Positions 1-64,000 of a stretch of DNA of 64,000 bases are shown piece by piece. This stretch comes from Octopus sinensis (Eukaryota): positions 87,730,001-87,794,000 of the forward strand of contig NC_043001.1 of NCBI RefSeq assembly GCF_006345805.1, in the 5' to 3' direction. The position numbers were made by a program, and so were the translations under genes. The notes beneath the pieces are model-generated. The model was not told the DNA's origin. It ran no database searches and worked only from the letters and a program-made list of their open reading frames with translations. Each line of letters starts with the position of its first letter. The stretch's first letter is position 1.

Positions 1-543
1 TATATATATATATATATATATATTATGTGTGTGTATTTGTGTCTGTGTTTGTTGCCCACCACCATCGCTTAGAAACCGATGCTGGTGTGTTTATGTCCCT
101 GCAATGTAGCGGTTCAGCAGAAGATATTGACAGAATAAGCACCAGGCTTACAAAGAATAAGTCCAGGGGCTGATTTCTTCAATGAAAAGGTGGTACTCCA
201 GCATGGCCACACTCAAATGACACAAACAAGTAACAGAGTAAAAGAGTAATATATATATAAATATATGAACATACATACATATATATATATATAATATATA
301 TATACAAGATAAGAAAATGGAGAAATACATCTAAATCAAATATCAATTACACGATAATACTCAATCACATACTTTATTAAACCACCACATAAGAGACTGT
401 AGGGTTACAAATAAAAAGCAGAACAAATCAGTGTACATACAGTAGTGTACATAAAAAAGTGTACATAAAAGAGTAATGATGTATAATAAGTAGAATATAT
501 ATAAAAGAGAATATAAATATAAGTAAATATAAGTATAGATTAC

Positions 544-670
544 ATCTTACAGCTGTTTCGGCCATGTAGATAAGTATGTCTCATTTTACCAATATTAGCC
601 TTTTATAGTAGGTCAATATATAGATATAAATGAGATATTTACAAAAATATCATAAGGCCTCTTCGGAGAT
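544..670 (-). ncRNA. Degenerate minimal hammerhead-like motif
   Basis: AUCU-CCGAAGA-GGCC-(~92 nt)-GGCC-GAA-ACAGCUGU-A-AGAU; one core change (U4C). Confidence 0.45.
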
Positions 671-889
671 TATGTAATATAAATCAGTCTACATATATAT
701 CCACATGGGTGTGGGTACATACCCATAATACAACATATACATATACATATGAGTGCATATACTCACACTCCTATACATATAAAAATATACATATACATAA
801 TGATATAAATAAATAATATAAATTAGTAAACATATATATGTTCCATCCCATGGAGGGTTGCATTTACAACCCCTATCTCAATTTGTAAC

Positions 890-1004
<115 letters not shown>

Positions 1005-1100
1005 CAAAGGGGTTTGTATGATTGTGTATAGAAGAATATATTACTCAAAGAAATTCCAACTCTGTTTTTCAAGTTTTATTTATATCTTATGATATTAATA

Positions 1101-1479
1101 TCTTTATATATAAAAGAGAGGTTGTGTGTCTGTCACCTACGATTTAGATTCCTAACTACTCCCACATTTTGCAGTGCAGTTTAACCAAAACCGGGTATCT
1201 TATAGTCGTGATTCATATCGAGCCCTTCTGGGTATTAGCGCGTGTCTACGATGAGTCTACGATTTAAAAAAAAATTTACCATCAGTTTTTTTCATTTTAA
1301 TGCATTTTTTTCGCTATTATATAAGGGATGTAACTCTCTAAAAATGTCTACGATGAGTCAACGATTTAAAAAAAAATTTTTTATTTAATTTTTTTGCTAT
1401 TTTTTGGCTATAACTCTCTAAAAATGCTTATATAGTTATTTCCCTTACAAACCCAAGCAACGCTGGGCGATACTGCTAG
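1101..1479 (+). mobile_element. Non-autonomous Helitron (copy A)
   Basis: Starts TC after A and ends CTAG before T, with no TSD. Subterminal hairpin ccc(a)agc-aac-gctggg about 10 nt from the end. Confidence 0.85.
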
Positions 1480-1533
1480 TAAGATATAAAATAATATAGC
1501 AAAAATGTATATATATATATGTGTGTGTGTGTG

Positions 1534-1564
<31 letters not shown>

Positions 1565-1646
1565 ATATATATGGATATATATACATGTGTATATATATAT
1601 GTATATACACATGTATATATATATATATATATATATATACTCATAT

Positions 1647-1689
<43 letters not shown>

Positions 1690-1921
1690 TCATACATATA
1701 TATATATATGATATATACCTATATATACCTATATGTATATATATTATAGCCTCAAACCGACCAAAGCCTTGTAAGTGGATTTCGTAGATGGAAACTGAAA
1801 GAAGACTGTCGTATATATGTGTATATTTGTGTATGTGTGTTTATCTATATTTGTACTGCCACCAGAGTTTGACAATCTATGTTGTGTGTGTGTATATATA
1901 TATGGATATATATATATATAC

Positions 1922-1983
<62 letters not shown>

Positions 1984-2434
1984 GTGTGTATATATATATA
2001 TATATACTCATACATATATATATATGATATATATACCTATATGTATATATATTATAGCCTCAAACCGACCAAAGCCTTGTAAGTGGATTTCGTAGATGGA
2101 AACTGAAAGAAGACTGTCGTATATATGTGTATATTTGTGAATGTGTGTTTATCTATATTTGTACTGCCACCAGAGTTTGACAATCTATGTTGCTGTGTTT
2201 ACGTTCCCATAACTTAGCAGTTCAGCTAAAAACACTGATAGAATAAGTACTTGGCTTAAAAAGAATAAATCCTGAGGTCGATTTTTTTGACAAAAGTCTA
2301 TATTCATATACCATGAGTTTATATTTATATACCATTAGAGGTAGCCACAGTCACATGGCTGAAATGAGTAAAACAATAAAAAAACTATGCCATTTTAATC
2401 CTGAGCAAGGCCGGGTATTTCTGCTAGTATATAT

Positions 2435-2469
<35 letters not shown>

Positions 2470-2679
2470 ATATATATTTCTGTATATATTCCACCCCTTG
2501 AAGCATCCATACATGGCTGTTGCTCAAAAATATTCACTTATACAGTAATTATAACAAATGAATGAATGAATGATCTCCTCTAATGGTATATGAATATAAA
2601 CTCAGCAACTTAAAGCTGGTGTGTGGTGCAGAAACAAATGCAATCAACTATTAAAGCTTGGTATTCTCCATCCTTATAT

Positions 2680-3075
2680 CATCAAGTCATCCTATAAGTT
2701 CTGTCCGAATTTTGAATAAAGAAAACAAGTGATCAAATGTTATATTTAAATGAAATTTAATCATCAATGTACTTCCTTGATTATCTATGACTTCCTTCCA
2801 TCTATTTACAAGCTTTTTAATCCCATCAATGTAAAACTCTTTTGGTTTCAAAGCAATGAACTCTGAAATGTCAGTTTTGACCTCCTCCTGGCTTGCAAAA
2901 GTTATGTCCCTCAAATGATTCTGTAAACTACAAAACAAATGGTGGTCTGAAGGAGCATGGTTGGGAGAATAAGGTGGATGAGGAATTTTTTCCCAATCAA
3001 GCTCTTCGATTTTCTGTGATGTGTGGGGTTGCGCATTTTCCTGATGAAACATCCCTCCTTTTTGATTCACTAAAG
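2680..3075 (-). mobile_element. mariner (DD34D-type) transposase C-terminal fragment
   Basis: HQENAQPH...HPPYSPNHAPSDHHLF...GIKKLVNRWKEVIDNQG matches degenerate HDNARPH/YSPDLAPSDY motifs. One end only. Confidence 0.85.
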
Positions 3076-3305
3076 TGGGTCTTTTTTTCTAGGCAAAGTC
3101 TTTTTATTCTAGATTTTCTCATATTTCATATTTATTTGCTATCTTTCTGGTGTTGGTATAAGAAAGTAATAGTCAAGTAGTAGGGTCAATAGCATCAACT
3201 ACACCCTCCCCTCCAGAAGTGTTGGCTTTGTGCCAAAATGAGAAACCATTGTTTCAACTTGTTTATTTGTCATTCTGTTTGTCTTTTTTATAGCCCCCAC
3301 TGCAA

Positions 3306-3480
3306 ATGAATCCACAAATACCTTCAGCCCCAGCGTATTCGCAGATTCCTCAACAAGAAAATAGTGTACAGGCAGCACCATATAACACACCAGTTCCTCC
3401 ATATCCTAATGAACCACCCCCTAATTATGAACCGCCCAAAGGATATTATGCGCCATTCCCTAATCAGCCCAGAGCGCAAG
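3306..3480 (+). CDS. LITAF: LITAF-family protein, coding exon 1 of 3 (join 3306..3480,19719..19935,23811..23922; 167 aa)
   Basis: Acceptor ttttttatag ends 3293, ATG 3306, donor caag|gtaagt after 3480 (phase 1). Encodes a Pro-rich N-terminus with PSAP (IPSAPAY) and PPxY (PPNY) motifs typical of LITAF/SIMPLE. Family call; a CDIP1-type paralog is not excluded. Confidence 0.9.
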
Positions 3481-3774
3481 GTAAGTACAATTTATTTAAT
3501 TGATGAGATTGAGTCTGAATATGTTTAGTATGATGACCTAGTTGTTAATATATTGCACTTTGTACTTGTCACACATAATGCCTCCAGTGTGAGTAAATAA
3601 GAGAGCTTTTACATGGTCAGTTATGTAAGGAGACTTAGAATTAAATTTTACAGTTTTTAGTAACTAGGATCAGACCATACTTAGATCAGGTAATGTGTCC
3701 TGAATATTAACTAATCAACTTCCAGAAATGTCATTCCATATTATAGAGTGTTCTATTATGTTCCCACATAAATT

Positions 3775-4095
3775 TATTTATTTATGCGCCCTTTTCAAGC
3801 CTAGCCAGGCTCACGGGCCTAGTTTCCCGGTTTCTATGGCGTATGTGTTTCCCCCCAGCTGGACAGGATGCCAGTCCATCGCAGCATTACTCAAGAAGCA
3901 GGAAGAAAGAGTGAGAGAAAGTTGGGGCGAAAGAATACAACAGGGGTTGCCACTACCCCCTGCTGGAGCCTCGTGGAGCTTTAGGTGTTTTTGCTCAATA
4001 AACACACACAACGCCCGGTCTGGGAATCGAAACTGTGATCCTCCGACTGCGAGTCCATTGCTCTAACCACTGGGCGATTGCACCTCCACTCCCAC
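3775..4095 (-). mobile_element. Second SINE family (tRNA head, gcgatggactggc core)
   Basis: Head with A/B-box-like cagtggttagagc...gtttcgattccc. Homologous copies on + at ~8995-9295 and ~9975-10225. Confidence 0.75.
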
Positions 4096-4261
4096 ATAAA
4101 TAAGGGTAATAAAAGCAAAAGGGTGCCAGAATCAGTGTAGAGGCTAGAGATGATATCATAGAAGATAGACAAACAAATGACTCATGGTTCCTGCTCGACT
4201 TGTGTTTAAAGCAATTTGACATCATTGCACTGCTCCATGCTCATATATAATATTTATGATA

Positions 4262-4643
4262 TCTCTATATATATAAAGCTGAAGTTGTCTGTGTATGGCA
4301 GGTTTGGTAGCCTTCAACTAACACTATCTCCTCTGAGACCCTGTGGCACAAATTGACCAAAATTGAAAGTATGATAGAAGAATGCTTGCTCTACTTCCTT
4401 AGAAGAAAAAATTCAAATAGGACCATGTTAATACCAAAAATTATTTACACCAAAAAGGTGCTTTTTTTCTATGAAAATCCCTATTTTTTATGATTTTTTG
4501 ACTGCTGTGTCACCATTTTTCAGTGTATTTCAAACAGAAAAATGTTCACTTAAAGAGCTACATGATGCAAAATTTTTACTTTTCAAAAATTCCAATTCTA
4601 AAGGGTCAAAACAAACCCGAGCAACGCCGGGCAATACTGCTAG
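4262..4643 (+). mobile_element. Non-autonomous Helitron (copy C, different body)
   Basis: a|TCtctatatatataaag start, cccgagcaacgccggg hairpin, CTAG|t end. Confidence 0.8.
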
Positions 4644-5591
4644 TTATAATATAACATAGTATCCTCATCCCTTGCAACACAAATAAGTAACCAGTTAATT
4701 CTTAGTCATAAACACATCAGAGGGACATGTAAGATGCACAGACAGCAAGCCCTTTAGACAGACAAGTTTCCTTGGTTGCAGCTCAGCCCTGAATTAAAGG
4801 AATATTTGACTATGATGGACAGAGCATTATTCCTGCCTCTCATCCAAAGCTAACCTTTTCTATTATTAATGTAACTTTGAACTACATTTGCTTCTAGCAT
4901 ACCACAGTACACTACTGGCAAGCGGCTATATAATCATGTAAATATCGTGCTACGTTTCTATAAAAATAAATGTTATTTAAACAACATTAGGAGTTGGTTT
5001 CTATGTGGGACAGCATGCCGTAAAACCTTATACCAATCAATAAAGATCTATCTAACCTGTCTGACAATTAAAATTGCTAGAATTAGCAAGCTTTTTTCCC
5101 TCACCCCCACCCCAACCACCACCACCACCACTACCACCACCACCACCACCATCTACATCATTAATTAATGTTTACTTTTCCATGCTTGTATGGGGCAGAC
5201 AAAATTTGTTGAGGTAGATTTTCAACTGACCACCACCACTGGATTGCAAAATTTGAAGCTAGATATGTGTGTAGTAGTAGTGTTAACAGCATCAGCTAAA
5301 CCCTTACCTTCAGAAGTGCTGACTTTGTACAAGAATCAGAAACCCTTGTTTCAACTTGTTCATTAGTCATTATGCGTGTCTTTTTAATAGCCCCTACTGC
5401 AAATGAATCTACAGGAGTGGCTGTGTGGTAAGTAGCTTGCTTACCAACCACATAGTTCCGGGTTCAGTCCCACTGCGTGGCACCTTGGGCAAGTTTCTTC
5501 TACTATAGCCTCAGGTTGACCAAAGCCTTCTGAGTGGAGTTGGTAGATGGAAACTGAAAGAAGCCCATCATATATATGTATATATATATAT

Positions 5592-5625
<34 letters not shown>

Positions 5626-5648
5626 ATATGTATATGTATATATATAAA

Positions 5649-5679
<31 letters not shown>

Positions 5680-5760
5680 TATACAGTTGCGACCAAAATG
5701 TTCAGAACGGCATTGTTTTCGTCAGAAAAGTAGGTATAAGTTTTTATCAAAGTTGTTTTA

Positions 5761-6148
5761 TCTTTATATATAAAAGTCAAGTTGTGTGTCTGTCTCCTAC
5801 GATTTAGATTCCTAACTACTCCCACATTTTGCAGTGCAGTTTAACCAAAACCGGGTATCTTATAGTCGTGATTCATATCGAGCCCTTCTGGGTATTAGCG
5901 CGCGTCTACGATGAGTCTACGATTAAAAAAAAAATTTACCATAATTTTTTTCCATTTTAATGCATTTTTTCGCTATTATATAAGGGAAGTAACTCTGTAA
6001 AAATGTCTACGATGAGTCAACGATTTAAAAAAAAATTTACCATAATTTTTTTTCCATTTTTTTTGCTATTTTTTGGCTATAACTCTCTAAAAATGGTTAT
6101 ATATATATTTCCCTTACAAACCCGAGCAACGCTGGGCGATACTGCTAG
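5761..6148 (+). mobile_element. Non-autonomous Helitron (copy B) inside the Tc1 left TIR
   Basis: Near-identical to copy A. Removing 5761-6148 restores tttta|tattct exactly as in the right TIR, showing A|T insertion without TSD. Confidence 0.92.
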
Positions 6149-6413
6149 TATTCTATAATTTTAACAGACAATAATTACGATATTATTTGTTATTGTCTGA
6201 GATTTTGGTGTAATTTGAGAGGATAATAAAAAAGTTATGGATGATTTAGTGATTTACTGCAAAACCCATGGCGGCCAAAATGATCAGAACGGTTGCTTTT
6301 ACTCCATGTTTTAGTATATTTAACCGTCGAACTCAATTGTTTTGAATTTGTTTACGTGACAGTTCGTTTACTAAACATTAGTAAGAATATCTGCAGTGTA
6401 CTTTGTTAATATA

Positions 6414-7460
6414 ATGCCACTTACTCCGTTACCAATTCGTCAGCAGATTATTAAGCTTCGAAAGAAGGTTAATTTAAGTATTAGGTCTATTGCAAAGATT
6501 GTTAACAAGTCAAAAAGTGTTGTTCACGGTATACTTAAGGTCTACGATGATTGTGGTTCGTGTGAAGCAAGAAGGTCTACAGGTAAGCCAAGAAAAACGA
6601 CCACGAGAGAAGATCGTGCTATGGTAAAGTTGGTTAAAAAGGACAGATTTAAAACTGTTGCTGCTGTTTTTCGGGAAACGAGCATTGTACTGAAGAAAAC
6701 TTTATCTCAAAAAACTGTGTCTCGTCCTTTAGTTGAACATGACCTACAAGCAAGAGCACCTGCAGTGAAGCCACTGATTAGCTCCAAGAATAAAAAGTGT
6801 CGTCTTACCTTTGCAACCGAACATGTGTTGTGGTCTCAAGAAAAATGGCAAACGGTGCATTTCAGTGATGAATTTAAGTCTATGTTATTTGGCTCAGATG
6901 GGAAAAGGTACGTTCGTCGAAAAGCAGGTGAAAAATTGTCACCTAAATGCCTTAAGACTAGTGTTAAATTCAGTGGAGGAAGTGTCATGGTTTGGGGGAT
7001 GATATCTGGAGATGTTGTGGGCCCTTTACTTCGATTACATGGAAAGGTAAATGCAGGAGTTTATAAACAACTTGTAAAAGATCATGTCTTGCCTGTGCTG
7101 AGAAATTCAACTAAGCGACCACCCATATTCATGCAGGACAATGCCCCATGTCACAAGGCTAAGGTGGTCATGAACTTCCTCAAGGCTGAAAAGGTTATTG
7201 TTATGGATTGGCCTGCTCAAAGCCCAGACCTCAATCCTATTGAAAATGTGTGGAATATTCTAGGAGAACGTTTGAAAGCCAGAAATCCTAAAACAACCGA
7301 GCAATTATGGAATGCTCTTCAGGAAGAATGGAATAAGATCATCCAGCAAGAAATTGAAAATTTAATTTCCCCATGCAGTCAAAAATGTCAAACTTTGATT
7401 GAAGCTAAAGGGCTTCACACTAAATATGAAATAATTCCAGCATTCTCTGTCACTTTTTGA
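6414..7460 (+). CDS. Tc1 transposase, DD34E, open frame
   Basis: First ATG at 6414 (the ORF track starts at GTG 6396). Paired-like HTH with TGKPRKTT linker, then FSDE, QDNAPCH and WPAQSPDLNPIENVW, with 34 residues between D2 and E. Confidence 0.93.
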   Translation: MPLTPLPIRQQIIKLRKKVNLSIRSIAKIVNKSKSVVHGILKVYDDCGSCEARRSTGKPRKTTTREDRAMVKLVKKDRFKTVAAVFRETSIVLKKTLSQKTVSRPLVEHDLQARAPAVKPLISSKNKKCRLTFATEHVLWSQEKWQTVHFSDEFKSMLFGSDGKRYVRRKAGEKLSPKCLKTSVKFSGGSVMVWGMISGDVVGPLLRLHGKVNAGVYKQLVKDHVLPVLRNSTKRPPIFMQDNAPCHKAKVVMNFLKAEKVIVMDWPAQSPDLNPIENVWNILGERLKARNPKTTEQLWNALQEEWNKIIQQEIENLISPCSQKCQTLIEAKGLHTKYEIIPAFSVTF

Positions 7461-7698
7461 TTATTTTGTTATTTTTTCAATCGTTCTGATCATTTTGGCC
7501 ACCATGGGTTTTGCAGTAAATCCCTATATCATCCATAACTTTTGTATTATCCACTCAAATTACATCAAAATCTCAAACAATACTAATTAATATCGTATTT
7601 ATTGACTGTGAAAATTATAGAATATAAAACAACTTTAATAAAAACTTATACCTACTTTTCTGACAAAAACAATGCTGTTCTGAACATTTTGGCCGCAA

Positions 7699-7756
<58 letters not shown>

Positions 7757-10700
7757 GTGTTAATGTTTGTGTCTGTGTTTGACCCCCAACATCGCTTGAC
7801 AACCGATGGTGGTGTGTTTACGTCCCCATAACTTAGCGGTTCAGCAAAAGAGACTGATAGAATGGGCTTCCAAAAAATAAGTCCTGGGGTTGATTTGCTC
7901 AACTAAAGGCGGTGTTCCAGCATGGCCACAGTCAAATGACTGAAACAAGTAAAAGAGTAAAAGAGTAAAAGAGATACCTTCAGCTTCAGTGTATTTGCAG
8001 ATTCCTCAACAAGAAAGCAGTGTACAGGCAGCACCATATAGCACACTAGTTTCTCCATCTCCCAATGAACTACCCACTAATTACAAACCACCCAAAGGAT
8101 ATTATGCGTAGTATATTTATGTGTAGTATTCTAAACATAATCTCAGTCAAGGTGTCCATATGTGAATGCTTATAAGTTAAATATAACAACAGCAGAAATT
8201 GTGACTAATTCAAATCATTGAATAAAACTTTTAGAGGAAAGACTTGCATACACATTAGTTAATTCAATGATTTGTTTTGACTTTTTGATGGATTCGTGTG
8301 AGACAGCTTTACTGTTACTAGAACTGCCATGACTGTTATTGCTACTGCTGTAGCTAACACTGTTGTTATGATTGGTAATCAATGGCAAGCAATTTGTAAC
8401 ACAAGTAATATAGAACAGGATGTAGTATTATCAAGGGAGTTAGTCTACTTAGTTTCCATATTTGCCAGCAGATAGCATCATGGTATCTTGGGCAAGAGTC
8501 TGCTGCTATAACTTTAGGCTGCCCAAAGCCTTGTGAGCAGATTTTGTGGAGGGAAACTAAAAGAAGACTCTTGTATATATATTCATGCATGTGTTTGCAT
8601 GTATGCGTGCTTGTGCCTCCGCATGTTCTGATATCACATGATAGTTGTAAACAAACATCACCTTTATACCAGCAATGTTTGGAAACAAGGGAGGGTTGGT
8701 GACAGGAAGGCAATTCAACAGTAGGAAATTTGCCTCAATGAACTCTGATCAATGCAGGCATGTAAAAATGGATGTTAAACTGATGATGAGAAAACACAAA
8801 TTCTTCCAATAAATTGTAAGCGTTATAAAATGGACAAATTTTTTTACCACTAAAATTATTTATTATTACTTAATCTCATTTGAAAATTTAACTAAAATAT
8901 CACATTGGTAATGCTTTTTAAAAAAAATTTTAAGCAAAAACACAATGATGAAGGAAAATAAGAAATGTTTATTAACTAGTTATGGTTCTACAAGTGGAGG
9001 CACATGGTCTAGTGGTTAGAGCAGCGGACTCGCAGTCGAGGGATCGCGGGTTCAAATCTCAGATCGGCCGATGTGTATGTTTATGAGTGAAATACCTAAG
9101 CTCCACGTGGCTCTGGCAGAAGGTAATGGTGAACTTCTGCTGACTCTTTCGCCACAACTTTCTCTCACTCTTTCCTCCTGCATCTTGCAGCTCACCTGTG
9201 ATGGACCGGTGTCCCATCCAGGTGGGGAACCTATATGCCAAGGAAACTGGGAAACTGGCCCTTATGAGCCAGGCATGGCTCGAGAAGGAACAAACATGTT
9301 TCTACAAATATTCGTAAACACATTACAATATGTAATACTTTTCCTGTGCATTAAACCAAAAGAATATAGCTTTTGTTCATTACTTATTGAATAGTTTATA
9401 AAGTATTAGAATTCACCACAGCTTTTATATACACCTTGCAACTTTCAAAGCCAAGATTTTTATTTAAAACTTTAACTGCCTTTTGAATATTATGTAGAAG
9501 GTATATAGATATCACTATTACATCATATGCCTAAGGAAGTAAGCTGGTAGAATCGTTAGCACGATGGGACACAATGCTTAGTGATATTTCTTCCAGCTTT
9601 ATGTTCTGTCTGAGATCGAGTTCTGCCAAGGTCAACTTTGCCTTTCATCCTTTGCAGGTTGATAAAATAAGTACCTGTTGAACACTGGGACTGATGTAAT
9701 TGTCTAGCCCTCTCTCCCAATATTTTAGACTTTGTGCCTGTAGGAAAAAGGATTATTACATGTGTCAAGGTTACTTGATAATAGTTAGATGATGCAAAAA
9801 ATAAAATAATGGGTACTAACAAGTAATAGTAGTAGTAGTAGAAGAGGCTCAGATGAATGCTAATCACTATAATTTATAATCAACAACGTGTTCTACTAAT
9901 GCAGTATCAGAACCATTACAGCATGATCAAGAAAATTCTAATGATTCTCTTTATCTGGATGCTATTGTAGAGTATGTGGAGGCATGTGGCTTAGTGGTTA
10001 GGGTGTCAGCATCATGATCGTAAGATTGTGGTTTCGATCCCTGGACCAGGCGATGTGTTGTGTTCTTGAGCAAAACACTTCATTTCACGTTGCTCCAGTC
10101 CACTCAGCTGGCAAAAATGAGTAATGCTGCGATGGACTGGCGTCCCGTTTCAGCTGGGGAACACATACGCCATAGAAACTGGGAAACCAGGCCTATGAGC
10201 CTGGCTAGGCTTTAAAAGGGTGCATTTATATTTTATTTTATTGTAGAGCATAAAAATTATCCTCTTTTGTTTGTCATGATAATGTTCATAAATTGCCATG
10301 GCTAGGAATCTATCATTTATGTAGAGAAAAAAAGAAAGGAGTCACTACTCAAAGGTATACTGATCTAATAATAATTTCTGTTTTAGGCACGAGGCCAGCA
10401 GTTTTGAGGTGTGGCAGTTAACCATTGACCCCAATACTTAACTGGTACTTTATTGACTCTGAAAAGATGAAAGGCAAAGTTGACCTTGACAAAATTTGAA
10501 TTCAGAACATAAAGGGTAGGAAGCAGTACTGCAGATCATTTTTTTCCATCAAAGCTCAAATGATTCTTATTTCTTTATTGCCCACAAAGGGCTAAACATA
10601 GAGGGGACAAACAAGGACAGACAAAGGGATTAAGTCGATTACATCGACCCAAGTGCGTAACTGGTACTTATTTAGTCGACCCCAAAATGATGAAAGGCAA

Positions 10701-12326
10701 AGTCGACATCAGTGGAATTTGAACACAGAACGTAATGGCAAACAAAATACCGCTAAGCATTTTGCCCAGTGTGCTAACATTTCTGCCAGCTTGCCACCTC
10801 AAAGCTCAAATGATTCTACCAGCTTGCAACCTTGTATGTTGATATAATAACTTTTCTACTAAAAGCACAAGGCCTGAAATATTGTGTGTGTGTGTGTGTG
10901 TGAGTGGGGGTGGTTAGTTAATTATGTTAATCCCAGTGCTCGACGGGTACTTATTCTGTTAACCCTGAAAGGATAAGACAGTAAAGTCGACTGCATTGGA
11001 ATTTGAACTCAAACATAAAGGCAGGATAAATACCATTAAGCATTCTGTCCTGAGTGTTAATGATTCTGCAAGCCTGTCATCTTATGTTGATTTTCAGTAC
11101 CATTTTAAAGACAATTGCAGCTGTTTCAGACAACTCAAAATTCAATAATATAAGTATTGAGATTTTAATTGATTTTGGAAGTTTAGAAATGTTTATTCAC
11201 ACCACTTTGCGATTAACAGGACATTGCCTATTAATTTTCATTTCTCTAATAATTATTGTTTCTTTGATGCACAAGAAAGTCATGGGGGTTTTATTACTTG
11301 TGATGTTTCTCTTAATGACAACATTTACAATATAAAATTTCCAACAATGGATGGACTTTGAGTACCTTTATTATAGGAAAAAAGTTGTATATCTCTTCAC
11401 AATGTCAAGATTAAATTTAGTAATACATAACCTACATTCTTGATTTGTAGCCTAACTTATATGCTTATTGTCTATAAGTTTTTAAGAACTTCAATGAAAA
11501 ATATAAATCTATTACTATTCATTCTAAGTAGATTTTTCTTCTGAAAATGACGAACAATTTTTTTGTGTGTATATATGGTGATGGTGATAGTGGTAGTTGT
11601 GTTGAGGCTGCTGTAGGAAGCCAACCATTAATTGAAAGATGGAATAATAGAGGTACATGATTCTCTATGGCATGCCTAGATTGTTGCTGTGAAATATTCT
11701 AATAGACTAATAATGGTACGAGGTTATTCCTGAAATGTTAATTACATTTTCAACTTTGGTAAATAACACTTTAAAATACATTTTCCTAGTAAGCTGAATT
11801 TAAAAATAAGCTTATCATCAAGTACCAACATAAAGTGGCAAGCTACCAGAGTCATTACTGTACTTGACAAAATTCTTATCAGTATCTCTTCCAGCTCTTT
11901 ATGTTCTGAATTCAAATACTGCTTTTCATTGTTTCAGGGTTGATAAAATAAGTACCTGTTGAACACTGGAGTCAATGTAGTCAACTTCTCCCTCCCTTCA
12001 AAATTGCTGGTTTTGTACTAAGATTAGGAAGAATTATCAAGTCCTTTGCATGTTGGTGACTGATCTCATATCAGGTTTGAAAGTATGGGAAATGTGTGTC
12101 AGTCATGTGAAATGCTTTTTGGGATGGAAAATACTGTTGCTGCTTTTCAAAGAATAATTGATGCTATAATTATTGTTAGTCGGTTGCAACATTTGCTAAT
12201 CCTGATGATGCTATTGTATGTGGAGTAAGCATGGAGGTATATCACTAAAATTTAGACTAATGTTACTTATGATTATCAGGAAATATCAAAATGACAGGGG
12301 AGGGCCTGCACACACACAATATATAC

Positions 12327-12373
<47 letters not shown>

Positions 12374-12434
12374 AATTAGTAATGCAATACTAGAGTATTG
12401 GTTTCTAGTAAAGAATAGCCCGTGAAGGGAAAAT

Positions 12435-12592
12435 TATACAAAGAAGTAAATATATGGCACAACGAAGTACCGATATTTACTGGAAATAGCGAACGTAATA
12501 ATACGCGGTGAAGCTATACATTAGCGTCGTATTATTACGTTCGCTATTTCCAGTAAATATCGGTACTTCGTTGTGCCATATATTTACTTCTT

Positions 12593-12636
<44 letters not shown>

Positions 12637-12887
12637 AATAATTAAGAGACAAAACCTCTATTAAGTAATTCAATTAATAGTGAAAGATATTATCTAGAAT
12701 AAATCATATAGAAAAGTTTTAAATATATTATAATAAATCTTATTCTAAAAATCACTATTTAATTTAGTGATTTTTAGAATAATATTTATTATAATATATT
12801 TAAAACCTTTCTATATGATTTATTATAGATAATATCTTTCACTATCAAATGAATTACTTAATAGAGGTTTTGTCTCTTATTTACATA
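12435..12887. repeat. Two adjacent fold-back palindromes (12435-12598, 12631-12887)
   Basis: First: perfect 71-bp arms, 22-nt spacer. Second: ~125-bp imperfect arms. Separated by (TA)n. Confidence 0.95.
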
Positions 12888-12970
12888 TATATTGTGAAAT
12901 TTGATTTAGTATTGCTAAATTGAATTTTTCCCTGTAAGTTTGGAATTTTATATTCACTACTATTAATTAT

Positions 12971-13002
<32 letters not shown>

Positions 13003-14009
13003 CTCTTCTTTACTCTTGTTTCAGTCATTTGACTGCGGCCATGCTGGAGCACCACTTTTAGTTGAGCAAATCGACCCCAGGACTTATTCTTTGGAAGTCT
13101 AGTACTTATTCTATTGGTCTCTTTTGCCAAACCGCTAAGTTACGGGGACGTAAACACACCAGCATTGGTTGTCAAGTGATGTTGGGGGGACAAACACAGA
13201 CACACAAACACACACATATATATATATACATATATACAACGGGCTTCTTTCAGTTTCTGTCTACCAAATCTACTCACAAGGGTTTGGTCAGCCCGAGGCT
13301 ATAGTAGAAGACACTTGCCCATGGTGCCACACAGTGGGACTGAACCCGGAACCAAACAAGCTACTTACAACACAGCCACTCCTGCGCCTATATATATATA
13401 TATAATATAAGGTGCATGACCTAGTGGTTAGGCTGTTGGGCTCACATATCGTGTGTTTAATTCTCAGACTGGATGGTGCATTGTGCTCAAGAGCAAAACA
13501 CTTTATTTCATGCTGCTGCAATCCCCCTTTCAATGAAGGGAGAATGTTTATCTGCTTGACTAATCAGTGGGGTAGTATTGTTTGAAGGTTAAATTGATGC
13601 AAAGTGTATTGTGACTAATGATGTGTAACAACATCTAATAGTTTGGTCAGTCACATGACATATATATATATATATATATGATGATTGCTTCAATTTGATG
13701 GATGATAGCCATGCCATCAACAGACACACACTCAACATGCCATCACACAGCACACTCACTCCATTGACGAGCCCTTAGATGACTTTTAAGACCAGTTGCT
13801 GACTGACAGGGTTTAAAACACAAGTAACAGATATTCAAGTTTCTTCTATCTCTTTGCCCTTTGGAATCTGTTTCTGAAGGAATATTTTTGCGAACTAGCA
13901 TATATCTTTAAGTCCAGATACTGTCTTACATGTTCTGTGACATATGACACAAATCATAAGAGGCAGTTTCTGTTCAAGATTATTACCTACCTGGGTATTT
14001 CAATTTTCA

Positions 14010-14512
14010 TGTGACTTCATATGATTCGCATATCCTGCTTTTGACAACAGAACACGATCACACATAATACATATCCAATGTTCACTGTTGATTTCAGTTC
14101 CAATTGTTCCTTTGCGACAGGCCCTATTAAGCTGAGAGTGCTGAATCCTCTTTTCCTCCCAGGCATTACAACCAGTCCTAACAGCACCTCTCCACTAGTT
14201 CCGATCTAGAACATCAATTTCCCAATCATTTTCGTTAATATCTAGTTTCTTCAGGTTTTCCTTCACACAGTCTTTATACTTTATTCTTGGCTTATGTTGT
14301 GGTCACTTACCAGAGTTGAGCTCACCATAAAAAAGACACTTTGGCAAGCGCTCATCTTTCATTCTAATAACATGTCCAGCCCATCTCATTTCAACCAAGA
14401 TAACATATTGCTCAATTGAGCTACAACGTACCAAATGCAAAACTTCTGTATCTGGTACGAAACATTCCCACTTGACTCCCAAGATACGTCTGAGGCACTT
14501 TTGATGAAACAC
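14010..14512 (-). mobile_element. RTE-clade LINE, 3' RT fragment
   Basis: FHQKCLRRILGVKW...MRWAGHVIRMKDERLPKCLFYGEL...KYKDCVKENLK is the typical RTE RT C-terminus; stops follow. Confidence 0.82.
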
Positions 14513-14693
14513 ACATGTATGTGTGGAATTCCCCGTTCGTCGATTAGAGTTGGAAAAAGTTCTTGCAGACTGGAAACAACCTAAGTCCAGAGAATTCCTG
14601 TTTGTGCTTCAAGTCCATAAAATTTGTTAACCGGATCGGTCTAAGGGAGAAAACTCGTCCTGTTTAAATCTTAAACTGAATATTATTCTTAAA

Positions 14694-15392
14694 TTAGCAG
14701 ATACCTGGCGTTGCTCGGAATTAAAATGGTAAAGTTTTTTTTAATTTTTACTTGTTTCAGTCATTTGATTGTGGCCATGCTGGAGCACCACCTTTAGTCG
14801 AACAGATAGAAAGAAAGAAAGAGGGAGAGAGGGAGGGAGGGAGAAAGAAAGAAAAAAAGATGGAAAGAAGGAAGGAGAGAAAAATGGAAGTAAAGAAAGA
14901 AAGAAAGAAAGAAAGAGTGAGAAGGAAAAAGGAAGGGAGAAAGAAAGCAAGAGGGAAGAAATAATGAAAAAGAAGAGGGAGAAAGAAAGAGAGCGGGAAG
15001 GAGAAAGAAAAAAAGAGGGATGGAGAAAAAAGAAAGAGAGAGAAAGAAAGAAAGAATAAAGAACGAAAGAAAAAAAGAGGGAGAAAAAGGGAAGGAAAGA
15101 AGACATAGACCGAAAGAGAGGAACTATTACAGAGGGTGAGAGAGAATATATGTAAGCAAAAGAAACAGAGAATATGAAAAGGGAGAGAAGTGGTTGAAAA
15201 CTTCACCTTTTTTTCCTGATTTCTCACTTTGCGCAGGAGCACTGGGCAAAAATTTATAGTGCATGACCATCCTTGGTACATAAGTAATGTGTGTGTAAAG
15301 TTTGGTGAAAATCGGTTGAAAACTGCAGAAATGCATTTGTATTACACACATAGACACACGCACAGACATCTTTTGTTTTATATATATATAGA
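14694..15392 (-). mobile_element. Non-autonomous Helitron (copy F) containing a SINE 3' fragment and a purine-rich tract
   Basis: Minus strand a|TCtatatatatataaaac start, ccgagcaacgccagg hairpin, CTAA|t end. Confidence 0.7.
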
Positions 15393-15548
15393 TAACAAAT
15401 TAACTGACTGTAATGGTATTCTATCTCCAGATTGAAGAGAGGTTATATGCTCTCCGCCATTACAGGTCATGTATAAAGGTAAGAGCTTTATGGATGTGAA
15501 ACCATTGGCCACTCTATGATTGGACATATATTCAACTGCATGTAAATA

Positions 15549-16809
15549 CAGGATGGTCCTAAAGTCTTGTCATTCACTACTGAAAAGTAATAAGAATTAT
15601 AGAGAAACAATATAATAATATCAAACACATGTACTGGTTTTAGTACTTTCATTGAAACTGACACTGTCACACATTGAGAAAATCTCTATGAACACCATCG
15701 TTTTTGTGGCACAGAATGATGCAGTGCCATGTCCTGTGTAATATTTAATGAAGCTATGCTTTGGTGATTGTTGCAAAGGCTAACAAAACAGCGTCCTTCA
15801 ACTGTTGGGTATTCTGGTATCACTCTTGTGAAACTCTTTCCATGATAATACCCCACAGAGAGTTGTCACAAGATGTGGGGTCTGGACTTCTGAGAGGTCA
15901 ATTGAGAGGTGCTGGAAGTTGTTGCAATCCTCGCCCCATCTATCTATCCCCCAAAACTTCATTCAGGTATTCCCTGACATTGATGGTATAGTGGGGTGGA
16001 GCACCATCTTGTTCAAACCGACAATCATTCAAATCCACATTCAATCTCTGGAGCTGTGGAATAAACCACTCCCTTAACATGGTAAGGTAAGAGTGCTGGT
16101 TAACAGAGCCCTCAGAAAAATAGGGTCCTATCAAGTGCTTACTCGATATAGCAGCCCAAATCATCACATGTCGTGGGTTGTGCTCCAGTTCTTCGTAATA
16201 GTGCAGATTTTCTTTGCTCCAGAAATAAGTACTCCTAGCCCAGGTGCTATGGTAAATTGCACATTCGTTGGAGAAAAACACCTCTCCACATTGTGGGATT
16301 ATTGGAAACACATCAAGAAACCATCCACATGCCACACATCTCTTGTCCCTGTCGTTATTACTTAGTTCATTAATGAATGTTGGCTTAAATGATTTCAAAT
16401 GAAGATCCTTTGTTATGTGTGTTAACATTGTGGTTTTTGGAATTTGTACCTCAGAAGAACGTTTTTGCAGTGACATTGAGGGTGATTGTAGCACAGATGT
16501 CTCCACCTCTGCACATGTGTCCCTTCATGTTGAGGGTTGTTCTATCCTCAGTTTGTGTTGTTAATTAGTCCTGTCAGAAACATTTTGTGTTCCCAATGCA
16601 ATATCATCTTCTTTGGAGGGGCTAGTCTGCTGAATCTTGCAGTAAAGTCATGTTGCCCATCTCCATACTCTTGCCAGAATTCACCCGATCATGTGCCCAT
16701 ACACTTGCAATCAACCTCTCTTCCAAACTGTAGGAGCTTTTGTCAGCCATCTGAAATAGAAAATTAAAATAATATTTACAGGGGGTGACAAGAGTTTCGG
16801 ACCACCATG
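15549..16809 (-). mobile_element. Decayed full-length Tc1/mariner element, DD41D (rosa/Visitor)-like
   Basis: 24-bp TIRs caggatggtcctaaagtcttgtca / catggtggtccgaaactcttgtca (20/24), TA on both sides. Transposase has FSNE, QDGAPPH and RSPDPTSCD, with internal stops. Confidence 0.85.
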
Positions 16810-17291
16810 TACATTACTACTCAATAACTTAGAGTGTGCTTCTTTTTTCGCATATACGATTCATTGACAACATAGTAGTTCAGGGTTCAGTCTTACTATG
16901 AAGGATCTTGGGCAAGTGTCTTCCATAATAGATCTGTGAATGTATTTAGTAGACACCAAAAAAAAAAAAAAAGCCTGTTGTATATATATGAATGTCGATT
17001 GTCAATTATAACAATGAGGGTTCCAGTTGATTCAATTAACAGACCAGTCTGCTCTTGAAATTAACAAGCAAGTGGCTGAGCAATTCCCAGGAAGAATCAG
17101 CATGACACAGAATGTGACAAAGCTGGTCCTTTGAAATACAGGTACTACTCATTTTTGCTAGCTGATTGGACTGGGTGAACTGGAGCAATGTGAAATAAGG
17201 TGTCTTCCTCAAGGACACAACACAATTGTCAGAAATCGAACTTACAGCCTTATAATCATGAGCTAAATACTAAAACAACTAAGCCACATAA

Positions 17292-17350
<59 letters not shown>

Positions 17351-18310
17351 TAGTTATAATTAAGATTTGAAATTTAAAATTTAGCATCCAAACTGCATTT
17401 TGGGTATATCCCTAGTAGTATGTTGGCAGAACACATTCACCTCTTATGGCTACCTGGCAGCATCCATGATAAATGCACATTCATTACTGTATCTACATTA
17501 GGAATTCCTCAGTGCACATTGAATATATTTTAAGTTTATACCTGTAATTATTGGGGCCCTGTGATATGTAACACACTGCCTAAATACCAATCTTGAGAAA
17601 TTAGGCTTCTCAAAACCATGAAGGAGAAAGCTGATTCAAAGACTGCAGATCCAATCCATCACTGGAAACGTAAAAATTTGTAAAACTTTTTAGAAGTTTA
17701 TCATTTAAGTATATACCAGAATGTCTAGATATGCAACTTTATGCAGGAAAATGCATGCATAAAACAAAATATGCAAATCTGCATGTATACCTATGTACAT
17801 ACAAGAATACCCTGTTGATGTTGTTGAAATTCCAATGAAGGAGCCTTGGATCTAAGTTAGAAACTAGCTCTTTCTCTATTTGCAAGAAATCTTGAAATAA
17901 AACTGAACAAGGACATACATACATCTAAAGACATACATATATGTATACATGCAAATAAGCAAGCCTATATGTGACCATTAGGTCTGCTAGAAATATCAGC
18001 CAAATTTGCATCATTTGGGAAGGCCAGCATCATGAAATTTAAACCTTTAGTTACCATATTTCTATTAAAATATCTTGCCTTAATTTAAATTAATTATGAA
18101 AATAACTAACAATTTAGTAAAATTATTGTCATAAAACTGGTGTATAGCAGTAAGCTGGCAGAATTGTTAGCATATCAGACAATATGCTTTGTGGTATTTT
18201 TTCCTGCTCTTTATGTTCATAGTTCAAATACTGCTATGGTTGACTTTGCCTTTTCTCCTCTTGGGGTTGATAAAATAAGAACCAGTTGGGCACATTTTGT
18301 TTTTTAGTTA

Positions 18311-18865
18311 TTGGGTTGTCCGGAAAGTTTGTGCCAAATTTTAAAGGTCAATAAATACTTGCCATTACATTTTTAATCAACTAAATATGAACCATGTTGT
18401 TGCACAATGCATCTCCATCTTTCCTTTAACTTGAAAATACCTTCTTTCCAGAATATAGGTGGTTTCATGGCAAACAATTCATCAAAGTATCTTTTTACAT
18501 CATCCAAGGAATTGAAATTTTTAGCATTAAGATTATTCTGCAGAGACCTGAATAAGTGGAAATCCAAAGGAGCAATATCTGGTGAATATGGAGGGCTGGG
18601 TAACACATCTCAGCCAAGCTGCAGCAATTTTTGTCTGGTTCCCAAAGCATCAAGTGCCGAAAATGAACTTTCTTATCTTCCATTTTAAAGGGTTATGGAA
18701 TTAATACAGGTTATAGGAACATAAACCTTCTTCCACGAAATGATAGCTTAAACTGTACTCTAAATGGAAGTGTAATCAAATCCTATTTTATGGATTCAAC
18801 CATGTTCTAAAATAAGTCAAAAGGTAAGCTACTATAAATCAGCACAAACTTTCCGGACAACCCAA
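18311..18865 (-). mobile_element. Internally deleted mariner element
   Basis: Perfect 24-bp TIR ttgggttgtccggaaagtttgtgc with TA TSD both sides. Retains PSPPYSPDIAPLDFHLF...GIFKLKERWRCIV. Confidence 0.92.
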
Positions 18866-19718
18866 TACTTTCTCAAGTAATACCAACTCATAAAGGACAG
18901 TTTCCCAGTTTAACGGCATATATATTCTCCGCTTGGATGGGATGCCAGTCAATCACATGATTACTCATTTTTGCCAGCTGATGGATTGCAGCAATGAGAA
19001 ATGAAGTGTTTCGCTCAAGAACACAATGCATTGTCCAGTTCAGGAATCAAAACTACAATCTTATGATCATGAGTCCAACATCTTAACCTCTAAACCACAT
19101 GCCTCCACATCAGTTGAGCACTGGAGTTGATGAAATTGACTTAATCCTCCCCAGTTATTTGCCTTGTACCAAAATTTGAAACCATTATTTAGATGCTGTT
19201 TGGAACATAAATGAACACAAACTTTTGGGTGCAGGGTTTTCATTTAAATCATTTTGAAACAAGAAGTTTGTATCATAGGACCAGATGCAGTATCAGTTTG
19301 GTTGGTATCATAAAGGTTAACTTTCACTTATGCTTTGCCTCTTATGTAAGTTAACATTAAACATCCAACAGATCTTGACCATCTCATTTCTGTGCAGCGT
19401 CCACGTCTGAACCTACACATCAGCATCATCATCACCATTGTCATTATCATCATTGTCATCATCATTTAGTATCTGTTTTCCATGCTAGCATGGGTTTGGC
19501 CGGATCTGGCAAACCAGAGAATTGTGCCATGATCCACTGTCTGCTTTGGCATGGTTTTTATGGCTGGGTGTCCTTGCTAATGCCAATGCCCTTCCTACTG
19601 TCAAATGCCCTTCCTATTGTCAACACACAGCCCTAAGAATAATTATTCTTACCAACTGTAATTGATGTGTTTAATTAACAACTCATAAATTCATTAATTT
19701 ATTTTGTGTCATTTCAAG

Positions 19719-19935
19719 GACCATACCAACCACCAATATACCCAGGTGGAAGCACTTCATACCAACATGGACCAAATATTGCACCTCAGCCAGTCCTTGT
19801 TGTTCAAGAGATGGGATTCGGCCCAGAACCAAAAGAAATGGTGTGCCCCTATTGTCAAGCTTACGTCAGAACCTCAACAGAATACCAAACCGGAGCTTTA
19901 ACATGGCTGGTCTCTGGACTTCTTTGCTTATTTGG
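19719..19935 (+). CDS. LITAF: LITAF-family protein, coding exon 2
   Basis: Acceptor tttcaag|ga continues phase 1 (G+GA=Gly). Encodes PPIY and the first half of the LITAF domain, EMVCPYCQAYVRTSTEYQTGALTWLVSGLLCLFG (CxxC plus hydrophobic segment). Donor gg|gtaaat after 19935 (phase 2). Confidence 0.95.
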
Positions 19936-20399
19936 GTAAATTCTCTATTTATTGTATTATTTGAAAAATCATAGAAAATCAATCAAAATGCCTTTCGGTA
20001 TTTATAATATTTTACATTGTGAGCTCAAAACCTTATGAGAGCATCTTTACTTTTCATCCTCTCAGGGAAGATAAAATAAGTACTCATTAAAAACTGAGGT
20101 CAATTAATTTTAATTTGTATTATTAACAAAGTACACAAGAAAAGGAGGTAATATGAAAGCTAAGCAAGTTTCCACAGCTGAAATTCTGATAAGCTGTTTA
20201 TATATCTTTCTTAACATTTCTCAAGTCTTCCCTGTTCCTTCTTTATTACAGTTTATTCTGTTTGATCTGTAGTGAAGTATTAAATATCATTAAATGTTGA
20301 CTAAAGTGTTATGAAACGTTCAACGCTTAGCTTTTTATTCACATACTTCATAGCAAACTTTATAATGAGACAATTCTGGGTTATGTTTATATATATATA

Positions 20400-20440
<41 letters not shown>

Positions 20441-20473
20441 ATAAGTGTAGGTCGTATACGAGTGGGTATATGT

Positions 20474-20913
20474 TTATAAAAAAGAAGTTTGAAAACACCA
20501 CTATATAATATGAATTTTAATTTTCTTAGAAATTTTACATGTTTTGGTTCTTCTTGAAAAAACGAACCTTATCAAAAATATTTAAAAAAGTTAAGTGTAA
20601 TAAAAAAGTTCATAATTGTTTCTTACTGGTCTCAACAGAATCCAAGTGCTGGTTTTTTTGTGGGGAGTAAGCATAATAGCTGTCTTATTTATTTGAACAC
20701 ATAAGACAGCTATTATACTTACTCCCCACAAAAATCCCACCATGTGAATTCTGTTGAGACCAGTAAGAAACAATTATGAACTTTTTTATTACACTTAACT
20801 TTTTTAAATATTTTTGATAAGGTTCGTTTTTTCAAGAAGAACCGAAACATGTAAAATTTCTAAGAAAATTAAAATTTATATTATATAGTGGCGTTTTCAA
20901 ACTTCTTTTTATA

Positions 20914-20914
<1 letters not shown>
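20474..20914. repeat. Fold-back palindrome, ~214-bp arms, 12-nt spacer
   Basis: Arms 20474-20688 and 20701-20914, flanked by (TA)n. Confidence 0.95.
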
Positions 20915-20965
<51 letters not shown>

Positions 20966-21269
20966 ATACTCATATATCTGGGTTGTTGGTGGCTAGTTTT
21001 TGAAGTTCATCAGGAGGGTGTACCTCTGATGTCACACACACACACACACTCATACAGCTGATACACTGGCCGACACATACATTCACATATTCATGCACAC
21101 AAGTACTCACACAAGGCTGATATACAACTGCACCCATATATACACATACCCTAGGAAACACACACAAATGAGCTGATGCTATCAGCTCTCACCCACATGC
21201 CAGCCTATCCAACTCATAAATACACACACATAAGTTTTAGATATCCACATATACACATGCATACAGCTA

Positions 21270-21725
21270 CCACTCACACACACACACACACACACACATC
21301 CTTGCTGGCCACGTATCTGATGTCCTGCAAGTCTCTACAAAGCAAGAAGTCACCAGTTTGTACCTAATATTCAAGCATGCTATGGACCTACAATTTTTGG
21401 CTTCATGGGTCTTTTTGTTCTTGGGGATAAGAGTAGCCTGTGTAACCATCAGCCAATTTGTTATATCTAGCTCAGCATCCATTGTTTCTTCAGATAGGTT
21501 TATAAGAGTTTCCCTGTAGAATGTGAGCTTTTTGTACCAGTAGCCTTCTATCAAGTCTCTCTCAGGTGATTTTCCATTCTGAAGTTACATAAAAACCACC
21601 AGGAATGTTTCACTGATGATGTTATATGATTTGGGAGAAGCATTTACAATACTCACTTCGTAGGTCGCGTAACCATGCTGCATTGCGGTTGTGCTCTTTG
21701 GTTACATTCCAGATTCCCTGCTGTA
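21270..21725 (-). mobile_element. Degraded R4/Dong-type LINE RT fragment
   Basis: GIWNVTKEHNRNAAWL and YWYKKL...ATLIPK...KNCRSIACLNIRYKLVT resemble the pre-RT and RT start of R4-clade elements. Confidence 0.65.
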
Positions 21726-21789
21726 TGTATGTATGTATGTATGTATGATGTATGTATGTGTGTGTGTGGTGTGTGTGTGTGTGTGTGTG

Positions 21790-21821
<32 letters not shown>

Positions 21822-22399
21822 ATGCATGTATGTATGTGTGTGTGTGTGTCTGTGCGTGCATGCATGTCTTTGTCCATCACCACTGCTTGATAACCGGCGT
21901 TGGTATACTTACGTCCCTGCAACTTAACAGTTCAGCAAAAACATTAGATAGAATAAATATCAGGCTAAAATAAAAATTTTTTATTGGGGTCGATTAAGTA
22001 AAGGATAAACATAAAAGATTAAAGGAATATAAAATATATGAAGTTAGAAATTAAAACTACAAAATGCTAGCTTTGCTCTGGACACACTCGTCAAGGGAAA
22101 TAACTTTTCATCGCTTCAGTCTAGATGAGCTTCGTATCTCCCTCGCACTCAGAGTAGGATCTGACGTAAACCTCTCGATTCTATAAATCGGTACTTTTCA
22201 GTTATCTCCCCACATTAAAAAATTAGGTTATCTCCCCACATTTTATGAAAAATATCGGTACTTTTGGTTAGCTCCCCCAGCTAAAAATATTGTTTAACCC
22301 TCATTAAAAAAAAAAATGAAAAATTAATAAACATGAAAACTGAAAAAAATTATAAACATCTTATTGAATCTCATAATATTTTTATAACAAATCATACCA

Positions 22400-22990
22400 T
22401 GTCTATTGTTAAAAGTCAACAATGTGTTGAAGTATTGAATTAAAAGGATCTAACCCTTTTAATCCAATCTCTTGTCGCCTAATAAACTTGTACATATATG
22501 AATCCTGTAGACTTCTGTGAGTGCCATTTTGTCTTTTACTTTTTTCTTTAGCACTCTTCCAAAGTCTTTCGATATTTTGGGTGTGAGCTCTATTAGTAGG
22601 GTTGACAAAGTGTAGTGAATGATTAACAGCAAGATATTGAAAATGACTAATATTAATAAAATTTTTATATGCTGACCATTCGTCACTTGTACCTGGTCTT
22701 ATATTATTTTCCATCATTGGAAGAGGTGTTGTCGCAGACCTGTCAGGGACAATAAACATGAAACACTCTGTTGTTTCTCTCCAAATACCTCCAAAACCCC
22801 ATTGTCGAGGTAGTTGACCTCTGACATAATTTTTTCTTTTAGTGAACAAACATTTATTTCAACAGTCATGTTGGGTCCTCCAATCACTCTTTGGTTAACC
22901 AAAATGTGTGCAGCATAAATTTCTCTCAAATAATTATTCCAGTCAACAACGCAACTGGCTTTCATTTTGAGCTTATGCTCACAAAATTCG
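22400..22990 (-). mobile_element. Merlin (IS1595/ISXO2-like) transposase remnant
   Basis: IGGPNMTVEI, FTKRK..RG....WGFGGI.R....F..VPDRS, SDEWSAY, VNHSLHFVNP...HTQNIERLW; frameshifted. Short direct repeats (ggttatctccccaca) at ~22190-22280 may be subterminal. Confidence 0.85.
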
Positions 22991-23280
22991 ATACTTGTGA
23001 TGTTGTGTGCCCAGCAATATATGAAAAGTGCTGCTTTACGAAAAGATAAACATGAATTAGCAAATCAATTATTTGTTCTTAGTCTTTTTTCTTGTCTGCA
23101 TCCACGAATTCTATACCGCCATCTATTTTGACTTCAAACTGAGAAATTCATAAAATGATCATTGTTGCATTGACTTTCTTGATGAAATTGGATGTTTCAT
23201 CTTTGCAAATATTGCTTAGACATAAAAAAGAATCCTTAGGTATCCTTAGGAATGAGAACCAAGGTTCAAAATTTCCACAA

Positions 23281-23326
23281 GACACCTGAAGAAGGCTGGA
23301 GGGTATATCAGCTGAAACGTTGTGTT
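23281..23326 (+). ncRNA. Minimal type I hammerhead ribozyme-like motif (Penelope-like repeat)
   Basis: GACAC-CUGAAGA-A-GGCUG/CAGCU-GAA-ACGU-U-GUGUU: intact core, stems I and II pair, palindromic stem III. Confidence 0.6.
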
Positions 23327-23790
23327 AACAACAAATAAGATGAAGACAAATATGTGTCGAATGTAAATAATATACAGAATTCCTCATCTCTTAAATATAG
23401 AACAGTAAGAAACTTGTTCTGGTCCCGTCTTTCGTACTTTAAATTCTTATCTCTTAGCTCCCTTCTTCCACTGTAGTTCCATTCATCTGAAGGGAACCTT
23501 AGTCTTGCAAGGTACAAGGCAACCTCACTTGTGCTGGTGTCATGAAAAAAAGCATCCAGTACACTCTGTAAAGTGATTGCCATTAGCAAGGGCATCCATC
23601 CATAGAAACCATGCCATAACTGACATTGGACTACACACAATGCAGTTGGAGCCTACTGAAGCACTCAACCTATGCCAACATGGAAGATGGATGTTAAAAG
23701 ACAATGGTGATGATAATGTTCTTTATAATGAAAAAAATGTAAGGAGAAACTGTAACATTGTATTGATTTTGGAATTGTTTGTAACTTTAA

Positions 23791-23922
<132 letters not shown>

Positions 23923-26900
23923 ATCCTGTACTGTTTGCACTGCATGTCAAATCCATATAAGCAGAATATTTTGTTTTTTTCTTCCCCATATATATATATG
24001 TATGTATGTATGTATATTTCAAATATATGTTAGTAAAGATGTACATGCAAAACTTGCAGTTTAATTCTTGTGTCAGTTAATAGTAAAAGGTAAATGTATG
24101 TTTTAAAATAGAGAGTTTCTAGGAAATCTAATATAAAAACTTGAAACGAAAGCATGGAAATTTACTAGAAAATAATTATATAAATAAAACAATTAAAACA
24201 AAAACGAACTTGAAATTTGAGATTTAAAAGTTTTCTCTCATTCTTATAAAAAAAACAAAACAAATTTGAAATAAATTATTTCTTCTCTTTTATATGAAAT
24301 ATATTCACATTTCTATTCTCCAAATACCTTATATTTACTTGTTGGTATTTTAACTATCTCTTAATTCATCCTGCAAATTATTTATTTAAAAACTATTTTC
24401 CCTGTTTTCATAGGAAATAAGATTATTTAATGATTAAGAAAGCAATGAAAGACCACTCCTCTCCACTTTGCTTTGAGATTAAAAATTGATCTCGTATTGG
24501 TATGTGTGATAACATCCATATATGTAGCAGTATAGAATCTTAAGTCGAGAGACACATATGGTGCTGAATTGACAGGGGACTGTGTACAATTAGCTCCTAT
24601 CACTGGTTTTGTGATGTGTCTATGACCTAGAAGCTCAAATTTCAATAGGAGATTCTTTATGTGGTCTTCAACCTGCTAAAAGTATATTCTGATTCTCCTT
24701 TAAATTACATCTTACCATCTTAAAAAAGGGAATTACACATTGGCTGATGCAACTTTAGACACACCCTTTATCCAAATGTAAGATTGGATAATCATAACTA
24801 GAACATCTCTGATCATAGGTGTGTTTTATCAGAGCTGACCTGGTACTCAACAACACAGTCTTGCTTTCAGTTCTATCACCATCATTATCATTCTAATGTT
24901 GATAGAAAAGGAAGCCATCACAGGTATGAATAATGATCCAGTTGTGGGATACTTGTGGCTCCCTTCACTAGATCACTATGCAAGCCATAAGTAAAACACA
25001 CCAAAACACTCTACACTTGTATGCATGTGTATTCTTTTGTATTTTCATCATTGCATATTATAGTTTCTATTAGTTGTAATATGATGTCAGGTACATGTAA
25101 TGAGATAGTTGAAGGATACCTGTGCCTTCGCATGATTGATTATACGTCAAGACTAACACATGCACACGTGTGTCATTGTATGTGTGTATGTCTCTCTCTC
25201 TCTGATTCTTATTGCTCTTACTGTGCACACAATAAGTCCTGTGATGATGGTGTTTAAACATAGAGTGATGATGGCATTGAAAATTGACCACAACAACAAT
25301 GACATTAACAGGAATGTTAAAAAAGAACATAAACTAAAGTATGATAATGATGATGACAATGATGACAATGATTATGATGATGACGACGATGATGATGATG
25401 ATGATGATGATGATGACGATGACGACGATGAAGAAGTAGTTGCAGTCGAGGTGAAAAAACAACAGCCACTGTGTTTGCTATATCAGCACGTTTTTGCTGT
25501 TGGTAATAAGGTGGAGATGGTGTCGTAGGATTGATAGATATAAGGTGACAGATCTATTCTAGACATACAGTCAGGTTGTATGTGCATGAAAGAGAGTAAA
25601 ACAAAATAACAAAAGAACATGAGTTGAAGAACAGATGATGATGATGATGATCTTGATGATTATTGCGGTTGTGGTGGCAGTAGTGGCAGTGGCTATTAAT
25701 ATGATAATGACGACGGCAAAGATGGTGGTGAGTGTAGGGGTGAAATTTACTAGAGAGAGAAAAAGTAAAGATCTTATTCTTTATGTGGCCCAACAATCAA
25801 CAAGATGCTAAGTTTCAGGCAATAGTGATATCCCTGTTTCTTATCATATACTATGAGTATATCTTCACTTAGGAAATTTCTGAAGAACTACATCCCTTCT
25901 CCAACATGCTCCCTTATCTACCCCCACTCCACCCCAATTATTTCACTTAAATTAACATCATGTGGAAAGACATGAATATGACGACTTCCTATTTGTATGT
26001 CATGTTATTCTCCATCTTCAAATTAAAATTAACGAAACCACGAGTGAACATTTGACAATATGTTATGTTATGTGTCTTGCTCAGAGAAAATTTTAACGCA
26101 GAACCTGAACGATTAAGTTTATTCTATCTTCATTTTTCATTAATCCCTTCCGTAGCTCAATTTCTAGCTTTCTTATCACAAGTTAAACAGTATTTGCTGA
26201 TGGGTAATAAAATATAACTCAGTTATGTCCCTTTACAACATTACCGTTATAGTGTTATAAAGTACTCTTTTTTTTTTGTTTTTTACCTTTTTATATTTAG
26301 ATAAAAGTAATTTTAGTATCTGAGGAGGAAAAGTGAGTGTCTATAGCTTTTCCATGTGTATTTTTAACTAAAATCTAGGAACTGCTGAGTAAGGTCTGTT
26401 AGAAGTATAGTTACTGTTCAGGAGACATGTTTGAAAAATCATGGGTTAAAAGACAGTCATGAAATAAACATAAATAAATGAATTATAAAAAAGCTGGAAT
26501 AAAAAATAGCCACTTTTGGGAGAGTAAAATAGTGTCTTAATCAACTATTTTCCACTTTCTAAGCAAACAAAGGAAGATGGTGAATGGTGAAGTAAAAAAT
26601 AAATTTTTACATTCATTTGAACAGTGAATACTCAAAATTGAATACAAAACAAAACTGTTTATCAAATTATACAGTGAACATTAAGTATAAAGTTTAGGTG
26701 AATAATTTGTCAATATTTCAGTCAAAAGTGAAGAGGCAATAAAATTTATATCTAATTTCCTCCACTTTCCTCTTTCTACTCTTTCCTCCTCTCCTTTTTC
26801 TTTCTTATCCCCTCCTTCTCATTTTGACCAATAAGCAATCTTTTAACTTAATTAACAATGTTAACACAATGGTCAATCAAAGCACCTTTGACTATTTGTA

Positions 26901-27192
26901 ATTCTGACTAAAAGGTATTGGTTTACAACAGAAAGTTCTACAGAAAATAACAATGGTTTTGATTACTTTATTGTATAAACGATTTCATATATTTTTGACA
27001 TATTGTTATTTGTCAAAAAGAATTCAGTTTATAAAGTACCACTTACGAAAGAATCATAATTATTCTATATCTCTGCATGTTTCCATGCTTCTCTCTCATT
27101 TCTACATGCATGCATACATACATACATACATACATACATACATAATATATACCTAAGTACATACATATATGCATACGTAAGTACATACATAC

Positions 27193-27223
<31 letters not shown>

Positions 27224-27416
27224 TGTATGTATATATATGCATACACACACACACACACACACATACTTAGAGTTGCGATCATGATTGGAATCTGATGAAT
27301 GGAAATGTGAAACTCTGAGTTACAGTTCTGTGATGTATTTGCAGCTTTAATTACTCTACCTTCAGTATTCAAGTACTATTTTCTACCACCTTGTTTTGCA
27401 TATATGTGCTTACTCA

Positions 27417-27470
<54 letters not shown>

Positions 27471-28314
27471 ATGGGACTTAAATGAACACTTGTATTTATC
27501 CTTATTTTTCCAACACACACACACATGTGAGTTTGTATATATATATATATATATATATGTACACACATATGCATGCATACATACATACATACATACATAC
27601 ATATAAAGAATAATATGCTATATGTATGTATGTTATTATAATTATCAGTTTAATAAATAAGTAAGTTAACATTTTTAATGTCCAAAAGTTGATGAACCAC
27701 CTATTGTTCTCCGCCATTTTCTTATTTGCGAGATATATATGTATATATATACATATATGTACATACAGACACACACACACACACAAACACACAATTATTC
27801 TTTCTTTCTCAACCCAATATATCCTGACGGATGGCGTGGGGGGAATCTGACATAACTCACACCACTGTTTAGTTGACCACAAAACTAAAATGTTTATGCA
27901 AGACAAACAGTTGTCTACTTGACAATTCCATGTTTATAATAAAAAGTTTCTTTATAACCACTTAAACAGAACAGCAGTAGTATTCTATGTTTTTTTCTTT
28001 ACAAACTATCTCAGCAATTGCTATGACATTTTATATATATTTTTAATTCTCCTTAGTTTATTATATTATAATAGCCTGAAATATCAGTTTGTTTTAGATT
28101 TCTAAATTTTGACATTTGTGTAAATCTCTTTGGTGTCTTGAATAGTTTTTGTAATTTTTTTTTATTAAAAAAATTTTTTTTTTGTTTTAAAATTTCCCCC
28201 TCATCTGACGCAAATTCAAAAATTTAGTGTTAGATGGTGTTTGTTTGAATATATGTCGACATAATACATATATACATACATACATACACACATATGTTAA
28301 ATGATGATGAGGAT

Positions 28315-28379
<65 letters not shown>

Positions 28380-28954
28380 GATTTAGAAATAGAAAGTACT
28401 TGGTATGGTATTATGTATTTGAAAAAATGAGTAAGAATGGCTTTTTTTAAAATAATTTATTCAGTTTGATAATTAAATGTTCATAAATCAATGGAAAAAT
28501 TATCCAAAGAGCCATTCCTATTCAATTTTTTCAAATGTAAATATAAATATAGATATACATGCATACATACATACATAGACATATATATATGAACACACAC
28601 ACACACACACACACCACACACACACACACACATGCACAAACACACAGAGCAGTTGGCATATTTCATTCCATAATGGTTATATGAGAGCAGGGTTACATAA
28701 TTGGATTGTTACATAATACTCTGTTGAATCCCTCGTGTGAAACCAATTGGTAGGATCAGCTGTAATGTGTATATAATACTGTACACTTTGATTAATATAT
28801 ATATATATATACAATATATATATATATATTATATATATTATATATATATATATTATATATGTATACTCTTTTACTCTTTTACTCATTTCAGCCATCCGGC
28901 TGAGGCCATGCTGGGGCACCGCCCTTGTTGCTACCCTCTCTAAGTCCAGTTTGC

Positions 28955-29235
28955 CGTGGCTGGCCACTGATCTAAGAGAGAGTTTGTAGCTGCTGCCCTT
29001 AGGTTACCTTCGTACCTTGCAGTGGGTTCATCTGGGATCCCGGAAAGCAGCTTGTCTAGATGTTTTTTGAAAATGTCCACATCCGCATCATGTAGATCTC
29101 TTAGTTTTCTTGGCAGTTTGTTGAACAGCTGAGGGCCCCTGAACCCCAGGCTATTACAGTATCTGCTCCTTACCCTGGATGTGGAAGACGGGACCTTTGG
29201 CACCACACAGTGACGTCCTGTACGGGGATTTGAAC
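28955..29235 (-). mobile_element. CR1/L2-like LINE 3' fragment
   Basis: [17 protein letters not shown]....FKKHLDKLLSGIPDEP...RAAATNSLLDQ is a typical ORF2 C-terminus. Confidence 0.75.
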
Positions 29236-29239
29236 AGCT

Positions 29240-29309
29240 CTCAATTCCAAGTATATGTATATATATATGTATATAATATATATATATATCTATATATATA
29301 TATGTATAT

Positions 29310-29340
<31 letters not shown>

Positions 29341-29423
29341 GTATATATGTATATATGTATATTATATATAATATATATATATGTATGTATGTATATATTA
29401 TATATGTATATATATATGTATAT

Positions 29424-29469
<46 letters not shown>

Positions 29470-29482
29470 CATACATACATAT

Positions 29483-29514
<32 letters not shown>

Positions 29515-29515
29515 C

Positions 29516-29555
<40 letters not shown>

Positions 29556-30141
29556 TATATATATATTATATATAATATATATATATATCTCTATATATAA
29601 ACGGCAGTTTGTCTGTGCGTGTTTCTGTGTGTCTGTTTGCTTGTACCCTCACCCTGACCACGGCTTTCAACCGATTCTGATGAAACTTGACACACACATA
29701 GCCCAATGTCATAATTCAAAACTAACGCAGCGAAAATTTTGAAAAGTTCCCCCAGTTCTGAAAAAAATCGATAAATTCGACATGGGGTCGAGAATCAGAA
29801 ACACAAACCGCAAACTGTCTAGGGGACGCAACTCCACCTTTTTTAACTAAAAAAAATTTACTATCATTTTTTCCATTTTTTTGCTATTTTTTGGCTATAA
29901 CTCTCTAAAAATGCTTTATAGTTATTTCCCTTACAAACCTGAGCAACGCCGGGCGATACTGCTAGTATGTGTATATATATATGTATATATATATATAATA
30001 TATATTATATATATGTATATAATATATATATGTATAATATATATATATATATATGTGTATATATATATTGTATATATATATATATATATGTAATATATAT
30101 ATATGTATAATATATATGTAATATATATGTATATATATATA

Positions 30142-30181
<40 letters not shown>

Positions 30182-30319
30182 ATATATATAATATATATAT
30201 ATATATATTATGTATATATATATATATATTGTATGTATATATATATATATATATATATTATATATGTATATATATAGTATATATATATATATATATATAA
30301 GATATATATATATATATAT

Positions 30320-30387
<68 letters not shown>

Positions 30388-30491
30388 ATATATATATACA
30401 TATATATATATATATATTATATATATTATATATATATATATATTATATATACATACATATATATATATATAATATATATATATATTATATA

Positions 30492-30524
<33 letters not shown>

Positions 30525-30561
30525 ATATATACATATTATATATATATATATATATATATAC

Positions 30562-30623
<62 letters not shown>

Positions 30624-30656
30624 ATATACATATATATACATATATATCTATATATA

Positions 30657-30692
<36 letters not shown>

Positions 30693-30701
30693 CGTATATA
30701 T

Positions 30702-30777
<76 letters not shown>

Positions 30778-30785
30778 ATATACGT
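29240..30785. repeat. Long imperfect (TA)n tract, ~1.1 kb in two blocks around Helitron E
   Basis: Almost pure TA with sporadic C/G; source of many spurious Tyr-Ile ORFs. Confidence 0.97.
29588..29965 (+). mobile_element. Non-autonomous Helitron (copy E) within a TA-rich tract
   Basis: a|TCtctatatataaacgg start. The last ~110 bp closely match copies A/B. Ends gagcaacgccgggcgatactgCTAG|t. Confidence 0.82.
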
Positions 30786-31808
30786 ACTTTTGTTGTTTTA
30801 CTTCTTTCAATCATAGAACTGCAAATCTATGCCCATACAATTTATCTTCTAGAAGGGTTTAGTTGATTATATTGACCATATATTTTATTTTTAAGCTTGG
30901 TACTTACTGTATTAGTCTTCTTTTGCCAAACTTCTAAGTTACTGGGATGTAGACAAGCCAAACATCAGCCCGTTTGTGATAAATATCTAAAAGTTTTTTT
31001 AACTATTCTATGTTTGATCATTTTGGAAGTTGCAGGTAATTGTAGCTAGTTGATATATCTGTCATAGGAAGATCATGAATATGGGAAACATTAGAGTAAC
31101 AGATTAAATGCAATGTGGAATTTAGTTATTTAGTCTGTTTATGTTCTGAATTCAGATCCTGTGAGGCTTTATTCCTACCTATCATTCTTCTAAGATGGAT
31201 AAAGCAAATACCAATCAATAATGGATTGATTTATTTGACTCTACCTTAAAAAACCAAACACAAAAACAAAACAAAGAAAAATAGCTTGGTCTTGTGCCTA
31301 TGTTAAAAACCTATAGATATCACATACATATACTGAAATATTTCCCCTGTAAATACCTTTATTGCATTTTGTTCAGTTTTGTATGCCTTATTTTATAAAT
31401 AAACTTTGTTGAAATAATAACTTAATATGTAATTATTCTCTCGTGTGTCACTATCTTAGCCACTAGTTAGAATAAAGGTTTCAGAATAAATATGTATTTA
31501 AAACCAAGTTTTGTAGTACCTTGAAGTATCATAATTTGTTTCTGAACCAATATTTCTGTTTACCCACGTAATTTTGCTATGACATTGTACTGTATCCTCC
31601 AAACTTCACTCGGCAAGAAGGTTATGTGTTTTTAAATATGCAAAATTTGGTTAAGTGAACTGACTTCTTTAGTTTTAAAGGTGTGTTTGGTGCAAATAGA
31701 AACATATATATATTTATATCAACATGCATACTCTCACACATAAACACACACACACACGTACAGATGTGCAGGCATACACACAAACATGTATACATACATA
31801 TATATACG

Positions 31809-31870
<62 letters not shown>

Positions 31871-31951
31871 GCTATCTATCTATCTATCTATACGAGTGAG
31901 TAGACAAACGAAATAAGGGCACTCAATGCATTTATTGGGAGTTACATGTAT

Positions 31952-32098
31952 GGATCAAAATAATTTGATTCAAACTCCTTCGCACTCTGAGTTTCAAGTG
32001 TGTCGCTAGTCTTCGGCTGTCGAGGTCTAATAGCCGAAGACTAGTGACACACTTGAAACTCAGAATACCAAGGAGTTTGAATCAAACAGTTTTGATCC
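31952..32098. repeat. Fold-back palindrome, ~67-bp arms, 13-nt spacer
   Basis: ggatcaaaa...cttcggct / agccgaag...ttttgatcc. Confidence 0.93.
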
Positions 32099-32654
32099 TT
32101 AATTTTATATATATATTTTCTGAAATTTGATTTAGTATTTCTAAATTGAATTTTTTCCCTGTAAGTTAGGAATAATATTTCCTCAAATAATTATTACATA
32201 TATATATATATATATTCTGTAAATCATTTATCCGAAAGAGAAGCACCTGCCTCACCGGAAGTACATTTTACTACCGATTAGTTCAATAACTGATATGCAG
32301 TAAGAGTCCTCATCTATAGTTCGTCTTTTACCATCTCGTAAAATGGCCGCTGCCTTTGTAAAGGTCTGATAACTGCAAATTCCGATAGTTTTTTCAATTC
32401 TAGGTAGAATTTGTGTTGGAACCGATAAGATATAATTATGATTTTTAGCATAACCACAAAACTGCAACTTAATGATGAAGAAATAGTTTATTAAAATCTA
32501 CTTTAATATTCAATTAAGACTTATTTTACCAACCTCAATATGTTTGAACACAGAACGGAAATATACGTAACTGAATACAGCTAGACATTTTGTTCAATGT
32601 TTCACTAATCGTGCCATTTGCAGCTGTTGTATTCATATTAACAGCAGTAATAAA

Positions 32655-34085
32655 ATGGAAGCGATGATATCACTACTACAGCACGATATCCCATTCATTG
32701 ATGACGTCATAGTTGAAAGTAAATTGTTATTATTAAATCATTTAGTTTCATTTCTCTACATTGAGGATAAACTTCAGGTGACCAGAATGAATAACACGGA
32801 AAATGATATGTTTTCGAGTTGTTATGGAAATCTCTGCTCACAACCTGAAGACATGGTTGATCTAGATGTTCTAAATGAGGAATTACACAAAACTACAGGA
32901 CTAAATGAATGCAAGAATTTTACAGAAGATAATATTGGACATATTGATTCTCGAGACGACGATCGCAAAAATGCTACTGATAATCATATTGGTAATGTGA
33001 AGGAAATGATTCAAATAGATGTTAAGGAAGGCCAAAACCATGACCAGTTAAACGATGATGATGAAACAGCAAAACATGACTATTCAAAAGACGAGAAAAC
33101 TAAGAGATATTGTGTATGTGAAGTAGCAGACGATAAGAAGGTGTATGTAAACAACAGATTGAAATGTAAGACACTGAATGGAGAAAAGTCTGTCAGCCCT
33201 GACAACCATCCATTTAAATTGAACAAGAGAAACGCAAAATTAGATAACTCTTTACCAAAGAAAGACAGGGAAAGTTTTGCAATGAACAAAAACTGGATAA
33301 TCAAAGGAGGAAAAATAAATTCGATATCAAAAATAAACCCACATCGCATTAATACAGCCACGGAAATGATTCAAAATAGTAAGACAAATTTAACTTACTC
33401 GTTGTTTTATATTCCGAAATGTTCAAGAAAGGAACAACTAGAAAATAATGATGAAATTTCGTCAACTAGAAGACCATTTGAGGAATGCCAAAATTTCACA
33501 ACACACGAACCCCACCTCAGTATGTCGTCATGTGAATACAGCATTTCGTTGGTAGACATGTCATATAAAAGATCTGTAAGAAAAACAGCTTATCCTCCCA
33601 GAAGAATTTCTGAAAACAAAGTTTCAGCGCCTCTGAGACGTCAGAGGTTTTCATATCCACAAAATAATAATTCAGCAAGCCCAAAATCCAAGCAAGGCCG
33701 TTCACGTTCACAGCAATATACTGAATTAGAAGATTTAGAGAAACTTGCGGAATTAGTGGCACCTCGCTCTACTCCAGACATACCTGTACTATATAGTCCA
33801 CAATATGCACCAGAATATTATGTCGATATAAACCCATATTCACGTCGCGGTACACGACGGCGGTCACGAAAATCACTGGAGAATCACTATTATGTAGTGG
33901 CACCACAGCCATATCAATGTGTACCAGAATATCATCTCGATATAGAGCCAGAATATATTCTTGAGGTAGGGCCAGAATTTTGTCTTGATGTCGAGCCAGA
34001 ATATCCACGGCGAGTTTCACAGAAATTTGCTACATCACATATATCAAATGTACAAGAACCCCCCCCCCCCCATCACTTCACATAA
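32655..34085 (+). CDS. Uncharacterised repeat-protein family, paralog 1 (476 aa; conserved internal ATG at 32787)
   Basis: 1.4-kb stop-free frame in AT-rich DNA, colinear with three other ORFs over ~330 aa. C-terminal part diverged, with YxPEYxxDxxP repeats. Confidence 0.8.
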   Translation: MEAMISLLQHDIPFIDDVIVESKLLLLNHLVSFLYIEDKLQVTRMNNTENDMFSSCYGNLCSQPEDMVDLDVLNEELHKTTGLNECKNFTEDNIGHIDSRDDDRKNATDNHIGNVKEMIQIDVKEGQNHDQLNDDDETAKHDYSKDEKTKRYCVCEVADDKKVYVNNRLKCKTLNGEKSVSPDNHPFKLNKRNAKLDNSLPKKDRESFAMNKNWIIKGGKINSISKINPHRINTATEMIQNSKTNLTYSLFYIPKCSRKEQLENNDEISSTRRPFEECQNFTTHEPHLSMSSCEYSISLVDMSYKRSVRKTAYPPRRISENKVSAPLRRQRFSYPQNNNSASPKSKQGRSRSQQYTELEDLEKLAELVAPRSTPDIPVLYSPQYAPEYYVDINPYSRRGTRRRSRKSLENHYYVVAPQPYQCVPEYHLDIEPEYILEVGPEFCLDVEPEYPRRVSQKFATSHISNVQEPPPPHHFT

Positions 34086-35236
34086 GCATTTCCTCAGAAA
34101 GGCAGCGGCCAAATTACGATAAAATACGAGGTACATATCATTGTCGTCACTGGTCTTTACTACAGAGTACAGATCCAATGGTTTTGCAAGCCTTTAGAAG
34201 GATAAATTAAACAGTAGTTTACGTAGCCAGGACTGAATACAAACCATGGAGAGCCCAGGCTACTTGAAATTCAGTGGGACCGTCATGCACAAGAATTAGT
34301 TTTGGAAATTTAGCAAATATTTATTAGAACGTATCTATTGCATGTAATTGAATTTAACGAGTTAGTAGAGAAGGCTTAAATAAATGACTGAAAATGTCTC
34401 TGTATACACGAAACTGTCTCTGTATACATTTTTCTCACACATTCACTTGCAGTGTTTGATTTTTCCTTCATTGTGAAAAATACACTGGAGGAGGGAAGAA
34501 GTGGGATAGAATACGATAAAATGATAGAAAATTACGTAACAGAAAAATACTGTATATCATTTTAATGGTTGTTGTTGCAAAGCCACGATGAGGGAGTCTG
34601 TGGGTGAGTGGGGGGAAGACAAACATTTGAAAGGTATTAATTTAAACAAAATTTGTTTTAAAAAAATGAAAGGGAAAATCCTCACTAAAACGGGGAAATT
34701 CCAACATATATGGGACAGCTTTTCCGAAAGTCTGTTTTTTCACTTTTAAGGAGTGACGGGGTACAATGAGTAATAGTTACCGCATTTTTGACTTGAGGAA
34801 AAAAATAGTTTTATAAATATTCATTACCTAACAAAAACTACATGAGCTAAGCAAATGATCTTTTCTAAATGCATTAATATACTATAACATTCAGAATACT
34901 ATTTCGGAAACCTATCTCCGCTCTCTTTGAGTATATAAAAGACAAATTTAGATGGGGCAAAATGAGTAAGACAAGATGAGGTAAATTTGTCTTTAAATTT
35001 TCGAGAATAACATTTGAAAAGAAAACCTCATACTCATCAATTTCCCCTCTTAGACACTAGAAAGATCAGAAATTCAACAAAAATTTTAAATCTATAGGTC
35101 AAATGAAGGAAAATCATGGAAAAATGACAGGATGTGAAATAACGAAACTCGACTAGATTAAAAAATCTCAACATAAAATATTCTCTATAGCTTCTATATG
35201 ATCTATTGGAGTAGCTCTCGGCAGAATTCTAGTTTA

Positions 35237-35656
35237 AGCACCCCATATAACCTCTCATAACCTCGTTTTATTTTTTAGAATTTTCAAAACATTTTTGAGA
35301 ATTTGTATTCTACATACTGCAATTCATGCAAATACAAAAAAAAAAATTCTTTTAATTTTTCGAATTAAAAAAAAATCAGTTTTAAATACGGACAGTCAAA
35401 ACTTTTGGCTTAAATCACAGCAACAGACCATTAAATGTGTCTATGGAGAGAAAAATTTTGAAAAACATCAAGACGTCAGAGTGACAAACAAACGAGGTGG
35501 TTACCAGGTGGTCTTGAGATGTGCTAAAAATAACAGCTAAATAGCCCTTAAATCATACATGTTTTTTTCATAGTCGTATAAATTCCCGTATGTAGAATAC
35601 AAATTCGCAAAACTTTTCTGAAATAAAAAAAGTTATGAGGGTTTATATGGGGTGCT
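35237..35656. mobile_element. MITE with agcaccccatataacc TIRs; orthologous copies at 44217-44628, 51758-52092, 63080-63529
   Basis: Long imperfect TIRs, TA flanks, same position downstream of all four paralogs. Confidence 0.8.
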
Positions 35657-35859
35657 TTATTCAGACTGGCTCTTGAAAATTATCAAACTGGGCATTAATG
35701 GGGGGAAAATTAATGGGCAGTACAACAGAAAAAAGAATATTGATTGTTAAACTAAAAAAATTACACTTGATAACAAATTTCAATTTTTTTTTTTAGGTTT
35801 GGTATCTAAATTTCTGATATCTAAATTTCCCTATCACGTCCAGGTTTTGTGTCCCATTT

Positions 35860-36900
35860 TAAAATAAGATTCAAGCATGTTTTCTACGATTTCACGATGG
35901 CTTTCAGCTTTGTGGTTTCCAAGAAAAGTTTTGACACCTTCAACAAAAGATGTCCATGCTCCTAGTTCATTCCCATTTAGTTTAGAGAGAAACGATGGGT
36001 TGTGGATGACACTGCAGTTCTATGATCCAGTGAAAACTCCCGCTGCTAGATTTGCATATGTCAATATCCTTTTGAATTTATTCTTTAAATATTAGAAGCC
36101 ACTACCTTATCATCCATAACCTTCACGAAATTTTTCGTAAGGCCAAGCTTAATGTGAAGTAGTGGAATATGTACTTTCTAAGAGTCAATAAGTGCTGGGT
36201 GTTTCATATTTTGTTTATCAACAGCACGTTCAGTTCTAGGTGGCCAATCATGTTTTTTGTAGTGGTTCTTGTCACCTCTGCTGTTCCATAGACATAAAAA
36301 TCATATATGCATTGTTTTGCCCAACTGTAACCCAAGAAATACTGATACAACTTTAAGGGTGCTACAAATATTACATATGTGGTCTTTATATTTAATGAGT
36401 CATAACAGCAGTTCCATTGATTCATAAGTCTCATTAAGGCCAGTGGCATGTGCTACAAGTTTTGAAGGTTTCTTCATTGTTGCTGTGCAGTAATACAGCT
36501 TTAATGATTGCCTTGCTAGAGTCAGTGAACAATCTCCATTCTTTTGGCCAATGATATCGTGGCAGAAAACAAATATTTTCCTCCTGTGAGTAAAATGACG
36601 AAAACTGCAGATGGTGACGGCGTAAATGCGAAAGTTTGGAGTTTGGTTGGAGAAAATTCTATTTTTGAAGTCTGGAACCGAGCAACTCTGTTTTTTCTTT
36701 TGGTAATTCCAAATCGCTCACTAAGTCATTTAACATCTACTTGACTTAACAAATGTGGTGAACAAGTTGCATCTGGAACATACACGCCATCATTGCCTAT
36801 TTCTATATCATGAGCAGAATCTTCAGATGAACTGCTGTCTTCCACAACCGCTCAACTGGATTGTCACGTAGCGACTGACAGTTGCCATCTCCGGATAAAT
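35860..36900 (-). mobile_element. Chapaev-type (CMC group) transposase remnant
   Basis: Minus strand gives PHLLSQVD.NDLVSDLELPKEKTELLGSRLQK, LFTDSSKAIIKAVLLH and KTFLGNHKA; many stops. Family naming from memory of these motifs. Confidence 0.72.
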
Positions 36901-37544
36901 TTTATTAACCAAACTCGTTAGTATTTGTATATAGTTGGCAAACAAAAATTGCTTCAAGCTTGAAAAGCATGTTTCATCTTACTAGCATTAACACGATTAA
37001 AACCAAAATCTAGACGTGGTAGTAAATTTTACTAAGTGATTTGCATTTTACACAAAATCTAGAGTGATAGAAAAAATATAATTATAGGTTTGAAATCAGC
37101 AAACCGAGATTAAAATCTTTGTTGCTAGTGTTATCTAGATATTTGGTTATCAGCCTCAATTACAACTGGGTCAAAGTTGAGGAAACATTTCTTGAAAAAA
37201 AGTACATGTTACCTGACTATGTTTCAAACTCTGTCAACTGCAACAACAACTACTGTAGTAACCAATGTTTACATCTAAAACATCCCAAAGGAATTAATTG
37301 GATAACTGCTTCGGAACTGGGGCGCAAACTGTTAATTGTATGAATTGGTGTCATTAATGTGAATAAATCTATGGTTATTTATCAAACAATAGGATCCATT
37401 ACATTTTAAAAATATGTTTGTATATTGAAGGAAAGTTTCTGCATGCAAGATGACTGGGAGGTGGGGAATTATTGAATTGCGTACTCCATACCCTTCATAG
37501 CAGGGGCCTCCGACATCGAGGATGGTCCGGGGCAATTGCTCACC

Positions 37545-38450
37545 TCAGCTTCCTTATAAATCCGGCCCTGTACGTAGTAACAGTCCATTAGCGTCAGAAA
37601 CATCATTTCGTCCTCGTCTCATTTCCAGCTCTAGGTGAAGCACATTGTCACCATATAGATCATCAAGCTTACATCGGAGCAGTTCACTGGAACCAGAAAC
37701 ATCATTTCCTCTTCGTTGCACTTCTAGATCTGGGTGAAGCGTACAATATAGTTTATCAAGTCCATGTCGCAGCAGTTCAGTGCCAGCAGGCCCTTTGTGG
37801 CCTAACCGAAGCACATCGGAGGAATACAAGGAACGTGACTTTTAAACAACAGATACAATTGCTGATCCTCGGAAATTTGAACATCAAGTATCTCCTGTCG
37901 CAACACGAGACCCTGGCACTTCGAGACGATGATTTGGCAGTATTTGGGGAAGATGAACGTCGTCCAGATTCAAAGAGTGATTAGTCGAGTGGGTCATGTT
38001 TTCAGATTATGTCGATGAACTATATCCTCTGTCAGAGGAGGAGATAAACTCTGTCTTAAAAAAAGAAGTGGCATAAAGCGTCCTATCGTCGCTATAGTCT
38101 AAGTCAGATTAAGTCGCGAATTAGACTTCAAATCACAAACATCAAACAATGGCTATTTGAACAAGCACACCCTGTTACAACACGGGCCCGTGGCACTTCA
38201 AGACAGAACGTGCTTTTGACGATAATTTGACAACATTTGGGGAAGATGCACATTGTTAAAAAATCAAAGAGTGATTTGTCAAGTAGGTCATGTTTTTCAG
38301 TGAACAAACATCCTCAATCAGTAGAGGAAATAAGCTCTGTCCAAAAAACGAAGTGGCATAGTGTTCTATCGTCTTTATGGTTTAAGCCAGAGGAAGTCGC
38401 GAATTAGACCTCAAATTCCAAACATTGCACAATGGCTATTTGAATACAAT
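37545..38450 (+). pseudogene. Degenerate Ser/Arg-rich repeat coding remnant, partly related to the family C-terminus
   Basis: 99-bp repeat (37595/37694) reading ETSFRPR...HRSSSLEP resembles HRDSLER and PDTSFRPRRSS of the paralogs. Followed by two ~280-bp units; several in-frame stops. Confidence 0.5.
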
Positions 38451-41173
38451 GAACATCTATTTTAATAACAGTAAAATTCTGCCTGTCTAACTAGGATCCC
38501 TGTATCTCAGTCTACATTTGCTCTACATAGACATATTATAACTTTTTTGGAATCAGTATGATCCCGGGATTGAAAACCTGCCCTTCATTTGGTTCTTGAA
38601 TATCCAGCCTTGGGATTTGATTTAAAAGCATTTGTGTTGCTATTTCTAGCAAGTAAAGCGACCATGAGAGGTTTCAATGCTATAGTACAAGAGATACTTT
38701 CCTTAGCTTAAAGTTTTAGTAAGGAATTTAGTGATACATTTATCTTTTCTAGTCATCAGACTGCGGCCACGTGAAGAATTTTAATCGAATAAATCGACAT
38801 CACTTCTTTCTTTTTTGTACCTGGTACTTTTTTATTGGCTTCTTTTACCGGACCGCTAAGTTACATGAACGTAAACACATCAACAGCAGGTATCAAGTGG
38901 TGGTGGGTAAATTTTACTGTTATTAATATAGATGTTCATTGTATTCAAATAACCATTGTGCAATGTTTGGCATTTAAGGTCTAATTTGCGACTTCCTCTG
39001 GCTTACACCATAAAGACTGTGACTTGGCGTTTCTCGCGATTTAGGGGTGTTCTAGTATCATGTTCGTGTGTTTAAAAAGGGTTGCGATGATGTTTTCGAG
39101 ATATATTTAATAGTTGCATCTTTTTGCTGTTAAAGGTGACGAGATTAACATGGCCACATTGGAAAATGTTTCCAATGACCCTGTTTATAGTGTCAGAGCA
39201 TGTTTGGTGCAAGGTGTGTTAATTGTTTGGACGCAGAAGATTAGTAAGTAATAAAAAAATGCTGGTAACGTCTACACAGGAATAGCTGTTGTTCGAAGTG
39301 ACGACAAGTAAGTTGTTGATACAGAATAGGAAAATTGTGCAGGACCAAGCCGTATGTTAGGGCACACCTGATTTAATTGCGTCCTAGTCAGAGTAAGAGT
39401 GTCAGCACTCGTTCCGATGATCTGATCTTACCCGAAGCCATTGATTCAAATGATTAGAGATGGAGTGAACCAATAAGCCTGCGATATTGCCCGGAGATTT
39501 GCATGTCTGACAAGATCAAAAGATTTACAGATGTAGATCTACCTCAACGAATGTCATATTGGTGGCTTTTGTGGAGAGAAAGAAATTCAATGTATTGCAG
39601 GTTATTGTTAATGGCTGTCCCAATCAGTTTTAAGTTGTTGGAAATGAAGAATACTCAACACCATGGTCAGAGCAGCGATATTCCAATAGTATGAGAAAAA
39701 GAGAAAATATGTATGTATGTCTATATGTATGTATAATTTTAAATTCCTTCTCCATGTCAATGTATTGACATCGCCAGATAAAAATATTTATCTGGTGGCT
39801 GAACTTAAATTTGACACAAAATCTCTAACATAAGTTCGAAGCTAAACACTATTCTTATTCTAACCTAAGCTCTGTTGTTAACTCATTTGAAATCCGAACC
39901 CTATTTTGTAACTACTAAAATGGACTCTTTTCTCTTAAATAACCAGTTGTATGGATTGGCCTGGAATGTCATAGAAATGGCCACTTTCCCTTGAATAAAT
40001 CATGAAAAAGAATAATGCTTAACAAGGGTAGATACAACGTAAATGAATATCCTGCCAGAATGATAAGGACAGGCTGTATGTAGTTAGCAGAGGAACCTGA
40101 TGTATTAAAGAGTAAAAGCAAACGAAATCCATATATGATATCCTTTCATTCCAGCCAATATTAGACAATGGACAGGAGCGATACTAGTAAATGCCATGAG
40201 TAGAGAGGTTACACACCGTTGTAAATTATTCTGCAATATGAAAGTCATCATTTGTCGTATATTCGGGCAGCATAAATACATTTCGACATTATCACTCTCA
40301 CCAGTAGTTCCAAATAACATTGATATTACCGCGACATACTCTGTTTCTTTTGTTCTATCACATACTTTTCTCATTCTAGATTTCCCTGTCATTTTTAATG
40401 TCACTACATGAATCGAGTGACGATTGTAATTACTCTAACCCTGTGATTATTTGTTTAATGACTCAAATATTTGGGGATCGTTATCAGCTTTGGTGTTTTC
40501 TTAAATACATTAGCCAATACTTTCCCCAAAGTACCGTCAACTCAGCATCGTTTTCGGACAGAGGGTCATGTCCGAAATATCAGACATCTCATGCTCATGA
40601 TACGCTAACTTATTGCCTTTACTATTTGTCGATGAAGATTATATCTAGCTTTTTCAGATTTTGGGTTTCACTTGAATAAAGTTGATATATGTGTGTTGAG
40701 GGCATCAGATATACTGTTGGCGTATTTCAGGAAACATGAATAATTTGAAGGATGTAGTGTAATGAGATCTAACAACTGATGCAGGTAGTTTAATAAAGAG
40801 AAAAATCTATAAAGAGAAATTCCGTTAAAGAGAAATTCTATAAAGAGAAAATCTTTCCATGCATATTTATAAGATGTTAAAATGACAAAGGTTTCAGCGG
40901 CTGTTATGTATCCCGAAGTTTGCACCTATACAACACAAGATAGCAGGGTGTGATCTGAGAGAGATTCAATTGTTATAGAGTGAAGTCTCCCTCATTAGTT
41001 TGTCTTTCAGTGTTAAAATCGATTAGAGATAATTATGATTTTTAACATAGCTACAAAAGTGCAACTTTATGATGAATAACTAGTTGATTAAAATCCTCTT
41101 CATCGTTTTACTGATTGCGCTATTAACCGTTAGTATATGCATAACACCAAGAATAAAGTGGCGTTGATGATGT

Positions 41174-41236
<63 letters not shown>

Positions 41237-41352
41237 ACGAAACCAAAATAATGACTGTCATATTCATTGATGACGTCATAGTTGAAAGTGAATCATTTTT
41301 CAATCACTGAGTTTCATTTCTCTGCATTGAGAGTCAATTTGAGGTGACCAGA

Positions 41353-43146
41353 ATGAATACTACAGAGACTTATGTTTTTTCGAAGTGTTATGAGAACCTC
41401 TGTTCCGAAACTGAAAAAATGGCTGACCATTCGCAATATCCAGATGTTCTAAATGAGGGATTACACAAAACTACAGAACTGAATGAAGGCGAAGATTTTA
41501 CAGAAGAAAATACTGGACACATTGATTCTCGAGACGACGATCGTGAAAATAATACTGAGAATCATATTGGTGATGTGAGGGAAATGATTCAAATAGATGT
41601 TAAGGAAGGTCAAGACAATGACAAGTTAAACGATGATGATGAAACAGCAAAACATGACTATTCAAAAGAGGAGAAAACTAAGAGAAGTGCATGTGAAGTA
41701 GCAGACGATAAGAACATGTATGTAAACAACAGATTGGAATGTAAGACACTGAATGGAGAAAAGGATGTCTGCCCTGACAAACATCCAGTAAAATTGAACA
41801 AGAGAAGCGCAGAATTAGATAACTCTTTACCGAAGGAAGACGGGGAAAATTTTGCAACGAACAAAAAATGCATAATCAAAGGTGGAAAAATATCTTCGAT
41901 ATCAAGAATAAACCCACATCGCATTAATACAGCCACGGAAAGGATTCAAAATAGTAAGACAAATTTAACAAGCTCGTTCTATATTCCTAAACGTTCAAGG
42001 CAGGAACAACCAGAAAATAATGATGGAATTTCGTCAACTAGAAGACCATTTGAGGAATGGCAAAATTTCACAGCACACGAACAACACCTCAGTATACCAA
42101 AACCATATTTTCACCGTATGTCGTCATGTGAATACAGAATTTCGGTGGTAGACATGTCATATTACAGATCTGAAAGAAAAACAATTCATCCTCCTGGAAG
42201 AATTTCTGAAAGCAAAGTTTCAGCGCCTCTCCGGTGTCGGAGTGTTTCATATTTACAGAATAACAATAATTCAGCAAGCCCAAAATCCAAGCAAGGCCTT
42301 TCACGTCCACGGCGATATAGTCACTTACGAGATTCACTGGAACTTGCTAAATTACGATGGGCATCAAAAAACCGGGGCTCTCCCTTCACTGCACAACCAC
42401 ATACTTCACGATATGCATCAGAATATCACCACAATGTAAGACCACCACACGTATACAGAACTGCACTGAGAGTTGATAGACGACCCCCACGATATGTATC
42501 AGACTATCACATTCATGTAGAGCCATCTAATTCCAAGCATAACTGTTCACGTTCACAGCAATATAGTCAATTAGGAGATCTGAAACTTACTAGATCACAA
42601 TGGGAAGCAATAGTACGGCGCCTTCGCTCCACTGAACAACCACATAGTTCCCGATATGTACCAGACTATCACATTCATGTAGAGCCATCTAATTCCAAGC
42701 ATGACCGTTCACGTTCACAGCAATATAGTCAATTAGGAGATCTGAAACTTACTAAATCACAATGGGCATCAATAGTACGGCGCTTTCGCTCCACTGAACA
42801 ACCAGACTATGACATTAATGTAGAGCCATTTCAACCATCTAGTCGATCACCAGAATCACTGAAAGATACTAGATCACATCAACTACATAGTTCAGAGCTA
42901 TCATATCTACATCGCGATTCACTGGAACGAATTGCATCAAATGTACGGCATCCAATCTCCTCTTCACATAACCGCGCGGGTCGTCGTATCTTCACAAAAG
43001 CAGCGACCAAATTACGAGATAAAGTACGCAGTATTTTTGGTAAAAAACGTACATGGGCGCCAGACACATCATTTCGTCCTCGTCGCAGTTCTTTACCAAA
43101 GAGTACCGATCCCGCGGTTCTTAAAACCTTTAAAAGAATAAATTAA
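41353..43146 (+). CDS. Uncharacterised repeat-protein family, paralog 2 (~597 aa from MNTTE)
   Basis: Open 1.8-kb frame with two 54-aa repeats. The upstream in-frame ATG at 41251 is cut off by TGA at 41308. Confidence 0.85.
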   Translation: MNTTETYVFSKCYENLCSETEKMADHSQYPDVLNEGLHKTTELNEGEDFTEENTGHIDSRDDDRENNTENHIGDVREMIQIDVKEGQDNDKLNDDDETAKHDYSKEEKTKRSACEVADDKNMYVNNRLECKTLNGEKDVCPDKHPVKLNKRSAELDNSLPKEDGENFATNKKCIIKGGKISSISRINPHRINTATERIQNSKTNLTSSFYIPKRSRQEQPENNDGISSTRRPFEEWQNFTAHEQHLSIPKPYFHRMSSCEYRISVVDMSYYRSERKTIHPPGRISESKVSAPLRCRSVSYLQNNNNSASPKSKQGLSRPRRYSHLRDSLELAKLRWASKNRGSPFTAQPHTSRYASEYHHNVRPPHVYRTALRVDRRPPRYVSDYHIHVEPSNSKHNCSRSQQYSQLGDLKLTRSQWEAIVRRLRSTEQPHSSRYVPDYHIHVEPSNSKHDRSRSQQYSQLGDLKLTKSQWASIVRRFRSTEQPDYDINVEPFQPSSRSPESLKDTRSHQLHSSELSYLHRDSLERIASNVRHPISSSHNRAGRRIFTKAATKLRDKVRSIFGKKRTWAPDTSFRPRRSSLPKSTDPAVLKTFKRIN

Positions 43147-43524
43147 ACAGTATTTTACGTAGCCAAGACTGAATTTAAACCATGGAGGTCCTGAGGACTT
43201 GAAATTCTGTGGGCCCCCTCTTACAGAAGAATTAAAGTTATGGAAATATAGAAAATTTATATCTCAAAACCCATCTATTGGATGTAATTGGATGTGATGA
43301 GTTAGCAGAGAAATTTTAAATAAATGACTGAAAATGTCGCTTTACAGATGTCAAAATTCAATTCTTTTCCTCACACATTCATTTGCAGTGTTCGTTTTTA
43401 TGTTCAATGTGGTAAGTAGAATGGCGGAGGGAAGAAGGGGGATAAAATACGAAAAAATGAGAGAACCCCCCCACCCAATAAAAATAAAAATATACCATTT
43501 TAGTGGTTGTTACTGTTCCAAAGC

Positions 43525-43577
<53 letters not shown>

Positions 43578-45364
43578 TGTGTGTGTGTGTGGGGGGAGAG
43601 ATATAGATTTGAAAGACATGGATTTTAATACATTTTGTTTTAAAAAAGTTTCCCTTCATTGTTTTGCTATCAAGATAAAGGGATAATCCTCACAAAACGG
43701 GGTAATTTCAACATGTATGTGATAGCTATTCCAAAAACCTGTGTTCTCCGTCTCCAGTAAGGATGGTGGGGTACAATGGGTAACATTGACTGCACTTTTG
43801 ACTTTGAGGAAAAAAAGTAGTTTTACAAGCAAATAACCTTCTCTAAATGCATCAAATATATTGTAACTTTCAAAACACTATTTCACAAAATTATCTCTGC
43901 TCTCTTTCAGCATATTAAAGACAAAGTTAGATGGGGTCCAAATGAATAAGACAAGATAAGGTAAATTTGCCTCTTCAAATTTTTCAGAATAACATTTGAA
44001 AAGAAAACCTCGTACTCATCAATTTCCACTCTTAAAACTAGGAGGATCAGAAATTCAGCAAAAATTTCAAATAACTAGGTCAAACGAAAGAGAATTATGG
44101 AAAAATGGCACGATATGAAATTAACGAAACCCAACTAAATCAAATAACTCAACATAAAATATTCTCTATAGCTTCTCATGATCTGCTGGAGCAGCTCTCG
44201 GCAGAAAACTAGTTTAAGCACCCCATATAACTTTTATATTTTTGGGAATTTTCAAAAGTTTTTTGCGGATTTGTGTTCTACACACGGGAATTCATACAAC
44301 TATTTAAAAATTCTCTTTTAGTTTTTCGAATTTTTCAAAAAAACCACACAGTTTAATATACGGACATTCCGAATTTTTTTTGTTGCTTAATCGCAGCAAC
44401 AGACCATTAAATGTGTTTATGGGGAGAAAGATTTTGAAAAACATCAAAACGTCAGAACGACAAGCAAAAGGGGTGTGTACCAGCTGGCTTTGAGGTATGC
44501 TAAAAATTACAGCTAAATAGCTCTTAAATCACACACACACACACACAAAATGTGTGTAGAATACAAATGCGTAAAAATCTTCTGAAAATTTCAAACAATA
44601 AAAGTTATGAGAGGTTATATGGGGTGCTTATTCATTCTGGTTCTCTTCCTGATACATTTCTACACCACGTAGTTAAAGAGAAGAGATTACTGAAATTAGT
44701 CATAACTTATTTTGCCCCAGTTTAAAAATTATTTGTTCAATATTGAAAATAATCAAATTGGACATTAATGCGGGGAAAATTGATGTGTAGTCTAACAGAG
44801 AAAAGAAAATTGATTGTTGAACATCAAAAATTACACTAGGTAACAAATTTCAAGTATTTTGTTTTTGTTACAGACACCACTTGGTTCCTACCAAATTTCT
44901 GATGTTAATTTCAGATCTGATATCTAAATTTCTTTATCACGTCCAGATTTTGTGTAACCGAAAATCCCTATTATTCATTATTTCTCATCCGCTTCTATTA
45001 CGAAAGTTGTCTAAGCTACTTTTCCATACCATGTTCCATATTAAGTATACTTAAGTAAGTGAACAGGGAAGTCTTTCCTCCTTTATTCTGGCTTAAGACA
45101 GACAGCGGAATTCCGCAGGCAGAGTTGTCACCCCTGCACTCAACCATCCACCCAAAGCGCCTTAGTATTTTGTTACTACCTATTTCTTTATTACCCACAA
45201 GGGGCTAAACATAGATGGGACAAACATGGACAGACATAGGTATTAAGTCGATTCCATCGACCCCAGTGCGTAACTGGTACTTAATTTATCGACCCCGAAA
45301 GGATGAAAGGCAAAGTCGACCTCGGCGGAATTTGAACTCACAGCATAACGACAGACGAAGTTAC

Positions 45365-46680
45365 TACCGAAAGGCAACTTCTTCTTAATCAAAACTTTGG
45401 TGTTTCCTCTTCCTTTGCCGCTTGTAGGATGACGAGCTTTCCTTCTACAAGAAACAACATTAATTCCCCATCATATTTCCATAACTGAGATGTGTTGGTA
45501 GATGCACTCACCATGCTCGTCACTCACAGCCCCAAGGTTAGCCGGGAAGAAGTCAAGTGGAGAATGTAAAAAATATATTTTCAAAGACATTTTGCATCCC
45601 ATTTTTCAAGCATGTTTTCTATGAGTTCACGATGGCTTTCAGTTTTGTGGTTTCCAAGAAAAATTTTGACAGCTCCAATAGAAGATGATCATGTTCCTAG
45701 TTCATTTTCATTTAGATTCGAGGGAAACAATTGGATGTGGATAACACTGCGGATCTGTGGTCCAGTAAAAACTCCAACTTCTAGCTTAACATCTGTCAAT
45801 ATTCTTTAAACATTGGAAATCACTACCTTATGAGCCATAACCATCACGAAATTTTTCATAAGGCTAAGTTTAATGTGAAGTAGTGGAATATGTACTTTCT
45901 GAGGTGTCAACAAGTGCTGGGTGTTTCATATTTTGTTTACCAACATCATGTTCCATTCTAGATGACTAATTACGTTCTTTGTAGTGGTACATGTCATCTC
46001 TGCTGTTCCATACACACAAAAAGCACACATGCTTTGTGTCGCTGAATTGTAAACCAAGAATTAATGAAAGAACTTTCAAATCACCACAAATATTACATAC
46101 ATATTTCGTCCTTATATTCGATGAATCTTAGCAGTAGTTCTATTGATTCATAAGTTTCATTAATGCCAGTGGCATATGCCACAGGTATTGAAGGTTTCTT
46201 CATTGTTGCTGTGCAGTAATACAGCTTTAATGATAGCTTTGCTAGAGTCAGTGAACAGTCTCCATTCTTTTGGATCATAGCAAAAGCCAATCTTTCCCTC
46301 CAGGCCAATGACATCGTGGAAGATACAAATATTTTCCTTCTGTGAGTAAAATGATGAAATGGTGACGGCGTAAATGCGAAAGTTTGGTGTTTGGTTGGAG
46401 AAAATTCTATTTTTGAAGTCTGGAACCGAGCAAGTCTGTTTTTTCTTTTGGTAATTCCAAATCGTTCACTAAGTCATTTAACATCTATTTATCTTAACAT
46501 ATGTGGTGAACTAATTGCATCTGGAACATACACACCATCTTTGCCTATTTCTATATCACGAGCAGAATCTTCAAATGAACTGCTGTCTTCCACAACCGCT
46601 CAACTGGAGTGTCATATAGCGACTGACAGTTGGGCCGTTACTATGATCTTGACTTAGTGTTGCCTTCTCCGGATAATTTT
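45365..46680 (-). mobile_element. Chapaev-type transposase remnant, duplicate of 35860-36900
   Basis: Colinear with the first copy and additionally retains GCKMSLKIYFLHSPLDFFPANLGAVSDEHGE. Confidence 0.78.
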
Positions 46681-47034
46681 TATTAACCAAACTCGTTAGA
46701 TTTTGTATATAGTTGGTAAACAAAAATTGCTTTAACCTTGAAAAGCATGTTTCATATAATTGGTACTAAGATGATAAAAACCAAAATTTATTTGTGGTAG
46801 GGATCATGGTTTTGACGATAATCTGGCAGCATTTGGGGAAGATGCACATCGTTCAGATTCAGACTGTTGATTCTTCAAGTTGGTCATTTTCTTTAGATTT
46901 TGTTAGTGGACTAGTTTCTATGTCAGCGGAGAAAACTCTATCTTAAAAAAGTGGCATAAAACGTCCTACCATCTCTATGGTCTAAACCAGAGAAAGATGC
47001 GAATTAGGCTTCAAATGCCAAAACATTGAACAAT

Positions 47035-48400
47035 AGCTGACCTACCGTGCCCAGTTTGAGCTGCTGGCTGACTAGAATAGATGTGACGATTGGCAAAGAG
47101 CGGTTAAGCTTGCTACTAGTCTAAAGGGTGCTACAATAGAGGTGCAGTGGAGGACAGAAGCCTTTATTCTTCACTAGTTGAAGTGTTACAAACATATGAC
47201 ACCATGCACCAGAATGAAGTGTACAGGACACGATTCGGACCCGTGTAAGAGCTAGTGAGGAGTCACTACAACAACTTGCCTAGGACCCAGATAGTGTGGC
47301 ACATAAGGTATACCCCACAGAAACACCTGATCTCTTGGCTCTTCTTCTGAAAGAGCAATTTATCGATGTTCTGGGTAGTGCAGAGCTAGAAAGTTCACAT
47401 TTAGGAGAGAGTGCCGGACATATGGTGAAAAGGGACATCTGAGATTTGATTGCCCTGCAAGAAAGAAGAAGAGTAAGAAGAAGGTAATAGAAGATAAAGG
47501 AAAGTCGGGAAACTACAAGGGGTGGTGTTAAAGGGTAACAGCCAGTCAAATATTCCAAAGAAACCCCACAATTGAAACGATGTGAAACGACTGTGATTGG
47601 CAGCGTACAAGTGAATAGGAGGATTGACGGCCAGAAGCGTCCCCTTGTGACTGATTCAGCCTCAGAGCAGGCTTTTGTGAGACCCGAGATTTTATATCAC
47701 CCAGACCTACCAGAGTTATCTCAGCAGTTGTGTGATGTTACCGGACACTGTACTGAACTGAGGGGAAGAGTTGACGTCCGGATTGAATTTACAGGTCAAG
47801 AGGTCGTGCTTCCTGTTTACGTGATAGCAATGGAGGATCCTTGTCTTTTGGATCTGGTCTACGTGACGTCTATGGGGTGTCAGCTAGACTTCTGCTCCAT
47901 AAAGCTTTGGGTGCAAAGAAGATCAATCCCTGTTAAGGTGGTAAATCGGACCACTGCTGGTGGTGAGGTGAAAGAGTTACGGACGACAATGATCTCACCG
48001 TGGTCGGAACTACTGTTCCAGTGAAGTGTTAGTGACTTATTTGATGGCTGCTTTGGGATGGTGGAGCCCGACAAACAGTGCAAAATTAAGGCTGGAGTGA
48101 TGGTGGGTTGAACCATGGTGGAGACAGGTACTGATGAAGTGCTGGTTGTGACAGCTAATTTCTCATGGAAGTCACAGTAGATTCGGGGACTGTGGGACTG
48201 TGCCAGGCAGCAGACCAGGAGCAGTGTCGACTGCGTGCCCGCAAAAGGAGTGTAGTCGAAGGAAGTGGGAGTCTGCCAGTGCATTTACAAGACCTGTTTG
48301 CACGGAGTTGTCACTGCTTGGATGACGCTCGGATGGTGCGGTTGAGGCTGCTACTAGCAAGGTATGCTGTGTTCTCTGCAGGAGACCTAGACCTATCAAT
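47035..48400 (+). mobile_element. Ty3/gypsy gag-protease remnant
   Basis: Gag-like pieces with stops, then IDGQKRPLVTDSASEQAFV...LRGRVDVRI...PCLLDL (decayed aspartic protease). No LTR seen. Confidence 0.7.
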
Positions 48401-49325
48401 GTCAGGAGCTAAAAGCCAGACATTAACCAAGGGATATTTCAATAAAATCTAAATTAAAATGAATAACATACATTGTATTTTGATATCTTTCATCTTTAAA
48501 TTTCGCCGAGATCGACTCTGCCTTTTATTTTTTCGAGGTCCATAAAACAAGTACCAGTTGAGCACTGGGGTCAATCTAATCGATTTATTCTCTTCATCGA
48601 AATTGCTGGCCTTGTGCCCCGGTATTTATTATATTTTTAAAGCCTGGTACTTATTCTATCGGTCTCTGTTATCGAATCGCTGATTTACGGGGACGTAAAC
48701 ACATCAAAGCCGGTTGCATGGAACAAATACAAATAAACACACACATATACTCTCTCTCTCTATGTCTCCCCCGCCACACAGACACGCACACATATACCAC
48801 AGGCTTCTCCCAGTTTCATCTACCAAATCCACTAACTAAGCTTTGATGAGCTCGTGACAATTGCCCACAGTGCTACGTAGTGAGACTGAACCCAGAACCA
48901 GGTGGTTGGGAAGCAAGCTTCTTACCACACAGACACGCCTGAGACTATATAATAAAATAAAAATATAAAAATATATAAAAAGAGGAATTTTGTACATTTA
49001 AGCTAAGCTACACAAGCTGGATCTTCAATTGCAAATTTACACACACTTTGAACAATAATGAAAACGATAGTTTTGTTACTTATGATTCGGTTATTCGATC
49101 TAAAAACGCAATCATATATTGGTTTATAGTTTAAACCATGACCTAAACCTTTTATTCAACCCAGACTTTAACCAACTATTCACTAAACTATAAATACTGC
49201 TGAGTTAGGTATTTAAAATCTTTACTGAACTATAACCTGTACTAAACTATAACCAGAGCTAAATTGTACTAAAATATAATCTAAGTTAAATACCTAACTC
49301 AGCAGTATCTAACACAGACCTAAAA

Positions 49326-49765
49326 TCTGCCGCACCTTGCATGAATGTGGTCTGTATTTCTGCCGCACCTTGCATGAATGTGGTCGGTATTTCTGCCGTA
49401 CGTTCCATCAATGTAGGATTTATTTCTGCCAAACGTTGCATGAATGTGGTCGGTATTTCTGCTGCACCTTGCATGAATGTAGTCGGTATTTCTGCCGCAC
49501 GTTCCATTAATGTATCAACGTGGGAGGTATTTCTGCCGCACCTTGCATGAATGTGGTCGGTATTTCTGCTGCACGTTCCAACAATGTAGGATTTATTTCT
49601 GTCAAACGTTGCATGAATGATACATTAATGGGACGTGCGGCAGAAATAAATCCTACATTGATGGAACGTGCGGCAGAAATACCGACCACATTCATGCAAG
49701 ATGTGGCCGAAATACCTCCCAGATTAATACATGAATGGAACGTGTGGCAGAAATACCGACCACAA
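49326..49765. repeat. 33-bp minisatellite, ~9 direct units then ~4 inverted units
   Basis: Unit tctgccgcaccttgcatgaatgtggtcggtatt; orientation flips at ~49620. Confidence 0.92.
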
Positions 49766-49959
49766 GTAAATTATCAGTATCAGCAATAGCAACATTTGCA
49801 CCAACCCCATGTCTCTACAACATCAAATAATATGTCCATCCTTAGTGAATTGCCATTCAAATTCCTGCATTAGATTTCTCGAAAATTTACATCAGAAACG
49901 ACACAGGAGACAGAAAAAGAAAAACAGAACGAAATTACACAAGATGGAGGACTGGAAGC

Positions 49960-50630
49960 CGTGTGAATTTTGGAAAGGAATTACCTGTATCATAATGATT
50001 CGCGCGGGGTAACAAAATACCGACACCATGACTGCTACTGAATGTCCTGTGAATACTGTAAAAACAATAAGACGAGACATGGACGGCTGCAACGGAAACT
50101 ACGAAGCCGTGGCTAACAGGAAGGGACACAGAAGGTGTTCTGACTGCGTCCGCACGCCAGAATTCATCGGAAAACCGACGAATAGGACCTTAGGCTTAAT
50201 GCAAACGGCTACGTGAAGCTGATGGAAACTGTGGTCAAACCCTGGCTGGAGAGGTTTGCTGCTGGAGAGTGTACTCGAACCATAGCTGGAGAGGGTTGCT
50301 GCTGGTAGGCCACATGTGTGACAGCAGAATTAGTGTCCTTGCTATACTCCTGGAAAGAGCCTGAGCGGTTGTCGGAAAATTTCTACAACTTCACCGACCC
50401 CAGTTTCTGCTCCCTTAGTTCCCCCGATTCTAATCCTACGGATTACTATCTGTTACGCGCGTTTGTGAAAGCCTCTAGCCGCTCTGCTTGCAATACCAAG
50501 GCCGAGCTGGTGGTCAAGATCAAGGACGTATTCGATGATCTTCCCTAGGATAAAGTGAGAAACGCATGCGCCAGGTTCCGGAGCCGTCTTAAGGCCATGG
50601 TGGAAGTTGATGGCGGTTACCTTTAGTAAA
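49960..50630 (+). mobile_element. maT/DD37D-like transposase remnant, internally deleted
   Basis: IIMIRAG...NTVKTIRR...RRCSDCVRTPEF (HTH) joined to VKLMETVVKPWLER and SPDSNPTDYY...CARFRSRLKAMVEVDGG. Confidence 0.75.
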
Positions 50631-50789
50631 TTATTTATCTCCCAGCCATTATTGGAGTTTTTTAAATACCTGTGGGTGGGCTATTGCGTTTTTACTTTTC
50701 ATACAAACTGTCTAATTTAGGCTGAACACATTGAACAGTGAATTGATTTGCAGTGGGAAGCGAGAAATCCAAAGTTTCGGTCACCTGTC

Positions 50790-51093
50790 TCTTCTTCTTC
50801 TTCTTCTTCTTCTTCTTCTTCTCTTCTTCTTCTTCTTCTTCTTTCTCTTCTTCTTCTTCTTCTTCTTCTTCTTCTTCTTCTTCTTCTTCTTCTCTTCTTC
50901 TTCTTCTCTTCTTCTTCTTCTTCTCTTCTTCTTCTTCTCTTCTTCTTCTTCTTCTTCTTCTTCTTCCTTTCTCTTCTTCTTTTCTTCTTCTTCTTCTTCT
51001 TCTTCTTCTTCTTCTTCCTTTCTCTTCTTCTTCTTCTTCTTCTTCTTCTTCCTCCAAATTCTTCGTGTGTGTGAGTGTGTGTGTGTGTGTGTA

Positions 51094-51158
<65 letters not shown>
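50790..51158. repeat. Compound (TTC)n, (GT)n, (GA)n microsatellite
   Basis: Direct reading. Confidence 0.97.
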
Positions 51159-51159
<1 letters not shown>

Positions 51160-53088
51160 GGGGGGGATTAAAATTCTGTTCGCAGAAAGGTAATGAGAAA
51201 AGAAAGAGGCGTCAGTAACGAGAAGAGCAGTGCATTGATAGGCGAGGAATAAAATAACAGGCACTGAAAATACAGATTTTTCTGCCGCTAGTTTTTGGTT
51301 TGCAAACCAGAAGTCTTTGTTTTTAGCTCAGAAATGATTTTTCCGTTTCTGTTTCATACCGTTACAAATCTAATAATGTTTTCGTTTAGCATTCACATCC
51401 AGGAACTCCGTACATTTTCTTTTTCTTTCTCTTGTGTGTCTGGGTTCAATTGTTTGTAGTGGCGTTGGTATATTACCATTTTCTTTCGACGACATCTTGT
51501 TTATTCTTTTTTCTTTGTTCTAAAAACAAAATACTTGAAATATGTTGCCTACTGTAAATTTTTGTTTAACAGTCAATTTTCTTTTTTCTGTTGGACTGCA
51601 CATCAATTTTCCCCATATTAATGTCCAATTTGATAATTTTTAATATTGAAAAAATAATTTTTAAACTGGGGCAAAATAAGTAATGACTAATTTCAATAAA
51701 CTCTTCTCTTTAACTACATGGTGCAGAAATGTATCAGGAAGTGAACCAGAATGAATAAGCACCCCATATAACCTCTCATAACTTTTATTGTTTGAAATTT
51801 TCAGAAGATTTTTGCGAATTTGTATCCTACACACGGGAATCCATACGACTATGAAAATCAACGAAAACTTTTGTGTGTGTGTGTGTGTGATTTAAGAGCT
51901 ATTTGGCTGTAATATTTAGCACATCTCAAGACCAGCTGGTACACTCCCCTTTTGCTTGTCATTCTGACGTATTGAAAAATTCGAAAAATTGAAAGAGAAT
52001 TTTTTAATAGTTGTATGAATTCCCGTGTGTAGAACACAAATCCGCAAAAAATCAAAAAAATCAAAAAGTTATGAGAGGTTATATGGAGTGCTTAAACTGG
52101 AATTCTGCCGAGAGCTACTCCAGCAGATCATGAGAAGCTATAGAGAATATTTTATGTTGAGTTATTTGATTTAGTTGGGTTTCGTTAATTTCATATCGTA
52201 CCATTTTTCCATAATTCTCTTTCGTTTGACCTAGATATTTGAAATTTTTGCTGAATTTCTGATCTTTCTAGTGTCTAAGAGTGGAAATTGATGAGTACGA
52301 GATTTTCTTTTCAAATGTTATTCTGAAAAATTTGAAGAGACAAATTTACCTTATCTTGTCTTATTCATTTTGCCCCATCTAAATTTGTCTTTAATATGCT
52401 GAAATAATTTTGTGAAATAGTGTTTTGAAAGTTATAGTATATTAATGCATTTAGAGAAGGTTATTTGCTTGTAAAACTACTCTTTTCCTCTAAGTCAAAA
52501 GTGTAGTCAATATTACTCATTGTACCCCACCACACTTACTGGTGGCGGAGAAAGCAGGCTTTTGGAATAGCTGTCACATACATGTTGAAATTCTCTCTTT
52601 ATCTTGATAGCAAAACAACGAAGAGAGACTTTTTTAAAACAAAATGTATTAAAATCCATGTCTTTCAACTCCATATCTCTTTCCAGCACACACACACATT
52701 CTCATCATGGCTTTGGAACAGTAACAACCACTAAAATGGTATATTTTTATTTTCATTTGGGGGGGGGGGGTTCTGTAATTTTTTCGTATTCTATCCCCCT
52801 TCTTCCCTCCGCCATTGTACTTATCACATTGAACATAAAAACGAACACTGCAAGTGAATGTGTGAGGAAAAGAATTGAATTTTGACATCTGTAAAGCGAC
52901 ATTTTCAGTCATTTATTTAAAATTTCTCTGCTAACTCATCACATCCAATTACATCCAATAGATGGGTTTTGAGATATAGATTTTCTATATTTCCATAACT
53001 TTAATTCTTCTGTAAGAGGGGCCCACAGAATTTCAAGTCCTCAGGCCCTCCATGGTTTAAATTCAGTCTTGGCTATGTAAAATACTGT

Positions 53089-55506
53089 TTAATTTATTCT
53101 TTTAAAGGTTTTAAGAACCGCGGGATCGGTACTCTTTGGTAAAGAACTGCGACGAGGATGAAATGAGGTGTCTGGCGCCCATGTACGTTTTTTACCAAAA
53201 ATACTGTGTACTTTATCTCGTAATTTGGTCGCTGCTTTTTTGAAGATACGACGACCCGCGCGGTTATGTGAAGAGGAGATTGGATGCCGTACATTTGATG
53301 CAATTCGTTCCAGTGAATCTCGATGTAGATATGATAGCTCTGGACTATGTAGTTGATGTGATCTAGTATCTTCCAGTGATTCTGGTGGTCGACTAGATGG
53401 TTGAAATGGCTCTACATTAATGTCATAGTCTGGTTGTTCAGTGGAGCGAAGGCGACGTGCTATTGCTTCCCATTGTGATCTAGTAAATTTCAGATCTCCT
53501 AATTGACTATATTGCTGTGAACGTGAACGGTCATGCTTGGAATTAGATGGCTCTACATGAATGTGATAGTCTGGTACATATCGGGAACTATGTGGTTGTT
53601 CAGTGGAGCGAAGGCGCCGTACTATTGCCTCCCATTGTGATCTAGTAAGTTTCAGATCTCCTAATTGACTATATTGCTGTGAACGTGAACGGTCATGCTT
53701 GGAATTAGATGGCTCTACATTAATGTCATGGTCTAGTACATATCGGGAACTATGTGGTTGTTCAGTGGAGCGAAGGCGCCGTACTATTGCTTCCCATTGT
53801 GATCTAGTAAGTTTCAGATCTCCTAATTGACTGTATAGTTGTGAACGTGAACGGTCATGCTTGGAATTAGATGGCTCTACATTAATGTCATGGTCTAGTA
53901 CATATCGGGAACTATGTGGTTGTTCAGCGGAGCGAAGGCGCCGTACTATTGCTTCCCATTGTGATCTAGTAAGTTTCAGATCTCCTAATTGACTGTATAG
54001 TTGTGAACGTGAACGGTCATGCTTGGAATTAGATGGCTCTACATGAATGTGATAGTCTGATACATATCGTGGAGGTCGTCTATCAATTTTCAGTGCAGCT
54101 CCACGTTTGCGTAATGGTTTTACGGTATGGAAATATTCTGATATATATCGCGGACTATGTAGTTGATATGATCTAGTATGTTCCAGTGATTCTGATGGCC
54201 GACTAGCTGGTTGAAATGGCTCTACATTAATGTCATAGTCTGATACATATCGTGGAGGTCGTATATCAACTCTCAGTGCAGTTTTGTGTACGTGTGGTGG
54301 TCCTACATTGTGGTGATATTCTGATACATATCGTGAAGTATGTGGTTGTGAAGTGACGTGAGAGCCCCGGTTTTTCAATGCCTTTCGTAATCCATCAATC
54401 TCGTAATTGACTATATCCAGTGAATCTCGTAATTGACTATATTGCTGTGAACGTGAAAGGCCTTGCTTGGATTTTGGGCTTGCTGAATTATTATTATTCT
54501 GTAAATATGAAACACTCCAACACCGAAGAGGCGCTGAAACTTTGCTTTCAGAAATTCTTCTATGAGGATAATTTGTTTTTCTTTCAGATCTGTAATATGA
54601 TATGTCTACCACCGAAAGTCTGTATTCACATGACGACATACGGTGAGGATATGGTTTTGGTATACTGAGGTGTTGTTCGTGTGTTGTGAAATTTTGGCAT
54701 TCCTCAAATGGTCTTCTAGTTGACGAAATTCCATCATTATTTTCTGGTTGTTCCTGCCTTGAACGTTTAGGAATATAGAACGAGCATGTTAAATTTGTCT
54801 TACTATTTTGAATCCTTTCCGTGGCTGTATTAATGCGATGTGGGTTTATTCTTGATATGGAAGATATTTTTCCTCCTTTGATTATGTATTTTTTGTTCGT
54901 TGCAAAATTTTCCTCGTCTTCTTTTGGTGAAAAGTTATCTAATTCTGCGCTTCTCTTGTTCAATTTTACTGGATGTTTGTCACGGCAGACATCCTTTTCT
55001 CCATTCAGTGTCTTACACTCCAATTTGTTGTTTACATACATGTTCTTATCGTCTGCTACTTCACATACACATCTCTTAGTTTTCTCGTCTTTTGAATAGT
55101 CATGTTTTGCTATTTCATCATCATCATTTAACTGGTTATTGTTTTGATCTTCCATAACATCTATTTGAATCGTTTCCATCACATCACCAATATGATTCTC
55201 AGTATTATTTTCACGATCGTCGTCTCGAGAATCAATGTGTCCAGTATTTTCTTCTGTAAAATCCTCGCCTTCATTCAGTTCTGTAGTTTTGTGTAATCCC
55301 TCATTTAGAACATCTGGATATTGCGAATGGCCAGCCATTTTTTCAGTTTCGGAACAGAGGTTCTTATAACACTTCGAAAAAACATAACTCTCTGTGGTAT
55401 TCATTCTGGTCACCTCAAATTGACTCTCAATGCAGAGAAATGAAACTAAATGGTTTAATAATGATTTCCTTTCAACTATGACGTCATCAATGAATGTGAC
55501 AGTCAT
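53089..55506 (-). CDS. Uncharacterised repeat-protein family, paralog 3 (805 aa; MNTTE ATG at 55404)
   Basis: Open 2.4-kb frame with four 162-bp tandem repeats at ~53430-54075. Confidence 0.87.
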   Translation of the reverse strand: MTVTFIDDVIVERKSLLNHLVSFLCIESQFEVTRMNTTESYVFSKCYKNLCSETEKMAGHSQYPDVLNEGLHKTTELNEGEDFTEENTGHIDSRDDDRENNTENHIGDVMETIQIDVMEDQNNNQLNDDDEIAKHDYSKDEKTKRCVCEVADDKNMYVNNKLECKTLNGEKDVCRDKHPVKLNKRSAELDNFSPKEDEENFATNKKYIIKGGKISSISRINPHRINTATERIQNSKTNLTCSFYIPKRSRQEQPENNDGISSTRRPFEECQNFTTHEQHLSIPKPYPHRMSSCEYRLSVVDISYYRSERKTNYPHRRISESKVSAPLRCWSVSYLQNNNNSASPKSKQGLSRSQQYSQLRDSLDIVNYEIDGLRKALKNRGSHVTSQPHTSRYVSEYHHNVGPPHVHKTALRVDIRPPRYVSDYDINVEPFQPASRPSESLEHTRSYQLHSPRYISEYFHTVKPLRKRGAALKIDRRPPRYVSDYHIHVEPSNSKHDRSRSQLYSQLGDLKLTRSQWEAIVRRLRSAEQPHSSRYVLDHDINVEPSNSKHDRSRSQLYSQLGDLKLTRSQWEAIVRRLRSTEQPHSSRYVLDHDINVEPSNSKHDRSRSQQYSQLGDLKLTRSQWEAIVRRLRSTEQPHSSRYVPDYHIHVEPSNSKHDRSRSQQYSQLGDLKFTRSQWEAIARRLRSTEQPDYDINVEPFQPSSRPPESLEDTRSHQLHSPELSYLHRDSLERIASNVRHPISSSHNRAGRRIFKKAATKLRDKVHSIFGKKRTWAPDTSFHPRRSSLPKSTDPAVLKTFKRIN

Positions 55507-55515
55507 TTTGGCATC

Positions 55516-55599
<84 letters not shown>

Positions 55600-55602
<3 letters not shown>

Positions 55603-56433
55603 TAGTTTTATTTTTATAGCGTGCTTTCACTTCACTACCGGGCACAGCTCTGTGTGCCTTGGGTATGTGCTGTGATTTGTTGTGATGCTCTGATGGTTAT
55701 TGTATGGAAAGTGTTCTGCGTAGGATGTGTGCAGTGCCTAGTAGTGCAATTTTCTGTATGTTATATGTGTTTGTAAGTCCTGGTGTTTTTGTTATGTATT
55801 TGTCTGAATATTTTTTTATCATGCCTAATGCACCTACTATGATAGGAATTGTTTCTGTTTTCAGATTCCACATTCTAGTTACCTCTATTTCCAGGTCTTT
55901 GTATTTTGAGAGTTTCTCCATTTCTTTTAGAGACACGTTGTCATCAGCCGGTATTGATACATCAATTAGAAAGCATTTTTTTTCTTCATGATCTCTGACA
56001 ACTATATCTGGTCTGTTGGCCTTAATTTCTCTATCTGTGTGTATCGGCATATCCCAGAGTATGGTTGCTTTCTCGTTTTCTGTGACCTTTTCTGGTGTGT
56101 GCCTATACCATCTTTTTTCTGTTGTTATTCCATAATGTTGGCATAGCTTCCAATGTATGTAGGTTCCAACTCTGTCATGTCTGTGAATATATTCCTTCTT
56201 AGCCAGGTCTGGGCAGCTAGCGATAATATGATTTATTGTTTCTTGTCCATCTCCACATATTCTGCAGTTACTTGTAATATTTCTTTTCATTACATGTTTT
56301 TGGTAATTTCTGGTGGGGAGGCTTTGGTCTTGTGCTGCAATTAAAAATCCCTCTGTTTCTGCTTTGAGTCCTGAACTTCTCAACCATTGCTGGGATTTTT
56401 CTTTGTCTATTTCTTTTGCGTTTAGTTTAGTCC

Positions 56434-56436
<3 letters not shown>
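55600..56436 (-). mobile_element. 5'-truncated R4/Dong-clade non-LTR retrotransposon (RLE domain) in (TAA)n
   Basis: Open frame ETEGFLIAAQDQ, CRICGDGQETINHIIASC (CCHC), RHD, RPDIVV...LIDVSIP (PD-D/ExK), EKLSKY, IIVGALG. Short 3' UTR with AATAAA; TAA repeats on both sides. Confidence 0.9.
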
Positions 56437-56469
<33 letters not shown>

Positions 56470-59400
56470 TATTATTATTATTATTAGTAGTAGTAGTAGT
56501 AGTAGTAGTAGCAGCAGCAGCAGCAGCAGCTGCTAACCAAACCCTAATTCTCTCTGACTCCGAGACTCAAAACCACTACTGATGGCGACAGCAGCAACAG
56601 CGGCGGTCACCAGTCAAATTCCACACGTTAATATGAATATTATTTCAAATATATATAACAGCTGATAATGGTTCAATTGGTGAAACAATAAACAAAATGT
56701 CTAGCTGTATTCAGTTACGTATATTTCCGTTCTGTATTCAAACATTGTGGTTGGTAAGATGAGCACTAATTAAATACTGAAGTAGATTTTAATTAACTAT
56801 TTCTTCATCTTAAAATTTTCAGTTTCCATCATAAAATTGCAGTTTCGTGGTTATGCTAAAAATTCATAGAGGTATCTAATCGATTCCAACACCGAAAGAC
56901 AAGCCACAAAATATATCTACCTAGAATTGGAAAAACTCAATCGCAAGTGTGTATTTCGTGCTACGCTGAATATTACGAAATGATAAGAGGATCATTTTAT
57001 TGCCGAAGTCGTTTGGGAGAGCGTGTATTTCGTACCTGATAAAATAAGTTCGTGTCGACCAGATTTTGTAGCTTCACTAATGTCCAGTTAAGTTACATGT
57101 AGCTGAGATAAGAACTAAAGCCGCATGTCAAACAGAGTAACTGAATTTTCTGGGAAATGAATTGAGAGGAAGCCATTCCCGAAAGTTCGAAAGGAGGGTT
57201 GGTAAAGATCTACAAAACTTCGATAGTTTATTAATTCTTTACTATTTGGTTATATAGCTACTTTGAAACAACTATTGTTTTACTACCCCAAATGTTACTT
57301 AGCGAGGTCTCAGAATGCTATAACTTGTAGACACGAGCTATGACAATGAACAGATTTAATTGTCGCTTGACAAACAAGTTTTCTTAAAACCCATCGGTGT
57401 AGCTAAGCAATAGTCTTGAGGGAAGTGTAGAGTGAGGAAAAGTGCTTGTTATTGGAAGAGTTGTCAAGTATTGTCGCATTTCTATCAGCTAGATATCATG
57501 ATATCTTCTTTTATATTATAGAAGACTAGCGAAGTGTTCAAGAGAGGATGATTGGACATACACGCGTTTGTCATGAGTGTACTTTGAGCAGACATTTTCC
57601 GATGTACTTTAGGTTGAGGAAAATAGATAATTTCGAAAGTCACTTGGTCTAGTAGTCATACAAATTAATATCGTTATCTCTTCATCATGTTAAAACATCC
57701 AGCTGAATATGATGTGGACAAGGCTGAAAGACCTCTTAAAAGGTATTTTCTTCTTTAAACGAAACATTGTAAACTGTCTTTAAGTATCACGGGACGTGGA
57801 AGAAAGAATAGAGAAAGAAACTTTACATGCCAGTAAACTTTTTCCTAAAAGGTGAGAATTTAATGAGTGGAATAAGGGACTGATTTTGCAGTTTTGCTTA
57901 GAAATAGGAGTTTGAACAGGGAATAGGCTCAGAGTTAGAGGACGGTTTTCAGGTGTGTGTGCCTTAACGTCTTAGATAAACGGTCACCCATTGAAAGGAA
58001 ACCTTGTGTGTGTATCTATGTGTGTGTATGTATATGTATATGTGTGTGTGTATGCATGTGTATATGGGATGGCAGACAGTTTAGAAGTAAGGAAAAGGCT
58101 CAAGTTTTTAGATATTTTTCATTTGTTTTACTTATCCTTTCTATAGTTATGCAGAGCTTTTGGACTACGAATTTTATTCTCCTTTCAGACTTTTATTACC
58201 AGTGATTGCGTCAAGTGTGACTCAAGGATGGGGAGTTTCTAGCATGGTATGCAACTGTGCATTCATTGGTGATGTGATTCTATCTTATATATATTGTTTC
58301 TCATTCTTGATTACATACACAGAACCTCTCACACACACATCCGAACACGCATTCATGCACACACACGTGCATGTACGCACACACCTATACATACATACAT
58401 AAGCATGCATATACACACATATACATATACATACACACACATAGATACACACACAAGGTTTCCTTTCAGTGGGTGACCGTTGCTTTAAGATGGTAAGGCA
58501 CACACCTGAAAACCGTCCTCTAACTCTGAGCCTATTCCCTGTTCAAACTCCTATTTCTAAGCAAAACTGCAAAATCAGTCCCTTATTCCACTCATTAAAT
58601 TCTCACCTTTTAGGAAAAAGTTTACTGGCATGTAAAGTTTCTTTCTCTATTCTTTCTTCCACGTCCCGTGATACTTAAAGACAGTTTACAATGTTTCGTT
58701 TAAAGAAGAAAATACCTTTTAAGAGGTCTTTCAGCCTTGTCCACATCATATTCAGCTGGATGTTTTAACATGATGAAGAGATAACGATATTAATTTGTAT
58801 GACTACTAGACCAAGTGACTTTCGAAATTATCTATTTTCCTCAACCTAAAGTACATCGGAAAATGTCTGCTCAAAGTACACTCATGACAAACGCGTGTAT
58901 GTCCAATCATCCTCACTTGAACACTTCGCTAGTCTTCTATAATATAAAAGAAGGTATCATGATATCTAGCTGATAGAAATGTGACAATACTTGACAACTC
59001 TTCCAATAACAAGCACTTTTCCTCACTCTACACTTCCCTCAAGACTATTGCTTAGCTACACCGATGGGTTTTAAGAAAACTTGTTTGTCAAGCGACAATT
59101 AAATCTGTTCATTGTCATAGCTCGTGTCTACAAGTTATAGCATTCTGAGACCTCGCTAAGTAACATTTGGGGTAGTAAAACAGTAGTTGTTTCAAAGTAG
59201 CTATATAACCAAATAGTAAAGAATTAATAAACTATCGAAGTTTTGTAGATCTTTACCACCACCTCCTTTCGAACTTTCGAGAATGGTTTCCTCTCAATTC
59301 ATTTCCCAGAAAATTCAGTTACTCTGTTCGGCATGCGGCTTTAGTTCTTATCTCAGCTACATGTAACTTAACTGGACTTTAGTGAAGCTACAAAATCTGG

Positions 59401-60167
59401 TCGACACGAACTTATTTTATCAGGTACGAAATACACGCTCTCCCAAACGACTTGGGCAATAAAATGATCCTCTTATCATTTCGTAATATTCAGCGTAGCA
59501 CGAAATACACACTTGCGATTGAGTTTTTCCAATTCTAGGTAGATATATTTTGTGGCTTGTATTTCGGTATTGGAATCGATTAGATGCTTCTATGATTTTT
59601 TAGCATAACCACGAAACTGCAATTTTATGATGGAAACTGAACATTTTAAGATGAAGAAATAGTTAATTAAAATCTACTTCGGTATTTAATTAGTGCTCAT
59701 CTTACCAACCACAATGTTTGAATACAGAACGGAAATATACGTAACTGAATACAGCTAGACATTTTGTTTATTGTTTCACCAATTGAACCATTATCAGCTG
59801 TTATATATATTTGAAATAATATTCATATTAACGTGTGAAATTTGACTGGTGACCGCCGTTGCTGCTGCTGCTTCTGTTGTTGTTGTTAAGCAACAAGACG
59901 GGTAAGGGTGATTGGGTGATGGTCTAGGGCTTAGGGGCGGGAGATCCCAGACTTTTGAAGAAAAAAAAAACCGTTGGTCGTCTTGTTGTAGTCGAGGGCT
60001 CTTCGTTGACGCCGGACACCACTAGGAGGTGGCTCTCTCAGTCCCTGGAAATGGAAATCTCCAGGTCCAAATTCTTGAACGGCTGTAGCTGCTGTCGCCA
60101 TCAGTGGTGGTTTTGAGCCTCGGAGGCAGAGAGAAATAGGGTTTGGTTAGCGATGCTAGTACTACTG

Positions 60168-60273
<106 letters not shown>

Positions 60274-60386
60274 ACGATGCCAAAATGACTGTCACATTCA
60301 TTGATGACGTCATAGTTGAACGGAAATCATTTTTCAATCACTGAGTTTCATTTCTCTGCATTGAGAGTCAATTTGAGGTGACCAAA

Positions 60387-62318
60387 ATGAATACCACGGA
60401 GAATTATATTTTTTCGAAGTGTTATGAGAACCTCTATTCCGAAACTGAAAAAATGGCTGACCATTCGCAATATCCAGATGTTCTAAATGAGGGATTACAC
60501 AAAACTACAGAACTGAATGAAGGCGAGGATTTTACAGAAGGAAAAACTGGACACATTGATTCTCGAGACGACGATCGTGAAAATAATACTGAGAATCATA
60601 TTGGTGATGTGATGGAAATGATTCAAATAGATGTTAAGGAAGGTCAAGACAATGACAAGTTAAACGATGATGATGAAACAGCAAAACATGACTACTCAAA
60701 AGATGAGAAAACTAAGAGAAGTGCATGTGAAGTAGCAGACGATAAGAACGTGTATGTAAACAACAGATTGGAATGTAAGACACTAAATGGAGAAAAGGAT
60801 GTCTGCCCTGACAAACATCCAGTAAAATTGAACAAGAGAAGCGCAGAATTAGATAACTCTTTACCGAAGGAAGACGGGGAAAATTTTGCAACGAACAAAA
60901 AATGCATAATCAAAGGAGGAAAAATATCTTCGATATCAAGAATAAACCCACATCGCATTAATACAGCCACGGAAAGGATTCAAAATAGTAAGACAAATTT
61001 AACAAGCTCGTTCTATATTCCTAAACGTTTAAGGCAGGAACAACCAGAAAATAATGATGGAATTTCGTCAACTAGAAGACCATTTGAGAAATGGCAAAAT
61101 TTCACAGCACACGAACAACACCTCAATATACCAAAACCATATCCTCGCCGTATGTCGTCATGTGAATACAGACTTTCGATGGTAGACATGTTATATAACA
61201 GATCTGAAAGAAAAACAAATTATCCTCGTAGAAGAATTTCTGAAAGCAAAGTTTCAGCGCCTCTCAGGCGTCGGAGTGTTTCATATTTACAGAATAATAA
61301 TTCAGCTAGCCCAAAATCCAAGCAAGGCCTTTCACGTTCACAGCAATATAGACAATTACGAGATTCACTGGATATAGTTATTTACGAGATTGATAGATTA
61401 CGAAAGGCATTAAAAAACCGGCGCTCCCACATCGCTTCACAACCACATACTTCACGTCCACGGCGATATAGTCACTTACGAGATTCACTGGAACTTGCTA
61501 AATTACGATGGGCATCAAAAAACCGGGGCTCTCCCTTCACTGCACAACCACATACTTCACGATATGTACCAGAATATCACCAAAATGTAAGACCACCACA
61601 CGTACACAAAACTGCACTGAGAGTTGGTAGACGACCTTCACGATATGTATCAGACTATCACATTCATGTAGAGCATAATTCCAAGCATAACCGTTCACGT
61701 TCACAACCATACAGTCAATTAGGAGATCTGAAACTTACTAGATCACAATGGGCATTAATAGCACGGCGCCTTCGCTCCACTGAACAACCACATAGTTCCC
61801 GATATGTACCAGACTATCACATTAATGTAGAGCCATCTAATTCCAAGCATGACCGTTCACGTTCACAGCAATATAGTCAATTAGAAGATCTGAAACTTAC
61901 TAGATCACAATGGGCATCAATAGTACGGCGCCTTCGCTCCACTGAACAACCAAACTATGACATTAATGTAGAGCCATTTCAACCATCTAGTCGACCACCA
62001 GAATCACTGGAAGATACTAGATCACATCAACTACATAGTCCACGATATATATCAGACTTTCAGACTATAGAGCCATCATATCCACATCGAGATTCACTGG
62101 AAAGAAATGCATCAAATGTAGGGAAACCTGTCTCCTCTTCACATAATCGCGCGGGTCGTCGTATCCTCACAAAAGTAGCGAACAAATTACGAGATAAAGT
62201 ACGCAGTATTTTTGGTAAAAAACGTATATGGGCGCCAGACACCTCATTTCATCCTCGAAGTTATTTACCAAAGAATGCCAGTTCCGCGGTTCTTCAAACC
62301 TCTAAAAGAATAAATTAA
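60387..62318 (+). CDS. Uncharacterised repeat-protein family, paralog 4 (~643 aa from MNTTE)
   Basis: Open 1.9-kb frame with two repeats (159/162 bp). The upstream ATG at 60285 is cut off by TGA at 60342. Confidence 0.85.
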   Translation: MNTTENYIFSKCYENLYSETEKMADHSQYPDVLNEGLHKTTELNEGEDFTEGKTGHIDSRDDDRENNTENHIGDVMEMIQIDVKEGQDNDKLNDDDETAKHDYSKDEKTKRSACEVADDKNVYVNNRLECKTLNGEKDVCPDKHPVKLNKRSAELDNSLPKEDGENFATNKKCIIKGGKISSISRINPHRINTATERIQNSKTNLTSSFYIPKRLRQEQPENNDGISSTRRPFEKWQNFTAHEQHLNIPKPYPRRMSSCEYRLSMVDMLYNRSERKTNYPRRRISESKVSAPLRRRSVSYLQNNNSASPKSKQGLSRSQQYRQLRDSLDIVIYEIDRLRKALKNRRSHIASQPHTSRPRRYSHLRDSLELAKLRWASKNRGSPFTAQPHTSRYVPEYHQNVRPPHVHKTALRVGRRPSRYVSDYHIHVEHNSKHNRSRSQPYSQLGDLKLTRSQWALIARRLRSTEQPHSSRYVPDYHINVEPSNSKHDRSRSQQYSQLEDLKLTRSQWASIVRRLRSTEQPNYDINVEPFQPSSRPPESLEDTRSHQLHSPRYISDFQTIEPSYPHRDSLERNASNVGKPVSSSHNRAGRRILTKVANKLRDKVRSIFGKKRIWAPDTSFHPRSYLPKNASSAVLQTSKRIN

Positions 62319-64000
62319 ACAGTATTTTACGTAGCCAAGACTGAATTTAAACCATGGAGGGCCTGAGCACTTGAAATTCTGTGGGCCCTTCATACATAAG
62401 AATTAAAGTTATGGAAATATAGAAAATCTATATCTCAAAACCCATCTATTGGATGTAATTGGATGTGATGAGTTAGCAGAGAAATTTTAAATAAATGACT
62501 AAAAATGTCGCTTTACGTGTCAAAATTCAATTCTTTTCCTCACATATTCACTTGCAGTGTTCGTTTTTATGTTCATTGTGGAAAGTACAATGCAGGAGAG
62601 AAGAAGGGGATAGAATACGATAAAATGACAGAAAATTACAAAAAAGTAGTTTTACAAATGTTCACTACCTTACAAAAACTATATCAGCTAGGCAAATGAC
62701 CTTCTCTAAATGCATCAAAAATACTATAACTTTCAAAACACTATTTCACAAAATTATCTCCGCTCTCTTTCAGCATATTAAAGACAAATTTAGATGGGGG
62801 CCAAATGAATAAGACAAGATAAGGTAAATTTGCCTCTTCAAATTTTTCAGAATAACATTTGAAAGAAAACCTCGTACTCATCAATTTCCACTCTTAGACA
62901 CTAGAAAGATCAGAAATTCAGCAAAACTTTAAAATATCTAGGTCAAACGAAAGAGAATTATGGAAAAATGGCACGATATGAAATTAACGAAACTCGACTA
63001 AATCAAATAACTCAACATAAAATATTCTCTATAGCTTCTCATGATCTGCTGGAGCAGCTCTCGGCAGAAAACTAGTTTAAGCACCCCATATAACCTCTCA
63101 TAACTTTTATATTTTGGGAATTTTCAAAAGTTTTTTGCGGATTTGTGTTCTACACACGGGAATTCATACAACTATTTAAAAATTCTCTTTTAGTTTTTCG
63201 AATTTTTCAAAAAGAACCACAGTTTAATATACGGACATTCCGAATTTTTTTTTTTTGCTTAATCGCAGCAATAGACCATTAAATGTGTTTATGGGGAGAA
63301 AGATTTTGAAAAACATCAAAACATCAGAATGACAAGTAAAAGGGGAGTGTACCAGCTGGTCTTGAGGCATGCTAAGAATTACAGCTAAATAGCTCTTAAA
63401 TCACTCACACCCACAAAAGTTTTCGTTGATTTTCATAGTCGTATGGATTCCCGTGTATAGAATACAAATTCGCAAAAATCTTCTGAAAATTTCAAACAAT
63501 AAAAGTTATGAGAGGTTATATGGGGTGCTTATTCATTCTGGTTCTCTTCCTGATACAGTTCTGCACCATGTAGTTAAAGAGAAGAGTTTATTGAAATTAG
63601 TCATTACTTATTTTGCCCCAGTTTAAAAATTATTTTTTTCAATATTGAAAATTATCAAATTGGACATTAATGCGGGGAAAATTGATGTGCAGTCTAACAG
63701 AGAAAAGAAAATTGATTGTTAAACATCAAAAAAGGTCGTGCTTCTGTTATTTTGTCAACCTTCAAATTTTCTCAACAAAAACCATAAGGGATTACTGAAA
63801 GCATAAACATCATCATAGTGGCACTGCAACACTGAAATATACTTCTGCCATGAAGTATCCTGTCACTGGCAAGAAAACCACTTCCTGCTTTCAGTTTCTG
63901 AATGGTGGTTCGAGACTAACTAAGTTGTTTATAGCCTTGATAAAGGTATCTCGAAATATAGCAAGTCGAAGTGACTCTAGCATCTATGAATAGGACAGAA

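Follow-up and report, generated by a model that had tools for sequence, protein, structure and literature searches.

The locus examined here raises the question of whether four long open reading frames, gathered in a 64-kb stretch of Octopus sinensis chromosome DNA (hereafter the window), are genuine genes and, if so, how they might be switched on and what their products might do. As described in the first-pass annotation, the frames are uninterrupted and run in the orientation +,+,-,+. A listing of ATG-to-stop frames of at least 200 aa recovers exactly these four between positions 30000 and 64000 of the window: ORF1 (32655-34085, + strand, 476 aa), ORF2 (41353..43146, +, 597 aa), ORF3 (53089-55506, -, 805 aa) and ORF4 (60387..62318, +, 643 aa). 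ORF2 matches O. sinensis RefSeq LOC118763368 (model isoform X2), and ORF4 is matched by the 98% identical O. vulgaris protein P0001. The four also provide the longest stop-free frames of the whole window (845, 657, 611 and 504 aa), followed by that of a transposase (361 aa). Given a stop-triplet frequency of 5.65% in the window, an open frame of 600 codons is expected by chance with a probability of ~7e-16.

Family members share the start MN(T/N)TE, which is found at 32787 in ORF1 and at 55404 in ORF3. Counted from this conserved start, ORF1 (MNNTE) encodes 432 aa (32787..34085, +) and ORF3 (MNTTE) encodes 771 aa (53089..55404, -), and the listed starts at 32655 and 55506 fall inside the leader. 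The upstream methionine extensions were rejected as coding sequence because they represent 5′ leader, where stops are present in other paralogues.

This leader, which spans ~100 nt, is conserved above the coding sequence and is the best-conserved part of each locus. It carries an invariant full palindrome of the cAMP-response element (CRE), TGACGTCA, located ~82-85 nt before the conserved ATG of family genes. For ORF1 the element lies at 32702..32709 (+), 85 nt before the start and within the conserved leader CATTGATGACGTCATAGTTGAA, and for ORF2, ORF3 and ORF4 it lies at 41271..41278 (+), 55479..55486 (-) and 60305..60312 (+), in each case 82 nt before the ATG. These four sites account for every occurrence of the octamer in the window, where 0.58 would be expected, and all seven occurrences in an extended region of 114 kb are likewise upstream of family genes. 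The 20-mer TTGRTGACGTCAYAGTTGAA is present nine times in the 2.72-Gb genome, each time at a family gene, and its reversed control is found zero times. Leader identity is 0.77-0.89, versus 0.49-0.65 at synonymous sites for the same pairs of members, and the similarity persists even between members that scarcely align as proteins. The leader is thus clearly under constraint. The most distant members have not kept a TATA-like element that other members show between CRE and ATG. The CRE may belong to the 5′ UTR or fall within an intron instead of lying upstream of the transcription start site.

At the other end of the genes, AATAAA or ATTAAA hexamers overlap the stop codons. Both are present over the stop of ORF2 (AGA ATA AAT TAA; 43137..43147, +) and over that of ORF4 (62309..62319, +). 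With a conserved CRE leader on one side and poly(A) hexamers at the stop on the other, each gene looks like a compact unit with a single coding exon. Two RefSeq models, P0003 and P0010, splice within or between paralogues, which reflects either real introns or models distorted by the mapping of reads from one paralogue to another.

ORF1 is truncated by an early stop at a C13 homopolymer (34059..34071, +), after which its listed product ends in PPPPHHFT. Removing two bases from the run, or adding one, would restore the ancestral tail. This alternative-frame tail is intact (34061..34210, +), ends in …SLHISISSERQRPNYDKIRGTYHCRHWSLLQSTDPMVLQAFRRIN and has an ATTAAA overlapping its stop, and the O. 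vulgaris orthologue P0004 continues past the ORF1 stop with 100% identity to the alternative frame from 34061 to 34207. The truncating run may be an assembly error.

The palindromic, ampliconic layout proposed earlier is evident as an inverted duplication with arms longer than 5 kb. The left arm (51563..57959), which carries ORF3 and its flanks, is arranged head-to-head with the right arm (58499..63638), which carries ORF4, about a spacer of 539 nt centred near 58229. The inner 760 nt of the right arm are 99% complementary to 57200-57959, and this near-identity close to the centre suggests arm-to-arm conversion. A zf-RVT retroelement fragment (55697-56437) in the left arm is missing from the right. 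The duplicated units are segments of 8.6-9.7 kb, flanks included, and dS among ORF2-4 is ~0.05. The array grew by recent segmental duplication, including the inverted duplication that made the palindrome, and it evolves through gain and loss of repeats. Microsatellites lie directly upstream of the leaders of ORF2 ((TAC)21; 41174..41236, +), ORF3 ((TAA/TTA)27; 55518..55599, -) and ORF4 ((CTA)28 and (ATA)10; 60156..60272, +). Remnants of an ancestral C-terminal region, interrupted by stops, are found ~3.4 kb downstream of ORF1 (37504..38441, +) and hold RS repeats, a DPxxFxxQV…WDPDTSR module and the terminal …RIRPxxPN motif. A degenerate remnant of the terminal module is located downstream of ORF2 (46946..47020, +).

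ORF1-4 are the most recent branch of a family that numbers at least 10 genes in O. sinensis. Seven reside in a ~68-kb cluster (C5, 87.76-87.83 Mb), two at 17.98 Mb of the same chromosome, and one on another contig (C12). The family reaches beyond the region treated in the first-pass annotation (32655-62318), from which these outlying members, the true starts, the CRE-bearing leader and the homopolymer frameshift of ORF1 were also absent. All four O. vulgaris orthologues of ORF1-4 are intact, and that of ORF3 differs from its counterpart by a clean 27-aa repeat unit. Open-frame relatives are likewise present in O. bimaculoides and another octopod. The suspicion that the family is lineage-specific was upheld by a phmmer search of 5.8e9 proteins and by a search of 1.84e9 representatives with an HMM of the N-terminal region, which returned octopod proteins only; the family is, as found so far, restricted to octopods. 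Logan contigs bearing relatives look genomic. Database entries for the family are called ‘hypothetical’ or ‘uncharacterized’, or bear a name derived from composition only.

The encoded proteins share an N-terminal region, recognized in the earlier reading, that extends over ~330 aa with 75-91% identity across ORF1-4; residues 1-200 carry a net charge of -15 (pI ~4.9). A basic C-terminal region was also thought to be common to all four. This holds for ORF2-4, whose C-terminal halves have a net charge of +27 to +33 (pI 10.1-10.9), 28-40 His and 24-37 RS/SR dipeptides, but not for ORF1, whose C-terminal part is Pro/Glu/Tyr-rich with a pI of 5.7. The 54-aa (162-bp) tandem repeats reported earlier are present in 1.9 copies in ORF2 (42490..42804, +), 3.9 in ORF3 (53431..54069, -) and 2.0 in ORF4 (61637..61952, +). 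Extensive disorder, also anticipated, is reflected in a mean AlphaFold2 pLDDT of 35.5, with values below 50 at 580 of 643 residues. Residues 317-350 alone reach 71-84, and a single heptad-patterned helix is predicted at residues ~317-350 of ORF3 and ORF4, as is a short amphipathic helix in each 54-aa repeat. The sites RR[I/T]SESKVSAPL and R-x-x-S-Y are conserved. No signal peptide or transmembrane segment was detected (maximum Kyte-Doolittle(19) <=0.43).

Domain and motif searches agreed with the initial impression in revealing no recognizable domain, TE ORF or reflectin motif, and Pfam and PDB gave no credible match. The sole Pfam match above the curated cut-off was to the CCDC85 family (PF10226; ORF3, 25.5 bits versus 23.8), where a short helical motif (…LTRSQWEAIVRRLRS…) resembles the first ~36 profile positions. 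This match is not credible: the ORF3 score is a sum over repeats, none of its stretches clears the cut-off individually, coverage is confined to positions 4-39 of 192, and the profile does not hit any of the remaining three paralogues.

Might the frames be open merely because the duplicates are young, at a decaying or ‘proto-gene’ locus that makes no selected protein? The proteins evolve fast, as had been supposed (NG86 dN/dS 0.53-1.10), with values of ~1.0-1.1 against the paralogue at L018, and with values of 0.77-0.92 among ORF2-4 and a coding identity among ORF2-4 (0.91-0.95) that is no higher than that of their 3′ flanks (0.87-0.94), these three are indistinguishable from neutral at the residue level. 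The frameshift and frame-shifted stretches of ORF1 relative to ORF2-4, and the degenerate remnants close by, also speak for this explanation. However, pN/pS drops to 0.43-0.49 in two blocks, the leader is constrained, and the neutral probability of staying stop-free at d=0.025 is 0.11 for ORF2, 0.055 for ORF3 and 0.085 for ORF4 (<1e-3 at d>=0.1), or ~5e-4 for all three jointly with frameshifting indels not counted. Such indels abound in the 1.5-kb 3′ flanks of ORF2-4, where the majority of the ~14-16 indels would break a three-base register, and are absent from the three coding regions. Here the claim that paralogues differ by whole codons stands for ORF2/3/4 (144, 54, 324; 3, 120, 3, 27, 3) and fails for the frame-shifted ORF1. 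Furthermore, open frames of 388-1481 codons persist in at least eight paralogues that have diverged to dS 0.2-1.1, and orthologues are open in three other octopods. We therefore give little credence to non-functional duplicates. As first proposed, selection holds the frame open; it constrains residues little, and ORF1-4 are real, weakly constrained protein-coding genes. Derivation or recent domestication from a mobile element or a retroposed mRNA would account for multiple intron-poor copies amid TE-rich DNA, and the surroundings do hold fragments of Tc1/mariner, IS1595-like and zf-RVT elements, while the uninterrupted coding regions with a poly(A) signal at the stop exist in several copies. 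We nevertheless judge this origin very improbable, as evident by the ~10 copies at only three loci of the genome, the complete lack of TE or viral domains among members, duplicated units without bounding terminal repeats that include flanks, A-tracts after the stops that never exceed 6 nt, upstream DNA that is specific to the cluster instead of dispersed, and a genome search that found no intron-bearing parent gene.

Two further explanations concern what the proteins do. The RefSeq auto-name of the neighbouring paralogue XP_036359032.1, ‘serine/arginine repetitive matrix protein 2-like’, implies an SR-related nuclear speckle or splicing protein, and disordered, low-complexity Ser/Arg-rich regions with 24-37 RS/SR dipeptides per protein, as well as long SPRxS-type repeats in the L018 paralogue, fit that label. 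The likeness to SRRM2-like proteins is compositional only, as is the basis of the auto-name: cwf21, PWI and RRM domains are found in no member, the RS dipeptides are sparse and fall within the 54-aa repeats without forming an extended RS domain, and the RS-rich part is wholly absent from ORF1 and several other members. A splicing role is quite unlikely, though slightly less so than a mobile-element origin. Less easily set aside, though still unlikely, is that these are testis-specific ampliconic genes with a CREM-like activator, encoding basic, fast-evolving structural proteins of sperm chromatin or the perinuclear region. Mammalian spermatid genes depend on CREM and CRE, and the layout with near-identical inner arms, the uninterrupted frames with a full CRE close by and UTRs predicted to be very short, the basic Arg/Ser-rich C-terminal half, and a high dN/dS typical of reproductive proteins all match. 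However, known cephalopod protamines are small and very Arg-rich, whereas the overall pI here is just 9.3-9.8, the acidic N-terminal part is large, and 6-11 Cys are present. Older members (L020, L021 and the gene at L030) have acidic or neutral C-terminal modules in place of basic repeats, and genes induced by neuronal activity or by stress carry a CRE just as typically. The spermatid proposal is a special case of the explanation we prefer, with tissue and role specified.

That preferred explanation, to which we lean with some reserve, is that these are compact, CRE-driven octopod genes for disordered proteins of the scaffold or condensate type, whose frame is under selection. Among known systems, the nearest are CREB/CREM-dependent compact genes, such as the mammalian protamine and transition-protein genes and neuronal immediate-early genes such as c-fos, which likewise combine a compact transcription unit with a full palindromic CRE; in the octopod family the CRE lies no more than ~85 nt from the start codon and is conserved in all members. 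Spermatid genes are also clustered, with basic, fast-evolving products. In contrast, sequence homology is lacking, the octopod proteins have an acidic N-terminal half and greatly exceed the others in size, and their CRE is a candidate element. Reflectins, which are cephalopod-specific, tandemly arrayed and Tyr/His/Arg-rich, resemble the family as a taxon-restricted, clustered group with predicted disorder, modular repeats and Arg/His/Tyr enrichment. They differ in that the motif [MF]D-x5-MD-x5-MD has no match in the family, whose proteins are Ser/Arg/Asn/Glu/Lys-rich with just 0.8-1.9% Met, and no sequence similarity to reflectins was detected. The ampliconic palindromes of mammalian sex chromosomes are similarly inverted segmental duplications with arms above 5 kb and paralogous lineage-specific genes, but the octopus version is small in scale (arms of ~5-6 kb, 4-7 genes).

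If the preferred explanation is correct, the products would probably work via bulk and multivalent properties, and not via a fold. As their composition suggests, such polyampholytes could use the basic repeat half to bind polyanions (RNA, DNA, or their own or a partner’s acidic region), while the short helices self-associate to build a scaffold or condensate; through the conserved RR[I/T]SESKVSAPL and R-x-x-S-Y sites, PKA or another basophilic kinase might tune this behaviour. What is new here is the conserved upstream leader with its CRE. A full CRE in promoter-proximal position is a mark of genes that respond to cAMP/CREB or CREM, as in the somatostatin, c-fos, protamine and transition-protein promoters. 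By this reading, each octopod gene would probably form a compact unit that is transcribed autonomously and activated by a bZIP factor of the CREB/CREM/ATF type, and its expression may be inducible by cAMP, activity or stress, or be specific to a stage of differentiation.

Exactly four ATG-to-stop open reading frames of at least 200 aa are present between positions 30000 and 64000 under the standard genetic code, in agreement with the first-pass annotation: ORF1 (32655-34085, + strand, 476 aa), ORF2 (41353-43146, + strand, 597 aa), ORF3 (53089-55506, - strand, 805 aa) and ORF4 (60387-62318, + strand, 643 aa). These are the four longest stop-free frames in the 64-kb window, with a 361-aa Tc1/mariner transposase ranking fifth. 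Because stop triplets constitute 5.65% of the window, the chance of encountering a 600-codon open frame is ~7e-16. When the 400 nt upstream of nine members are aligned, the family-conserved start is found to be ATG AAT ACC ACA GAG (MNTTE). The lengths originally listed for ORF1 and ORF3 are correct as open frames, but their extra N-terminal residues (…FIDDVIVE.K…) correspond to noncoding DNA, and the DNA underlying these extensions holds stop codons in other family members. At the opposite end, the hexamers AATAAA and ATTAAA overlap the stop codons of ORF2, ORF3 and ORF4 (AGA ATA AAT TAA, which reads R-I-N-stop), and the extended ORF1 frame ends at a stop codon overlapped by ATTAAA. No Rfam family or tRNA was detected in the window.

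The best-conserved part of each family locus is the ~100-nt leader upstream of the ATG, as evident by identities of 0.77-0.89 between members whose synonymous sites are ~0.49-0.65 identical, and of 0.86-0.89 between members that are barely alignable as proteins. The leader core, CATTG[A/G]TGACGTCA[C/T]AGTTGAA, carries a full palindromic cAMP-response element (CRE) octamer, TGACGTCA, that is invariant in all 12 leaders over which conservation was counted and is located 60-85 nt before the ATG. Four copies of this octamer are present in the 64-kb window (32702, 41271, 55479 and 60305), each 82-85 nt before the start of one of the four ORFs, versus 0.58 copies expected, and none of 100 shuffles reached four. 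All seven occurrences in a 114-kb extended region are upstream of family genes. Likewise, the 20-mer TTGRTGACGTCAYAGTTGAA occurs nine times in the 2.72-Gb genome, always at family genes, whereas its reversed control is absent; the leader of a tenth family member differs from this motif at one base.

Promoter-proximal full CREs mark CREB/CREM/ATF-responsive genes, and the family loci possess the hallmark of such target promoters, which is a conserved full-site CRE near the start of the gene. The CRE of the octopod family is putatively promoter-proximal; conservation of a TATA-like element does not extend to the most distant members of the leader alignment. It seems likely that transcription of the family genes would depend on a CREB/CREM/ATF-type factor. 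We also considered the possibility that the conserved leader represents a splice acceptor or donor region. A CAG is present upstream in some copies, and the arrangement GAG/GTGACCAG/ATG is found in all; ORF2-4 carry no upstream AG, and there is no pyrimidine tract. In each member, the uninterrupted ORF is preceded by the invariant CRE-bearing leader and has a poly(A) signal at its stop codon, and each gene therefore looks like a compact, autonomous unit whose coding region is unbroken.

A trinucleotide microsatellite precedes every family leader (window 41174-41236, 55518-55599 and 60156-60272; also at the additional loci L014, L018-L022 and L032), and its length varies among paralogues. The repeat units are (TAC)n, (TAA)n or (CTA)n, with (TGC)n in distant members, such that the presence of a microsatellite is conserved even where the repeat sequence is not. 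Logan contigs that carry relatives (SRR11869384-394) end in microsatellites, include the promoter region and contain 1 kb of 3′ non-coding DNA with no poly(A) tail, and for these reasons they appear to be genomic. Exact-match look-ups of the window’s own proteins found nothing.

Paralogues elsewhere were sought by a six-frame search of the 2.72-Gb O. sinensis genome, and then by searching with the leader motif. The six-frame search located a 1481-aa ORF ~23 kb downstream of the window end (L018) and a 388-aa ORF ~34 kb downstream (L019), both on the window’s chromosome (C5), as well as ORFs of 482 aa and 927 aa at C5:17.98 Mb (L020 and L021). The motif search added L030 (L033/L034), located just past the window at C5:87801918 (within G000:C5:87801900-87806400), and L032, a distant member with acidic N-terminal repeats on contig C12 (G000:C12:59327955 onward). 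At L030, the leader is followed by a truncated N-terminal region and then, in a different frame, by a 1397-aa open frame that comprises about ten copies of a ~110-aa module. The resulting gene order on C5 is ORF1> ORF2> <ORF3 ORF4> L030> L018> L019>, covering ~68 kb in all. ORF2 is identical residue for residue to the O. sinensis protein XP_036358764.1 across roughly the first 420 aa of the latter. The C-terminal residues of RefSeq isoform X2 of LOC118763368 derive from the L030 locus, ~30 kb from ORF2, and this model is therefore probably chimeric.

Some of these outlying members are unusual. In L032 and in L022/L023, tandem acidic repeats (DDIYSQNSD.ENIEGDVTDDVKTT) replace the usual middle of the N-terminal region, and the L032 member is recognisable chiefly via its conserved CRE leader. 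L021 (G000:C5:17985900) has TTG at the canonical ATG position followed by a 2-nt deletion. The annotated protein (MGFSSYEHL) begins instead at a new in-frame ATG located a few codons further on, an arrangement resembling the rescue of a lost start codon.

The family has expanded by segmental duplication, including inverted duplication, and the palindromic and ampliconic layout previously described for this locus is borne out by the arrangement of its direct and inverted copies. ORF1 and ORF2 reside in units that form direct repeats at a distance of 8.6-9.7 kb, with similarity that extends several kb beyond the stop codons. ORF2 and ORF3 lie in inverted, tail-to-tail arms (41250-44823 and 51563-55507). 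ORF3 and ORF4 form a head-to-head palindrome centred near 58229 with a 539-nt spacer. Its inner arms (57200-57959 and 58499-59258) are 99% complementary, compared with 91-95% identity for the outer, gene-bearing arms (51563-55565 and 60226-63638). Conversion close to the palindrome centre could explain this difference, as could mosaic exchange with ORF2, to which the 3′ part of ORF3 is 97% identical. Elsewhere in the genome, the inner-arm sequence is found only upstream of the next three family genes, and we therefore interpret it as family upstream DNA rather than as a dispersed foldback element.

Degenerate remnants of C-terminal modules are located at 37504-38441 and 46946-47020, 3.4-3.8 kb downstream of ORF1 and ORF2. 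These stop-riddled stretches include RS repeats, the ‘DPxxFxxQV.PF.TWDPDTSR’ module and the terminal motif, all of which are intact in L018, L020 and L021. The remnants indicate that the subfamily in the window lost ancestral C-terminal modules, and only a vestige (…KKRTWAPDTSF…) and the terminal …RIN are retained. Among the other sequences at this locus are a ~780-bp (AT)n tract at 30000-30782, a low-complexity block composed of (TCT)~90/(GT)n/(GA)n in the interval between ORF2 and ORF3 (50790-51159), and a 33-bp tandem array that is followed directly by its own inverted copy (49326-49728).

The view that the frames are held open by selection agrees with several observations. The neutral probability of remaining stop-free at d=0.025 is 0.11 for ORF2, 0.055 for ORF3 and 0.085 for ORF4, and falls below 1e-3 at d>=0.1; paralogues of 388-1481 codons at dS 0.2-1.1 are nevertheless all open. 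Coding indels among ORF2-4 are whole codons (144, 54 and 324; 3, 120, 3, 27 and 3 nt), with an apparent 14+1 pair being an alignment split, versus ~14-16 indels per pair in the 1.5-kb 3′ flanks, most of which are not multiples of three. The claim of whole-codon indels does not extend to ORF1, whose tail is partly in a different frame from that of ORF2-4 and rejoins it for the last ~20 residues. In addition, each of the four O. vulgaris orthologues is intact (P0004, P0012, P0002 and P0001). The ORF3 orthologue shows ~98% identity across aligned residues, with a single clean 27-aa repeat unit distinguishing the two proteins. The frame is thus, as judged from these comparisons, clearly protected by selection.

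The residues themselves are hardly constrained, as anticipated for a fast-evolving family. Nei-Gojobori dN/dS values for the N-terminal 330 codons range from 0.53 to 1.10 across the family, with 0.77-0.92 among ORF2-4 (dS ~0.05), 0.75-0.80 for ORF1 versus ORF2-4 (dS ~0.17) and ~1.0-1.1 for comparisons with L018. Coding identity among ORF2-4 (0.91-0.95) does not exceed that of the 3′ flanks (0.87-0.94). Constraint at the residue level is weak, and a sliding window finds it in blocks at residues 1-30 and ~91-135 (pN/pS 0.43-0.49), the latter containing an invariant CEVADD, with a ratio near 1 elsewhere. We also observe that pS is 0.21-0.31 in the first ~200 codons versus 0.41-0.49 in codons 250-345 (window 32787-33776 and paralogues), and this lower value near the 5′ end could be due to gene conversion or to constraint at the nucleotide level.

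ORF1 appears to be truncated. A C13 homopolymer (34059-34071, + strand) precedes its stop codon at 34085, and the O. vulgaris orthologue reads PPPP-SLHISISS…STDPMVLQAFRRIN past this position. In the window, that continuation is open and 100% identical in another frame (34061-34207), which suggests that the truncation may stem either from a frameshift of very recent origin or from homopolymer error in the long-read assembly.

The proteins are charge-segregated, repeat-bearing and intracellular, and are predicted to be disordered. ORF1-4 align over ~330 aa at 75-91% identity, and residues 1-200 have a pI of ~4.9 and a net charge of -15, in line with the shared Asp/Glu/Asn/Lys-rich N-terminal region reported initially. 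The basic C-terminal half holds for ORF2-4 (pI 10.1-10.9, net +27 to +33, 24-37 RS/SR dipeptides and 28-40 His) but not for ORF1, whose C-terminal region is Pro/Glu/Tyr-rich with 8-aa repeats. The 54-aa repeat is recovered by Tandem Repeats Finder as 162-bp units, with 1.9, 3.9 and 2.0 copies in ORF2, ORF3 and ORF4. Hydropathy is low (GRAVY about -1.2), and there is no signal peptide or transmembrane segment (maximum Kyte-Doolittle(19) <=0.43).

AlphaFold2 modelling of full-length ORF4 yields a mean pLDDT of 35.5 and a pTM of 0.17 from a shallow alignment of 15 sequences, and the ancestral ~103-aa C-terminal module reaches a pLDDT of 51 from a shallow alignment of 13. The protein is therefore predicted to lack a stable fold over most of its length, consistent with the disorder originally suggested. 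The sole helices predicted for ORF4 are at residues 3-17, 317-350, 362-378, once per 54-aa repeat (…LTRSQWEAIVRRLRS…) and 587-609, of which helix 317-350 (pLDDT 71-84) displays a 3-4-3-4 hydrophobic pattern in LRDSLDIVIYEIDRLRKAL. Conserved short motifs, RR[I/T]SESKVSAPL and R-x-x-S-Y, match basophilic-kinase consensus sites.

ORF1-4 belong to a real gene family that is restricted to octopods in protein databases containing few annotated cephalopod genomes. A phmmer search of 5.8e9 proteins with ORF4 gave eight matches, from O. vulgaris, O. sinensis, O. bimaculoides and one further octopod (Logan contigs), all ‘hypothetical’ or ‘uncharacterized’. An HMM of the N-terminal region (nine sequences, 332 positions) retrieved seven proteins from 1.84e9 representatives, all family members, and the lineage specificity proposed by the first-pass annotation thus stands. 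Word-indexed searches of the 5.8e9 proteins with the L020 C-terminal module and with P0011, a distant member, found nothing beyond octopods, and no paper on the family was found in a literature search. The absence of a recognised domain is likewise upheld: PDB sequence and profile searches (single protein, N-terminal profile and C-module profile) gave no match with E<0.4, and Pfam matches on 11 family proteins are sub-threshold or repeat-summed noise (CCDC85, Invasin_D4, Cas12f TNB and others). The sole match above a curated cut-off, CCDC85 (PF10226) on ORF3, reaches 25.5 bits by summing repeats, with no stretch passing alone; it covers profile positions 4-39 of 192, whereas members should match the full ~190-residue domain, and it is absent from ORF1, ORF2, ORF4 and seven further members. 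Reflectins carry repeated Met-rich motifs, unlike the octopod family, in which Met is 0.8-1.9% and neither [M/F]D-x5-MD-x5-MD nor the relaxed MD-x5-MD occurs.

Three other identities for these genes were weighed. The model of one paralogue bears the automatic name ‘serine/arginine repetitive matrix protein 2-like’, and an SR-related splicing protein would agree with the family in composition only: SRRM2 has an N-terminal cwf21 domain and a long contiguous RS domain, whereas the dipeptides of the octopod proteins are scattered, and no cwf21, PWI or RRM domain is found in the 11 family proteins. That the ORFs are non-functional young duplicates is contradicted by the preservation of their frames, the intact orthologues and the existence of deep paralogues.

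An origin from a transposable element (TE) or as retrocopies is also contradicted. Only ~10 copies exist, at three loci in 2.72 Gb; the duplicated units are large segments that lack terminal repeats, and their upstream DNA is confined to the cluster. Pfam detects no reverse transcriptase, integrase, transposase or gag domain in the family proteins, in contrast to neighbouring TE ORFs in the window, which are recognised by domain. No intron-bearing parent was identified, as all matches in the six-frame genome search are uninterrupted family ORFs, and A-runs in the 400 nt past the stop codons reach a maximum of 5-6 nt, leaving no poly(A) remnant. The TE sequences in the window include an IS1595-like DDE fragment (22409-22858), a zf-RVT retroelement fragment found only in the left palindrome arm (55697-56437), and the uninterrupted 361-aa Tc1/mariner-type frame at 6375-7460 (HTH_Tnp_Tc3_2 and DDE_3), whose source is possibly a recently active element.

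With regard to function, the sequences suggest that the product would act through bulk and multivalent properties, with the basic repeat half binding polyanions, the short helices self-associating and phosphorylation controlling the whole. Germline, neuronal-activity and stress-induced readings would fit the CRE equally. A more specific proposal, which we consider unlikely, is that a private family of disordered octopod proteins is wired as a block to cAMP-CREB signalling. Owing to the invariant CRE, all members would be inducible effectors, dependent on activity in neurons or under CREM-like control in spermatids; with their conserved RRxS sites, the products would also serve as PKA substrates. 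A single signal would then trigger the synthesis of a lineage-specific scaffold as well as its modification, and the number of repeats in this scaffold shifts quickly between species.

The sequences were already public as unnamed models, and disordered families that are lineage-specific and arranged in tandem or palindromic arrays are known as a phenomenon. What is new is the family-wide invariant CRE leader, which is specific and testable. Cephalopod genomes are rich in taxon-restricted genes, very few of which have a regulatory or functional handle, and the leader supplies a precise regulatory hypothesis for this family, for which no relative was detected outside octopods. The motif offers a direct route to when and where the genes switch on, as well as a compact candidate promoter for octopus reporters. 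The locus also illustrates how selection can preserve the open frames of a family under almost free drift of its residues, and displays turnover of repeats, loss of modules, inverted duplication and possible conversion between arms. Although no new mechanism is demonstrated, the finding opens a concrete way into this uncharacterised gene family of octopods. If its members prove to be neuron-inducible or germline-specific, the family would exemplify a deeply conserved signalling pathway with an output specific to one lineage.
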